Shown here: positions 1 to 64,000 of the stretch, piece after piece | Layout: every line of letters starts with the position of its first letter | Numbering within the stretch: position 1 is the first letter of the stretch | NCBI GenBank assembly: GCA_951406725.2 | Contig: OX597816.1 | Coordinates: forward strand, 149,234,001-149,298,000 | Length of the DNA: 64,000 nt | Source: Octopus vulgaris | Lineage: Eukaryota | Reading direction: 5' to 3' | Position numbers and translations under genes: made by a program | The notes under the pieces: model-generated | What the model saw: the letters and a program-made list of their open reading frames with translations, nothing else | What the model was told of the DNA's origin: nothing | Database searches by the model: none

Positions 1-383
1 AGCTAACAAGTTTGCTTTGCAATTATGTGGTTTTAGGTTTGTTTCAACTTCATGGCAGGCAAATATCATGTAACAGTCTAAGATTGAGTAAAACCTTGTG
101 AATGAAATTGGATCATATGGAAACCATGTGGAGGCCAGCAAATAGACTGTATTTCTGTTTTGAGGTTCCAGTTCTATCTCACAGTGCATGTTGATTTTTC
201 AAGTCTAAATTTATGGTACAAGTTAATGAGTAGGTAGTTCCATTAATTGGAAAACTGAGACACATTTGTTGAAATCTAGAACATATATGAGAGAAGGTGA
301 GTTAAAATATAAAATAACTAAGAAACATTAAGTTTCTCAAGATTTGATATGTTTAGCAAAACTCATCTATTGATGATGCTTCC

Positions 384-660
384 TATCATCATTTAACGTC
401 CATTTTCCATGCTGGCATGGGTTAGACGCTTTGACTGGTACAGGTAAACTATGGAGCTGCACCAGGCCCAAGTTGTCTGTTTTGGCTTGGTTTCTCCGGC
501 TGGGTGTCCTTCCTGACACCAACTACTTTACAGAGTGTACTAGGTGTCTTTTACATATCACCGGCACTGGCTACAATTCACTTAGCTTGACGTGTTTTCT
601 CAAGTACAGCAAATCGCCAGAAGTCTCGGTCACTTGCCATAAGCCTGCATGAGGCTCAAC
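384..660 (-). mobile_element. SINE with (GAT)n 3' tail (octopus-type family)
   Basis: catcatttaacgtccattttccatgctggcatgggttagac motif, repeated more than 10 times in the window. Confidence 0.8.
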
Positions 661-1261
661 AACTGAAGATCATATTTCATCATTTTGTCTCTCCTATTAA
701 AACAAGTACATGCGTTTGAAAGTTAAAAGTGAAGCTCAAACATTCTTTGAAAATATTTCTTACATATATACTTACACAAAAATAATTTCAAATGTGAGTT
801 ATTAATGGTGTTCTTTATTAGCATATCCCATAAATTGATGGCTATTATAATCATTATTTAGATATCCATATAATTATAAGTTTTACACCTTTACTCGCCT
901 TAATTATGGAAGGAAATTGAAGAGATAATTAAAATATTTAATAAACAATGAAACAAATTTTGTGTTATGTAAAAATAGGAACATGAACACTTTAATAATC
1001 GGTTGACTTCCTGGTATATGATAGTACATAACATAGCTCTTATGTACTGAGTTAATTCAACCAATGCGTTTTTCGATAAAATTTTTACAAAAGGTGGGTT
1101 TTCGAGGGTATAGATTACAATTAAGTTAGAATATAGAAAAAAAAATTTGGAGTTTCGAATCTTGGTTATTATCAAATTCCTTAACTTTAAGATCCCCCTC
1201 CCGATGGTTTAAACCATCAATGTTATGTAAACAAAACACTTTAGTGCTTCCAATGGTTGTT

Positions 1262-1345
1262 CTAAATTCTCCTGGACTTAATTGTAGAGAAACAATGGCA
1301 CGCGTAACGCTTAATGTAACGCTCTGGCAGAAGGCTATCAAAGCT
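1262..1345 (-). CDS. Probable terminal coding exon of THAP protein A (SFDSLLPERYIKRYACHCFSTIKSRRI*)
   Basis: Strong acceptor ttcttctttccacatctag|AGC, in phase 0 with the 1804 donor; stop TAG at 1264-1262; minus-strand AATAAA near 813-818. Confidence 0.6.
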   Translation of the reverse strand, partial: SFDSLLPERYIKRYACHCFSTIKSRRI

Positions 1346-1803
1346 CTAGATGTGGAAAGAAGAAATTGAGATTTAAAGTAACTGCTGCTAGTATGTTAGC
1401 TACTTTCCTTTCTCAATCAATTTCTTTCCATTCGTTTATTCAGTCACCCACTCCTCCACTTTATCACAAATTAACAACACAATATCTGCTATTATTCTTG
1501 GCGGTTCCTTTAATGACACTAATTTTATCGACCCCCAAAAGAGATGAAAGGTTAAAAGTTGATCACTGCGATAATATATTTCAAGTGCTATTGTTTGCAT
1601 CAAAACTGACATTGTTAACTTGAAAAGTAGTTATCTTAATTATACTATTGTTACTAGCAACAGCAATAAGAGTTTCTAACCCATCCTATAAAGAGGATGC
1701 AAGAGTTAATGGTGTTTGCCTTTTAAATGATTCAAAGAGAATGTGTGTAAAAGAAAACAGCAATATTTAAAAGGTGTTCACAAAAAATAAAAGATTTCCT
1801 TAC

Positions 1804-2163
1804 GTCAGTTGGGCTGTTTAGTTTCAGTTTGGTATACCATTTTGGTGTGGGGACATTGCTCGTCTGGAATATTGTTGGTATGGCATTCGGCTTCAGTAAG
1901 ATACGTGGGTTCTGCATAAACTGGAAGTTCTGTTCGAAACAATGAGGTTCAAAATGCAGAGTGCAGATTCGAAATCGGCGCCGTATGCTCTGGTCATCCG
2001 AACAGGCCATGTCGAGGAAGTTCTCTATCTGGCTGAAACTAATGTTCATGTTCTGGGCCCAGATTCGACACATTCCCCGATCTTTGGGGAAGCAGTGTAG
2101 CCTGATATGACGAGGGAGTCGGCCATCATGACTTGAACAACCGAACGCCTTACATTGGGGCAT
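1804..2163 (-). CDS. THAP zinc-finger domain protein A, coding exon 1 (120 codons, phase-0 donor)
   Basis: MPQCKAFGC...LHCFP...W...RICTLHF...LKPNAIPTIF has the complete C2CH THAP signature, the conserved P/W/F residues and an AVPTIF-like box. Donor GAC|gtaagg at 1804/1803; the rest of the listed ORF reads as intron. Confidence 0.92.
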
Positions 2164-3550
2164 TGTGAACCGCTTAAGAATCGGATAAGATTGTTAAATA
2201 GCAGATGTAAGTATTGAATTGAGTTTTAAAATTCTATAAAATATAGTTTTAATTATTTAGTTTAAGGAGAAAGAAGAGAAACGAACGAGGAAGAGTGTTT
2301 ACAATCATATTCGTTTTTATAAATGGGTGAGTAATAGCAACAGTATTACCCTGGAACTACAGCAGCAAATAGAAATGGGGAAATGTGTGTATGAGACATA
2401 CGATATTATTTTTGAAAAAAATTAAAAAGGAATTTTCCTTTATACTAACAAACTAAACAAAAACAAAACAAGAAAGGTAAAACGTAGTTAATACTGTTTG
2501 TAGACGCTTAGATTAGCTACGGAAGAAAACAGAATGAATAATTTATATATATAGCTAAGCTAGCTTGCCGTGGGTGATTTTTCTTTCAATACAGTCACAA
2601 TGTAGGCAAGCCTTTCTCTGGCTGTATTCACGGCCACCATGACATGAAAACACACACTTGATTGTAAATTCTAACAGTTATTATTATTTTGCATGGAGAA
2701 ATGCATATTTGTTTTAGAAATAGAAGGGTGATATGCAGTTAAGGGAGAGAGACTAATACTAAATATTCGTAATCAGCCTTAGTCGCTCGGGGTGAACTTA
2801 GTCAGCAGTAGTCAGCCAGTTCTGTTCACAGTTGCTGTAACTGAATGGGTGAGTGGATGCTTTCTACCTTAGTATAAGGGAGCCGACAGAGCAGCATAAA
2901 TTGTGTGTGTGTGTGTGTAATCTGGCTTTGTGGATAAAATATAAGTGGGTGAGTGAATAAACGAGCAGAGAATAGAACGAATTGAATAGAGAAATAGCAG
3001 AAGATAATTTAACTCTTAATTTCATCTTTCCATATAAAAATTAAATTTGAAAAAAAGTGGGGTGATGTTTTATTTTATTTATAGCTGATTTTTGTCAGCA
3101 GAATCATCACGGACTAAACGGAAACCAAGCGTATGTATCTAAAAAAATATTTTACAAGAGGAAAACATACAGTAATGGATAGTAAGTATTATTTCGTAGG
3201 CATTATTAAGCCTAATATTTAATAATGATAATGATAATAAATCACGTTTTCCCTATAAGCAAGAACATTTCAACAAACTTACTCCTCCTCCCACCTCAAT
3301 CTATAAATTCCAGTCTATAGATTCGTGGGTGAACCGAGAGATTTCAAATAGATGGGGAGGAGGAAGAAAAAAAGATTCTTCCGCCGTGCATTAACATAAT
3401 CTAGGCTGGGTGAAGGTGATACACAAAAGCCATTCAGTTATGAAAAGCTGATCGATGAAATAAATCAATTACTGAGAACAGATATACATTATGTATGAGA
3501 GAGTGTGTATGTGTGTGTGAACGCGTGCGCGCATTAAAATCCCCCATTTA
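2164..3550 (-). promoter_or_regulatory. CpG-retaining promoter-like / 5' region upstream of THAP gene A
   Basis: CG dinucleotides are visibly frequent at about 900-3550 and nearly absent from about 3.6-24.8 kb, consistent with an unmethylated 5' region (judged by eye). Confidence 0.5.
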
Positions 3551-6447
3551 AACTGCAAATTTGAATCCTTTCAGCAACAAAATGAATTTATGTATTCCAA
3601 TATTGGCACAAAGAGGGATGTATATAGTTGGTTGAACTGATACTCTATTTTATCAAAGCCACAAGAGTTAAAAAACACAAAGCTGACTCATAGAGGAATT
3701 GATCTCAGCACAGTGATGAAACCAAGTACTGGTTGGCATTCAGTATGGGGTACTCTATAACCTTTTATATATCAATGATTAAAAAAAAATCTCCTTGCAT
3801 TAAGTGTTGCTGCTGGGCCAAGTTGAATTATTATACTTAAAATTTGCCCAACCACTAAGATGCTGTGTAGTTCATTATTGCATGACGTATTTTCTGTGCA
3901 TAGGTACTAGTAGAATGGACACTGACTAAAGTGGTTTGTTCTTAAACACTTTCTTTTGCGAAAATGCATTCCCCTCTTTTTCTTTTCTGTGATGTTTCAA
4001 AGGTGGTGTGATGTAAAAGAATTTGTAAGAATGAAATGAAATAGTTATTTAAAAACTCATGCTACACTGAATGAGTAAAAACAGAAAAATAAACTCTACT
4101 AAATTAACAGAGGAACTAACATGTTGGATAATCAACAGTGTTGATATAAATTCCCAAATTAGAGATTAAAGAAATACATTTAAATTATCAAGTGAAACAT
4201 TTGTTAGAATAATGGACACATGAGTAGTGAAAACTTGTACCTTTTCACTCTTAATAATTTCCCCAGCTGCCTCCACACAAATACATAACCAACCAGTGTA
4301 TTAACAATTTATATTTTGTCATTGGGAATATGTTACACCATGGCCAGGTCATTTTTAATGCCTTAATTTACCAAGTGAGAGGTACAGATAATTTCAAATC
4401 CAATTAACAAATCTGATCTTGTACAATACAAACTTGTTCACAAATTTTAGTTTGAAGATTTGCAAATGTGCACTATGCACAAGAACTAAATGTTACCTAT
4501 TTCCTCCTCCAATACAATGAGTGTCACCATATTCCAACAGCAGGACTGGATACATGTTATATCTATTATCCAACTAACTGATATGTAGGAATCTAAATCA
4601 CAGCAATAAGACAGTGAACATACCATACATGCTTGTAGGTAAGTCATAATGTATTACTCAAATAAAGGGCATAAAAAGCTGCCTGCAACTTATCTATGGT
4701 ACTTTGCTCTGGGGGTTGAAATTTACAGCATAAACTAATATCACAACATCCAATCACACATTGATCATGTCACTACACAGTCTGTATGAATATTGCAATT
4801 AATAAATTCAGGTTGATGATGGTGCAACATACTGAAATAAATGCAGATGTTTATGGAAAATTTAATTTTGCTACAAAACAAAGGCAACTGTGCTGATATT
4901 GTTTATATCTGTCAAGATATTTTCCCTGCATAGATACAGATTTGGTGGCAGAAGTTTTGAAAAAAAATTCATTGCATACCTTAATTAGAAAAACTGACTA
5001 AAACTTAATCCACAGGGATAAAAACAAAAGTTAGAGTTATGTGGCTGGGTTTAAACTGCATATAGTTGAATATACTGTAAAGCATGGATGGAAACAGTAA
5101 AGCTGTGAGACTTTAGTGTGCCAAAAAAATGAGGCACTAGTAGAAACAAAAAGATACACTCAAGAAAATGCCAGAACATAAACTGTCTTTCCATATGAGA
5201 AATTGGGGAAATATTTGTACGCTACTCAGAACTTTCTAACACAATTGACAAAAGTTAGGATTATTTTAGTTAGATGTACCTATTACTTAAATGCAGCTAT
5301 GATGCAAATAGTATTCACAAAAAGCAACAAATGATTTACATACAGGTCAAAAGGTCAAAGCCTTTTATTATAAACACAAAGTGCACGCAAATTATCTACT
5401 TGTGTTTTTATGTGAATATATATTGAATATTAAATGTGAAATATTTTGCATAAATATACCCACTTTAGAGATCATATTGATCAATATCCAACTAAGCACA
5501 ATAAAATTTTGCTCCTGATTCTTGATATGAAAGTAATCAGAAAATAAAATTGACATAGGTAGCAATAAAACACTTGTTTTTATCAGATGCTATCTCCATA
5601 GTTATCAAAATTACATTTGAAATACTAGATGGAGTGGTTTAGATTATATTTTTTTTGCACTCTGAAATTTCAAAATGCTGTATTTGACTTTATTAAGATC
5701 CTGAATGTCTGGTTCAAAACAAAAATCTGAAAACTTAGTTAAAGGGAGAGGAAAAAAATGCATAATAGAAGTATTAATCCTTTAAGTGTGAATTTTAAAA
5801 TCTTTTCTCTTCTGATGACATGATCATTCCATTATACAAACTGAAGATTATAAATGTAAGCATACTGTCATTTATCAAAAGTTAATTTTCTAGCAAAGAC
5901 CAACATTTGCACAATGTTGACTTAACAACAAGTGCATTTTTATGACCTACACAGTTCAAAGGTCACTTTAGTTTGATTTGTTTCATTTAAGATATAAGAA
6001 CTTTTCAATGTATTCTATATTGCAATTATAATAAATTTGCCTAAATACACTTTTACCATAAATACTAAAAGTTAGTGAATGAGATGTTTTTTCTAGAATT
6101 TCATTTCCCATACGTAGGTGTATGTATTATATGAGTGCATATTGTACACAAATATGATATCAACATTTTGCTGTAATTTAGTGAAGTAATTTTGAAAATA
6201 AAAATATTGTACAAATTAATGTTCAATGCAGTCTACTTATGCATCCACAGTATGCCATAATTAATATTTCAATATAAAATCATATTTTGAGTAAGACCAG
6301 TTTCAAACATGCCAGTATTCTTCAGTCATTTCCTCACTTTTTAGCAAATCAAGCACTTGTTTTATTAAACTATGTAATGCATAAACCATAAACCCACAAT
6401 TTCAAAATTTGTTACCATCCATAATCAAATTTAAAGCTCCTGCTTAC

Positions 6448-6500
6448 CTGAAAGAAAATCTTTTCCTTTTGTATTTCATTGGAAGATGGAAGAAAAATTA
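6448..6500 (-). CDS. Candidate 53-nt exon, phase 1 to phase 0 (xIFLPSSNEIQKEKIFFQ)
   Basis: aaattttcag|TAATT...TTTCAG|gtaagc; open in the phase-1 frame; strong donor. Could instead be a recursive splice site. Confidence 0.3.
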
Positions 6501-6701
6501 CTGAAAATTTAATTTTCTATAAAATGGCTAAAAGGTATGTAAACACAAACAAGTGCAGAGAGAAAAGCCACTACTTTTAAGGTAGTGGCATCAAAATACA
6601 AACATGAGAACAGTTAATGGAAGAAAGGATTTGTAGTGATCTAATGAATAAAATACCAGCTGAAGAGTTAATATATTTCAAGACCTATAGCATGTCACTG
6701 T

Positions 6702-6911
6702 TTAACTCTTTAGCATACATATTTTTGTCAAAAGTAATGCTTATTTATTCACCTTGTTTTGAATTAATCATGCATTATCTTGAGATTCTGATGAGGTAAC
6801 TGATAATTTTTTAGAATGATATTGTTGGTGTGAGAAATCCAATCTATCCAGTTTGAACATAAAACAGAATATTTTGGTTGGATATGGCTAGGTTAAATGC
6901 TAAAGGTTTAA
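6702..6911. mobile_element. TTAA-flanked MITE, family 1 (piggyBac-like)
   Basis: ttaa-ctctttagca ... tgctaaagg-tttaa; related copies at 11317-11551 and 61313-61490. Confidence 0.7.
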
Positions 6912-7099
6912 AGTGAATTGACCCATAAAGAATATCAGTACAAAATAAATGGGTCTAAAACAAGCAATCTCAGAAAAGCAAGTAGATCCTATGTTTTTAT
7001 TATTTATTCATCTAAAGAATAACAATGTTCATTACTGGATCTAAGGGAAGGAGTAATACCCATAGCTTTGACAAGCCCACCTAGATAGATGAGATGAAT

Positions 7100-7470
7100 G
7101 CCATTGACATTCCTCTTGAAACTTTGCAAGTTGTGGGGAAACATGGGTAAGGAGGAAATTCCAGAAGGTGAATGTGTTGGGCAAGAATGATTAAGTGTAG
7201 TGGTTAGTGTGGGGTTAGAAGGTTGGACACAACAAGAGTGATGAGAAGAGGATAAGTGGGTCAGGAATACTGGGCTGAAGGTGTCAAGAGCCTAGCCAGC
7301 TCTGAGAAGACCCTGTGGACCAGAGGCTGGAGTGCATCTGTAAGTAACTTCATACCAATCAGTTGAATGGCTCTTTTCCTGATGCAGTCTAGGATGCCTG
7401 TGTGAGCAATAACAATTCCATTCCAGATGTGAGAGAGCAATGCTCCATTGTGAGCCTCACCTGAGTGTAG
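7100..7470 (-). mobile_element. Degenerate CR1/L2-like LINE ORF2 3' fragment
   Basis: Minus-strand remnant resembling Y.QVR..MEYCS.IW...LD.I.KRAIQLIG, interrupted by frameshifts. Confidence 0.55.
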
Positions 7471-8951
7471 TGATTAGTGTGGGACTAGAATGTCAATAAC
7501 TATCAGGAAATGAAGTACTAGCTATGTACTTTTACCAGGAGAGATCCTCGGTGAAATTATAAAGGTTTTAGTTGAGTAGAATGTATTGCAAGCAATTGTC
7601 CAATTAGAATTAATGTAAGCTCAAGATTGGAGGGAAACATAAGGGAAGGATTTCAAGCAGTATAGTTCTTGAAGTATTAAGTATATGATTGGAAGCAGAG
7701 AGTAACTAAGACAGATAAAGAAACTGACGATAAATCTTTATATCATGTGAAGTTTGTCTTGTCCAGACAATGATGGGTAGTAACAATATGTAATCTGTTA
7801 TTAGCAACATTCAATATTAATTTATCAGACAATATGCTCAATCAATCAGCACTGCTAAACCAAAATACTCAAAAATTTTAGCTAAGTGAAACTATTTAAA
7901 ATACTTAATATTAGGCATATTATATAAAACGAGTAACAGTTGAAGTAGTAGTAATGATACTGACAGAGTCATTGAAGGAAACAATAAGCGACAAAGTAAT
8001 CAAATAGTAAAAAATGCATATAAGAACTTGCAACAATATAACTGTAATCATGACAATAACTGCACTTACAAAGAAACTAACCATATACTTATGTTCTCAT
8101 TGAAGTACACTTGTATGGATCGAGACCCAGCTATCTATATTTATATCAGCTGAAAGTAACTGAAGTCAGGTAGGTAAGAGAAAAGGGAGAGAGAAAGACA
8201 GAAAAAGATAACTAGATGTAAAAATACAAGGTGGAATATTTTAACAGAGAATTATTGATCCTGATAGTAGTCAAAAGGCAAATCAGTGGAGCTGGTGCTT
8301 GGCAGTGAGGTAAAAAGAAAAAGATGACAAAGATAAAAACAGTGTCAAGATGAAAATCAATTGCTACTCCAATTTTTTAAATTTAGAATTTTTTTTTTTG
8401 AAACTGCAACACAGTTCAATCAGAGACAAGCTTTAGAAAGTCAAATATTTGTCAAAAATCCTTCATGAAAATATAACAAACATTTTGAAACTGGAATTTT
8501 TTCAAATTCTTTGTGAAGCAGTTTTAACTTTGATGAAAATAACTGAAGTGGTAACTGATCAAAATTATTCAGAAGACTGAAAATATGTTGACCAATGATG
8601 ACTCACAAGACTAGCTTTATTGATTGGTAAAAATGCCACATTTTAACCAGACACAGCTCTCAGATTGGTGAGTTTGTGGCAGCACTAAATCAAGAAAGGA
8701 GGGAGCAAAAGAATCACAGTTGTTCATTGCTTCAACAATTATCACCATCTCCAAATTATTAAATAACCACCAATATAAAATTAGATAAAATGCATTTACT
8801 ACTACTATCTATGTATTTACTACGACTACTACTATTACAATAGATCCAAGCTTGGATGTCAGGGCACTGAAATCCTGAATGGTCACTCAACCAGCAACAA
8901 AACTTTCTCTACCATCTTGATAAAAATGGGACACATAGGAGAATGTATTCC

Positions 8952-8999
<48 letters not shown>

Positions 9000-9889
9000 T
9001 AAAGGATGGTCACGGTTGGAATGTCATTGAACACAGCTTGATGAATGCTGATCTGTGGTGAAGCAATTTCAGTACATCTAGCTCCATCATATTTTATGAA
9101 AGTGTGTTGCTGATTAGACTGGAATTATGTACCATATCCATTAATATCTACTAATCAATGATGGGTTTTCTATACAGTGTCTTTGTGCATATCTCAGACT
9201 TTAATGCATGAAATATTGCTTGGCTCACATATACTTTGTGTATCCTCTACATACTAAGTTAACATCAGAAATACTCTAACCAGAGTTTAGGTTCAATGAA
9301 GAATTGATTGCACATTGTTATAGTTTTTGAAATGCTAACAGAAAAGTCTAGGATTGGTTAACCCTGAAAACATTTCTATGGTGCTGATTCAGTTCTTATG
9401 AGGAAAATGTCAAAGAATTCAAGAAAATCATTTCAAAGTTGTAAGAATAGTTTAGAGTCTAAAGGTCTAAAAATAACATGGCAACAACCAAAATACTTGT
9501 TTCAAATGGGAAATATGCAATCTCAGAGACATCTAGGAAGGTGACTTTGCTCGATATGTAAAAATATAGTTAGGACCTCAAAACTATATACTATGTGCAA
9601 ACAGTTTTTTTTTTTTGGTTCTTTCTCGAGCCATGCCTAGCTCATAAAGGCTTGTTTCCCAGTTTCATTGGCGTAGAGGTTCCCCACCTGGACAGGACAC
9701 AGGTCCGTTGCAGGTGAGCTGCTAGATGCTGTGCAAACAGTAGGTACATAAAAAAAAAAAATGCAGAGATATCTCTGACAGGATTTCAGATATCTCAGAT
9801 GTAAACAAGTATATGTGAAATGAAGTCATGAACTCCCAGAGCTCAGTAGACATAGTTGTTAGGTTTTGCTACTCATATTATCCAACAGT

Positions 9890-10167
9890 CAGTGGCGGAC
9901 TGGCCAAGTTGCCAGCTTACCCAATGGCAAGTAGGCCCCTGCGCCATTAGAGTCCATATATGGGGCCCATCGCCTCAAGTTTGAGAATTTTTTAATTCAC
10001 TCCTGGAAGAATGCATTAATCATTTCAGCCTGGCTGTGTCTGTAGACAGTTGAAAAGAATACTTTTAACAGCAAAAGAAAAAATAATAATAAATGATAGC
10101 ATTGTAGCTGTGGGTGGACCCCCTTAGTCTCCTGGTAACTAATAATTTTAGACCCAGTCTGCCACTG
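9890..10167. mobile_element. hAT-type MITE (278 bp) with intact TIRs and 8-bp TSD
   Basis: TIRs CAGTGGCGGACTGG / CCAGTCTGCCACTG; identical 8-bp flanks ccaacagt at 9882-9889 and 10168-10175. Confidence 0.9.
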
Positions 10168-11316
10168 CCAACAGTACTGAAGGTAGATATAGTGAAAACA
10201 TAATTGTATGATATAGGTAAGAGCTAGAGAAATTCAGTGTTCTGTTACCAACAAAGTTTCTCTCTTCATGGAAAAAAAAAAAATCAATACAAAGTATGTC
10301 TCAGAAGTGTGATTCTAACTGGTAAGATACTAACAAAGATTTGTGGAGGTGGGTGAGGAATGAGGTAGGATTTGTTGAATGGGAAATGAGAAGCTGCATA
10401 AAATGCACCAGTATATTAAACTGTTTAACATTATATAAGTGGGGAAACAATGTCTTGGTAATATAATTGGACTACAAATGTTGGGTGAAAATGTTCTCTG
10501 TTGTCAATTATAGAGTACCTATGAAAGTAAAAGATTGGGGAAGATATGCAAAAAATAGTGAGCATAGAGCTCAAGATGTTCAGTCTCTCAGAAGAAAAGA
10601 CACAACAGAGATAATAATGTAGAAATATGCTGTACTTCAGACCTAACTGACATATGCTGGTATGAAATAAGGAAAATTAAAATGGTGATATTCATGATTG
10701 CCATGCTTTATTTTGCACTTTATGTTATTTTTTTTTAATTTCAAGTTATGGTTATTTCCGCACAATATCTTTACTGGCTCAGAGAAAATGGAAAGGACAA
10801 CTACTTATGGAATCTTGGAGAAGAAACCTAGTCATGCAAGTCAAAATAGGAGGAATTAAAGTTATGTTTAAAAGAAGAGGCTCTTGTGTGAAACTGTAGG
10901 AATTACCTCACAATTTTCATTTTTTCTATTCCTTTTACAGTGAAGTTGCAGTTCCACTTAACTGAAGGGAACAGGGTTGATTATTAATTCCTAAATGCCA
11001 AGAAATACAATGCAAACACAGCTAGAATTCCATTGGCAGCATGTTGAGAGTGAATCGTCACCTCTCTACAGTTGGTGATTCATTTTGACTCACATCATGC
11101 TTTTTATTTTATGGCAAGTGCATCTAGTTGTAGAAAGCATTCCAAAGTAGACAGTGGCGCATAATGCAGTCCTTGAACCTGTCAGATCCTGTCAAACCAT
11201 CTAACACATGCTAAATGATGATGATGCTGATGACGATAATTAGTAATCCAGTCCTAAGCTAACTAGAACAGTTGGAGACAGGGAGTAATAAGAATGTGAG
11301 AAACTAAGTTTAGTCA

Positions 11317-11551
11317 TTAACTCTTTAGCATTCAGATTATTCTGTTAAATGTAAAGCTTATTTATTAACACTGTTTTGAATAATAAATCATGCATTATAT
11401 TGCAGCTTTGCAATTTCAATGACATAATTGTTTACTTTTAGAATGACATTATTGTAAGGTAAGTGTGAGAGGTCACATTTGGCTTGTTTGGATATAAAAC
11501 ATAGAATATTTGGGCAGGAAATGGCTAGCTTAAATGTTGCTGAATGGTTAA
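11317..11551. mobile_element. TTAA-flanked MITE, family 1
   Basis: Homologous to 6702-6911, with TTAA at both ends. Confidence 0.7.
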
Positions 11552-12721
11552 GAGAAAATCTGGAAATGTATGACAATTCATCTTTGCAATATAAACATAA
11601 GAATATTGTTTGAAAAAGTACTCTAATAGCATCCAGCTAAGTAATTTGAGACAAAGAAACCTTAAAACTCCATATAAGCTGATACTAACTCTATATGATG
11701 CATATTTCGATAGAATTACACATCAATGTTTAACTATTACCTTGTACAGAAATAAGTAACAGGTGGAAGAAAAGTAGAAAAATAAAGTGTCATGAACAAA
11801 AATGCTTGGAATATGAGATAGATGTAGGGGATGATACACCATAACAAGGAACTATGCATATTTAACAAAGACATTTCTTTCCACAATGTTTTTTGAAGTT
11901 GGATAGACCACATTTGATATTCTGCAGCCAAGAATACTGACATATGACCCACCAGTCCTGTTCATTGTCTAGAGAAATGACTTTCAACTTTTATTTGATA
12001 CATGGGATACTAAATATGGTGTTGAAAGCATTATGGCACACCATCAGCATATATGTTATATTTTCTAAATAACAAGTATTAAATCAGAGATAAGTGAATG
12101 CTACTTTTTGACACAGTGGAACATACATGTCTCACTGTTGTGTTAAAAATCACATGTTTTCTAAATAACTAGGCATTCTCCAACTTGTCTCAAAAACTCA
12201 TGACATACCTGTAGAGTATATCACATTTATCAGGATAAAGTAGTTGAAAACATCTGGTCTAGTGGTGGTAGTTTATAAAATTCAGTAGTTTTGACAGGAG
12301 CAGAGGCACTTAAAATGCCAATGTTAAAAATTTGTTGGTAATGGGATGGTTAAATCAAACTACAAACAACATGGAAGGTGAAAGACACAAAGAGCAAAAA
12401 GTTTTAACCAAATATTAACGTATTTAATGATGTAAAGAAGAAAAACAGTGTAAAGAATACAAAAAGAAAATGAGATTTAGCAACATGATATAATAACAAA
12501 AACGGTGTCATAATATATGACGCTTGTGTAATTATTGTGAAGTAGGCAGTCTCCACACCAGACACATTTTGTTTTTATAAGAGACAAAGCCAAAAAAGAC
12601 ACATGCATACAGAAAAAAAAAATCTATTAAGTATTTTTATCACTGTCAAATGATGTAAAGAATCATTTTGTAAATTTTAGAAGTAGATTTGAAGAAAACA
12701 CATGCACACATACACACTTAC

Positions 12722-12760
12722 CTCTGCCCAACTCCACATCGCAATTTTTTTAATCTCCAT
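12722..12760 (-). CDS. Candidate short first coding exon (MEIKKIAMWSWAE) with phase-0 donor
   Basis: ATG at 12760 and consensus donor GAG|gtaagt at 12722/12721. No homology support. Confidence 0.25.
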
Positions 12761-13520
12761 GATTACCAGCATCACATGTAGGATTGGCTAACAAGCAGTT
12801 TTCTTTAATGAATCATTATGTACTTAAAGAAAGTTTTCCTTTTCTCACAAAGAAAAGCAAACATTAAAAAAAATCTAAACAAAGGCTCTGGAAGTTGTAC
12901 ATGTAACTGAATATCTTTCAGAAAAGCAAACTGACCAGATCCAAACAAAGTCTGTAGATTGTTAAGGTCATAATACTTAAAGGGCAATAATGTTTTTTTC
13001 CTCAGTTCATTGTTAATCTTTCAGGACCTGACTTCAGCAAAATATTTTTTTTACTGCATTTTTTTAAAAAGTCTTTCTCGCTTCCTGCTCAATTTTATTA
13101 CAGTCCAAAATTGCTAAAATATTTCAGAGTATCAATAAGCCATGTTATTGTACGAAGAATTGCAAACCACCATTCCAAGCTCTAAATCATTATTATAATA
13201 AATAAAACTATGAATAAAAAAAATAAAAATAAAAAAACCCAACACAATAAAAGTAAAATAACAATGCTACTGTCCCTTCTTCCAAGATAAAACCCAATTA
13301 AAACCTTAAACAAAGTTATCACATTTGTGGAAAAAAAGTTAATTTTTGGGGTCCAGAATAAATTTATAAAAAATATCCAGAAAAAAGTTATAAAGACATA
13401 TCATAAAGCAAGAAAACATCTTGTTCAGAATATACTTGGATTTTCTTGTATAGGTCTACTTAATCTTAACACAAAAAGCAAAGATATATGAGTCTTGTAG
13501 CTAACATCTAAATATCAATT

Positions 13521-13734
13521 TGATATATATATGTGTATATATATATATATTTAAATATATATATATATATGTGTATATATATATATATTTAAATATATAT
13601 ATATATGTGTATATATATATATATTTAAATATATATATATATGTGTATATATATATATATTTAATATATATATATATATGTGTATATATATATATATTTA
13701 AATATATATATATATATGTGTATATATATATATT

Positions 13735-13804
<70 letters not shown>

Positions 13805-13808
13805 TTAA

Positions 13809-13875
<67 letters not shown>
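13521..13875. repeat. (TA)n microsatellite with a higher-order unit of about 36-40 bp, punctuated by gtgt and tttaaa
   Basis: Directly visible; it explains the spurious IYIY ORF. Confidence 0.95.
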
Positions 13876-13876
<1 letters not shown>

Positions 13877-16800
13877 CTTGAGAGGACTATGATTCAGAAA
13901 TGTAGATCAGAAAAATAGAAACAAATCAGTTTAGAGAGGTAAGTTATGAACATATAAAGGTAAAAATGAAATTTCTTATTAATTACCAAGGGAAAGAAGA
14001 AAAAGAAGCTAGCACATGTATGCATGTACATCTGTCAATTTAATACAACAGTTAAGTGGATTGAGTAAATAGAGTTGCAATACAGGCAATCTGACTGCAA
14101 ATGAAATGGGTGAAAAAAAAGCTGTATATCTATTGTTTCATAAACTAATCTAACAATCTATGTGCACACAAGTGTGCTATATTAAAAAGCAGCAATGCAT
14201 GTGTGTAAAATTTGGGACTGTGAAAAATCTTGTCTAACAGGTTTCAGTAATATTACATCTCATGCTAATTTTTTTTTATGCAGTAAGAAAAACTATTTAA
14301 AAGAACAAACAAAAAATTTTTACACTAGAACATGCCAATTCGAACCATCCTGACTATCAATATGAATAGTTATCACAGTCTGTTATATAATGTTAGACAA
14401 CAAACTTATGGATAACTAAAACACAGATGACTCCGCATTACATATGAAAGTTCACAATGACTATCGAAAAAGCAGTTAAATAAGGAACAAAGAGAACAAA
14501 AATAAAAATAAAATTATGAATAAAAATCTAATAATTTAGAAGTGAGTACATATTTACAATATTTGAATGTTTTTTTTTAAAAACAATTTAAAAGGTTCTT
14601 TTATACAGGTGGAATAAACAAGTTTCAATAAAAAGCTAGTTTCAAGCAATTTTCCAATTCTAACCTTACAATAGTATGGATATTATCTACCTACACACAT
14701 ATTCATATACACATATAAAATACTAAACATAATATACACACACATCTGAGTTGGGTAAACAATTCAGAAGAGGTGACATTATCAGTCTACATATTTTGCA
14801 TAACCTCAGGAACCACTTCACAGTTGTAAAGGTGAATTGTATTGGGATGATGAGCCTTTGACATTATATATCAACCTACAGGCAACCAACCAATTTAGAA
14901 AGACCATATATTCTCTTTTAAGAGAATCTGGGCTGGCAAATCACTATACAATTAATTTAACACGTTAACTTTGTCAATGTCATTTTAGACCTGACAATGC
15001 TCTATATATTATCCTTACCTCAAACCAAACAAATCATTTCGATATATCCAAATATTCCAACCACACCAGGAACATTACTAGTATTTAGTTTTAAATATTT
15101 CTATCAGACTCCTACATTTTCCTGTAAATGAACATATATATATCTTAAATAGTGCTGTTTCTAGAAGTAGCTTTAAGGAGAGAATTAATTACCAATGTTA
15201 ATATCCAACCTTACTCAAATAAATGCAGGAGACATACAAATATTAGTACAACCCACTCATCAACTTAATAGCACCAAATCCAGTTAATAGATGCTTCTTT
15301 ACACACCTCAAGGAAGACTTTCATTCACAACACAAATGTTACTAGATATTTAAAGAAAACATTATCAGGCTCTCTTATTCAACCACCAACAATTTTGCTA
15401 AAAATCTTATGTCTAACATTTCTAAACTCAACAATTCTAGTGAATCTAGCATTCCATGTAGCTGCTCCAACCCCAGCTTGTCCCTGGTTGACTTCCATAT
15501 ACAGTTTACCAACACAATGTGAAAACAAAATCTGCCTTGAAAGCATATATCAGTATGAATTTGAATATTTTAAAACAAAATAATATGTGCATTCATCTTT
15601 AGAAATCCCAGTAAATACAATCATACATCTGGGAACTTAACAAATCTCTACCATTCCAACTCAGTTGAAAATACATGAATAGAGTGAAATCATACTCTGG
15701 AAACAAGGAACCCTGTAACCTTTGTATGGCTGAAAGTTTGGTGATCGTATTTGCAAAGGTAACCATTATTGAAGAAAATTTCTGAGCTTTTTCCTCATAT
15801 ACGCATTAGGTGCTTAAGATGTAGAGATATTTTAAAACAATTAACTACCCTGACTGCTAATGAATTCTGGATACCTATCATTTAATTCATTTCTCAATTT
15901 TAATCACCACTGATTACTTCCCACAATTTATCATAATTATCTTAGTTTTCCTGCATATCTTTTCATGCTAATTCCTTTTATTTCTTATAACAAGGTTTGT
16001 CTTTCACCATCTTTATATAGTCAATTACTTTAGTCCTTTATCTATTTATTCATCATCATCATCATTCAACATCCGTTTTCCATGCTGGCACGGGTTAGAC
16101 GGTTTGACTGAGAACTGGTAAGCAAGGGAGCTGCACCAGGTTCCAACCTGATTCCTTCTATTATAAATATTCCTAATACTAAGATCAGGATTACTAATGC
16201 TATTGTTCCATAAAGGTTCACCTCCATGGTTATAATGATGGTGACAATGACAATAAAAAAATTTTTAAGTAATAGATTGTGTTAATATTACTATTATCAC
16301 CAATATTATTATCATCAGGGCAGTGAAGTGATAGAATCATTGGAGCATCAGTCAAGCTACTGTGCTACAATTGTCCACACACTGTGTTCTGAGCTTGAAA
16401 GTTGCTTTGGATTAACTTTGCTGTGCGCACCTTCAAAGACAGTAAAACATCAGTCAAGTGTTAAGGTTGTTTTAAATTGAAACCTAACCAATTTTCTAGC
16501 TATGTTTGATACAGTTATTAGTACAGCTATTGTTATCATTACTATCACCATCATTATTAGTATCTTTTATTATGATGATGAATATTGTTAGAGAGTTCAA
16601 TGCATTGTGGTATTTTTCTAGCTCTCCTATGTTCTGAGTTCAAATCCTGCTCAAGTCAACTTTACCTTTCATCCTTCTGGGATCAATGGTATTGAATAGC
16701 CACCCCTTCCTTCAAAATTGGTGGTTTGTGCCTAATTAGGAACAATGAAGCATTATTTTTATGGTCATTATTATTGTTGATGATGATGTAATTGTGAATG

Positions 16801-19279
16801 CTGTCACTTATAATGATGATAGTAATGATACTATTGTCAGTGTTATTACTTGTAATAGTATTACAATGAATTTACTATTTTAAATTTTGTTTCTTAATCT
16901 ATCTCCAGTATTGAAATATATTATACTTAATTTCTAATTTATTTAGTTACTTGAGCATAAGACACCAAATACCTGCTCTTAAATTTCTCAAAGTTACAAC
17001 AGAACTTTTATTGGCAAACCTAGATTCCAATTAATAGAAGGGCACCAAAACAAACAGTAATCAATAAATAAAAACAAAATACAAACACAATTATACATTA
17101 CAACTCTTAGACACTCCTATAAATTCTTAGCCCAATCAACCATCTCAACTTGAATATTAATTTAGGTTGTACCCAGTCTCTTCAGCTTTGATGTATGTGA
17201 ATATATAGATGTGGTCTTGCTGAATTGTTAAGTTCACTTCACAACCACAAGGTTCAGGGTTAGATCCCACTGTGTGGCATCCTGGGCAAAAGCCATTTTC
17301 TAAAGCTTCAGATTGACCTATACTTTCTAAGTAAAATTGGGTTGATGGGAACTGTATTATAGAAACCTATTGGGTGGACTGAAGCTGTAATTCAGAAGGC
17401 ACAGCCTTGTCAGACACACAATCAAACAAATTCTGCTTGAACACTGAGTCATTTACACATTAATTCAAGATGCCAATTATAGAATAATACTGAGTCCATT
17501 GCTTGTTACTAAGCTGTAGAGTAAAAACTTCACAACCAAGCAGATGACATGCAGTATTTTTTTCTTTTTTTAAAGTTAAGAAGGAAGGTAATGGTCATGA
17601 CTCTTTATAGGACCTCTGAAATTGCAGGGAAAAAGCAATAGAAAAGCCTACTTATATTGGAGACCTGGTACAAATACTTGTAACAGAAGATTCCATTAAA
17701 GGCACTAAAAGTGCCAGATTCTGCTTTTATTTCAGGTAGCATATTAAGTCTGCTACAGCTATCACAAACTTTCCTTTCTCACTTAACTACAACTACATAA
17801 TCAGGACATGTGACATTGTTTATAGACCTATGTCTACCAGCATTATTGAATGATTGGCAGACATGAGTAGTCCTTTTGTCTTTGGTTTGCAATGAGATTT
17901 GTCACAGATGATAGTCCTTTCATGTGGCTAACAAGACAAGCAATAGATGGATAAATGTTGTCACATATTGAACATTTGCAGGGATTATTGCTATGGAGTT
18001 TCCTTTCCTTTTGTTTGGTTTAATTTTGCATATTGAATGATTTTCTTCAAAATGTATGAATGCTTTCAGTATATTTTTCTTTATGATACCCTTTTAACTG
18101 CAATAACTTCCCAAGTTTGCACATTAATATTGCTCTTCTTCAGATCCAATTTAAGAAGACCATAGTTCTTCATAGACAGAAGCTTTAGAATTGTTCCAAA
18201 TGAGTTACATGACTTGCTTACTTCAGTCTGTAAAATTGCAAGCAAGTTTCCATGCTGCTGTTCCATGAAATTAACAGGCAAGCGGTTGAACACTCCATAG
18301 ACATGCATACCCATAACATAGTTCTCAGGGAGATTCAGTGCGACACAGAATGTGACTAGGTTGGCCCTCTGAATTACAGGTACTACTAATTTTTGTGAGC
18401 TAAGTGAACTGGAGCAATGTGAAATAAACAAAGTGACGTGCTTGTTTGATGATACTTTTGCTGAAAATGCTCAACTGCTTAACGTTTAGCATCATTTTGT
18501 ATATATTATTGAGATCAGAGAATATTGTGATATTCCAAAAGATTCTATTTATCTTGTCATCAAGATTTGTATGTGATTAATATGCTAGCAAGATATTTAA
18601 AGGAAGATAGTTTTTAAAGTTATACCAAACAACATTGGGAGATACATGAGATTTTTCAGACAAATGCTGAATATAAGAATAATTTTACCATGGTCTATTA
18701 TAAGACTTAACATGTTATATACCAATAAAATTTTGTCAATAAGAATTTGAAGATCGTTTCTATTATGTGTGACATTATTCGTCGTTAGCAAATATAAATG
18801 TGCCTTATTAGAGTTAAGAAGTGATTTACAATTAAGATGTTGAATAATTTATCAATTATATGGCTGCAAATATAAATACCATTAAAGAAGCTTTGAAATT
18901 TATATAAAAAAAAAAGCTCTTGTGAAATATATGGAAAATCGAGTAAGAACAGTCATGTCAATCATTGAAAAAGGGCCTAAGAATTCTTAATTAATGTGAA
19001 AAGATTTGGGTAGGGAATAGATCACTGTTTTATGAATCTCCATTGATAAATGAAAATATCATTACTTCCTTGCTTAGCAGGAAAACTGAGTGTTAGGAGG
19101 AAAGGATATCCTAACATTGAAAAAGCCTATCCAAAATTGTCACATGCACACATTACTACACACCAATATACATACAGATACATATACAGATATAAAAACC
19201 TACATAAATACACACATTGTTCCCATTGCTTGGTCTGGAGGAAGAAGCAAAGTCTGCACACGTACACACGTAAATACAT

Positions 19280-20900
19280 TCATACATCACCATCATATTA
19301 CATTAAGTTTTCATGCTGGCACAGGTAGGATAGGTTGCCAAAGATGCTAATCTAGACAAGTAAGAAGATTGTATATTGCCCATGAATTTCTTTTTTGGCT
19401 TAGTTTCTATATAAATATACAAATGCTAAATGATGATAGATATATATATAGCTAATGATGATATTGTATCATGTAAGTTGTCTGATAGGTCAAAGGACTA
19501 CCTAGTTCTGGTTTGGCATGGTTTCTATGGTTGGATGCTCTTTCTAATGCCAACCACTGTACAGAGAATACTGGGCTCTTTTTTGTGTTACCAGCATTAG
19601 TGAGGTTGTCGAGTAGCTTGCAAGACAAGACACCTTGATTGAAGGGGGTGTAGTATTGAAGGAGGTAGATTATGCCAGGTAGCGAAAGGCAAGAGTTTGA
19701 CAGAGTAATAGAAACAGGTGTCCTGTTGTAGTGATGGTACACAGTTATTCCGAGTGTAAAAAAGAGAGACAAAGATGGTGCTGATAAAAAATGTGGGTCC
19801 CTATGTGAAAAAATATACACACATAAAAGGAAAAGAAGTCCCACTCATGCCAGCATGAAAATAAAAGTGATATTCAATTTAAGACAGTATATACTGAAGG
19901 TTAAGTGTAAAAAGAACTTTGGAGAGTGGGATACTAAAATCAAGTGGAGAACTTGAGTGATAGGGAGAGGGAGGGAGAGAGAGAGAGAGTGTGTGTGCAT
20001 ATATATATATATAAATGTATATATGCTTACATAAACATGTCACACATTTAAGGATATGTAACAAATAGATGTAAATATATATGAACACATAGTTACAGAT
20101 GCTTCTCAAGCATATGGTCTCCACAGAGTTAGGAAGGGCATCCAACTGTAGAAAGACTGCCAAACCAGACTAAAAGTCTGGTGCAGCCCCCCCATCCCAA
20201 CTTGCCAGCTCTGGTCAAACTGTCCAACCTATGCCAGCATGGACAACAGACAGTAAATTATGATATATATATATATAGGAAACCGGTTATTTCTCAAAAA
20301 ACTATGTTACTATATACAAAATTTTCTAACATTTTTCTAACATAACGACTTAAATATATTCTTTAACCCTATAAAACAAGCCTTCTGTAGTTTTTTCACT
20401 TTTCTATTTTTATACATCCAACCACGTGCTTTCACACACCAACTTTCTCACCTATATATATATATATATAGACATGTGTGCATGCATACTTTATACACAC
20501 ATTTCCCCCAGCTACTTCCACCTAGCATTATATAATGAGTTAGCCATGTATCACCTCTAGGGCAAGACACTCTTGCTTGTCCCTCTACAGTACTTTAAGC
20601 CTAACACCTGGAATAAAGCCACCAGTCCCCACTTCTAAAAACACTCTCCTCACTTAGTTGAACAAACCTTTTCCTTTTCTCACCTTACAAGTTACTCGGC
20701 CACCTCATTAGTGCCGGTGGCATTAAAAAAAAACACAGCAGCCAGAACACATTGTAAAGTGATTGGTGTTAGGAAGAGCATCATGCTATAGAAACCATGC
20801 CAAAGCTTATACAGGAGCTTAATATAGCCCTTCAGCTTACCAGATCCTGTTAAACTGTCCAACCCATGCCAGCAAGAAAATAAACAGTAAATAATGATGA
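19280..20900. mobile_element. Cluster of (GAT)n-tailed SINE copies and fragments in both orientations
   Basis: Recurring catgctggca / tgccagcatg, ggatgc.cttc.taatgccaaccact and gaagggcatcc motifs. Confidence 0.7.
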
Positions 20901-21349
20901 ACACACACACCATTTTAGCATCAACTTTTTCAGGCTTGCATAGGTCAAATGGAATTTGTTGAAGCAGATTTTCAACAGCCAATGTCAGGACATGTTTCCA
21001 TGGGAGATTGGAAATGAAGAACACCCTTGTAGGATGGTGCTCCTTTGCAACTACTGCTCTATATCAAAGCAAAGAGACAGAAAAACACACAAATACGACA
21101 GATTTCTTTCAGTTTCCATCTCCCAAATCCGCGCAAAAGACTTCTGTTTTACTGGGGCTATAATAGAGACTTCCCCATATATATATATATATATATATGC
21201 ATATATAGATACACATACATATCTATTTCATAACTCAATTGTGGAAGAGCCATTTCCGACATCTAATAAACACATTGAGCTCTTAGATTCATTTTCATCT
21301 AGATTTATTTCATGAGGTCACAAAATTTTTGTTACACAACTAGCAGCTT

Positions 21350-22150
21350 GTCACTGACACAGTTCCAGTGCAAATATTGATAATCAGTTTAAGCTTATTT
21401 ATGTAGATTGACAGGGTTTTACATTTTTATCATTTGCTTACGTATTTCTTGTTGAGCTGAGAGGCATATAGTTTTGTATTTATGTAGAATGACAATGTCT
21501 AATTATATGTTAACTATAATGAAGGTAATATGGATGTAGTTTCACTGTATCTATCCATATAAAATTTGCAGAACTGATTTTTAAGAGCAAGGCAATATTC
21601 CTTAATATTAATACTGATGTGCTTGGCCTTTTCCTAGTTATTAATACATGCGGTAAAGAATACCTCTTTAAGCAACCTACAGAATTCCTGTCCCATCTTG
21701 ACCTAAGACAAGGCATACAGTGAACCATTGCTATTTCTTTCAAAAAGACTTCAAGCAAATCCTGAGTTGGTTGGACCAGAGCAATCCACTACATTTTAGA
21801 TAGTCACATTGTAAGAACCACAGTTGCATGTGCATTTGGCGTCATTCCTAAAGCTACCTTGAAGAATTATATTTCTAAGTTTGAGAACAAATTTCATAAA
21901 CAAATGAAATGTGATGCAATCTGAGTTGGAATTGTTGCTGACATTACCAACCTTTGCATGGTGTAGCCAGATGGGAAATGAAACCAGAAAATAATTAAAT
22001 CTAGCATTGCTCTCAATTTAAACTGTATTTTTCCTGCATACAAGTTGAAATTTTCAGACAAAAAATTCCATGTGAAATGCAGCAGGATTTGAAAGAGAAT
22101 GAAGTTTGAATGTTTACATTACATTTTAACATAATGTATAATGTTGACTT
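21350..22150 (+). mobile_element. Possible heavily decayed hAT (Charlie/Buster-like) transposase remnant
   Basis: Near 21780 a sequence faintly resembling the HCxxH(R) motif; many stops. Confidence 0.25.
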
Positions 22151-23619
22151 TTATGCTGGAAAATATACTATCATTAACCTCATTAAAGTGAATCTTCATA
22201 TTGACAAACATGTGGATAGAGAACACATGATGAATACTATATAGTACATAGCAATTTCATCTGTTACTGACTACTCCTCTATGTACCTAAATAGCCATTT
22301 ATCTGTACTGAACACTTAAATTATGAACAGAAATCATTATCATCAACAGTACACCAAAATCATACATACTACACATGCAATATAGAAAACTTATGGTGAA
22401 CCAAAAAAGATTTTGTAATGAAAACTGTCAAAACAAACATTTTAGTAGTAGACTTAGCAAAAGTGGTAAGAAATGAGCTATTCATGTGCCAACTGCAAGA
22501 ATGGCGGAAATTCATTTAGTATTTTAGTTTAAAAAGATAGTCAACTGGTTACACACTAAAAAATGGGCTCAAAGTGTTATAAAGGAACAAAGAAAAGGTG
22601 TGATAATAGTCTAAAAAAATACAGATGGAACATGCCCTTTATGTGTAACAAGTTTGCAATAGGGTAGTTAGGGACAATAAGATAGTCAAGACCAGTATAC
22701 TCAGTGACAATAAAGAGCTTTGTGTAATGTTTATAAACATGACAATAGTGAATTAGCTTGTAAATGTAGAAGTATCTTAAAAGAATCTAAAATTATCTGT
22801 AAATCTCATCCTTTTGACAAGGTCACTTGTGAAAGTGGCAATGAAATAAATATATGCCAGAAACCCACATATCAACTCCAAGGTCATAAAGAGCCTTAAA
22901 GGAACATGTGCTAACCTCTTATATGGAAGAGACTGCATACATATTAATGAATGATTCAGTGAACATTGGAACAGTTAAAAATAAAAGTACTTCTATTTTT
23001 TTACCAACATACATACAGTATAGTCAATCAATACAGTGAATGTATAGCTGCATATCCCTATGGCATAATGCTTATACAAATAACTGAATCAGTTGACATA
23101 CTAGAAAACATACCTAGTTCCAACTGTCAGTCCAAATGGGGCTAACAATAATGCTCCACACACTCAAAATACATATATACATGTATGGAGTGTGTGTATA
23201 TGCATATGTGCACACAAAGTATATAATTATGTGTAATCACATTTGTAAGTTTATACAGATAGATGTATGTATTTATCAACATTTGCCCATCTCTCCAACC
23301 CTACTTTGCTTCCCCATTTTTGTACACTTTTGAACAATTTAACCTATACATATAAATATATATATATAATTATGTGCAAAGACATTTGTAAGTTAATACA
23401 GACAGATGCCCGTAACTTTATCAAGATTGTCTCTTTAACATTTTGCTAATCGCATACTAATTTTTTCCTTCTATTCAAAGTATAATTTTGAAACATGTAA
23501 CAGAACCCAATTTCTAAGACAATATAACAGTTTTATACATAGTAATTGAAAATGAGGAGGTAACAAAATACAATAAATAAATGTGAAACAAGTAAAGAAA
23601 ATTGGTAGAATGATGACAG

Positions 23620-23843
23620 TTACCCTTTTGATACCAACCCTCCTGAAACCACTTCTGATTTAGTGATACAAAATTCTTTTAAAATGATTAAAATGAAAAC
23701 CTATAAAAATTCCATGTTAATTCAGGTTCCAAATAGACGCTGAATAATGAGAGTTCTCTTACTAAGTTCTTCATTATTTTCAAATTTAACTGTAATAATG
23801 AAAGCAGTGCATTTCAACAAAAATATGGTAATAAAAGGGTTAA
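23620..23843. mobile_element. TTAA-type MITE, family 2
   Basis: cccttttgatacca ... tggtaataaaaggg-ttaa termini; homologous to 32109-32337 and about 59659-59838. Confidence 0.7.
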
Positions 23844-24250
23844 TATACACTAGGTTGCAAACAAACAAATTGAAAATGATTGCTGATTACTGCTGTCATG
23901 TGGTCAGATATCAATCTACATGAATACAACAAACCCATATGCTATTAAGCTCAACAATAAAAAGGGAACAAAATAAAAAAATCTTCAGACATAAAAACTG
24001 GCTATTAAATAGTTGTAGCAGAACTATTTCAGTGACAAGGCTGCATTTGTGCTATGAAAATTTTGACAGCACATGAAATAAACTTAAAGGGAAATTAACA
24101 GCTTGAATGGCTCAACATAGTTGCTTCAGTTTCAACATATGATCTTAAATCAAGTTACTACCACAACTCAAATAAACAAATATATATATATATATATATT
24201 TTTCTATAGACACATACACACCTTAGCCTAGTCATACACATGAATATGTA

Positions 24251-24303
<53 letters not shown>

Positions 24304-24617
24304 CATAAATATAGGGCATATCTGTCTTATATACACATACCATCATCTGAAGATGATTTCAAAGAAAACTGTATTATAACTCCCATTTAACTAAATGATT
24401 GTCTGCAGGAAAAAAGTATGAAGGAAAGAGGCTGTGCAAAGTTTACAATGCAAATGATAAGGTATATGCAAAAAGAAGGGTATTTCACTATTTTGCAAGA
24501 CTATAATTTATGGAGGTGTGTGTGAATCTGATCTAATATCAAATTTTCTTTAGTCATGCACATCCTATATACTTTAAAACACCCCCACCTCCAACCTTTA
24601 TAAACTATAAAGGTCGA

Positions 24618-24675
24618 TATTTCCTTATTTACTAGCTAAAGGCTTTCAAGCCTTTAGCTAGTATATAAGGAAATA
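24618..24675. repeat. Near-perfect palindrome: 28-bp arms, 1 mismatch, 2-nt loop
   Basis: tatttccttatttactagctaaaggctt-tc-aagcctttagctagtatataaggaaata. Confidence 0.95.
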
Positions 24676-25354
24676 ATCACTACCTATTTCATTTTCTTTT
24701 TGTGGAATAAGAATATCCAAGACTACAATTATCTGATGTGGTGTCCTTCCATTGTAGTGGAACCTAAGGAGATCTGACTACTATTTTTAGAAGATCTAGT
24801 AACCACGTAAATGAAACTGGTGAATGTATAGATGTTTTGGTCTACATTCTGTTACCATCTCTGGATGGTAATCGTGAACACAGAGTTCGTTTATAAACAA
24901 CGTTACTTGTTGCACTGGCACAAGTCCACAAATGCAATAGGTAACCAACCATAATGTGTTACTTTATCGACTCCAGAGAGACGAAAGGCAAAATTCAACC
25001 TTGCCAGGATTTGAACTTAGAATCTAGAACAATGACATCATATACTGTAAAGCATTTATTCAATCATGACGCGTTCTACCATTTCTGCCGCTTTCACTGC
25101 CTTCATATTAAAAAAAAAATCGATCGTAACAGGGTAACTTTAACAACAGTAAATATATCAAATAGCAAAAAAAAAAAGAAAAAGTTCGGTGAATAAAACA
25201 GTTGAAAAAAGAGACGAAAAACATGCACCCTTTTTCGTTTTTGCTTTTGTTGTTTTGCATTGTTTTTTATAAACATATCCAAACAAATGTCAATAGAGAG
25301 GAAAAAAAAAAGAACAAGAACAAATTTGAATAAAAACTAAGCAGTCATTCTACA

Positions 25355-26314
25355 TCATACCGATGTTTCTTTAAAGTGTCTTTTCTGCATGACCCTTTTT
25401 AAATTCCTTCGCGGTAAGGTAGCCACAGCACCTGTTGATTCTCTGTGTCCTTTGTGCGGGGAATGTGGTAGCTTTTTTAGTTCTCTCCCCAGAAGAGAGA
25501 CACTGCTGTGACGTCTGTAATTGCTATCATTTGCTTCTTGCTCCAACAGATGTATGCTGTTTCGCCGCTTGTCCACCCATTCATCTATTTCCTTTTCTAA
25601 GTGCGACGTCCTTTTACGATGAAGGGACACCCACTTTTCTAAATCCGTTTCCCTATTTAAAGCACTCTGCTGACATTGACCAACCCATTTCTCTAAATCC
25701 CTCTCCAAGCTAGCAGCATTCTCTCGCTGCTGGATCTCCCATTTTTCAAGGTCTCTATCCAAACTCACTGAAATATCATGATAGGGTACTGGCCATTTAT
25801 GAAGAATTCGTTCTTTGTTCAGTATAGCAGTGGGACGCTTACACATCAATTTTTTAATATTTTTATCCAGACTAGATACTTCTGTGTTCAGACCTTTCCA
25901 TTTATCTACACCTGAATAGTAAGATTGATTAATTTTCGCCCATTTTTCGAGATCACGGTCCAAGCTGGAAGCTACATCATGTAATTGACTAGTTGTCCAC
26001 CTGTTGAGTGGTTTATGATGAGATGGAGTGCTATGTTGGCTAGCCCACCTTTCTAGCTCTGCTAGGTGTGAGGCACTCCCATGATGTCCACTGCTCAGCC
26101 GTTCCATATCACCCTCAAGCAGGGACTCACTGGTCTCCTGTTGTAACGACCAGTTTGGGGTTTCCTCTCCAAAAGCAGAAACGGCATCTTGTTGCTGTTC
26201 CTCCCACAATGCCAAATCTCCCAGGGCAGACGCCGTACCTTGCAGGTCATCTTTCTCCTCCTCTTCCAGAGAAGAGTGGCTACATGGCTGCTCTTGATCC
26301 AGTTTCGGACGGCT
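25355..26314 (-). CDS. Large exon encoding an orphan protein segment with about 18-aa helical repeats (SLxRDLEKW), 319 aa
   Basis: 960-nt open frame in AT-rich DNA. It extends 33 codons upstream of the listed TTG to a phase-0 acceptor gtaactttag|AGC, and ends either at the stop after ETSV or at a phase-0 donor TCG|gtatga (25361/25360). Confidence 0.8.
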   Translation of the reverse strand, partial: SRPKLDQEQPCSHSSLEEEEKDDLQGTASALGDLALWEEQQQDAVSAFGEETPNWSLQQETSESLLEGDMERLSSGHHGSASHLAELERWASQHSTPSHHKPLNRWTTSQLHDVASSLDRDLEKWAKINQSYYSGVDKWKGLNTEVSSLDKNIKKLMCKRPTAILNKERILHKWPVPYHDISVSLDRDLEKWEIQQRENAASLERDLEKWVGQCQQSALNRETDLEKWVSLHRKRTSHLEKEIDEWVDKRRNSIHLLEQEANDSNYRRHSSVSLLGRELKKLPHSPHKGHRESTGAVATLPRRNLKRVMQKRHFKETSV

Positions 26315-26399
26315 CTAAAGTTACAGTCACACAAGTAACATAAAAGGATACATTTCCCACAAAAAGCTTATGACAGCTGATCTAACGACAATAACGCAT

Positions 26400-28950
26400 C
26401 AGTCACTGTTTTGCTTTAAAGTATAGGGTAGTACGCTTCACTTGAAATATAGTCAAACCTACAGGCACTTATTTCTCTCGGTCTCTTTATCATAAACCCA
26501 AATTACAATATTTTAAAATTGTAAACAGAAGTTACATTTATTAAAAAAAAAGTAAATGAAACAAAATACTTTGAAATTTCGAGATTTAGATAGAATTTCA
26601 GTGAACAAAAACTAAAAGTTCAAGATGAATGTATATAAGCAATGTTCGAAATTAGACCTCGATTTATTTCTAGTCATTCATTTCAACAAATGACAGCGCA
26701 TTCCTTTTATCTTTGACTTTTTCAAAATATATCGATTCAACTTCTTATCGATAATAAAACGATTTTAAATGCATTATATGTATATATATATCAATGAGTC
26801 GTAATATTAATACATAATGCTAGAAACAATTATTAAAGTGTGGTATTAGAAATAAACGCAAGCAAAAACATTCCGCTCGGGGATTAAAATCGATCTCCGG
26901 TTTCAGTGAAAGTAATTTTCTTTTGTTCCAATAAAATTGCACAGAAGGAAATGTCGCCATCAATTTGGTCAGTAATTCCTGGAAAGCATCCTTTCAATCA
27001 CTTTCAACAGAACATTGAATATTTTCGTCATATGAAAAAAGAGAAATGTGTTATGTCGATGTAAAAATCCAAATACATGTGCACAATATATTGTTTGTTT
27101 TCAGCTATTTTCTAGAAGAAAAAGAATGTGGGAAGAATACAAGAAAAGAGAGGATTCTATTAACTTCATCGTCCAAAGTGGCTTTGACTAAAATTAAAAA
27201 AAATAATCTGCTACAAACCACATGATATAGATTTGCAGGGAGAAAGTACTTCAGTAGGGTTTCCGGAATTTTCCAATGATCAGTGGGATAGCAGCATCAC
27301 ATAAGTGATTCCTTTTCTTTTTAAATAAGCGGATTCTGTTGAATGTTTCCCAAAAGACAGCGAATAACAGTAAATTCCATTACAAACAGGGAAAGAAGAG
27401 ATGAATGAGGGAGAAAAAATGCACCTGTAGTCAGCAGTGTGATTTTATTCCAATAACGGTATTGAAAGTAAGAACAACTCTATTTCCAAATACATTCCAT
27501 TCCTTAGAGCATGTTTTACTAATATTTCATTTACGAAAATTTGGTCCTTGTTCAAGTACCTTTATAATCGTTTTTCTCATTCTTATATAGAAGCAGTGAG
27601 ATATATAAACACATATATGGAGCTACATCTTTACAAGCAAATACATTTTAGCTCATAACACATCTATATTAAAAAGGAGAGTGATACACGATAGAGAAAG
27701 ATTAGCTTATGGCGAAAATAAGCTTATTGTTTCAAGCAGGTGCTAGCACGGTTCACTGTATTCCATTAATTGTTTGAAACTGTTATTGTTGTCCGAACAG
27801 TTATTCCAACTGCCGAAGGTAGGAACGACAGTCTGCTTTTATGATAGTTGTTAGGAGTAGTGAGCATGCGGTAAATGGCACAGACATCTCCCGCCATACT
27901 GCCTGCTGAGAGAGTGAGTGACAGCGAGCGAAGATAGAGAATGAATGAATGAGAAGGAACTAGTCAGAGAATGAATGAGAGAGAGAGAGAGCGATGTACA
28001 GAGAAAGAGAGAGAGAGAGCGATGTACAGAGAAAGAGAGAGAGAGAGTGAAGCTGAGAAAACGCCAGTCGTCCGTGGAAAAACATACGAGGTAGAAAGAA
28101 ATCTATTTGTTGACTGACGAATTTAATGAGAAAATTAATTCAGGATTTTTATTATAAAAAATAAAGTAATGTCGGTGAGTTAGTGTTTTCTCCTCAGTCA
28201 AAAAGACACAGAGTATCAAGAGTGTTAATGTGCAATTGAGAAATAAATTAGAAAAAACAGTGTAAGAGCTACAGCTACGGTAATATAATGTAATTTATAA
28301 CAATCTTGGAAGTTATGAAAAGCAAACTGGAAACTATGGAAAGGAAAAAAAAAATTATAGATGAGAAGTGAAGATATTTTAAAAGATAGTAGCAAGTGTA
28401 ATGTTAAGGTTGGATAAGAAAGTGGCCGAAACCCAATTTGTATCGATAACACGAATTATATTTTGTCGATCGGAAGGAGAAAAATGAATCTTAGAACAAG
28501 CGTAGTTAACGACACTTAATTAGTTAGCAGTAGATCATACAGGGGTATTGGGACGATAACACGCCAATGAGGTGTGCAGGAATCATTAGGTGCCAACAAC
28601 TGTGCATACATTATTCCTACACCTTGTCATAAACGGTTGACTGGGGGAACATTCATCAATGTTGGAATTCAATCGTACTGGGTTAATGGGGAGGCGCTTA
28701 CTATTTGCTTGATGCATTACATGTGCAAATCACTGATTAGGTCACGAGTTCGCTCCCTCGTTTCTCATTAAATTCAATTATTTACTTCACAAGTAGACCA
28801 GGTAAGAAAAAGAATATGAACGACGGGATGCTGGTGCGAACATTGAATCAATGAAAAATAAACTGAAGGTGGTATATATAGGATGAAAATCTTTAGATTA
28901 TCAGTTAACCTCTAGAAAGAGTTTAACAAAATGAAAAATCTGTTCTATTC
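26400..28950. promoter_or_regulatory. CpG-retaining promoter-like region with a GA-rich tract, possibly bidirectional
   Basis: Frequent CGs; (GA)n with a duplicated 28-bp unit at about 27975-28050; plus-strand donors ATGTCG|gtgagt (28174) and CAG|gtaaga (28801). Confidence 0.45.
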
Positions 28951-28997
28951 TCGGTATTGACGAATGAGTGACGACAATGATATATAAATAAAATATT

Positions 28998-29392
28998 TAG
29001 TGGCTGTGTGGTAAGTAGCTTGTTTACCAACCACATGGTTCCGGGTTCAGTCCCACTGCGTGACACCTTGGGCAAGTGTCTTCTACTATAGCCTCGGGCC
29101 GACCAAAGCCCTGTGAGTGGATTTGGTAGACGGAAACTGAAAGAAGCCCGTCGTATATATGTATATATATATGAGTGTATGTGTGTCTGTGTTTGTCCCC
29201 CTAGCATTGCTTGACAACCGATGCTGGTGTGTTTATGTCCCCGTTACTTGGCAGTTCGGCAAAAGAGACCGATAGAATAAGTACTGGGCTTACAAAAGAA
29301 TAAGTCCCGGGATCGAATTGCTCGATTAAAGGCGGTGCTCCAGCATGGCCGCAGTCAAATGACTGAAACAAGTAAAAGAGTAAAAGAGAGAG
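28998..29392 (+). mobile_element. Near full-length tRNA-derived SINE (octopus-type)
   Basis: A-box-like tggctgtgtggtaag, B-box-like ggttcagtccc, internal TA/TG run, (gtaaaaga)n tail. Older copies at about 17210-17370, 30230-30360 and 53975-54100. Confidence 0.85.
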
Positions 29393-32108
29393 AGTCTGCT
29401 GCAACTATATAACTAAGTAAATGGATCTCCATTGTTTTCAACAATTTCTGTGGTTCGATCAACTGAACTACCTATTCATTGAATAGCGTGTAAGCTACAG
29501 AGAAATCCACAGACACGTGTATCTCTGACGTAGTTATCAAGAAGAATCAGCGCAACAGTGTGATAAAGATAGCTCTTGAAATAATAGAGTGCATCAGACC
29601 GGCTTCAATACAGTTTCCGTCTACCCAATTTCACTTACAATGATTGGGTCAGCTCGAAACATTTGCTAAAGATGTCAGGAAGTGAGATTGAATTTGGGAC
29701 CTTACGACTGCCCTGCGTAACAACTAAGCTATGCCTGCGTCCATACATTAATAGATTTTCAGTGATGACGGATAAATAGAAAACTACTTAGTGATTTATA
29801 ATTGTTCACCCCTCCTCCTTAGCCATTATAATACTCTTTTTACATAAGATATACTTCAAAATATGGTATTTTGCCCCAAACCAATCCAAGTATCTAGACA
29901 AGAAATAAATGCTCAACATTTAATTTTTTCTTTACTTGCCAGTAAGACAAATTGATTATAATTGAACAAATGTAACCTGAATATTTCTTGACTTTGGAAT
30001 TTTTATCCTGTAGCATCTGACCTCCAGTTCCAATATAATCTGTATTGTATAGCTTCATATTTCATAGGAAGTAGAATGTTATAACTTGTGTTGTTTATAC
30101 TTCCTTTAAAACAATTTAGTAATGCAAAGTGCTTGCAACTGGAAGACAAGGCAGGTTGCAAACTTAAATTTACAAAGTTGTTATCACTGCAGCACTAATA
30201 ACAGAGCCCATGAATAAATAGATTACAGGTGCAGGTATAGCTTTGCAATTAAGAAGTCTGCTTTGCATGGCACCTTGGGTATTTTGTACCCTAACTTAGG
30301 GTTGACCAATATCCTGTGAGTAGAAGTTGGTTGAGTGAAACTATACAGAAGCTGCCATGATTATGTAGATATCTTTTGCCATATGTCAGCATAGGGTGTA
30401 AACACGGGTGAAAATCCAGTGCTCTTCAAACAAAGTCCCCTAAATTACATATGATCCCATGTCATTCTTGTTAATTAGAAATGCAGTGAACCACTCAATG
30501 ATTAAATTGTTGAAAATTTTGTTAAACAATGACATCATTGTTCCATAAATTGAAAACAAAAGTATCTATAATTATAAAATATAATGCAGTAAACAAATGT
30601 AGAATGTTTTTATCCCCAATATAAATTTCTGAACAAGAATAAACATAAATAATGGATTTTTCTATGAAGAGATCAAAAGTTCAAGGCTTTGTGATAAATA
30701 CAAGAACCATAAATGGTTTGCTTTTCACAGCACATTCCATTTCCCTTTAATGCATCACAACTATCTACTTACACACCAACAGAGAATTCCTATAACAGGT
30801 ATAACTTTAAGAGGAATGAATTTTGCTCTCAGGTAAGTTATATGAAGATAAACTTTCCAGTGTCATTCCCATTACTGGAAGGATTAGGGTATCCAACATA
30901 TGTATGTGTGCATAATGAATATTTTAACAAACTTCATTAACTTAGAAAAATAAATAAAAAGGAATAAAAAAATAGACAATAAACCTCCTCATAACCAGCA
31001 GCAAAAGCAATCGAACTGAGTAGTAAAATAATATATGTGATAGAAACATCATTACTCATTCTTATAATTCATGAAGTGGAATCACAATTGTAAAAAATAA
31101 TGTTCTCAGGGTCAAAGTATGACCTTGATAGAAAAATTCCAGATTGACATTATATATTAGGTTATGCACCTTTTCAATTACAATGAGACTGTATTTTTGT
31201 ATGTACATGTGTCACATGGAATATATTTCAGTTGAATTACTACTGGAACATGACAATATTGGAACCACTCAGTAATTAAATGCCATAAATATCTAAGGTA
31301 CAGAATTAAATTTTATACATTCCTCTATTTCTGAAATAAAATCTCACTAGAATCAACTTTACTCTTCATCTTTATTGTCTCAATCAAATAATATTGATTC
31401 AATTAACTATCCTGCCCAAATCTATGACTCTGTTTCAATTAGAAAAAGTATATATGAAACAATATACCATATTACATTGTACAATGGAAACAATAAATTC
31501 CATGTTATCAATGATAAATGAAGCCTAGAAATAGTTTGAGATCTATTTCATAGCCTGACAAGTGCCCATAAATGTTACAAAATTATCTAAGTTGTTGGGC
31601 CTGAAAATTATCTTTAACTTTACAATCAAAATATAGTGTTTGCTGTAACACTAGCCACTATCAAAATAATGAACCATGTTGGTTAAAGTATTCATCTTGG
31701 GAGAGTTGCTTACTTTAATATAATACTTCTAATATACTATTTTGTCATACATTTAAGGAAAGAAGAATTATTAAAATAGTCTCAGCATTTGGTCCTTATA
31801 TGTAGCAAGGCTACTGTGTATACATTTCCACTCTAAGTTTGACACCAATTCTACAATCCAGTAAATAAAGTTAAATACAATAATTTTAAAAGTTAACATC
31901 TGTAAAATCTTAGGTTCATAGCTGTCTGTTACATATTGTCAGATTAAGAGGTAAAAAACTCTCTCTGTACATATTCAATTGTGAAATGGTTAGCAAATTC
32001 ACTTCATATAATAATTCACATTAGAAAATATATCTAATGTTAGCTCCAAGAACTAGGAATTAGTTGATCATAACTCAGTGTTAGAGTTTTAACAATACAA
32101 AGAGTTAA

Positions 32109-32337
32109 TTAACCTTTTCATTACCAACCCGGCTGAAACCGACTCTGGCTCTGAGTACAAATATTTTGTTTTCATAAGTTTTAAATTAAAATCTTTCACC
32201 AAACCTTAGTCACAATTTATGTTCCTAACACTAGCTTAATGATAACTAAGTTATTTTAATAAACTCTTTGTTATATTTAAAATTAATTGAAAGAACCACA
32301 GAGTATCTCAAAATAAATACAGTAACAAAAGGATTAA
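32109..32337. mobile_element. TTAA-flanked MITE, family 2
   Basis: ttaa-ccttttcattac ... gtaacaaaagga-ttaa. Confidence 0.75.
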
Positions 32338-34068
32338 TGTGGAAACTGCATCTATGAAACTCTGATATTTATAACTAGATTTACTTTTGTAAATTTTAAC
32401 CATTTAACACATCTGTAATATGATTGTTGCAGTTTCTATAACATTTAATCTTTGTATTCATAAGACAATTGACTGATAAGCTATGGAGCTAATATTGTGG
32501 GCTTGCCATATGCATCTTTCTATCACATGAAAATTAGGATGTAGTACAGCACATTAAGGTTGATTAATGTATTAACATAGTTGTACCACAGCAGAATAAT
32601 AATATAGACAGTATCTTTGATTTTGTTTCATAATTTGGATTATTTAAAGCATTTGTCATAGACATATTCTTTCTTTTTTAATAAGTTAGGATAGAAAGGT
32701 AGAAAGGTTATTTGTATGCTGATATTTAAGTAACTCTTTCTAGATTGTGTTAACTGCTTTTAGTGAAGATATGACAAGTGTATAGTAAGTAGTATGCCAT
32801 ATTTGTTAGCTTTCAAGGTGAACAAGCTTTAATTTGGTAACTATTTACACCTGATATTTGTAGCCCCCCTATTATCAAATCATTTTCAAGTTTAATATAT
32901 TCAGATCTTTATGAAATCCCACTACTTTTCCATTAAAAAACCCACAAAGCCTTTTAATACTGCATTTTGAATAAAATAAACCTCATAAATATTTTATTTA
33001 AATTCTAAAATAATCATGAATTTAGATTTGTTCATATAGTGGGGTTTCACACAAAACAAAGTTCAAGATACAATTACAAAGTATTTTTAGTTTAAATATA
33101 ATCACATAAAATGAATTATTGGTCGATATTGTATTATATAATTAACTAAATAACTGCTGGCTTCAAACTAATGAAATATGATAGGACTAGTGCATGATGT
33201 CAATTTTGACACATAACTGACTGTGAGTTTTGTTTAAATGTATGATCAAGCATTTTCAGGAAACACTAATAACAGGAAAACAGTTATAAGGAAGATGTTT
33301 ATAAGATGCAGGATGATTTCTTGGGACATTTTTAGGAAAAGCATACATATTATAAACTGCTAAATATGGTAGTTTTGAAAGAGGCTATTTTCTAAGACTG
33401 CATTTTCAGTACTACTTGTGTGAATATAACTCCATCTAAAGAATCAAATGCACCACCTCCAACATTATGTATTTTATGGTACTCTATAAACTTGCAACAA
33501 TCTGAATGTTTTCAAAACTGTGGTATTTCCAGAGTTACTGCTATTATATATAATTACATGCAAATTTGTTTGATCTTTTGAGAAAGTATGTCTCATTGAC
33601 CAATACCTTGAGTGAAATTTCCTAAACAGATACTATGTAAAAGCCTGACATGTGTAAATGTTAATTTTTGAGATATTAATTTTTAATGTCTTGAAATTAT
33701 CTCCCTTCTTTCTTTGAGAGATGTTAACTGCCATTAAGTTTTTGTTTTCTTTTTCCAAGTAATTATATTTTTTGCATACAGCATTCCATACATCACCCTT
33801 ATTTCTCTAAAAATATGTTGACTTAGACAATCAACAAAATGAATATCACAGTATATACTATATAATTGTCAGACACACTTGAATGTGTCACCCCAGGATA
33901 GCTACAGTGCAATGACTGAAACTAATGAAAGCATATATTAATGGTTAATAAAAAAAAAAATCCCCAACATTTTTGAAAACTTAAATAAGAACATAAATTA
34001 ATGCAAGACTTTTGATTAAACAAGAATGGAATTAAGAAAACAAAAATAAAAAAGGTTCGCTGACTTAC

Positions 34069-34118
34069 TGTTGAGAACCGGTGGGTCTGCTTTGATATTT
34101 GAACATTCTGGGTATCAC
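34069..34118 (-). CDS. 50-nt linker exon, phase 1 to phase 0 (xDTQNVQISKQTHRFST)
   Basis: Strong acceptor ttctttctgtttcag|GT and donor ACA|gtaagt; open in the frame required by the upstream phase-1 donors. Confidence 0.65.
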
Positions 34119-35172
34119 CTGAAACAGAAAGAAACTATTTTATCAACAAATGGGTAACAGTGGAAAATGACAAGCTTGCATTTATGCATGTAATTATAAA
34201 TAATAGGGTGAAGTTCCATTTCTGAGAATATGATACATAAGGAGTTGTAAGAAGAATAAACAGTTTAGTAGGCTGCCTGCATACATGAATCAGTTATGTA
34301 GTATAAAAACTATTTGCTGTTTCAAAGATAGAGGAACTGTTAAATCAACTGCCAGAGGTGAAATTAAACTTGCAAGCAGAATCTATCAAAGAAGGAAGAA
34401 CCAATATAATGTTCAGTTCATATTCTACAATGCATGTTTTTGATAAAAGTCATGATTTTCTGTTTTTCATTTCCAACAGTTGTTTTTGTGCTACTGCAAA
34501 ATTTCCAATAATAAATATAAAAATAATTATTTCAGTCTTGTGAGCTAGAAGTGAGGATGTATGGTGTACTTTAGGATACAAAAATCATTGTTTGCTTTTA
34601 GTTAGATAATAGTTTGATCCTTTAAAAAATTTTGATCACTAGCACATCAGTGAAGCAACATTACCGAACATACTTAATTTACAATATTTTCATGATTTTC
34701 TTTTCAAAAAAATTACATTCTCTAGAAAGAAGGAAGAGTACACAAGATAAAACAGTTAATGATTTAAGCAGAATAAACGCATACAAGAAAAAAAAAATAA
34801 ACATCAGTCATTGCTACAAAAAAATATAATTAATCACATTTTAAAGAGAATGATTGTTTAAATCTTTATTGATACAAGTCATAACACCATAATATTTGTT
34901 ATATACAAAATTTTATTACATACATTTTTGCCATTCAAACACTTATTTTAATAGAAAAATAATAGAAAATAACAAACAAACAAAAAAAACCCCACTTTAT
35001 TCAGTGCAGTAAGGATCTCCCATATATTTACATTCCAACCTTTCAAAACTTGAAAGATAATCTGTTTAAAACAGCCAATGAAATCTACTCATAAATCTTT
35101 CCAAATTGTTTTAATTTACAAAGCAATATGACCCTTCTCTTTCCCACTATAACTGGATTGATTTAAATTCAC

Positions 35173-35214
35173 TTCTGTGTTTTCTGTAATCCTTTGTTTT
35201 CTGAAAGTTTTTGT
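35173..35214 (-). CDS. Candidate exon: 42-nt internal phase 1/1, or an alternative terminal exon DKNFQKTKDYRKHRSEFKSIQL*
   Basis: Strong acceptor caattcttttcttcttctag|AC; weak donor GAA|gtgaat; minus-strand AATAAA near 34996 and 34865 would fit a terminal exon. Confidence 0.4.
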
Positions 35215-35343
35215 CTAGAAGAAGAAAAGAATTGAAACATTAATTTATAAAAATAAATATTTTATATGACAAAAATTATCATGAAATCCAAAAATGACAA
35301 AAATATATATTTAAGGTTATAAAATAAATAAAATTCAACTAAC

Positions 35344-35352
35344 CTGAAGGAG
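35344..35352 (-). CDS. Candidate 9-nt micro-exon (CTCCTTCAG), symmetric
   Basis: actttgtttctccag|CTCCTTCAG|gttagt, with strong sites on both sides. Confidence 0.4.
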
Positions 35353-35713
35353 CTGGAGAAACAAAGTTTTCTTTAAGAGTCAGCAATCAGGTTGAATGCA
35401 GCTTTCTACTTGCATCAATGAAAATCTTGCAAATCATGAATTAGGTATGTACAATTTCAAATATACTTGCTATTGAAATCATGGATTTTTAAGTATCTAG
35501 GCTGTCAGAACAAGATATTACAATTCAAATAGGTTTGATCATGATGCACTGATTATCTTCTTACAACTCACCATAACCAATTGTGACAGAAAATGGTACA
35601 CATACGTAACAATTCATGAACTTAATGAATTCAGCAAAAGTTTGAAGAGTCAAATTATTTAATATGAAAATATTTTAAAAGCATGAAATGTTTTAAAGTA
35701 TTACAGAAGTATA

Positions 35714-36410
35714 CAGGCATACCTCACCCTACGTCGTTAATTGGTTTCAGGAGACACGACTAAAGTCAAATTAACTTGTCTCTAGGCTAAACCAATAATA
35801 AACATTCCCACTTCTGTACTTTATTTATGAATGCATTTTCAATAATACATGGTTAATAAAAAGCTATTTTAAGCTTACAAACAACTAATTTTTATTTTTT
35901 AATACAGTACAGTAAAAAAAAAAAGTAATCTCAATTTACGAATACAGTTTGACGGTGTTTACTGTACATCGTATACGCCTTATTTATGAAAGTTGTTTTC
36001 TAATAAGACATGATAAAATAAAAGCCTCTTTTAAGCTTAAAAACCAAATTCAGTAATTATTATTAAATCATTTTAAATTTACCAATACATACAATTTGGT
36101 GTACAATTTCATGATTTTGTTCACTAAGCTAAACTCTTTTTTGGTGTGTATCTTAACATTTACTGTACTATTTTAATATGATTTTATATGCTTTTACCTT
36201 TACTTATTGTACAGTAACATGATTATGTGCTTTTAATGGTTTTCTAGTGATTTTACAATTCCAACATTTGTGGTAGACAGATGTAAAGTCGAGTAAAATG
36301 ACTTGATTTTTATTTTTCCATATATTATTTTTGAATGACTTAAATCGAGGTATGCTTGTATTATATGTACTGTAAAAATAAATTAACACAATGACGAAAT
36401 CTAAAAATCT
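35714..36410. mobile_element. Tigger/pogo-like non-autonomous element remnant
   Basis: TA|CAGGCATACCTC terminus typical of Tigger elements; the right boundary is uncertain. Confidence 0.45.
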
Positions 36411-37099
36411 GAATCTCTAAATGGATTTTGCTAGGGAAGACATGCCAGAGATGTAAAACAGAACAACTAGGTGTCTCTGAAGGACAAGTTACGAAACAAT
36501 TCTATAACTGGAGCAGTATTCAACCACAACTAAGTAACAGGTTTGGAAGAGGTTAAAGATAGTGATCATGAAGAAGCTACACTGAGAGCAAGATATCAAG
36601 TTTAAGCGTTGGGAAACCAGGAATAGAATTCTGTGACATGAGGATAAGGATCACATGGTGTTCCAAACACTAAGGTAGAATGTTTGAATCAAGAGGTTAC
36701 TGTGTGTGTGTGGAGGGGTTACACACATGTGGATGTGTGCATGCAGTTTCCTGCAAGGATGATGCATGAAACTCCTTCCATGAGATCTTGTTGAAAGTGG
36801 AATGCAAATGGGATAGTAACTACTCCAAGTAATGCAATTGTAAGAATTGATAGACAGTGCTATATTTTCAGTATCACTCAATTCTTTTAATTCTCTATAT
36901 ATTATTTCCAACTCAGTTGTCACATGTATATTTTGATGGAATTAGTTTGTTTTAGAATTGCTACAGTAATAAGTTACATGCATTTGCAAGTAGGCATTTA
37001 GACAAAGTCTTAATTCTGAATATAAAATGTTTCAACAGCAAAGGGTTGAAGATAGTGAAAAGAAACTCATATGGCATATTTTTCACCAACATACTAGAC

Positions 37100-37415
37100 T
37101 CTAGCCTAATGTTGCACTGTCTCTTCTTTCTGCTGAATGTCAGGAAGGCCATGAGCCAAGTTCCAGCAACATAGATAAGTCCCATCTGCTTTGATACATT
37201 TGTTCCATTGATTTTATGTCCTGATGGGTTACCAAGATTTTCAAGGAAATTGTTATAGTGACTGTGGAGACAGTGCAGTTTTATACTCATATTTGCTCCC
37301 AACTTTTGAAAGCTGTCCAGAATGTTATTGACTATTTTGGTGTAGTTAGCTGCTTTCTTGATGCCCAGAAAGTCATTTATAACTATTAGAAATGATTTCC
37401 AGGCTGTTACTACAG
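37100..37415 (-). mobile_element. Chapaev3-like (CMC) transposase C-terminal remnant
   Basis: AWKSFLIVINDFLGIKKAANYTKIVNNILDSFQKLGANMSIKLHCLHSHYNNFLENLG matches the recalled FLGN.K..NY...LG.NMS.K.H.LHSH...FPENLG motif. Confidence 0.75.
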
Positions 37416-37537
37416 TCTATGCTGGGCTACAGTCTTAATTAGTATGACAATTAGTGAATTATATATAATTAATAGAATTTTGACTCGAAATACTTCAATA
37501 ACGAAGAGGATAATCCATAATTTGTAAATGATGTTAC

Positions 37538-37567
37538 CTGTTGTTGATAGAAAATTATAAAGGGTTT
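37538..37567 (-). CDS. Candidate 30-nt symmetric phase-1 exon (xTLYNFLSTT)
   Basis: ctgctag|AAACC...CAACAG|gtaaca; open in phase 1; weak acceptor. Confidence 0.25.
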
Positions 37568-38691
37568 CTAGCAGTCACCATTTGATAGACATAGAAAATA
37601 ATCTATAACATATTTTAATCCAAATCTACAAAGCATAAACTATAAAAACAAACAAGGTTTCTATAAATACAGATACAATATCATCACACTCTATCCTATC
37701 ACCAAAATTGATACTTATCAAATGCTCCATCTAGAGACAAAATGAATACCTATGCAGGATAAAGAACAAAATTTTAGACTTATTCCCTACATCTACTTGA
37801 ATCTGAAGATATGAAGGAAAAAAAACCCAAGGTTAATGTCAATGAAATTAAGTCACAAGCTTCACTTACAAAAGTATTAGCACAACTACAATGTTATTTT
37901 ATATAAGTCTCTTAAATATACCAAGTAGTATATTACAGCAAAATATTTTCTTGGTAATTTACATGATTAAAAAAATATTTCCTTTTCTCTGAAATGCATA
38001 AAAACACTGAAATTAAAAACCTCGGGAAAAGACAACTATAAAGAAAAGAAAAAGAAATGATCTATACCCATCGAAGATAAAAAGTCTTATGTTGAACATT
38101 CTTGTTCAGTTCAAACTAAGATCACATAACGTACAAATGTTGAGTACTGTTAGTGTCTTTATTAGGTAAGTCAAATTGCAGGACTTGTGCTAAATTAATA
38201 TTATATTTCTAAATATCGACTAAACATATCGTTTTTTATTTAAAACGGTCTTTCAAGTATAAATAGTAAGCGTTCTTATATAAACATGATACTAAACATT
38301 CGTTTATACAATAGCGAAATATAAAGGATAGAATTTAAAAGCTGAACGTAAATTAGTATAGTTACAAACGGAAAGACAAAAACAATTTTAAGAGACGATA
38401 AGAGCATGAAATGCAACCAGATTAATTGTCTCTATAACTTCTCTACGTTATAGATCTAGCATTCTCTCAATACTCCACCTCCATCATTAGAGAAAGCTTG
38501 TACATTGCATGACGTCAAACTCAAGTCCGACTCAGGTGGATTCTCAAAATGTTTCTCTCACTCTCACTACGCTGATACTACTTAACTATCTCCCTCTTTG
38601 TATCTATTTCTCTCCTTCATACGGTCTACGTTATGTATAAGATACCAACAGCAAAACGTTGCCTGTTTAGTTCCCTAGTTTTACAACTCAC

Positions 38692-39133
38692 CTTTTTGGT
38701 TCGGCGTCTGAAAATTGAATCCGTATCTAGCTTGGAAGCGCTCATACCAATTATTACGGAAGCAAAATTCATTGTAACCAAGGCTGTGTGCTACTTCAAC
38801 AGCTTTTCGCTTGATTTTGGTGGCATTTAATTGTACTCCTTGACGACGAAGCTGTAAGACCCATTTGTATATGGCCTGTTCGACATCTCTATAAATTGTA
38901 CTTCTAATTCGCTTGCGTTGTGACGAGCCATTGTCTGTGAAATCTTCCAAAATACGCGCGCGGTTTTTCATAATAGTTGATAATGTTGTCGCTGGGATAC
39001 CGAATTCGCGGGCGATAATTTTTTTCTTTTTTGTGCCTTCGTCTACGGCACGTATTATAGCCACTTTTGTCTTGAGGAGCAAACCTTTGCGTTTGCAACC
39101 ATAAGGCTTCGATTTATTGATACCAGAAGTCAT
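38692..39133 (-). CDS. CENP-B/Tigger-type DNA-binding exon (HTH_psq/CENP-B_N + HTH_Tnp_Tc5), 147 codons, phase-1 donor
   Basis: KRKGLLLKTKVAIIRAVDEG...IAREFGIPATTLSTIMKNR and YRDVEQAIYKWV...R.QG..L....IKRKA...A..LG..EF.....W.ERF..RYG; donor AAG|gtgagt; no DDE domain follows. Confidence 0.92.
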
Positions 39134-39759
39134 TTTTTTTAAAGCTGCAGTCTACTTATCGCTTCTCACTCTACTCACTTTTACTACGTTATATTTAGAA
39201 TGAAGTCACACTCACTTCGTTCACTGCCTGCAATGATTGGCCTTAGAGTTAGAGAATTACTACTGAAAGATTTAATGCACTATGTGGCCTCTAGCAGCAC
39301 TTGAGCTCTCTAGTAGTAATCGTCTAAACAAACCAATGTATTGTAGCTGCATAGATTTTAGTTAAATAAACCGGATTCAATGAACTAAATTACTAAAGTT
39401 TTCATATAATAATAACAATAATAAATAACAGAAATACCGGAGGTAGGGGTAAGGATAAAGAGAAGTTATGATAGTATTTAAAGCGCTCGAATTTTGTTAA
39501 ATTGAACGGTGGAATATAAGGAGTTTCCTCATTACTGATTGTGAGTGGATGTGTATTGCGTTGGTCTTACACAATGTCTCGAAAAACAAACAAAAAACGC
39601 TTAAACAATTTCAAAGGAGGTAGGGGACATTGATTAATAGGAAGATTTATCACTATAAATCAAACAACAAAACCTCGATCTCTTTAGAAAGGAATCTTAA
39701 CACTGCATTGATAAAATGTTATAATGGAATTAATTTTAATATATGTATATATGTATATA

Positions 39760-39819
<60 letters not shown>

Positions 39820-40779
39820 CAACACACTGGGGGTAGCATGTGATTCCTTAAATTAGATATAACCTCTTTAAGAGACTGAACTTTACAATAGGGCAAAAAC
39901 TGAGGACCAGAATATGATATCGAAGTACAGATCCAGCAAAGATCTTTTTGTTTTCTTGGTTCTCTTCATACATCTAACAAGATACTTGTTTGAATTTGTT
40001 ATGAAATTCTGGTTTCACACAAACGCTTTATTTAATCAATATCTATGGATATTACATAAAAAGAACACATAGTTCAACCTTATTACAAATAGCAGCCAAA
40101 TGTCAAACCACATATACACTCTACAGTCCCTCAAAACGAGGATGAGACTGGTCAGGCCTTACTTGCCTTTCAGCTTTAAGTCTACTCGCTTTTAAAGACG
40201 AATTAGGGTTGAACAACAAACAAATTTTTTTTTACAATACATCAATTTTGTTTTCAGTCATTGGACTGCGGCCATGCTGTGGAACAGCCTCAACGGGTTT
40301 AGCCGAACAAATCGACCCCAGTACTTGTTTTTTAAAGTTTAGTACTTATTCTGTCGTTTCCTTTTGCCGAATTGCTACATTACAGAGGTAAAGAAACCAA
40401 CACCGGTTTTCAAGCAGTGATGGAGGACAAACACATTATATATGAAATATAACAAAACGAAGACCCACAAAATTGTATAATGTGACCTTTCATACTGAAT
40501 ATGTTAATTGAACTACGAAATATATTTATGAATTATTTCAGAATAGTTTCAAGTTAATGCTTCAAATTACCTCCCCTGTACTACGATACTATTTCACATT
40601 TCTTTCTAACTCCACGCGCTCCAAAGGACAAATAATTATAAAACTTTTGTGACAGCTACACCTACCACCGTCCCATGGACTTTCATAAGTAAGCTAAGAG
40701 ATAAATTTACTATAATTTAATTTTACTTTAAGCCGATTCTAGTACTCCTTTTTTATACGCGATCTTTCATTCATTCGTT

Positions 40780-42330
40780 TATAAAATACAAGCTTCTCTG
40801 TTACATGTCGGTCCGTTAACATTAATTTCTTTTATATTTTTTAAAAAGTAAGACAGACGGTACCCATAATTATTCAGAAACCTTCCAAGATTAGATGGAG
40901 AGAAGGCATCCTGAAACCAGAGATAAGACTTAAATGCTTGCAACATAGTGCATGCTGCTAAGGGCATCGAAGTGGGCCACAAAAGGATTTGAATAATGAA
41001 CACAAACAGCTGGAACAAATACTACAAGGCAACCTGCTATTATTTCAGTTCCATCAATTCATAACCCAAAATGATAAAATCCAAGTGTCACAATAAATAA
41101 CACAGCATTCTATCTGATGCTTCAATGGCTACCAATTTGTTGCTCTAATATAAATGAAAGATGTTCACAGCACCTAGGTTTCACAAGCAGTCACTTGCAT
41201 TGTAGAAAAATCACGGAGATCTGTCAAGATTCCAAACATCAAGTTCAAATTCAATTATAATGGTTTGCTACAATAAAACCATTTGCAACTCAGTACTTAT
41301 TAGCATTAAGCACAAAGTATTGGTTAAGGAAGGAAAGTAGGTTCCAATATTTTGCTTTCCTCATGTTGAATGGAATCACAGTGACAAATGTCATAATGAA
41401 CTTCTGTGTGGGACAATAACATAAGATCTTCAGAACCAAGTTGAAATTACAAAACTGCTACCTGATCAGAACAGCATAATTAACAATTATCTTAAAAGTT
41501 TAATTTCAGAAATGTAGACTATTTTCCCTTGATGTACCTGGAAAGGTGGCGGCTCATGCTGCATTCAAGTCCCCTTTCAACTCGGTAATAAATGAAAGTG
41601 CTACAGAAAGCATCAGCAAAGGAACTGGGATGATAGAGGTTCGAAGAAGTTGCAAATTCATAATTTGGAATGAATATACAATGCTTCACAAAGTAACAGA
41701 AGTTTTGGACAGGGCATTGTATAAACAAAAAGATAAAGGGGAAATCCTTGCTTTTATGTTGGAGATTTTAGACAGATACGGGCTGTTGCTTTAGGAGAGA
41801 CAAGAACAGATGAACATTTACTTAAGATCTCATATCTTTGGAGAAATGTAATGAAATTACACTTATCTACCAATTTAAAAGACAATCCATTTGCTTATCA
41901 GTTAATTGGCCAATCTGTAAACAAGTCACTGCAACAATAGAAAATTCAAACCAAATGAAGAGGAAGAATTAATATGGGAACAGTAAGCAAAACACTACCA
42001 TCTGCTCACAAACCAAAAGGAATGTCTACTCAAATCTTTCTGAATAACTATCAGAATCACAGAAAGAGTAATATTAGTTCTAAAGAACAGTTGCAGCTGA
42101 TGGCATCAACACAGTTTCTGCAGTAGCTTCTACTAAGAACCATTGTTACTAATCTTTTGAAATAGTACTTGATATCCAAAAAGAGTTTCTAAATTAACTA
42201 GAAGTTTCAGGAAACCTACTACAAAAATTTAAATTTTTAAATAAGGAAATGGCTATCATGCTCCTTATAACTTGAATTCAGCAGGAACAAAATGTCACTG
42301 GTAAGACTATAACTTTTTGGACATGACAAA
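40780..42330 (+). mobile_element. Decayed Helitron RepHel fragment (PIF1 helicase region)
   Basis: AHAAFKSP...ISKGTGM..V...CKFIIWNEYTMLHK..EVLDRAL, GDFRQI..V, YLWRNVMKLHLSTN and an EFLN.LE.SG-like segment; many frameshifts. Confidence 0.85.
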
Positions 42331-44529
42331 GAGGTATTCATGAGTATGTTTAAGAATCTTGTTTCCTGACCCTGTGGTTTAAGACTCACTTTCACTGCTC
42401 AGCCCTTGAGCAAGTATCTTCTACATAAATAAATTAGAAAACCTTTCAACTCACCCCACTCCCGTATTATTGCAAAATATTCCCAAATACACGTTTGACG
42501 TGAAAAATTAGTATCTTTTATCTCTTATGTATACAATGTCATTTGTAAATTTTCTTTTTCATTAAACACAAATTTTACAACTCTTAACTGATCGGATTGT
42601 GAAAGTTAGGGTTATGTTCATTGAAGATCATATGATCTTCAGTATTTTTACACACACTAACAAAAAATCTGGGTTCATTGATTCTGAGGAACAATACGAT
42701 AAACATTGGATTTTGTTTCTCTATCATAAGCAAGATAAGGACAAATATAAAGGCAAAAGCTATCCAGACCAAATTATTTGACAGGCAATACATCCAAATC
42801 ATCAATTCTCATCCTTAATAGAACAGAAAATAATGAACTTATAAAAATTGATAGACACAATGAAATGGAAATCCATACATTTTTTTTTGTATTGATTCAA
42901 AATATAAAGGCAAAATTTAAATATGTAAATAATGAAATACTTATATTTCATTGTATATACAGCATAAAGCAAGAATTGTAAGTTTCCATCATTCCTAAAT
43001 TAGAAATTATTATTACTAACAAGTTTTATTTAGATGAAATACGAAACATCAAAGAAACACGTCAAGATAATTTATGAATAGAAGTGAAAGACATCACAAA
43101 TATCATCACTACTCGATCACCAAAATGAAAGCAGCTTTAGGCTATGGTTTAAAATTAAAACGACTACATATTTTATGTGAATACTTTAATCTATAGAAGA
43201 ACCCACAAACACTAGTCAAGTTAAGTTTACAGTTGAATTAAATCTCTCACTACATAGAATCATTCGATAATTAACACTCAGATTAGATTGATGATATACG
43301 CAATCCAAAGATTCAATGTTACACATGTAGAGTGAATAAAACACTAGATTTGATTAGGTCAATAGATTATCCACTCTTTTACATTCTGATAGTCATAAAT
43401 AACTTATACTTAACCCCCTTAATGCTCAAATTATTTTCTTCATCCCAAATTTTCCTTCTATAACTTTATAAGAACGAAAAAAAAAAACTTGGATGCGTTG
43501 CCAATATTCATTGAAATGTGTGGTTTTTAGAAGACACTTTAGTCTTATGGTTAATGGCAATGCTTCGGTATTCGTATTAAGAGTGACATTTTAAAAAGCA
43601 ACTGCTTTTAGATATATCTCTAAAATCGTTGGTAAATTAATAATCAATTCTTGTGAACTCAAAAAAAAAAGACCATGGGCATTAATGAGTTAAGCTTGAG
43701 GTTTAAAAACTGCTAGTCAAGTTAAGATAAAAGAGAATTAACTTAGTTGGAGGTGATCCAACGAAGAAACAAACTTAAGCCATTAGCTTCACTTAGAAAC
43801 TCAACCACAATTTAATATAACACTTTTCACCAGTTTCAGAATGACAGTGAGTTAAAAGAAAAATCAATAAATTTCAAACTAAAATTATCATATAATCCAC
43901 AACCTTTCTTATACTGAGCACATACGGTCTCTCCAGATTTAGTAAGCGTGTAAACGTTCACTAGTATATTTGTTCAGTATTGTTTTAACAGTTCTTCTAA
44001 AATAAATTGCATCTATCAGTTTAACAGCTTGTGTACGAGTAAATTAAGAACATTCATCTTTCCAAATATTGAATAAAAGTATCCCATCCTTTTCTATTTA
44101 TATATAACAATCGTTTCTTCAAGTGAAATTTACATACATAGTGATGGTTTGTCACTCTTTTTGATCTTAGAAACATACCATATATTATTGTTTATACAAT
44201 ACCGAAATAGAAAGAACAAGGAATTTGAATGCAGAACGTAAATAATATGGTTAGGAACGGAAAGACAACAGTGATTTTTAAGAAACGATGAAGATACAAA
44301 ACGTGACCATAGACTGATTGTCTAGATTTACTACGTTATATATCTAGCAGCCAGCCTCTAAATTCTCTACACACTACATGACGTCAAACTCGAAGTCCAA
44401 CTCAGGTGTGTTCTCATATTGTTTTTCTTTTTCTTTCTCTCTCTCCAACGTTGATGTTACTCGACTCTTTCTATGAGTGTATTTCTCTTTCATATACTCT
44501 ACGTCTGCTACCACTACCATCACACTTTT

Positions 44530-44990
44530 TGTTTATCTCACGTTCTTAGTCAGGCCCATGAAAACTGTTATCTAGCCAGAAAGGGCTCTTATCAATTATT
44601 CAAACGCAAAATCCACTACAATCAAGACTGCGTTACTTCTACAGTTTAATTTTTGATTTCAGTAGAATTTAGTTGTACTCCCTGACGACGAAGCTGTAGG
44701 ACCCATTTCTAAATGGTCTTTCCGACATCTTTATAAATTGCACCTCTAACCGTCCAACCCATGCCAGCAAGAAAGGACGACGTTAAACGATGATGATGAT
44801 CTCGCTAGTATTGCTATGAGGCATAGTCAGACAAAGTACGAGTGCAATTTTTCATAATGGCTTATGTCATTGCTGGCATACCAAAATATTTTTTGTTTCT
44901 TTTTTTTTTTTTTGGTACCTTCATCTGCAGCACGTATAACAACCATATAAGATTTCGATTTACTAGATGACATTTGCTTTTGACCAAACA
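44530..44990 (-). pseudogene. Pseudogenised duplicate of the CENP-B HTH exon
   Basis: Aligns with 38690-39140 (e.g. ttgtactcc.tgacgacgaagctgta.gacccattt); has indels, a premature stop, an altered donor context and an insertion of about 50 bp of SINE tail at about 44749-44800. Confidence 0.88.
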
Positions 44991-45959
44991 GCTTCAAGAT
45001 AACGTCTGCTTAACGCTTCTTACATTACTCACTTTTTACTACACTAAACAACATCCTTGTAAATGGCCTCAAGTAGCACTCGAGTATACAAAACGAATTA
45101 TTGTAGCTTTTATACATTTAAGAGAACTTCGAAAATGTTTTATGGAAGTTAATGAATGGAAATTGTGAAGAAACTAAAATAGGTTTTAAAAGAAGGAAAT
45201 GTGTTAAGTGGAAGTTGAGTGTTGGCTATTTTGTTAAATTGAATGGTGGAATTACAGAAACTTAACAGCTTTTCGCCCCCTTTGGTGCGTGTATATTACA
45301 ATAATTTACACCATAACTAAAAAATGTAATTTCACAGCAGAAAAACTTAATATATGGATTTATTGTTACATTTGGGGACGGTCATCTTTTGCCAGTAAAC
45401 ACATGCTCTATTTACTTGATCTTCATTTTATTAATATTGAGTGAGAGAGCAGTGCATGCCATCAAAGCGACATTGGGGTAAGCTATATGAAGCCCAGTAC
45501 ACCCATCATGGCTACCTGTCTGATAAGAGCACACCAGGTACATGCATCACAACCATATGTGCATGACCTTCCAGGTGGGGCCCAGTGAGAATTTTCATTA
45601 GGTCAAGTAGCCCATCCTGCTCAAATGGTCCCTGAATAAAGGTTGTTTAAGGATGTTGAATGTAAAACCCATGTTTCCAGAGGTGAATTATTCAAATCCC
45701 AAAGAATTCCTATCAACATGCAACTATGATGCCCCCCCCTCACATTATTTCTGTTTGCAATTAGAGATGCACATATCGTCAGCCACCAAGGGACATGCTC
45801 AACTGGTTTTGGTCAAACAACTGACAAGAAAATCTGTGGTATTGAGCAGAATATTTACTGTAGCCCATCTTTTATACCAAAGCGAAAACATGTACATGAT
45901 AACACTTCCAATCACTTAAAATAAAAAACCATGAGGGCCAGTGCCTGGTACTGCATCAG

Positions 45960-46176
45960 GGCATATATTATTATAATTATCATTATTAAGGCAGTGAGCT
46001 GCCAGAATCATTAGCACGCTAGTCGAAATGCTTGCCGTGTTCTGAGTTCAACTTTGCCTTTCATCCTTTTGGGGTTGATAAATTAAATACCAGTGAAACA
46101 TTTGAGGTCAATGTAATCGACTAGTCCCCTCTCCACAAATTTCAGGTCTTGTGCCTTTAGTAGAAGGGATTATTAG
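45960..46176 (+). mobile_element. Second tRNA-SINE family (ggcagtgagctg...gagttcaa...ctttgcctttcatcctt...attatt tail)
   Basis: Related copies at about 16315-16520 and 16590-16760. Confidence 0.6.
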
Positions 46177-47253
46177 TTTATTTTCCAGAGTTCTCTTGTA
46201 CATTCTGTGAGCTCTTCAATGATTTTCTGTCTCTTGTGTTTCCTCTTCTCTCTGGTTTTATCCTGTCTATACCATTTTGTCTTTTGCTGAAGAGGTCACA
46301 GAATGTGTGACGAACTACTACTACTACTACTGTTGCTGCTAAAGTGAAGATATAATAGTGCACGTGTTTATTGGCAAAAGATGACCATCCTCTAATATAA
46401 CAAAATCTATTTCAACACATGATTTCATATCAACAATTTTGCAAAACATAAACATATTAATAATTTACTACTGCACAAAATAAATAAATAAAAAACTGCT
46501 TCAAAAACATTAGTTTTACCAGTAAAGAATGGAAATAACACTGAAGAAATGAAATGTTATAATGACAGTAATTGTAACCATATATAAACAAAAATATAAT
46601 TTTGATACATGCAAAAAGGCATCTGATTCATGTTGCATAAGAAACTGAACTGCAGTTTGCAGGCCCAAAAACTGAAGACCAGTATGTCTACAGTAGTGTA
46701 TATACTATGAATGGTTTCTCTACCACTAGCACAAGGCCACAAATTAATTAGTGAAATAGATAATCAAATCAACTGCAATACTAAACTAATATTTTATTGG
46801 TAATAAATGAATGAAAAGTGAATCCAATCCTGCTGATAAACAAAACAACCATTTCTGCTGTTCCACAAATACTTACAATATATATATATATATTATAAGT
46901 AGAAGTGCTCTTAAAAAATTAGTATACATAAAAATTATTTTGCTTCTTGTATGCTGGTATGCTCAGTAATATATAACTTTACCAATTATTTACTTCATAA
47001 ATAACCATGAAACCTCCAACCAAAGAACAATAATTTACATGATTGTTCAACTTGCCAAAAATCGCAACCAAATCTCCCTGAAACCACACCTTTATGTCTA
47101 AAAATAGACCAAACCAAATAACCTACTCCATTATACCGTATTGCTAAAAAACAAAGGTTCATCATAACTTGAATGCCTTTCAACACAGGGTATTCTGATT
47201 TTTGTCAGACAGGTAAACAGAAGTTAAATATGTACAACATTCTCTCTCTTTTA

Positions 47254-47291
<38 letters not shown>

Positions 47292-47399
47292 ATCATCATC
47301 GTTTAACGTCCGTTCTCCATGCTAGCATGGGTTGGACGGTTCGACCGGGGATCTGGGAAGCCAGAAAGCTGCACCATATATGTATTTAAATTAATTGTC

Positions 47400-48120
47400 T
47401 CATGACTGGTACAGCCAATTATTGTAGGTGTTCATTCTAGATATTCTGGCTGTTGTCTCTATTCATATGTGGAAGGGCTGCAGAACAGAATTTCTTTGCT
47501 TGCTACTTCTTGGCCCCACCCCATAACTATGCCCTGGAGAATAGTTTTGGATAGGGAATCATGGTAGGATACATGTCCATATCAGATGAGCTTTTGTTGT
47601 TTCACTGTGGTAGGGCATGTCTCTCACCTGCCAACGTATCTGGTAAGTTATTGCCTAACAAAGCTGTTGGCTTTGTGCTTTTTACATAGGGGACAAATAA
47701 CAGCCCTCTAAGCAACCGTACTCAAATGCCTGGATTCTAAATTCTGTGTTAAGCTGTAACTGTTCAGCTTTCAAACCCATGTAAAAATTTCTAAGTCAAG
47801 GAGAATTCCTGCAGTTTGAACTTTGATGTAACTACACTGCTGACAATGTTTAACTTCATCATGGCAGAAAAGAATATACCAAATCATACTTTTTATCTCC
47901 TTTTCTGAGCTGCTGTTCTTAAAATGGATCCAAAGTAAAAGCTGTCTACTGTTTCAAGTTTTGCTTTACACAGTATGTTGGTTGCTGCATTGTAGTTGTG
48001 TCTCTTGACTAGTATTTTACTCAATCCTGGACTAGCTTCCATTCCATATGCTCCAACCTTTTTCCAGTCTAGCGTTAAATTCCTAGAGATCTGTTTCATT
48101 GCCACCCAGCCCCATTAGGT
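47400..48120 (-). mobile_element. RTE-like LINE remnant
   Basis: LETVDSFYFGS.L and downstream segments resembling the RTE ORF C-terminus; degenerate. Confidence 0.55.
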
Positions 48121-49299
48121 TGATATAGTCAACAGAATGCCTCCTTTCCATAATCTTATGACACATGTAGCCAATCAGAATTCTTTAAAATATCACTTGG
48201 AAAAACAGGAATAAGTTTACACTAAGTAGCTAATAAGACAAAGTGTGCAAGGCATCCTATTTTTAAGTGAATTATTTATATATGTATAAATATCCCATCT
48301 ATTAAATTGCTTTTGTTCTCTAAAAATCTTTGTTCACACACATATGAGAGAGGAGCTAATCAAAGTTTTTTTTAGAGAAAAACAATTTAATAATTAGATG
48401 GGATAGATCAAGTACCTTATCAACATGAAATAAATGTTAATCACAAATATCGCTTTATACCTTGATGCATGTGGCTGGGCATGCAATATTTTTTTTATAA
48501 CTCACTGGGTCTGGAGGAAGAGGCCATCTTTTGCTGGCCCTCTGATGCTGTTAACATTCTACTTAAGATATTGCAAGTCAATGACTACAGGAAAGAAATG
48601 AGCAAGGAGATAGAAGTTGACATTTTGGACACAGTAATTGGTATGGAGACTGGATGGAAAGACAATATGGATAATAGTAGGTGAAGAGACAAAGAGTCAG
48701 AAGTACTGGAGTGGAGATGTGAGACTAGTCACCTTTGAGGAGCAGTGGCCACAGTAGTAAAAGTAGAAAAGGCAGAGAGAGGAAGTAGGCATGAGTGAGT
48801 CTATGAATGATTTTATGCTAATCAGCTGGGTGGCCTTTTTCTGTCAGTCGACTAGGTCGTCTGTGTGAATAGCAACAGATGTCCATCTTTGATGAGGGAA
48901 CAATATTCCAATGGGTCTCACCTGAACCTTGCAGAAGGTCAGAAAATGTTGGGGGCTGAAATATTTTCTGGCTCTCCTGAAAAGAAAGGTCAGTCTTTCA
49001 GATATGTCCCTCGTTACATTAAGGATGACTATTTCTCATCGAAAGCCTTCTAAATGAAGTGAAGAGAAGCATTTAGAAATGACCATGAGGGCTCTAGTTG
49101 CATACTGCTCATGTTCAAGGAGGTGACATACAATGACATTTTCTTGATATGAGCAGTGCTTGTGTGTTGCTCCTTTTTTACTGTTGAAAGACACAATTTG
49201 CCATGTTCCAATTGAAAAATGCTTTTGAGGTCTCCTATGTTCATAAAGTTAGTGTATATTTTGATGCAACTGTCTAGATTTCATGTGAATGACATTTTG

Positions 49300-49700
49300 T
49301 TAGGTAAAATTAGGGGAGATGAAAGGTGGTATGCTACAGCGAAGTGGCAGAAGATAAAGGCATGCAAGGCGGACAGAAAAAAGCACTTCAAAGAGATACT
49401 CAAAGCCTCATTGAAAAGCTGTGAGATCAACCCTGACACCTGGGAAATGCAAGTACAAGACCACCCTCCCTGGCAAAGCGGCATCAGCAGAGGTGCCACT
49501 TCCTATGAAGAGAACAGGATTGCAGGGGAACAAAGAAATCTTGAACTGCACAAGTCAGCGTCAACTCTTTGCCTTCAGTCCAAGCAGACCACTACAGTCT
49601 TTTGAGCACGCATTGGACTGAACAGCTGGACACATTATGACCAATCTTCTTCTCCCAGGTGATATCTTTGGTCATCATTAACAACAACAGATTAACATCA
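49300..49700 (+). mobile_element. RTE (BovB/RTE-1-like) LINE 3' end
   Basis: KKHFKEILKASLKSCEINPDTWE...QD...W...I..GA..YEENRI, typical of RTE C-termini. Confidence 0.75.
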
Positions 49701-50490
49701 TACCCACCAGAGGGATTTGTGCATTTAATCATACATAGTCAGGAAGACATAGGATGAGAAGGTGAAGCAAGATCTTTGAATGTGGGTTCTCAGAGGCAAT
49801 GACAAGTGATTGTGACCATTGGGAAATTTGCTGTTCTTGAGAAGACTCATCAAGCTAAGTGAAATCATAGTTGTGGCTGGTGCTGGTGGCACATAATAGC
49901 ATCTGTGCCAATAAAAGGCATTGACTACACTCTCTGAGTGGTCAGCATTAGGAAGGGCATCCAGCTGTAGAAACCAAGCCAAAATAAGACTGGAACCTGA
50001 TGCAGCTCTCTGCCCTACCAGTTGCAATCAAACTGTCTAACCCATATCAGCATGAAAAGCAGACATTAAATGATGATGACAATGAATGATGTACATTTGA
50101 TGACCACAGTTGAATGCTGAAAAGATGCAGAACGTGTTCTATACTGAGAATATTCCACAGTGCAAAAGACTCAATGTCTAAATGGTAAGTTAGTAACAGA
50201 GTTTCACATCCTTGACTTCTAGGGAGATCGAATGAGATCTCTGGTATGGTTACATTAAACTCCATATGAATTGTTACAATAAATTATGACAAAGTTATCA
50301 GATTCACACAACAATATCTTACACAATGCTTTCTAACTCTGTATTTGTAACAACTGAATTATAAAACTATTCAACAACAAAAAAGACTTGAAATCAATAA
50401 CTAATCTCTTACACCATTTTACTTATGAGATACTTTAGAACCACTTGAAAAGATAACATTATGCACTCAAATAGATACATTTATTCTTAC

Positions 50491-50903
50491 CTTGAGCTTT
50501 TCTAACTCGCTTGTCACTAATGCCATGAACAAATCGGAAAGCCTTTGAACAAACTCTAATAAACCTCCCATCAATATTTAAAAAATATTCCCATGTACAA
50601 GTTCGACGTGAAAAGTTAGGATCTTTTCTCTTATGCAAACACTGTCCTTTGCAAGCTTTCTTCTTCATTAAATTAGACAAATATAAATTTTGCAAGTTCC
50701 AACTAGCCAAGTTATGAAAGTTAGTAAATAATGTGTACTTCACATGATCTTCAATATCTTTATAAGAACAAAATATTTGAGGGCACTGACACTGGGTTAC
50801 AATATCATAAACAGTGGTTTGTGTTCCAATATGTTTTTCCATCATCAATTCTTTTGTTTTTGTACAGCACAATTGAGAGGTAGAACAAAGGCAATTAAAT
50901 TTT
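50491..50903 (-). CDS. Cys-rich putative DNA-binding exon resembling the N-terminal region of Sola-type transposases; phase-1 donor
   Basis: CQCPQIFC...F.NF.NL..WNLQNLYL...R.CTWEYFL...IRVCSKAFRFVHGISDKRVR; uninterrupted 137 codons; donor CAAG|gtaaga. The 5' boundary is uncertain (phase-2 acceptor at 50903, or ATG at 50845). Confidence 0.75.
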
Positions 50904-51378
50904 CTTTTAAATTATAAGAAAAAGAAATGCATGCTATTCAGTAGTCCATTTTGTCTATCATGACAAACCATGTGATATTTTAAAGGATTCTGATTGGCTA
51001 TATTTGTCATATGCCTTAAAAAGTAACATGAAAAAGTGGTAAGTAAAAGGGAGATAACTAATAAGGACGACATAAGCCATACAAAGGAAAAAATTGATTT
51101 CTTGCACAAAGAAAAAAAAAACGCAATCAATTCCCTCATTTATAGAGTACAAAATAATGTATTGAAAATATATTATAGGGTAGAAAATAATAGAAAACTG
51201 GTAGAAGGAAGCAAAATGCAAAAGATCAAATCCCAAATCTTTTTCACCACATATATATATATATTTTTTTTATTATTAATACTTGGCAGAGGTTACAGTG
51301 ACTCAAAGCTGCAAGCTTTGCGCATCAGCCCTTGAGATACTCTAACTTTTGCTGATAATTAAGACACACACACACACA

Positions 51379-51410
<32 letters not shown>

Positions 51411-51533
51411 CACACACACACATTTATATTTTGAGTTCTATTTTTCTGTTTGCACCACTAAGCCTATACAATGGGGACACACATGCCAAAGCTCAAGATC
51501 TTTAGTGAGACACCACTTTATGTATGAATGTAC

Positions 51534-51586
51534 CTGATGTAACCCAGACTGCAAGATTGATGCAACATAATATGATGTCCAGCATC
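51534..51586 (-). CDS. Candidate upstream exon for the Cys-rich module (DAGHHIMLHQSCSLGYIR), phase 0 to phase 2
   Basis: ggatag|GAT...CAG|gtacat; the end phase matches the 50903 acceptor. Confidence 0.25.
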
Positions 51587-54500
51587 CTATCCATAAAGGA
51601 CAGTCGTAGAATGGGTCAAAACGGTTGTTATACAAAATAGTTATACCAATTCCATGTGTCGTTTCCATCAATTATTATACACACACACACACACGTGTAT
51701 GCTACATTAAATGAGCATGTAGTTAAGATCCTGTTACATTTAATTTTTGTAGGTGGTATAAATAGGAAGAGGTTTCCTTAGCTCAAATATACAACAATAA
51801 CCTACTAATAAGTAATAATTTTTAAACTAGAAAGAACAAAAGATTTGAATGCATCAAAACAACGTGAATAATTTGATAAATGGGGTGGTATGACAGAAAC
51901 TAATAAAATTTACTAAAATGAGTTCAAAACTTAGTTACATAATACAAATGAGGGCCACTTAACTACAAAGATGATAAACCACTACACAACCAAGATCAGG
52001 GCAGCTCATGGGCTTCAATAATCATCTGCAAAAATAGGCCTTTGAAATCCTTGCCTATCAGTACTTTCAAATTGGGAGAACAGTTAATTTTCCAATGTCC
52101 TGTGGAGAATAGATTATTAGCTGTATGGAGACTAGCTTACATTTTTGTACTTTGATATAAACTTATATAATCTCCTCCACAATTAACACATTATTCTCTT
52201 TGATCTCCTTTGGCTCACTCTGAATTTTGACCAATCTCACCACTAATTTGAACAACCATGAAGCACAGCCACTTCAGCTAGATAGGCATTTCTAAAGGAA
52301 TTACTAACCTCCTACACCCTCTTAGTTCAGGCTCATTTTCTTCCTTCTTCCTTTTTATTATCCATCATGGTTTCTCATGTTTAAACTCCTCTCTAGTGTC
52401 ATAAGATGAAAGGGTAGAACTGTGTTGTTCTTCACCCATAGATCCCTTAGATTGTGACCTAGCATGTTGGTGGTACTGAGAATGAGGCAACAAAGTTATT
52501 CTACTCTGGCTATCCTAACAGATTGTTGTCGTTGTCGTCATCATCATCCTCATATTTAATGCCTGCTTTTCATAATAGCATGGGTTGGACAGTTTGACAG
52601 GATCTAACAAGCTACAGGGCTTCATCAGTCTCCAATGTTGGTTTCTCAGCAGTGAGTTCTTTGGAAAACCCCTTCCAAAATGGCTAATGTTGCTTTAATA
52701 TAGAAAATTCCCATATCACATGATAATTTTACTCTGACATGATGATGCCTCCTACAACCGCAGAGTGATACAATCTTGAGAAAGGTATTATCACAGGATG
52801 TAACATGTTAGTGATCCTTTACAGACTTTCTATTGGCATGATGGTAATGTCAACTGAAGTTCAGCAGCAAGAGCTGCTCACCATTTCTGTTCTGGTGCTT
52901 GGTAGTCAGAAGAGCTTAGGGAAGTTAATGATTTGGGCTCACATGAATTTCAATACAGTCAAGAAATACCATCTATCAGCAAAAAATCAGAGTCTGCAAA
53001 AGGTGTTTGACAGCAGCTTGAAAAGCACATCCATTTGTGAGATCAGCTAAGAATTGGAAGCACAATTAGTCACAATGGACCAAATAACTGGAAAGATCAA
53101 GGCTTGGGTAAGGCACCCTCGCATGGGTTCTTTAGCCCCTTTTTGTATACAAGTTCTCAACAACCACAGTTGATGACTTTGAAAGTAGGGTCAGTATTCC
53201 CCTGCAGAAGTGGTTGAGACTACTGTAGAGTCTGAGCTGCAATACTTTGCAGGGACAAAATAATAAGTTCAGAATATGATATGTTAAACAATATTCAGAA
53301 ATTTAAAGGCAAGTTGAAGATAAATCTTGCTATAAGTGAAAAGATGCTTTGAGTTCAACCTATATTAGATATTTTTTTGGAGGAAGCCATCATCTGTTTG
53401 TGTTCTTTCTCAAGAGTTCTTAAAGTCTGGTTCTAACATGCCTTTGACATGTTTTGCTGCTTTACATAACCATGATGGTCTGCCGTAACCCTATTCTTCC
53501 AAACTTTGTGTATGCGCATAGATACACACACTGACATCTATATCTATAGCTTACTTTACTATCAGTTATAACTGAATAAGATCTGGTAGTTTGTACTATG
53601 CATTTATTTATATTAGGTGCTTATGTCATCAAGAGCAGACATGACACTCACCTGGCCTGGCAGAACACTGTGGAAGAGGAGGATGCACCATCAGCCAACC
53701 AGTATTCGATTTCAGTTAAGAAAACATACATCATCATCACTTAACATTCACTTTCCTATGCTAGCATGTATCAGACAGAATTTGTGAGACAGATTTTCTA
53801 TACCCAGATAACCTTCCTCCGGCCAACCATCACTTGTTTCCAAACAAGCCAACATTTCCTCATGGCCAGACATGTTTTTCACAGAAGACTGGAAATGAAT
53901 ATTGTTTGCATGAAGGCAATGTTTGTTTAGAACCATGATGCTTAGACAAAGGCACACACAAACACATATGTATGACGAGTTTCTTTCAATTTCATTCTAC
54001 CAAATCTACTCACAAGATTTTGGTTGAGCTGGGGCTATAGCAGAAAACACAAGTTGAGAACACATGGTTGAGAAGCAAGGTTCTTCAACATGCAGCTATG
54101 CTACACCTTATGTACATATTGTCATTGCTTAATGTCATTTTTCCATGCTGGCATGAAGCATGAATTGGACTGTTTGACAGAAGCCAATAAGCCAGAGGAC
54201 TGTAATAATCTCCAATACCTACTTAGGCCAGGTTTGTATGACTGCATGCCCTTCTTAATGCCAACTACTTCAAAGAATGTACAGGGTACATGGAGCTGGT
54301 ACAAAGTGAGGTCACCAAGTAACTTGTAAGGCAAGATCTCTCAATTGAGGTGGGCATAGTACTGAAGGAGGTGGTTATATGATGATGAGATGTTAAAATA
54401 TGATAGAGGGACAGAAACAGGTGTCTTGCAGTACAGGAGACACTAGACTATTTCAGTTAAAAAGGAGAGCAAATGGTGAAGAGGTGTCAGGATGTGCCTT

Positions 54501-55379
54501 CAATTTACAAAAAGGTGAACATAAGTGGTCCAGAGGATTGGACAGGATGAATGGGTAGGTAAGTTTGCAAGAGTGTTAAAAGAGAGTAGCAGATGGATAG
54601 AGATGGAGATAGAGGTGGATGCAGTGAATTATGATCAATGGTGAATATAAGTAGTAAGGAGAAGGTGAAAACAATAGGAGGTGCACAGGTGATGTGAAGT
54701 GTAAGCAGTGTGCAAGAGATGTACAGTGTTAGGTACAAGGTCAGGAGCACATAAGAGTGGAAATAATAGGAAGCAAATATAAGTGAGTAGTGGGGAGGCT
54801 GTAAAGGAGAAAACAGTGTTCAGTGGAAAATAAGGTGGTCTGGAATGATACAGAGAATGCAAGAAACAAAAGTGGCTCCAGGGAGGGTGAGTGGAAGTGT
54901 AAAAAGGTGGGGGATGAAATATGTGCATGCGGTGCTGCACTCATATAATTACAGCAGTTAAATGAAAAGTGCCACTATAAAATGAGCCCAGAGGGTGAGG
55001 AGTGTTAGGAAGATGAATTGTGGGGAAGACATAGGGACAGATTTGCTGTAGGGGCACAGTCATAATATGCTTTTAAGGTCTCCCTTTTGCTGAGATGCAT
55101 GAGTCTTCTCAAGCATAGCAGATTGCCAATCAGTTTAGTACATTGTTATCACCAATGAGAATTCTAACAAGTCAATGAGAGCCATTGCCATGTGTCAAAA
55201 TCAACAATTAGCTGTGCATGACGATATCAAGTACAAAATCTGTACTGAGAAGAGAACAGTTCATGCCCAAAAAGTGAACAGGAGGAATCACAAATGGCTC
55301 TGTGATAGATCTATTGAAATCCCCATCTTGGAAGTTATGAGCATGTCATGCCTCCTCACATATCCCCACAAGTCTTAAG

Positions 55380-55760
55380 GTCAATAGAGGTAGCCTCATC
55401 AAGACAATGGAAACAGTTGTCAAGTCCAAGATTGAGAGGGTAGTTTGGAAGAGGCAGTACATATACCACCAAGACTGATTCTCCTTACACAACCAGCATG
55501 AACCAGGAGTGGATGGCCAAACATTTTCATAATCAAGTTATCTCTAACATTTGGTGTCCGAGCTCTCCTGATTTAAAACCCCTGGATTACAACATCTGGA
55601 GTGTCAATGAGCAGGAGACCAACAAGCATGCCCTTAATACTAAGGACTTGTGGAGGTTTGCTGTTAGGGACATAATGGCCAACATGAATAAGGATCACCA
55701 GTTCAACACAGTCATTTCAGAAGCAGTATTGAGGCACTAATCAAGGTTGGTGGCAGTTTT
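55380..55760 (+). mobile_element. Tc1/mariner (DD37D/maT-like) transposase C-terminal remnant
   Basis: YIYHQD...QEWM...WCPSSPDLKPLDYNIWS matches the WPPxSPDLNPLDYxIW motif. Confidence 0.85.
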
Positions 55761-55779
55761 ATCAATTAGCCTTTTGCTG

Positions 55780-57005
55780 CGTATGTCATTGTCATCATTT
55801 AGCATCCATGTTCCATGCTGGCATGGCTTGGATGGTTTGACAGAAACCAATGTGTCCAAGGACTGTATAAAGCGCCAATGTCTGCTTTGGCATGGTTTTT
55901 ACAGCTGGCTGCTATTCCTAATGCCAACTACTTTACAGTGTGAACCAGGTGCTTTTTTTTGTGCCATCTGCACTAATGAAATAGATACCAGCAGGACTAT
56001 GAGCCCTTGGGTAAGGGATCAGCTTCATGTTAGTGGACAAGGGGATTACAAATATGCATACCAAAAACTATATAAATACATTGTTTTTTTTTTTAAATAT
56101 TTTTGTCTTCTTTATATTAAAATTTTGTTCTCAAATAGTTAAGAAACCCTGTAGATACTTAAATATATAAACATACATGCACACAGACATATACAAATAG
56201 ACACATGCACACACATGCATCTTTGCCATCATTTCTCTCATTCTTTTTCTCCTTGTATTACTCTCTAACATACTCTCCTTTCCTTTCCAACTGGGTATCC
56301 ATGTATGAACAACATGACACCTATCTCAGTCCTTCAATACCTTAAATCTCTCAATTGGCACAATACTATCAATACTCATCGATACTATTCCCTGATCCCA
56401 GTTGAGGGATTTTTCCTTTTTAGTCTCCTTTTTTCTTGCAAGGTACTTGGTGACTCTGTTTGTATTGGTGCCACATAAAATGCACCCAGTACACCCTGTA
56501 ATGTGGTTGGTGTTAGGAAAGGCATCCATCTATAGAAACCATGCCAAAACAAAGGGGACTGGTATGGCTGAGCCTTGCCAGCTCCTGTCAAACAATCTAA
56601 CCAATGCCAGCATGGAAAATGGATGTTAACTGATGATGATACATATTTTATACATATATACACACAGTTTTATATATCATCATCGTTTAGCGTCCGCTTT
56701 CCATGCTAGCGTGGGTTGGACGGTTCAACTGGGGTCTGGGAAGCCAGAAGGCTGCACCAGGCCCAGTTTGATCTGGCAATGTTTCTACAGCTGGATGCCC
56801 TCCCTAATGCCAACCACTCCATAAGTGTAGTGGGTGCTTTTTACGTGCCATACGAGTCTGGCAAATGGCCACGATCGGATGGTGCTTTTTATGTGCCACC
56901 AGTACAGGGGCCAGACGAGGCTGGCAACGACCACAAACGGATGGTGCTTTTTTTTATATATATATCATCATCATCGTTTAATGCCCGTTTTCCATGCTAG
57001 CATGG
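55780..57005. mobile_element. Dense cluster of (GAT)n-tailed SINEs, including a tail-to-tail inverted pair
   Basis: Copies at about 55785-55990 (-), 56435-56640 (+), 56676-56950 (-) and 56965-57005 (-). Confidence 0.8.
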
Positions 57006-57043
<38 letters not shown>

Positions 57044-59037
57044 GACAGACACACACACATACACATCATGGGCTTTCCTGTCATAGGTAACAGATGAGTT
57101 CTGCAATTTCTTGCTGAACAACCTGCACGGATGATTTGTTCATATTGATCAAATGTTTGTATTGTGCATTAGCTTACTTCCTCCATCAAACTGACACTGT
57201 CTGCACAGGTGTACAGTGTGTCACATTTCAGATGTCAATGTGATCAAAAAGGAATCTGAGATGAATTGTTTTGTTTACGAACACAATGTATTGTCGGGTC
57301 TGGGTTTTGATCCTGAGTGCAAGACCTTAACCACTAGGCCACATGCCCTCTCTGATAATGATTTCCAAAGTTAGCTTAAAAGTCAAATCATTTACAAAAA
57401 TGTTAACTTCGTCAATTAACAATAAACGGTTTGGTGCCCAGGTTTGTATATACACATATATACCTATCTCAAACTACACACATGAAGCCATAAAGCAGTT
57501 ACCTATTATTTATAGTTTTAGGATGCTCCAAGATATTCAGTTATCAGATGACATTCTCAAGAAAACTTATACAATTGTTATGAGGTCAATAACATACATA
57601 TGTATGGTGATTGCGACATCTTCACAGATGACTTTTGTCTCCTTGTGCTTCCTCATTGTCAATGACATTGCTGACTTTCTGTCTATGACCTCTCAGATAA
57701 CTATTCAGTTATGTTGCAGATCTCCATGGTTTAAAGCATCGGTGAAAAAGTTGTAACCTTCAGTACCTTTCCAACTGGTTAGCTCTGCACATGTCTCCAC
57801 TCTTCCATAACCTTAGGGCTTTCAAAAGATGGAATGACAAAGGAAGTCACCATAAACGGACATCTGTACATCATTACATTATAGTGATAAATGCTTGTAT
57901 ATCATGAGTACCACTCTCTAAGTCTCCATGACTAGTGCCTAGTGACAGGCTGAAGCAAGATGTGCAGTAATCACATGAAACTGCAGGTTTTACATCAGTG
58001 TCCTTCTTTTAGAATAATGCTGTGGCAATACATAGGGATCCCTCATTCCTGATGGTTTTACTGTGTACCTTGATATCAACCAATGGTATTTCTGTGTCCT
58101 GCACTTAGAGCGATTGTCATCATATTTGCTAGTTAACGTACAGATGGGATCCTGACAAGTACTACTACTTCAGGTCAGAGTAGACCAGGAAATAATAGAG
58201 GTTAAGAAGTGGTTCCACACTCCTAGGAACCCTGAAACTCCCGAACCAGAGCCCCACTACTGGATGCAGTTTAAAGTCATACCCATACATACATACATAC
58301 ACAGATATATTGAACTCCTGTCAGCAGTCCAACACAAACCAGCATACAAAATGGGACATTAAAAGACAGAGATGATGATGAGACATACATGTATATATAC
58401 ACAATATATCTATATCAATTAATCATTATATGCACACGGCTTGCCCAATAGAAATTTTTTTGATTTTGTAACAAAATTCCAATGTTTAGATTGCTTAGAT
58501 TTGTGCTTTGTTCATGCTAATAAAATATGCATAGTTGTGGTGTTTTCTTTTGCATTTTTCTGAGATGTACAATGTATATTGGACATAGAATTCTCAATAC
58601 AAAATTACAAAAATAGTTGGCAAATAGCACAGCAAAGAAATAAAATTTTGTAAAATCACAATATCATATGAGCATACAAAATGAAATAATTTCAGGCACA
58701 AAATATATGTGACCTTTAGGACAAATACACTATAAATAATATCTATTTCTGGAGTGAGGTAAGAAGCAGTAGTAAAAGAAGCTATTATTATTAAAACAAA
58801 TAAACCAACATTGAAGAACTTATAAAAAATTGTGAAACAGGTATAGCTATATTGCAAGGGAAGAATAATAATCTCTTACTTTTGAAGATGTTTCTTCAGA
58901 AGGTAAGAATGTATAGTATATGAATGGAACTTCATATTTAAACATGACTCAAAAGCAAGTTAGCTATGAAGGGTTTCTTGCTCATGAACCACTTCATAAA
59001 AGATATTTATGAAAAATGAAGAAAAAGAGGCACTCAC

Positions 59038-59309
59038 AAGAGTTTCTCTCATACGAATTAGTTGCAAGCAGCAATGGATTTTCAGGTTTAATATCATGAC
59101 TTTGAGGTACTTTGGGTACATTGTTGAATATTGTAGGAACAGCATATCTCTGAAGTAAAGCCCGCCCCCCTGGCTTGATCATTTGGAAGCAAGATTTTTC
59201 AAAATGTTGACTGCATATGTAGGTGTAATGGCTAGGAGTCCAGTTCTGACGGGCAAGAGCACGGACCCATTTTTTCCACAGACCTGGCTTTTTACGCACA
59301 TCAGGAAAT
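59038..59309 (-). CDS. THAP domain protein B, exon 2 (phase 2 to phase 1)
   Basis: ttcctttccttttcatttag|A TTT CCT GAT gives FPDVRKKPGLWKKWVRAL...WTPS....ICSQHFE...AVPTIF; donor CTT|gtgagt. Confidence 0.92.
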
Positions 59310-61312
59310 CTAAATGAAAAGGAAAGGAAAAAATAAAAGAGTTATTAAAACAGTGAAATCTACAAAGAAAAAGTAAAAGAAAAACGTTTATTATAGTAAT
59401 ATTTGAGGCAACCAGCTATTTAAAATGAACAATTTGAAATCACACCACTGGAACATGCTAAGTTTATTCAGCTGCAAAAGTCAAGTTAACTTTATATTTT
59501 GGGAATGACTAACTATTCATGTTAGAAATAAAATCTCATCTATATGAATTCAAGGTAGAATGACTGGATCAATGTTCTCTTTAAATTTTCTCTACCACTG
59601 AGCAAAATTATTTTCTATTCAAAGCCAGTGTGCAGCATACAAACTTTAATGTATCATATTAACTCTCTTGTAATATAAAGTTTTAAAGTGATCGAAATTA
59701 AAACCTTATATCAAAATTTCACATTAACCGAATTTCCAAATACCAGATTAATAATTACAAAGTTATTTGACTAAACTCCAAATTAATTGAAATAAAGGTA
59801 GTGTATTTCAACTGAAATATGGTAAGAAGAGAACTAAATGCACATTCATAAGTTAAAATGAACTGCAAGATTTTGATGTGTACAGGTGTACATTAGTGCA
59901 GTTGTAATATTGTTAAAGAGCAACTATGCAGCTGCACACTTGAGCAAATTAGCAGCAACATAGTTGGGATCACTTGAATGCTTACCTCTTGTTGTGGACA
60001 GAATCTTTTTATTAACGGATTGCACAAGAATTTTAAAGTTTAGTGAGTAATGCATATGAAAAGACTGTACACAACAGAGTAAATAGCATTTTGACATAGC
60101 TGTGTGATCATATTAAAAATGATAGAAGGGCAACATTTGGTTAGTATGAATTAATGCAGTAAAATCTAGTTACTATCAAACTTTCTCATAACAAAGGCCA
60201 GTTTCTGTAAACAAAATCTGAGCTAACAGTGTATACATATAATTCCTATAAATGACAATCCACCAGCAACTCAAAAGCTTTTTGATATCATAAAACAGGA
60301 TATCCAGTGTGTGTACAATTGTCAAGCAACAGAACTTTTAAAATTATTCTGATATAAGTCAAATAGCTTTTGACAGAAATTTATTGAATATTTCATATAA
60401 CTTATGTTAAGAGACAAAAATGTTGTTCTTTTAGAGATGTTAATGTTGATAAAATAACCAATGAACCATCCTATATCTTCTATCACATAGAAAAATCTGC
60501 AGAGCAATTAAATTTTATCAGGAACAAACACATCTAAATTTTCTTGAGTATGAGATACCTTATAAAAAAGCTATCAAACCTCAATAAATTACAAAAATTA
60601 TTGAATGTTCAAAGTATATTGATAGCAGTGCTGTTATTGAATCTGCATAGATCACAGGAAATAATAGCGGTGTTGTGGCATCAAAGCGCTAATGAGTTTT
60701 GAAGAAAAAAACTAGAAATAATTTACATTGAATTCACCTCATCCACTTGAAACACTTTTCAAGAAAAAATTGTACATAGGTATATGGTAGAGAAGTAATA
60801 TTTTAAAATACTAAATTGCATTAATGTTTACTTTGCCTTTCAGTTAGACTCCTCTTCTTCCAAAAAGGGTTTTATTAAACACTATAAGATATTAGATCTA
60901 GAAAAATAGAAAAATCTTTGCTCTGTTGTGCATGAAGAAAAGATGTACAATGAATTGAAGATTAAGCTGAATTTTGATAAGCTTAAGAAATATGAAGAGA
61001 TTGAAGATGACAAATAATAATGAAAAGAAAATGAGTAAAGTATTTATAAGCTATTGGTCATTAAAACTGGAGATGATGTAAATCAAATAGGAAATACAGG
61101 TGCTAAGCATAAAAAACTAGATCTGATAAACAGATTGGCTAAGTCAAGGCAATGTAGAGAGATCACCCAGAACAATGAAGAGTTAGAACTACAATTAATA
61201 TATTAACTCCAGTATTTCACACATGTCAGTAATCCAAATGCACACTATACATACAAATGTAGGCTTTATGATGCATGTCTTTTTAGAGGAAGTTACTTGT
61301 AGAAACATAAAA

Positions 61313-61490
61313 TTAACCCTTTAAGCATTTAAACTGGCCATATCCTGTTAAAATATTCTACTTGTTCTAGCCTTTCACACCTACCCTATAATGTCATTCC
61401 AAAAATAAATATTCACATCATCAAAAGTTACAAGATAATGCATGATTAATTCAAAACAATGTGAATAAATAAGCAAAACAAAAAGGTTAA
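61313..61490. mobile_element. TTAA-flanked MITE, family 1, inverted copy
   Basis: Reverse complement of 11317-11551 with an internal deletion. Confidence 0.65.
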
Positions 61491-63914
61491 TTTGCTGTCA
61501 AGAGGTGAAAGAACTTCTGGATACACCATATCAAACCGAACTATTAGTTTTGTGTTGCCTCAGCTACCTATTAGACACATAGTGCTGTAGGGTTAATCAA
61601 ACAGAGTGACTTATCAAGTCCAGCACAAAACATTCCAGTATTCAACCAGGTTGTCTGCTTTAATATCACACACAGTATGCTATTTCGCAGATGGTTTATA
61701 TTTATGGTGCAGTAATCTAAAGTAGGTACATTTTGTTGGCATTCTGTCCTGCCTGTATCCATGTATCTAGAGGGTTAAACAGAATTTGAATAGTTTATAG
61801 TTTCATTTTAAGAAGTTTCTAACCACTGTTTTTGGATGTACAATCATATGCACATTGCTCTGATATGTTAATACAGATATAGACATGAGAAGTGGTCCAC
61901 ATAAAATATGACTCATAAGGATGGCTGCACTACTACAAAATTTCGAATTAATCTTTCATTAGGTGTACCATTCAGAAAGTCTTCTTGGCTGCAGGTTACA
62001 CATGACTGTGCTAATACATTCAGTCTGTAAGCTGAATCACTATAGTACATTTTGTCTAACTGACAACACCCATCTCTCTTTATGGTTGAATGATTAGCGA
62101 AATATTCCATCCATGCTAGTTTAGTAATGTAAAATGAATAACAAGGACTGATAAACAGAGTTTAAGAAGTGGATTTTATAGTATCAAGAAAATAAAAGAT
62201 ATATCTTTTCTTGGAGAATGTCAAACTTAGATAGCATTCATAGATGATCTGCTACCTATACTAAAGTGTGTAGAATTAAGTGAACACAATAAAATGCCTG
62301 CAGTTGATTTAAACTCAAGATACATGCAGTCATATGCCAACATCATATGCACTCACCCATTTTACTACTATAAAGGAGAAAGATTTTGCTTAAATTCAAT
62401 GCTCTATTAGAGACCTCTTTCTAAATCATAAATACCTGTGGAACTTATCTCCAGTTTCCACAGGTTTGATCTATATTCTTGGTTACAATGCTTACAAACT
62501 AGTTTTTCCTAGAAGAGAATTAAACTATATCACAAGCCAATGAATCAGTCATCTGTTTCAAAGAATTGTTGTCTACAGTTGTGAATATACCAAATGATAT
62601 CGGGTGCCCACTGAGAGCTAGGAACATAAGAACAAGTGAGAAAGGAAAACTGGACATGGCCAGTCAACATGCTACTAATAGCAGTCAGATCGTCTTCAAA
62701 GTATATTCAACTGTTTTAGAAAAATACACAATATTTAAGAGGAAGATGAATAGTTAGTCATGCCTAAAATTATCTTTGATCTGCTCAGTCAGGACTGATC
62801 TGTAGCCAAACAACGATTCAGTGGACCTAGCCGCTGAAAACCAAGTACCTTGACCATGAATGGTTTACATAGTGCTGGCTGTCTGGTATCATGTTGTGAG
62901 AGATATCCAGTGAACACTCATTATTTTGTTGCAAAGACAATAATTCTCAGGCAAACAAAGTGTATACAGTCGTCCCCTTAAAATGATGCACAAATATAGT
63001 ATTCACTAGAGGGATACAGATAAGTAAACAATCTCTTAGCTTTAACTATCATTGATCAATGTTCAGAAAGGCAACATAAAATAATCATATATACGATCCA
63101 TCGCCTACCAAGTACATACACCAACAATACAGATATATTCTATAACTCAGTACTGAACATTTTCACATTCTATTTATCACACGGTATTGTAAACACACAG
63201 GAAAAGAACATGTGCCTGTTAATCAAAGACTACAAAAGTTCAAGCCAGTAGTTCCTTTGCTAAAATCCACATCGTCAACATTTGACGCTGTCTGTCATCA
63301 ATTATCACTCAGCGACTTCATTTCTCTAATTTTTCGAAAGAAAAGTGTCACTAACCATCATCCTGGCCAAAGACAAAAGAGTTTGTACACACGGAAAGGA
63401 GTTATAATGTTAGAATGTTGTATTAGACAATTTCTATTGAATAGCTCAACAGAAGTTCTATATTATAGCGAAAATTCTGCAAAAATGTTAATCTCGGTGG
63501 CTAAATCTATAAAATCCATGTGATAAAAAGTATAAAAACGTGGAAGGAGAGCTGACCGAATATCAAAGGAAAAGAGAATAATAGTGTGCATGTAATGAAT
63601 GAGAGAGAAAAATAAAAACTCTGAGATAGTTATACTTGTAAAAGAGTAACGGAAACAGAATGGCAACAGATCGAGTGGACAGAGTGAGATAAGATCAAAG
63701 AGGAGGGGTAAATAGCAGAGCGATCGTATTTGAAAGATATTTAGTCTCCGCTACTTCACTAACTTAGCTAACTAGAGTCTGATCCCGTGTACTAGGTACT
63801 TAGTGACTTCTGGAATTGTCATACGGAAATGAGTTAAATTGAAACAAACATTAATGGGTATAAGAAAACGGGAAAAAATCAAACAACAATAACAGCACAG
63901 AAAATTTATCTTAC

Positions 63915-63985
63915 CTGTGGAAGGAAATGCCGCTTCCAGTCTTGTGTTTACTGCTACAACCAAACACAGCACAGAAGTTCACCAT
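63915..63985 (-). CDS. THAP domain protein B, exon 1 (MVNFCAVFGCSSKHKTGSGISFHR), absent from the ORF track
   Basis: ATG at 63985, CxxxGC motif, donor CAG|gtaaga in phase 2, joining exon 2 in frame to complete the THAP domain across a 4.6-kb intron. Confidence 0.92.
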
Positions 63986-64000
63986 CTTTCTACAGTGTTT

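Follow-up and report, generated by a model that had tools for sequence, protein, structure and literature searches.

Genes and features of the locus

The window, i.e. the whole 64,000-nucleotide stretch of Octopus vulgaris DNA analysed here (C3:149.234–149.298 Mb), lies inside a 180 kb array of alternative 5′ exons (“heads”) on the minus strand; the constant region with the BTB domain, common to all mapped heads, is located outside the window, 60 kb downstream. The isoforms that databases give for octopus LOC106877732/LOC115209932 define 23 distinct heads over 180 kb, three of them in the window, and the 33 proteins retrieved from three Octopus species have one 500-residue tail in common, their differing N-termini representing these 23 heads. 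The families involved are THAP, CENP-B/Tc5, FLYWCH, Psq, Brinker, Crypton-derived DUF3504 and further HTH families. An earlier, sequence-only reading of the window had placed all intact coding blocks on the minus strand, and this was borne out over 149.174–149.355 Mb: among pre-filtered frames searched at E≤0.005, with some matches under the curated cut-off, 28 of 80 minus-strand frames matched transposon-type DNA-binding, Crypton-derived or zinc-finger families, versus 0 of 64 on the plus strand, which featured RT and Pif1 remnants only. This minus-strand bias of modules far exceeds chance. Ten of the 31 THAP matches in the genome fall within the array stretch, all ten on the minus strand, and the short minus-strand frames (n=47) yielded one extra family match, to Psq. 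From shared exon C1 up to the array's upper end, no BTB exon was found. The repeat search of the window was dominated by AT microsatellites, nothing meaningful was found at position 1262, and five single-exon translations from the window were absent as such from the protein collection searched.

The first head of the window (positions are those of the window, minus strand throughout) is a two-exon THAP module. Its exon 1 (63915–63985; ATG at 63985, phase-2 donor) corresponds to residues 1–24 of O. bimaculoides isoform P0032 (100% identity) and of Argonauta P0010 (96%), and the DNA upstream of it has a CpG observed/expected ratio (CpG o/e) of 0.82. The THAP domain at donor 59038 had been recognised correctly (PF05485 at 59341–58997, E 1e-11), but 59309–59038 is the second exon of the head starting at 63985 and not a first exon. 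This exon has a phase-1 donor leading to relay exon R2, into which P0032 continues; its acceptor at 59309 is strong, but a phase-1 donor spliced to this site would shift the reading frame. Compared with Argonauta, 84 of 87 core residues are identical, and 12 of 27 in the linker.

A Cys-rich block follows at 50491–50845 (whole block 50911–50462), with its best donor at 50491 in phase 1, as R2 requires. It is a single copy in the genome and was partly covered by contigs in two of four runs, with no joint among those listed; it is not among the database isoforms examined. Pfam yields nothing significant for it (best E 0.002), and the label “Sola-like” is tentative. There are 132 relatives at E≤0.001; of the longer relatives 35 were scanned, and 9 of these carry DUF7869 further downstream. 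A CCAAT-type box lies 154 nt upstream, where CpG o/e is only 0.25.

The CENP-B double-HTH head (38692–39133; PF04218 and PF03221, with CENP-B_N and HTH_Tnp_Tc5 matches at 39151–38684) has a phase-1 donor and joins R2 in isoforms P0029 and P0030, with 15 of 15 junction residues matching in P0030. Contigs over this head stop at 38688 in four of four runs, which is the first difference between the intron and R2. Between species 146 of 147 residues are identical, and the next CENP-B match in the genome, the dead duplicate aside, is at 33%. That duplicate (44190–44972; 68% nucleotide identity to 38303–38908) contains stops and a small insertion. It had been noted as a dead copy, and its stops (at approx. 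44190–44950) were confirmed; the Cys-rich block also has a dead copy, at 42474–42717 (70% nucleotide identity to 50583–50826; stops and a frameshift). The pair of Cys-rich and CENP-B modules was duplicated, and one intact copy of each was kept. Of the three kinds of module originally proposed, the two THAP modules and the CENP-B module with its dead duplicate are upheld by Pfam matches and stops, the Cys-rich block being the one that lacks a significant match.

Relay exon R2 (34069–34118, 50 nt, phase-1 acceptor, phase-0 donor) is shared, being found in the mapped isoforms that have heads upstream of it, and CpG o/e before it is 0. All six donors previously predicted (59038, 50491, 38692, 34069, 25361 and 1804) proved to be the last base before GT, donor 34069 belonging to R2 rather than to a head. 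Donor 25361 ends an open block of 319 codons (25361–26314) with short acidic repeats containing Trp, which may be a head, a cassette or a last exon: AG precedes 26314, GT follows 25361, and its 954 nt give phase 0, as required by R3. It is a single copy in the genome, with one relative (268 of 285 residues identical), no Pfam or Atlas family and no longer homolog among 5783 candidates, and its exact sequence is absent from the protein collection searched. Both the Cys-rich and the 319-codon blocks fit the pattern of the heads and are considered candidate heads, no splice of either having been observed.

The last head is a second THAP module (1804–2163; PF05485 at 2193–1735, E 1e-13), the phase-0 donor of which leads to R3, 36.5 kb past the window start, as in isoform P0041; 83 of 90 residues are identical in O. 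bimaculoides, and upstream CpG o/e is 1.23. The modules had been reported to show no terminal inverted repeats (TIRs), which is correct apart from one inverted pair of 21 nt around this head (1432–1452/2944–2964; 20 of 21 complementary, score 18). The pair is no more than a possible relic TIR, or else chance, since 16 of 197 random sites score at least 16.

Splicing of heads to shared exons

The proposal that the modules are joined to shared downstream exons was supported by database isoforms for three window modules and by contigs in which four other heads reach one acceptor; different modules were thus found at the same exon, with the BTB constant region outside the window. The acceptors of the shared exons are at C3:149,322,249 (R1), window position 34118 (R2), 149,197,473 (R3) and 149,173,585 (C1). 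In the database isoforms each of the 20 single-exon heads joins the nearest of these four exons and matches its phase (20/20 of the 21 heads considered, the test not being applicable to the two-exon THAP), with 13–15 of 15 junction residues matching, and all 20 join 1–62 codons ahead of their own intronic stop. Among heads with no mapped isoform, the top-scoring donor is out of phase in 5 of 11. Such a tiered arrangement of shared relay exons goes beyond what had been proposed from the sequence. The isoforms were annotated automatically, and those of O. vulgaris may not be independent, as they are named after models of other species.

Contigs joined to the C1 acceptor with GT–AG ends use donor 149,174,208 in four of four runs and donors 149,176,248, 149,182,181 and 149,182,908 in two of four runs each; the R3–C1 joint is present in three of four. 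These four heads are joined to C1 with neighbouring heads skipped. The contigs come from runs presumed to be RNA (of the sequencing runs listed with locus sequence, 14 of 20 were guessed to be RNA and none is on record as such), and the short side of each joint is 18–29 letters. Over positions 32500–52400 of the window, no joint between window exons was seen among those listed, which were dominated by repeats. Contigs also span the DNA between heads continuously, and read-through is hence common.

The heads and relays examined lie on one strand and in spliceable order throughout. The order in the protein is a head, 0–3 short relay peptides, a low-complexity linker, the BTB domain and a Ser/Thr-rich tail with two SUMO-type motifs. 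The nearest solved relatives of the BTB domain are NS1A-binding protein, ZBTB18, SLX4 and BCL6. In three half-THAP heads the last zinc ligand is supplied by R3.

Putative promoters

A separate promoter for each head is likely, judging from CpG-rich upstream DNA and private 5′ UTRs. Over the 400 nt that precede the ATG, CpG o/e is at least 0.7 at 28 of 32 heads; among 2121 background windows, 16% reach this value (p 3e-15). Before R1, R2, R3 and C1 the ratio is 0–0.44; the value of 0.9 upstream of C2 is due to coding exon C1 directly upstream. This richness is not specific to live heads, as the dead CENP-B copy has it too (0.73). Annotated cDNA starts of the six comparable isoforms are all colinear, as judged by eye, with the DNA upstream of their own head and have no common leader, and none was found in the complete list of loose ends of contigs for the C1-side heads. 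No single shared promoter word was found, the best 7-mer occurring in 13 of 32 heads. CCAAT-type boxes occur at 6 of 32 heads and YY1-like motifs at 9 of 32, versus 16 of 419 each, for motifs picked after viewing the DNA.

Origin of the heads

Most heads are transposase-type DNA-binding domains spliced to a host domain, with no catalytic domain. A transposase origin has been described for THAP, CENP-B, Psq and FLYWCH (in passages of PMC10027918) and for DUF3504 (in passages of PMC3212892). The heads are open, in phase, common to several species and single-copy in the genome, and only some are local duplicates of each other. Two candidate heads are still flanked by inverted repeats, 83 nt long in one case and 41 nt in the other. 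Flanking inverted repeats scoring at least 16 were found at 4 of 32 heads versus 16 of 197 random sites, and are hence not a general pairing or TIR signal of heads. The family of one O. bimaculoides head is represented in the O. vulgaris assembly by 23 dispersed copies, 10 of which have stops; the THAP of P0044 is the only head for which a donor transposon family was seen.

Interpretation and alternatives

With a probability of about 85%, we consider the window to be the central third of a single gene for BTB-domain proteins, with at least 23 swappable 5′ heads, single heads being spliced onto one shared constant region and each likely having its own promoter. The same proteins could be obtained with a different switch, by one promoter or leader that lies upstream and serves all heads, the exons being mutually exclusive, or by trans-splicing as in Drosophila mod(mdg4). 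An acceptor or a leader exon does precede some heads (P0047; the Psq exon at 149,354,295, after other first exons), and contigs reveal neither starts nor cis versus trans splicing; yet the private unspliced 5′ ends of all six comparable cDNAs, the CpG-rich DNA before most heads, the lack of a leader among the loose ends, and the single strand and spliceable order of the heads and relays examined make such a switch improbable.

Even less probable is splice noise, in which transposon remains that carry promoters and donors would spill into a BTB gene with strong expression, and only a few isoforms would be of consequence. The two candidate heads within inverted repeats and the head from the 23-copy family would fit this, and the functions of the isoforms are predicted ones; noise would hardly account, however, for heads that are open, in phase and conserved across species (the CENP-B head; the THAP core in Argonauta), that are single-copy with neighbouring duplicates decayed, and three of which need R3 to finish their zinc finger. 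That the modules are independent small genes, or are chained in one long multi-domain protein, scarcely deserves credence: single-exon predictions P0021, P0048 and P0050 end where the head itself has a stop, and P0049 (1402 aa), a model of earlier date, strings several heads together, but four heads bypass their neighbours and join C1 directly, and the 20 single-exon heads are in phase ahead of their intronic stops. For the heads tested this alternative is already contradicted, as is the outcome envisaged in the sequence-only reading by which each module would splice to a private terminal exon only.

In the array of swappable heads that we favour, transcription would begin directly upstream of one head. 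The donor of that head joins the nearest downstream shared exon in phase (R1, R2, R3 or C1), with relays chaining to C1–C3, as is seen in database isoforms and, where four heads and R3 are joined to C1, in contigs of probable RNA. Downstream heads would be passed over, probably for want of a strong acceptor in most of them. The predicted product consists of a head, 0–3 relay peptides, linker, BTB and Ser/Thr-rich tail; by analogy with established BTB biology, the head would pick the DNA target and the BTB would form homo- and mixed dimers, so that the products would be DNA-binding regulators pairing via their shared BTB. The array may grow when a transposon lands in sense direction with a donor, behind its DNA-binding domain, that fits the phase of the next relay, and probably also expands through local duplication.

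KRAB zinc fingers of tetrapods are regulators aimed at transposons. More tentatively, the octopus locus might be a standing capture platform, in which any DNA transposon landing in the right direction and phase would equip a BTB repressor scaffold with a DNA-binding domain. Cephalopods would then possess an expandable library of regulators directed against the ends of transposons and their scattered relics, in which promoter choice and mixed BTB dimers set per-cell repertoires; we rate this combined proposal as possible but doubtful.

Comparison with known systems

Drosophila mod(mdg4) and lola, with at least 30 and 20 isoforms, respectively, combine one BTB with a variable DNA-binding domain at one locus (passages of PMC11426971; PMC6237743). 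The octopus locus is similar in that many isoforms share one BTB while the DNA-binding domain varies, and FLYWCH also occurs in mod(mdg4). In octopus, however, the variable part is N-terminal (5′) and the BTB internal, whereas in flies the BTB is N-terminal and the variable exons are C-terminal; heads come from at least six unrelated families, against mainly one in flies, and relay exons are tiered. The FxLRWN motif of TTK-type BTB domains, described as arthropod-specific (in a passage of PMC11426971), is absent from the octopus BTB region, and no sign of trans-splicing was seen, in contigs that are blind to cis versus trans. The octopus locus is an inverted, unrelated counterpart of mod(mdg4) and lola.

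Variable-first-exon arrays are also known from vertebrate clustered protocadherins and UGT1A. Chelicerate sDscam is another such case (PMC9258826). The octopus array resembles all three in its tandem variable 5′ exons leading to common constant exons; promoter choice would probably be a further parallel. In those arrays a single host exon gave rise to the variable exons, which are paralogs with adhesion or enzyme domains, whereas octopus heads are unrelated transposon-type DNA-binding domains; moreover, in octopus the shared exons are interspersed among the variable ones, and there is no single shared promoter word. Transposase-derived domains spliced onto a host interaction domain also occur in the host–transposase fusion gene KRABINER (bioRxiv 10.1101/2020.05.07.082677, in part) and in KCTD1 isoform b, with Crypton-derived DUF3504 upstream of BTB (passages of PMC3212892), an order found in three octopus heads. 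KRABINER and KCTD1b represent one capture per gene, against more than 20 in the octopus acceptor gene.

The same proteins are listed in PMC10027918 as “Octopus THAP-BTB and CENPB-BTB transcription factors”, with 11 rows of supplementary Table 1 carrying LOC106877732. As far as the passages at hand go, they appear there under separate gene names, with BTB as a transposon component; the word “isoform” is not used in the main text, and no shared-exon array is described. No description of the array layout and no main-text mention of the gene or protein identifiers was found in the literature searched, which left aside most subscription papers and cephalopod genome supplements; the part of PMC12062965 at hand contains no octopus or mollusc case.

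Implications

The locus looks like an independent arrival at the logic of mod(mdg4) and lola, in reversed order. It allows transposase capture to be compared side by side at a single locus, from heads that are old and conserved to elements still inside inverted repeats and species-specific gains. The tiers offer a plausible growth route by which what was once a second exon turns into a relay used in common, phase deciding which insertions join. In this variable-first-exon array of unrelated transposon-type DNA-binding domains, one gene would encode dozens of specificities, and the octopus “gene expansions” of THAP, CENP-B and Psq need recounting.

Heads and constant region of the array

The modules of the window (two THAP domains, a CENP-B double HTH with a dead duplicate, and a Cys-rich block) lie where the sequence-only reading had placed them, and its six donors (59038, 50491, 38692, 34069, 25361 and 1804, window positions) are all confirmed in place. 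The array of alternative 5′ exons, here called heads, reaches well past the window edges. The search covered the window in the 2.8-Gb genome, 200 kb of flank to either side and a second region lying 2 Mb off. At 149.174-149.355 Mb, matches at E<=0.005 to a THAP, CENP-B/Tc5, FLYWCH, Psq, Brinker, other HTH, DUF3504 or zinc-finger family occur in 28 of the 80 minus-strand frames that passed a pre-filter; of 64 plus-strand frames, 0 have one. Ten of the 31 genome-wide THAP matches fall within this stretch, and every one of the ten is on the minus strand. A PHD/C1-like frame (L022:6349-6663) and a weak Tc5 HTH frame (L003:8020-8274), both minus strand and within the array, are absent from the retrieved isoforms.

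The nearest downstream BTB exons lie at 149,173,585-149,171,539, and no BTB exons were found inside the array. With the last constant exon as query, isoforms of O. bimaculoides LOC106877732 (whose names go up to X36), O. sinensis LOC115209932 and one Argonauta model were retrieved. The last 500 residues are common to 33 retrieved proteins, and their N-termini place on at least 23 distinct heads; the mapped set is incomplete, since the largest protein cluster has 32 members, 17 of which lie outside the set. Three minus-strand window heads are among the 23 mapped to the common BTB tail, namely a two-exon THAP head (63985-63915 and 59309-59038), the CENP-B head (39133-38692) and the 3′ THAP head (2163-1804), which supports the proposal that the modules are interchangeable N-terminal exons on shared exons. 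The window exons match proteins labelled Octopus by their sources. The overall architecture, heads spliced onto one BTB constant region, is well supported (probability about 0.85), and the isoform products would be expected to bind DNA and to dimerise.

Relay exons and splice joints

Three short shared exons, R1 (C3:149,322,249, acceptor phase 0), R2 (window 34118-34069, phase 1) and R3 (C3:149,197,473-149,197,378, on piece L004, phase 0), precede the constant exon C1 (C3:149,173,585, phase 0), all on the minus strand. All 20 tested single-exon heads splice in phase to the closest downstream shared exon (R1 4, R2 4, R3 7, C1 5). The half-THAP heads at C3:149,214,847, 149,213,329 and 149,211,094 stop just short of the fourth THAP zinc ligand, a histidine supplied by the first residue of R3. 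Because R3 opens with this missing histidine, and an intact THAP paralog at 149,178,040 holds both halves within a single frame, R3 likely began, judging from sequence, as the second half of a THAP gene and now acts as a relay. R3 is also carried as a linker by every isoform with a head upstream of it.

Contigs from four runs of four studies, presumed to be RNA and with introns skipped at GT-AG ends, were also compared. In the near repeat-free stretch at C1, four different donors are joined to the single C1 acceptor (in 4/4, 2/4, 2/4 and 2/4 runs) and R3 is joined to it in 3/4, the short side of these joints spanning only 18-29 letters. The mapped isoforms lack two of the four heads so joined, one of which is XP_014782214 in a paper's supplement. 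CENP-B contigs end in 4/4 runs at 38688, the point at which the intron and R2 begin to differ after four letters in common; two carry 24-25 unplaced letters, and a joint to R2 is not among the joints listed, which come largely from repeats. Relative to the assembly, 4/4 runs show an extra 11 nt in the intron behind the zinc-finger head (L041 positions 1372 and 1413, C3 about 149,174,772), either an allele or an assembly slip.

Probable promoters of the heads

Median CpG o/e before the ATG is 1.02 at 32 heads versus 0.21 in the background, with values >=0.7 at 28 of 32 versus 16%. The two clear lows are a Psq exon, internal in isoforms, and the Cys-rich block; two further heads are marginally below 0.7 (0.67 and 0.69). 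The dead CENP-B copy has an upstream value of 0.73, and the CpG signal is therefore no proof of activity. Supplement-listed cDNA starts are colinear, by eye, with the upstream DNA of their own head in 6/6 comparable rows (one begins within the coding region; three further rows are not comparable). Two motifs picked after viewing the DNA are enriched, a CCAAT type at 6/32 heads versus 16/419 and a YY1-like type at 9/32 versus 16/419. A separate promoter per head, with isoforms arising by promoter choice, appears the best reading.

Conservation and turnover of heads

The core of the window two-exon THAP is identical at 86/87 residues in O. bimaculoides and 84/87 in Argonauta, and the linker beside it at 25/27 and 12/27, respectively; the CENP-B head is identical at 146/147. 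In a tandem duplication of the Cys-rich and CENP-B pair, each module has one decayed copy, a hint that the intact Cys-rich block (50845-50491, minus), a candidate head with an in-phase donor and no observed splice, has been retained.

Outside the window, two candidate HTH heads still have inverted repeats on both sides, 83 nt long in one case and 41 nt in the other. The Tc1-type frame between the 83-nt repeats (L023:5891-6523, C3:149,324,394, minus), 2 kb upstream of R1, contains in-phase GT donors and may be either a recent insertion or one now being captured. The THAP opening O. bimaculoides isoforms X4 and X7 is a member of a family whose 23 matches in the studied assembly are dispersed (57-84% identical, 10 with stops), none of them at the present locus; this is either a capture specific to that species or a chimera of the annotation.

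The 319-codon block (26314-25361, minus), which is single-copy, belongs to no known family and is conserved in one relative, has a frame ending one codon beyond its donor. It may serve as a head spliced to R3, as a cassette following R2 or as a last exon. If the donor is unused, the block closes with E-T-S-V-stop (25358-25369), which resembles a class I PDZ-binding end. A 28-nt hairpin, almost perfect (96% complementary) and with a 2-nt loop (24618-24675), lies 700 nt beyond it. Elsewhere in the window are an AT-rich 353-nt array with a 36-nt higher-order period (13523-13875) and short open plus-strand remnants at 41504-41791, 49216-49602 and 55444-55737, identified as a PIF1 helicase by Pfam match and, judged by eye alone, as a LINE tail and a fragment of mariner type.

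Paralogous BTB genes

The same BTB constant region occurs in twelve tandem copies at C3:148.96-149.17 Mb, in five at C3:151.27-151.38 Mb and singly on other contigs, and DNA-binding frames lie upstream of several of these paralogs. Copies of the first cluster within the examined part have a few heads apiece (CENP-B, FLYWCH, STPR-like). The second cluster (C3:151.23-151.39 Mb, L042-L057, plus strand) comprises five paralogous genes with CG-1, Brinker+Tc5, CENP-B, STPR and THAP frames upstream, one frame retaining a DDE domain (L045:3479-4654). LOC106877745 has one CENP-B and one FLYWCH isoform. A cuttlefish model has C1 and BTB in common (44% over 659 residues); its N-terminus is weakly Brinker-like, its Pfam match being BTB only. 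THAP matches are also present at C24:25.66-25.67, C14:52.07-52.08 and C2:173.12-173.16 Mb, each followed 7-41 kb downstream by a BTB paralog on its own strand; these are probably further genes of the same kind.

Relation to known systems

Protocadherin and UGT1A arrays are built in the same way as the octopus locus, save that the octopus variable exons are unrelated to one another. The layout likewise resembles that of sDscam arrays (PMC9258826), with the same difference in relatedness. Each octopus head resembles the host-transposase fusions of PMC3212892 and bioRxiv 10.1101/2020.05.07.082677. Like mod(mdg4) and lola (PMC11426971), the locus combines a single BTB with many DNA-binding domains; unlike in these genes, the order is reversed and the BTB lacks the TTK motif, so that the locus is no member of that group. 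In its available part, PMC10027918 lists 11 rows of the present locus under separate gene names, with no discussion of isoforms there, and our literature search found no description of the array layout.

Follow-up and report, generated by a model that had tools for sequence, protein, structure and literature searches.

The window analysed here, a 64,000-nt stretch of Octopus vulgaris DNA, carries on its minus strand a 319-codon reading frame built from Trp-anchored, predicted helical repeats. On balance, this repeat exon probably serves an octopus BTB transcription-factor locus with multiple promoters as an alternative N-terminal module, with a promoter of its own and splicing to a constant exon. 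The repeat domain is a real orphan that the first-pass annotation of this DNA had misplaced, and it lies in a more interesting locus than was first proposed.

The repeat exon and its protein

The features of the exon and its immediate surroundings are:

24806..29769: CpG-retaining island holding the repeat exon and a promoter-like region at 26.4-28.1 kb
25355..25360 (-): candidate phase-0 donor, with its GT at 25360; left unspliced, it encodes the terminal Val and the stop
25361..26314 (-): repeat exon as far as this donor, 954 nt or 318 codons, both ends in phase 0
25370..25414 (-): basic C-terminal segment, which we take to be NLS-like
25442..26230 (-): repeat array, residues 29-291, about 13 supported (15 possible) units of 14-19 residues each
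25550..25819 (-): core, residues 166-255, in which five units keep an exact Trp spacing of 18 residues
26105..26107 (-): first in-frame ATG, codon 70, with a purine at -3 and G at +4
26315..26316 (-): candidate acceptor AG, weak, belonging to the upstream TAG
27560..27580 (-): possible leader exon of 7 codons with an ATG; its phase-0 donor, at 27559, is weak

The minus strand is open from stop to stop between 26314 and 25355, and the remaining five frames over this interval contain 11-28 stops apiece. About 1e-5 frames of 319 codons would be expected by chance in the window. The 319-aa frame had been recognized in the first-pass annotation, and all five of the repeat units quoted there were found inside it. 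Also as described there, an ATG is lacking for about 70 codons, the first being codon 70. Genuine repeat units lie upstream of this ATG and are conserved like the rest (3 differences in 35 relative to P0002, the homologue introduced below).

Among the five best 9-residue cores, nucleotide identity at the three codon positions is 73, 81 and 43%, and the degenerate residues that they share use different codons in 25 of 40 cases. Tandem Repeats Finder identified no DNA-level tandem repeat in the exon. Thus, from the third-position divergence, the differing codons and the lack of a DNA tandem repeat, the units are kept at the protein level. Judged by its sequence, the exon is coding and under protein-level selection.

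The unit consensus is S-L-[DE]-[RK]-[DE]-L-E-K-W, followed by nine variable residues. Self-similarity at a lag of 18 residues has a z of 8.9, a value attained by 0 of 1000 shuffles, and is at background at lags 17 and 19. Trp residues occupy positions 37, 55, 90, 106, 125, 139, 174, 192, 210, 228 and 246; the anchor spacing is exactly 18 over Trp174-Trp246 and 14-19 before that, with Leu73 and Leu156 counted as anchors. P0002 carries a Trp at the Leu156 anchor of the window, which restores the register. The Trp-anchored period of about 18 residues proposed in the first pass is therefore borne out, but not every unit: the fifth one quoted (256-273) has no Trp and a repeat-profile score of only 3.0, and both of the last, Trp-less units, this one included, are doubtful on these sequence criteria. 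The described acidic N-terminal and basic C-terminal ends were recovered, with a net charge of -15 over residues 1-72 and +6 over residues 289-319. Basophilic [RK][RK]x[ST] sites occur at residues 233, 234, 250 and 267, in three successive units.

Over residues 184-283 the hydrophobic period peaks at 3.58-3.60 (amplitude 103 vs 39 at 3.5). A heptad coiled coil does not fit the repeat protein, as the period is 3.6 rather than 3.5. The peak fits a Leu/Leu/Trp stripe running straight along a predicted helix with 18/5 geometry, as anticipated in the first pass, where 18 residues were equated with five helical turns and a Trp/Leu stripe on one face. The monomer prediction suggested at that time, made with AlphaFold, returned one long continuous helix at residues 178-280 (pLDDT 82-91 over 191-260) and low confidence elsewhere; the model was built from 2 sequences only (mean pLDDT 56.7, pTM 0.26) and bears on helicity alone.

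The sole relative is P0002, a Logan protein of 285 aa with 94% identity, which differs from the window at 1 of 72 core residues (184-255) and terminates at the same unspliced stop. It was the single homologue among 3606 candidates of 175-559 aa, and the repeats matched 0 of 5767 candidate proteins of 560-2000 aa. When 1.84 billion representatives were scanned in full with HMMER, two matches emerged, P0002 and P0003. The latter was rejected as a homologue: its similarity is compositional, in a 2266-aa tandem-repeat protein with a different unit and 25% identity over 26 stretches. In Pfam-A the best E-values were 0.48 for the whole protein and 0.003 for a fragment, all below curated cut-offs; the best E among PDB sequences was 0.18, Foldseek gave 0 matches to the protein model at E <= 0.001, and two ESM Atlas searches gave no usable match. 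No paralogue of the exon was identified elsewhere in the window, and no Rfam match at 22-31 kb. Likenesses to Myb, UIM and the paxillin LD motif were rejected, because key positions differ and Pfam support is absent. Exact look-up of seven single-exon translations from the window in the protein set found 0 of 7, and a control search with the CENP-B head of the window among longer proteins matched 0 of 367 candidates at E <= 1e-10. The control reveals poor eukaryotic coverage, and thus blanks in these protein databases say little about eukaryotic proteins. On these searches, the repeat domain appears to be a real orphan, without a family in sets that cover eukaryotes poorly. The lineage restriction claimed in the first pass is in keeping with one 94% relative in such eukaryote-poor sets, and a strong match to a known family, which would have told against it, was sought in Pfam, PDB and Foldseek and was not found.

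The octopus BTB locus and its heads

The window corresponds, on sequence matches, to the variable region of the octopus locus annotated LOC106877732. This identity follows from two THAP heads and a trunk exon of the window that match O. bimaculoides models sharing one constant BTB region. The other modules of the window are:

1804..2163 (-): THAP head, orthologue of "Thap13" XP_014782202, with a phase-0 donor
34069..34118 (-): shared trunk exon ("linker"), 50 nt, phase 1 to phase 0, present in 8 published models
38692..39133 (-): CENP-B-type head (CENP-B_N + HTH_Tnp_Tc5), with a phase-1 donor and its own CpG island
50491..50845 (-): Cys/aromatic-rich module, 118 aa, with a strong phase-1 donor, outside CpG islands
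59038..59309 (-): THAP head exon 2, with a phase-1 donor; joined to the trunk exon in the Thap9 protein model
63915..63985 (-): THAP head exon 1, orthologue of "Thap9" KOF74722

The supplement of PMC10027918 lists Octopus models in 17 rows, representing 16 distinct proteins, with one Pro/Gln-rich and BTB constant region in common. Eleven of the 17 rows are LOC106877732 and 15 of the 17 lie on scaffold KQ422521 (accessions XP_014782193-223, KOF74722 and also XP_029634403). Their heads are THAP, CENP-B, Psq or FLYWCH domains, N-terminal of the BTB domain. These models are annotation products, not experiments, and the Thap9 cDNA reads through its own donor. By eye, the window differs from the O. 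bimaculoides models at a few residues, which points to a closely related Octopus that is probably a different species. The two THAP heads, the trunk exon and an exact junction match, in which the published Thap13 cDNA is spliced to the constant exon at precisely the donor that was predicted in the window, identify LOC106877732 on KQ422521 as the same locus.

Eight of the 16 listed models contain the trunk exon; all eight pass directly from it to the constant exon, none with repeats. Six join the constant exon without the trunk exon, in phase 0, and two join one exon later. Every model with a stated scaffold position enters the next trunk exon downstream. The four heads located downstream of the linker, at 352-376 kb, go straight to the constant exon, and so do Psq1 and Thap10. 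On these models, the shared trunk exons form a nested series, which each head appears to enter at the next one downstream. The constant exon, entered in phase 0 by these heads, is absent from the 64-kb window and therefore lies to the left of position 1. The constant part is 566 aa, as calculated from the lengths of Psq1 and Thap2. The first part of the constant exon encodes the C-terminal end of a THAP domain, the rest of which is supplied by the Thap2, Thap4 and Thap10 heads, and the ancestral gene was probably THAP-BTB.

All modules identified in the window lie on one strand, in an order compatible with splicing in cis, and the membership of the repeat exon in a locus with DNA-binding heads, as the first pass had it, is upheld by the THAP and CENP-B heads on the same strand. 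The O. bimaculoides models listed in PMC10027918 include neither the repeat exon nor the window CENP-B head nor the module at 50.5-50.8 kb. More broadly, the repeat motif is absent among the sequences listed in five supplementary files, whose tables cover only proteins with DNA-binding domains and were compared over the first 400 characters of each cell. The window CENP-B head is intact yet missing from the published list of octopus CENP-B factors. The Cys/aromatic-rich module has no Pfam or PDB match and a structure model with a pLDDT of 39.6; it is probably another head of the locus.

The unit made up of this module and a CENP-B head is tandemly duplicated (50491-50845, 44190-44973, 42465-42717 and 38302-39133). 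Decay has been reciprocal, with an intact module and a broken CENP-B head in the first copy and an intact CENP-B head and a broken module in the second; the broken CENP-B copy retains its CpG island. Nearby, at 41504-41794 (+), is a PIF1-like helicase fragment (E 8.9e-6) that is probably a Helitron-type remnant. Two possible small exons with good splice signals, at 35370-35344 and 35214-35170 (-), lie between the CENP-B head and the trunk exon and are absent from the published models listed. Between the repeat exon and the Thap13 head, where CpG is scarce over a long distance, consensus-like donors (by eye) at 15028, 12722, 12210 and 6448 (-) possibly mark further small or non-coding exons.

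Promoter, splicing and the placement of the repeat exon

On the same strand and within the variable region of the locus, the repeat exon is flanked by the trunk exon and the Thap13 head. By the next-shared-exon rule, an exon in this position would be expected to enter the constant exon in phase 0. Its own island is consistent with a promoter nearby: the exon is 1.3-1.5 kb inside the downstream edge, comparable distances of 0.9-2.2 kb were found for all three intact ATG-bearing heads, and the trunk exon, THAP exon 2 and the Cys/aromatic-rich module are outside CpG islands (3 of 3). Octopus gene bodies are reported to be methylated and promoters mostly unmethylated (PMC9476566). The 21 kb downstream of the repeat exon are CpG-depleted and contain 19 sense AATAAA vs 43 antisense, with 1 sense vs 11 antisense in the first 3.9 kb. 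Such CpG depletion and scarcity of sense AATAAA over 21 kb would be as expected for an intron.

On the opposite strand, strong plus-strand donors were identified at 27819, 28175, 28802 and 29011, and the minus strand has only one donor above 1.5 bits in 26.3-29.8 kb. A divergent transcript from the same CpG island, at 27700-29700 (+), is possible. The promoter-like region contains a 28-bp tandem GA-rich repeat at 27978-28047, and a 58-bp near-perfect palindrome is located at 24618-24675.

The reading frame extends one codon beyond the candidate donor, to the stop at 25355. The donor at 25360 scores 0.8 bits, below the 2.4-7.4 of the four donors that published models use, and ranks in the top 6% of 3662 GT sites, on a generic matrix whose training was not on octopus. 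Within the frame, 14 GT sites score above -1; phase 0 occurs at only 3 of these 14, including the one at the last codon. At the other end, 34% of 3454 AGs on the strand score at least as high as the candidate acceptor AG at 26315..26316 under the generic splice model. Since the upstream stop TAG itself gives an in-phase AG, and since so many AGs score equally, the claim to an acceptor is weak. The first-pass statement that the frame begins at an acceptor is thus right as to the presence of an AG, but this AG is weak and automatic from the TAG.

We judge a head that replaces the DNA-binding domain more likely than a tail because all eight trunk-exon models skip the repeats, the CpG island is promoter-proximal and the donor is in the phase of the constant exon. 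The C-terminal tail envisaged in the first pass is disfavoured by the same CpG and phase evidence. As an own-promoter head, the repeat exon would be transcribed from within the 24.8-29.8 kb CpG island, with translation starting at the ATG at 26107 or in a short upstream leader exon. Splicing from 25361 would then lead, in phase 0, into the constant exon that lies left of the window. The product would have about 815-890 aa, with a head of 249-325 aa ahead of the 566-aa Pro/Gln-rich and BTB part. This repeat-BTB isoform, having no DNA-binding domain, may be brought to chromatin when its BTB domain pairs with that of a THAP, CENP-B, Psq or FLYWCH sibling. Its long helix would offer a repeated Leu/Leu/Trp stripe for multivalent docking of a cofactor, or of the twin helix in a BTB dimer. 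The isoform could then either co-regulate with the DNA-binding isoforms or compete with them, and the basophilic Ser/Thr sites might serve as a switch. Granted own-promoter splicing to the constant exon, such a role as a partner without DNA binding is plausible by analogy, at a little under even chances. BTB isoforms that form heteromers have precedent, as do isoforms whose ends bind proteins in place of DNA (PMC11426971, PMC5666082), including Mod(mdg4)-67.2, the variable end of which binds protein (PMC5666082, PMC11426971).

Several observations count against the own-promoter head. Among the sets searched, no model or protein has the repeats joined to anything, and P0002 has the same stop as the window. 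The donor, the acceptor and the leader-exon donor are all weak, repeat units lie upstream of the first ATG, and a single AATAAA, 295 nt beyond the repeat-exon stop, is compatible with a stand-alone 3' end. The stop shared with P0002, the weak donor at 25360 and this AATAAA would all suit a stand-alone gene, or an intron-terminated isoform, nested in the locus, and its own CpG island is equally compatible with that arrangement. The product would then be a repeat protein of 250-325 aa ending at 25355, whose last residues would act as a class I PDZ-binding tail and which could serve as a multivalent scaffold unrelated to BTB. We consider this unlikely. A terminal Val is automatic from any phase-0 GT donor, four other intact heads or modules in the window likewise run 9-69 nt beyond their donors to a stop, and the shared strand and matching phase would have to be coincidence. 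P0002 itself may derive from DNA as well as from RNA, and its Met falls on a TTG in the window, which suggests a prokaryotic gene caller.

Two further arrangements place the repeats downstream of the trunk exon. Because both ends of the repeat exon are in phase 0, as is the end of the trunk exon, it could be a symmetric cassette in one long isoform (DNA-binding head, trunk exon, repeats, constant BTB), which would also provide the ATG missing for codons 1-69. Skipping of the exon in all eight published trunk-exon models, the weak acceptor and its position in a CpG island, with internal exons outside, make this improbable. The same objections apply to a 483-aa protein without BTB, in which the CENP-B head and trunk exon would be followed by a terminal repeat exon as an oligomerisation or effector tail. 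This is the fusion of about 480 aa put forward in the first pass, and the continuation of every listed linker-exon model into the constant region, none with repeats, speaks against it. The phases permit it and the window CENP-B head is not among the published models listed, so that this head could have another partner and a minor CENP-B-repeat isoform is conceivable; no such protein was found among the 175-559-aa candidates, in a set whose eukaryotic coverage is poor by the control. We regard it as very improbable. That the exon is a dead or untranslated remnant, as the 69 codons without an in-frame ATG and two decayed modules nearby might suggest, is hardly credible: the 319-codon frame is intact, the units diverge from one another at third positions, and the 94% relative is itself intact and differs at just 1 of 72 core residues.

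Comparison with known systems and origin of the repeat unit

RefSeq already has the locus as one gene, and PMC10027918 lists its products, which it treats as separate genes derived from "BTB transposons" and not as one swapped-head locus. In the literature available without subscription, we found no published description of the locus as a swapped-head system or of the repeat exon. The closest described systems of BTB isoforms are Drosophila mod(mdg4) and lola, in which tens of variable modules, FLYWCH included, are attached to a constant BTB and Gln-rich region and some isoforms act via protein binding (PMC5666082, PMC11426971). The octopus locus resembles them in that 16 distinct models with variable DNA-binding modules have a constant region in common. 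It differs in order, with N-terminal variable heads that have apparent promoters of their own and a C-terminal BTB, and in its set of heads (THAP, CENP-B, Psq and FLYWCH). An N-terminal BTB with variable C-terminal exons was not found in the octopus locus, and we therefore do not file it as a member of the mod(mdg4)/lola group. TTK-type BTB has been reported only in arthropods (PMC11426971), and the BTB gene clusters of oyster are of a different kind (PMC12111275).

The layout is closer to that of the clustered protocadherin and UGT1A loci. In these vertebrate loci, many first exons with their own promoters are spliced to constant 3' exons. In the octopus locus, CpG islands cover the repeat exon and the heads that bear an ATG, and these exons may have promoters of their own. 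The variable exons of protocadherin and UGT1A are paralogues, whereas the octopus heads are mostly transposon-derived and enter several nested trunk exons; THAP, CENP-B, the Cys/aromatic-rich module and the repeats are mutually unrelated.

As a speculative extension, the locus may be an independently evolved octopus mirror image of mod(mdg4): a BTB scaffold that captured at least 16 heads, mostly transposon DNA-binding domains with their own promoters, in which one slot is filled by a rod of about 13 Trp-helix units, possibly from a CENP-B head, and the resulting isoform oligomerises with its siblings via BTB as a bridge or tuner. The single-locus reading itself merges the apparently separate octopus THAP-, CENP-B-, Psq- and FLYWCH-BTB "genes" into one combinatorial locus that parallels mod(mdg4)/lola with the order reversed. 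This alters the gene counts behind claimed transcription-factor expansions and provides a second system for studying the capture of transposon domains by a BTB scaffold. Among the heads, the repeat exon would stand out as one that binds no DNA, belongs to no family and is under selection, and it would make a tractable example of how repeat expansion within an existing gene can create a new domain.

With regard to the source of the unit, there is a tentative case, itself rather doubtful, for tandem multiplication of helix 1 of the second CENP-B/Tc5 helix-turn-helix, such as the one encoded 13 kb upstream. The unit is similar to helix 1 of HTH_Tnp_Tc5 (PF03221; PDB 1hlv) in its Leu/Glu/Leu/Trp/Val/Arg spacing. 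When the five best units are turned into a gap-free profile, residues 83-100 of the CENP-B head score 18.0, a value attained by 4 of 66,289 windows (3 of 937 Trp-anchored ones) in 171 E. coli ORFs, so that about 0.03 would be expected by chance among 407 local positions, post hoc; a smaller first null gave 0 of 18,614. This null set is bacterial, the likeness was spotted after the fact, and unrelated amphipathic helices give higher scores. The repeat protein differs from HTH_Tnp_Tc5 in lacking a profile match (neither the protein nor 7 fragments matched the Pfam model, at E up to 1 and 10), in lacking helices 2 and 3, and in repeating its helix about 13 times. DNA identity is only 20-25 of 54. 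The THAP helices of the published Thap2, Thap4 and Thap10 models are alike by eye, with the Trp shifted by one place.

What the first reader, a model, noticed from the sequence alone, without database searches (positions are those of the whole stretch)
34069..59309. Three unrelated domain exons all end in phase 1, and a phase 1-to-0 linker exon lies downstream of all three
Seen: THAP-B (T|gtgagt, 59038), the Cys-rich exon (G|gtaaga, 50491) and CENP-B HTH (G|gtgagt, 38692) all have phase-1 donors. The 50-nt exon 34118-34069 accepts any of them in frame (C or G followed by DTQNVQISKQTHRFST). Inference: it may be a shared adaptor exon. Caveat: three matching phases arise by chance about 1 time in 9.
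Basis: partly seen in the sequence, partly recalled or inferred. Interest (0 to 1): 0.75.

Follow-up and report, generated by a model that had tools for sequence, protein, structure and literature searches.

The report
Shared exon joins swappable DNA-binding heads
In an octopus gene, a 50-base exon is spliced to at least six different upstream exons as one shared step of a 190-kb gene that puts about 30 different DNA-binding front ends, likely taken from transposons and likely each with its own promoter, onto one BTB pairing domain, so that one gene would make many different gene regulators.

Summary
The coordinates, phases and reading frame are right. Spliced contigs of 4 public runs show that acceptor 34118 is shared. 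It receives CENP-B (4 of 4 runs), THAP-B (3 of 4) and four exons upstream of the window. The Cys exon was seen in 0 of 4 runs and 0 of 58 retrieved proteins. It lacks the CpG-rich start of the other heads but looks maintained.

The 50-nt exon is better read as a constitutive backbone exon than as a dedicated adaptor. It is the second of four entry points (40, 50 and 96 nt, then exon A) of a gene of about 193 kb with 32 candidate heads (THAP, CENP-B, Brinker, Psq, FLYWCH, DUF3504, HTH) ending in one BTB domain. All 24 supported heads join the nearest downstream backbone exon, so donor phase follows position.

RefSeq already models the isoforms automatically (O. bimaculoides LOC106877732, to at least X36). 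A 2023 survey listed them as separate factors. Ten paper searches found no description of the architecture. This scan found the same locus from a neighbouring window, and a sister locus in another genome. Verdict: new variant of variable-first-exon genes, a mirror image of lola/mod(mdg4).

The parts
63915..63985 (-). THAP-B exon 1, coding part (ATG 63985; 24 codons with the first two Cys of the THAP zinc finger; phase-2 donor); 5' UTR runs past the window end; CpG-rich start
   Evidence: matches residues 1-24 of P0024 (100%) and P0012 (96%)
59038..59309 (-). THAP-B exon 2 (272 nt, phase 2 to 1); splices to acceptor 34118
   Evidence: Pfam THAP 45.5 bits; junction in 3 of 4 runs; P0024, P0012
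50491..50845 (-). Cys-rich open frame (118 codons from first ATG, phase-1 donor AAG|gtaaga; frame also open from a phase-2 acceptor at 50903); use as an exon not shown
   Evidence: single match in genome; CpG o/e 0.26; 0 of 4 runs, 0 of 58 proteins; open frame unlikely under neutral decay
44190..44990 (-). broken duplicate of the CENP-B head with its CpG-rich start
   Evidence: 68% identity over 626 nt, stops and frameshifts
42410..42760 (-). broken duplicate of the Cys exon, donor lost
   Evidence: 70% identity over 253 nt, stops and frameshifts
38692..39133 (-). CENP-B-type double HTH head, single exon from ATG, phase-1 donor; splices to acceptor 34118
   Evidence: Pfam CENP-B_N and HTH_Tnp_Tc5 over cut-off; junction in 4 of 4 runs; P0052, P0053
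34996..35214 (-). minor alternative phase-1 acceptor exon that stops after 22 codons; receives donor 35344 and the 40-nt exon
   Evidence: joint 35344 to 35214 in 2 of 4 runs; 40-nt exon joined in 1 of 4; its 3' end is uncertain because the tool skipped a repeat at 34962-34995
34069..34118 (-). shared 50-nt backbone exon (A2), phase 1 to 0; second of four entry points; splices 70.6 kb downstream to the 96-nt exon L005:3473-3378
   Evidence: present in 16 of 34 retrieved full-backbone proteins; 12 of 16 residues identical in Argonauta
1804..2163 (-). THAP-A head, downstream of A2, phase-0 donor; joins the 96-nt exon directly
   Evidence: Pfam THAP 52 bits; P0033

Best explanation
The 50-nt exon is a shared internal exon of one large octopus gene in which about 30 different DNA-binding front ends, likely of transposon origin and likely each driven by its own promoter, are spliced onto a common backbone that ends in a BTB domain. 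Shown in RNA contigs: six upstream exons join 34118, and 34069 joins the 96-nt exon. Shown only by annotated (predicted) proteins: the path from the 96-nt exon through exons A, B and C to BTB, and 23 of the 24 supported heads as full proteins. Inferred mechanism: the promoter that fires picks the head. Its donor is joined in cis to the nearest downstream backbone exon, and all later backbone exons are kept. A head is therefore useful only if its donor phase fits the next backbone acceptor. This explains why heads between the 40-nt and 50-nt exons end in phase 1 and heads elsewhere in phase 0. Inferred origin: DNA transposons landing in the locus donate promoter, DNA-binding exon and donor; local duplication adds more; second exons of multi-exon heads become backbone for heads that arrive upstream. 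Inferred function: a family of transcription regulators with different DNA targets that pair through one BTB domain.
For: Loose ends at 34118-34121 map exactly to donors 59038, 38692, L022 (65529) and L024 (88210). Two mixed consensus strings resolve uniquely, among 4648 candidate donors, to L024 plus L023 THAP (77141) and L024 plus L023 Brinker (74511); annotated P0035 and P0032 end at the same sites. Of 34 retrieved proteins with exon A, none skips a backbone exon downstream of its entry point. All 24 supported heads use the nearest backbone exon. Best-scoring donors are phase 0 in 23 of 25 frames outside the phase-1 zone and phase 1 in 5 of 7 inside it. All 31 tested starts have CpG o/e 0.73-1.27, against 0.07-0.67 for 8 internal exons (p = 9e-6). 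10 of 31 genome-wide THAP matches lie here on one strand. The THAP-B, A2, A3, BTB path is kept in Argonauta (P0012). Two O. bimaculoides isoforms begin with a THAP of a dispersed element family that has 23 matches in G000, none at this locus.
Against: The Cys exon does not fit the simple model: no junction, no protein, no CpG-rich start. For 2 of 7 phase-1-zone heads the best-scoring donor was phase 0, and the phase-1 site comes from annotation or RNA. Transcription starts were not mapped; CpG content is indirect, and 46% of random positions in the region also reach o/e 0.5. The junction from the 96-nt exon to exon A was not seen in RNA here. RefSeq models are predictions, and contigs do not show full-length transcripts. 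DNA binding, dimerisation and any regulatory role are untested. 8 of 32 candidate heads have no transcript support here.
Confidence: 0.88

Rival explanations
1. The 50-nt exon is a dedicated phase adaptor, used only by phase-1 heads to reach the phase-0 backbone.
For: It does convert phase 1 to 0, and all six heads with supported direct joins to it end in phase 1.
Against: Phase-0 heads further upstream also pass through it, by way of the 40-nt exon, in 9 of 9 retrieved proteins, although they could skip both in frame. The 40-nt exon is joined to it in 3 of 4 runs.
Confidence: 0.07
2. The heads are separate small genes or transposon relics, and the junctions are low-level read-through splicing without function.
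For: Unspliced contigs run through the CENP-B donor, and a database protein ends just after it (P0001). Short terminating alternatives exist at 35214 and 27000.
Against: Junctions recur in four studies. Frames stay open and phases follow position. THAP-B residues 1-90 are identical at all but 6 positions and the same path is kept in Argonauta. Duplicated heads decay when redundant.
Confidence: 0.04
3. Heads are joined to the backbone by trans-splicing, as in mod(mdg4) and lola, rather than by cis-splicing over introns of up to 70 kb.
For: The 70.6-kb intron after A2 contains about ten further promoter-like CpG-rich starts. Trans-splicing is reported for the fly loci (PMC11426971, passages).
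Against: All heads lie on one strand upstream of their acceptor, and each uses the nearest backbone exon, which cis-splicing explains without more. No test of trans-splicing was possible.
Confidence: 0.08
4. Sub-question: the Cys frame is a real but rarely used internal exon, possibly an alternative second exon for THAP-B exon 1 through the phase-2 acceptor at 50903, rather than a dead relic.
For: The frame has stayed open while its duplicate took 3-5 frameshifting indels and lost the donor; simulated neutral survival is 0.2-4%. The donor is strong and phase 1. The phase-2 acceptor is open to the donor, and the nearest CpG-rich start upstream is THAP-B exon 1, which has a phase-2 donor.
Against: 0 of 4 runs and 0 of 58 proteins. 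No third-position excess against its duplicate (24/26/27 differences), unlike CENP-B (35/32/44). The acceptor is AAG, not YAG; a phase match arises by chance 1 time in 3. No Pfam family.
Confidence: 0.45

Closest known systems
RefSeq gene models O. bimaculoides LOC106877732 and O. sinensis LOC115209932; Argonauta hians GAB1599653.1
   Same: The same gene: isoforms numbered to at least X36 carry these heads on this backbone, including THAP-B (X11) and CENP-B (X10) joined to the 50-nt exon.
   Different: Automatic models named 'uncharacterized protein', with no description of tiers, phases or origin. No Cys isoform among those retrieved; 15 of the 32 members of the largest cluster could be listed.
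Drosophila mod(mdg4) and lola (PMC11426971, abstract and passages read)
   Same: [quoted passage not shown]
   Different: Order reversed: variable part in front, BTB behind, so promoter choice rather than last-exon choice likely selects. At least six unrelated domain families rather than mostly one. The fly BTB is Tramtrack-type, which that paper did not find in Mollusca. Fly loci use trans-splicing; untested here.
Variable-first-exon clusters: clustered protocadherins, UGT1 (PMC3325998, PMC1885805; search listing and start of abstract only)
   Same: Tandem array of first exons, each with a promoter, spliced to common downstream exons.
   Different: There the variable exons are copies of one kind and enter one constant acceptor (recalled). 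Here they are unrelated domains, interleaved with the constant exons, and enter at four points with two phases.
Transposase capture / host-transposase fusion (Cosby et al. 2021, seen only as described in passages of PMC12062965 and PMC10027918)
   Same: Transposon DNA-binding exons recruited by splicing onto a host regulatory domain.
   Different: Here the captures would have piled up in a single locus on one host tail instead of forming separate genes.
Mukherjee and Moroz 2023, PMC10027918 (passages and supplement Table 1 rows read)
   Same: Lists Octopus THAP-BTB, CENPB-BTB and Psq-BTB proteins; 11 supplement rows carry LOC106877732.
   Different: In the passages read they are treated as separate factors derived from 'BTB/POZ transposable elements'; the shared-locus architecture is not discussed there.

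Membership tests
Variable-first-exon gene cluster (Pcdh/UGT1 type) | tandem array of alternative 5' exons on one strand | tested here: met
   32 candidate heads on the minus strand over about 180 kb
Variable-first-exon gene cluster (Pcdh/UGT1 type) | variable exons splice to common downstream exons | tested here: met
   RNA junctions into 34118 and on to the 96-nt exon; 34 annotated proteins share exons A-C
Variable-first-exon gene cluster (Pcdh/UGT1 type) | each variable exon has its own promoter | tested here: inconclusive
   31 of 31 starts are CpG-rich against internal exons; no start sites mapped; Psq and Cys are CpG-poor
Variable-first-exon gene cluster (Pcdh/UGT1 type) | variable exons are paralogous copies entering one constant acceptor (feature recalled) | tested here: not met
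   at least six unrelated Pfam families and four entry points
lola / mod(mdg4) multi-isoform BTB loci | one BTB domain shared by many isoforms with different DNA-binding domains | tested here: met
   Pfam BTB over cut-off in exon C and in full proteins
lola / mod(mdg4) multi-isoform BTB loci | common N-terminal BTB with variable C-terminal ends | tested here: not met
   BTB lies at residues 323-426 of 697 in P0024, after the variable head
lola / mod(mdg4) multi-isoform BTB loci | Tramtrack-type BTB | not tested
   no TTK profile run; PMC11426971 reports none in Mollusca; best solved relatives are NS1-BP, ZBTB18 and SLX4 BTB domains
lola / mod(mdg4) multi-isoform BTB loci | trans-splicing | not testable with these tools
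   contigs carry no allele phase across the junctions
Transposase capture fusion genes | DNA-binding exon traceable to a transposon family and joined by its own donor | tested here: inconclusive
   met for the THAP head of O. bimaculoides X4/X7: 23 dispersed matches at 57-84% identity, 10 with stops, one copy with a phase-0 donor at the same place. For THAP-B, CENP-B and Cys only the domain family points to it; Cys is single-copy
THAP zinc-finger domain (THAP-B head) | Pfam THAP over cut-off and similarity to solved THAP domains | tested here: met
   62.2 bits for P0024; THAP1 2jtg E 8.8e-16
DNA-binding domain (Cys exon) | match to a known DNA-binding family or fold | tested here: inconclusive
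   no Pfam family at cut-off; Atlas neighbours are unnamed eukaryote clusters at 0.93-0.96 with a low recognition value; fold job did not finish

The most novel reading that the evidence does not exclude
The locus is a standing landing pad for transposon DNA-binding domains. Any element that inserts in it, in sense and with a donor of the locally right phase, becomes a new BTB transcription factor at once. The backbone grows by turning second exons of old heads into shared exons, which writes the order of captures into alternating phase zones. Capture is still going on: a THAP element of a dispersed family heads two O. bimaculoides isoforms and is absent at this place in G000.
Probability: 0.55. 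Interest if true: 0.85.

Novelty: new variant of a known kind. Interest (0 to 1): 0.7.

Why it matters
A large share of the THAP, CENP-B, Psq and FLYWCH factors counted for octopus are isoforms of one gene: 10 of 31 THAP matches in this genome lie here, and at least 6 of the other 21 belong to a dispersed element family. Gene counts and expression studies that collapse or split the locus misread it. It offers a testable model of how new transcription factors arise by serial transposon capture, with a splice-phase rule that predicts which insertions can be kept. If heads are chosen per cell and pair through the common BTB, the locus could give combinatorial DNA-binding specificity in an animal with a large nervous system; this last point is speculation.

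Tried and rejected
(reads laid on 31300-51200) was swamped by repeat contigs: 15 of 104 joints shown, none a splice of interest, so it says nothing for or against the Cys junction. Cys contigs there were unspliced, shallow and ended before the donor.

One search listed no holder on record as RNA; the runs are taken as RNA because their contigs join exact GT-AG sites.

One search (CENP-B, longer proteins) found nothing although such proteins exist (P0052, P0053), so it was a false blank; none of 8 unspliced frames from the window or L022 is in the collection by exact match. One search (96-nt exon peptide against 1.84 billion representatives) gave 3 hits, two of them this gene in Octopus and Argonauta, so no wider range was shown.

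The Atlas could not read the 26-kb ORF. The fold of the Cys frame had not finished after six collections.

I first looked for a constant region beyond the BTB cassettes and rejected it: exon C ends in a stop and an IQCA1-like gene follows (name recalled from its sequence).

Pfam CTE_TERT and Sec6 hits on Cys are below cut-off and were disregarded. A recalled likeness of Cys to the N-terminal part of DUF7869-type transposon proteins got no Pfam support.

A recalled paper on multi-first-exon factor loci in protostomes was not found.
Full report
Observation. THAP-B has a first exon of its own at 63985-63915 with a phase-2 donor, and 71+272 nt gives phase 1. Cys (355 nt from its first ATG) and CENP-B (442 nt) are also phase 1. 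THAP and CENP-B pass Pfam cut-offs; Cys matches no family at cut-off. The window is G000:C3:149234001-149298000 in a 2.8-Gb genome. Its backbone exon B is identical to Octopus proteins.

Is acceptor 34118 shared? Yes. I laid contigs of four runs from four studies on 33960-35420 and mapped the loose ends. Joined to 34118 are: CENP-B 38692 (4 of 4 runs); THAP-B 59038 (3 of 4); a Brinker-domain exon at window-relative 65529 (2 of 4); and a 40-nt exon at 88249-88210 (read directly in 1 run, resolved from a two-contig consensus in 2 more). A THAP exon at 77141 and a second Brinker exon at 74511 each appear in 1 of 4, both resolved from those consensus strings as the only fitting pair among 4648 candidate donors. 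A Cys junction would have appeared at the same place as CENP-B; that place held one contig, CENP-B, in each run, so 0 of 4. Contigs drop rare forms, so this is not proof of absence. Donor 34069 joins a 96-nt exon 70.6 kb downstream (L005:3473-3378) in 4 of 4 runs (3 direct, 1 resolved). In one run a minor form joins window 27000 and meets a stop at once.

The locus. I fetched 400 kb downstream and 200 kb upstream. Between window-relative +120 kb and -60 kb lie 32 candidate DNA-binding heads on the minus strand. They are THAP, CENP-B, BrkDBD, HTH_psq, FLYWCH, DUF3504 (just under cut-off), DUF4817 and other HTH domains, a weak zf-C17orf113 match, and three without a Pfam match (Cys among them). 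10 of the 31 THAP matches in the genome fall here. Downstream lie exons A, B and C (L008); B and C encode a BTB domain and C ends in a stop. With the 5'-most exon near +130 kb the gene spans about 193 kb.

Independent annotation. A search with exon B returned O. bimaculoides LOC106877732 isoforms, O. sinensis LOC115209932, an Argonauta protein and a Sepia protein. None skips a backbone exon downstream of its entry point, and none contains Cys. Seven join the 50-nt exon directly and represent five heads, ending exactly at the RNA-derived donors where both exist. Only 15 of the 32 members of the largest cluster could be listed, so about a dozen isoforms were not seen. In the current numbering, which mostly follows length, no number is free between 730 aa (X10) and 697 aa (X11), where a Cys isoform from its own ATG (about 701 aa) would fall. 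These models are predictions and may rest on RNA similar to the runs I used.

Phase follows position. 24 of the 32 heads have support from proteins, a supplement row or RNA, and all 24 join the nearest backbone exon downstream: 4 the 40-nt exon (phase 0), 6 the 50-nt exon (phase 1), 8 the 96-nt exon (phase 0) and 6 exon A (phase 0). A simple donor matrix, blind to this, picked phase 0 for 23 of 25 frames outside the phase-1 zone and phase 1 for 5 of 7 inside it. The two misses inside are corrected by P0028 and P0032. The exon is constitutive for upstream promoters rather than a special adaptor, since the 40+50-nt pair is 90 nt and could be skipped in frame, yet is kept in 9 of 9 proteins.

Promoters. 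All 31 tested starts (30 heads and the 5'-most exon) have CpG o/e 0.73-1.27; eight internal exons have 0.07-0.67 (Mann-Whitney p = 9e-6); 46% of random positions reach 0.5. I placed Psq among the internal exons because annotated transcripts put exons before it. Reading CpG retention as unmethylated promoter DNA is inference from general knowledge of invertebrate gene-body methylation.

The Cys exon. It is single-copy in the genome search apart from a local broken duplicate. The stretch Cys ... CENP-B was duplicated in tandem, and one copy of each member decayed. Against its duplicate Cys differs at about 26% of sites with 3-5 frameshifting indels, yet stays open; neutral simulations keep it open in 0.2-4% of trials. 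Against selection on the protein, differences are even across codon positions (24/26/27), while CENP-B shows some third-position excess (35/32/44). Its CpG o/e is 0.26, like an internal exon. A phase-2 acceptor at 50903 (AAG, 16 pyrimidines in 21) is open to the donor and would fit THAP-B exon 1, the nearest CpG-rich start upstream. This is a hypothesis only. I put its use as an exon at about even odds.

Origin. The 96-nt exon begins with the last His and tail of a THAP domain and completes four half-THAP heads that end in CSK or CTK (three supported by proteins). This suggests that backbone exons began as second exons of single heads (inference). Two O. bimaculoides isoforms (P0036, P0037) begin with a THAP that has no counterpart in the fetched region of G000. 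It has 23 dispersed matches elsewhere, 10 with internal stops. Three inspected copies share about 400 nt around the THAP frame and a short far end; one has a phase-0 donor where the isoforms are spliced, and one shows inverted ends. This fits a recent capture of a mobile element, though loss from G000 is not excluded. THAP-B, the 50-nt exon (12 of 16 residues identical), the 96-nt exon and BTB are colinear in Argonauta. The Sepia protein has a different head on a homologous exon A to C backbone (50% identity), but one protein cannot show an array there.

Comparison with what is known. It works like the variable-first-exon clusters (protocadherin, UGT1, listing and abstract starts only) and yields what lola and mod(mdg4) yield, many DNA-binding domains on one BTB (PMC11426971, abstract and passages). 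It belongs to neither: the variable exons are unrelated, enter at four points, and precede the BTB. Mukherjee and Moroz 2023 (PMC10027918; passages and supplement rows) list 11 rows from LOC106877732 under separate gene names and ascribe the BTB to a transposon. PMC12062965 (passages) summarises the capture-by-splicing model of Cosby et al. 2021, which I did not read. Ten searches, including both locus ids, found no account of this architecture. The library lacks most subscription papers and preprint supplements, so a description may exist.

Earlier notes of this scan. My reading was recorded before I saw them. One search showed that a neighbouring window had reached the same locus (e1-8663591) and that a smaller sister locus exists in this genome (e1-8670413, which also led me to PMC11426971). 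One search showed a similar locus in another genome (e1-8671272). These are not independent support.

Verdict. Observation confirmed. Shared use is shown for two of the three named exons and four more; Cys is unresolved; 'adaptor' is better read as constitutive backbone exon. New variant of a known kind, interest 0.7: the isoforms are in databases, but the tiered, phase-zoned array of unrelated heads on one BTB was not found described.

Noticed in passing
window 26107-25358 (-), stop-to-stop 26314-25355: Intronless 250-codon frame with repeated LDRDLEKW-like motifs inside the 70-kb intron, near a CpG-rich stretch; no Pfam match. It ends TCG|GTATGA, the same pattern as a validated phase-0 donor of another head, so it may be a further head or a nested gene.
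   Followed up: partly
window 27000 (-): Minor acceptor joined to the 50-nt exon in 1 of 4 runs; the first codon is a stop, giving a head-only product without BTB.
   Followed up: partly
window 38717-34996 (-): Unspliced contigs run through the CENP-B donor and intron, with a 129-nt intron 35343-35215 removed and an AATAAA near 35000; possibly a short CENP-B-only transcript. Database proteins P0001 and P0002 (56% identical, unnamed source) also end just after the donor position.
   Followed up: partly
window 50845-38692: Tandem duplication of a Cys ... CENP-B unit with reciprocal decay: first copy keeps Cys, second keeps CENP-B.
   Followed up: yes
L010-L048 (window-relative -90 to -270 kb): About eleven further BTB cassettes in tandem on the same strand, many preceded by their own STPR-like, FLYWCH, CENP-B or ZSWIM3_N/FAR1-like heads; annotated as separate genes (for example P0015-P0023).
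   Followed up: partly
L005:3473-3378: The shared 96-nt exon supplies the last zinc-binding His to four half-THAP heads and a mere linker to all other upstream heads.
   Followed up: yes
L062-L064: Dispersed THAP-bearing element family (23 matches) whose THAP frame heads two O. bimaculoides isoforms of this gene.
   Followed up: partly
L024:6394-5687 (-): Tc1-like HTH frame with transposase remains behind it, a CpG-rich start and a phase-0 donor 1.7 kb upstream of the 40-nt exon; may be a capture in progress; no transcript support here.
   Followed up: no
L050-L053 (window-relative -280 to -320 kb): Exons of an IQCA1-like AAA protein gene (name recalled from sequence) bound the array downstream.
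   Followed up: no
L028:6900-6700 (-): Broken THAP-like frame just upstream of the 5'-most first exon.
   Followed up: no
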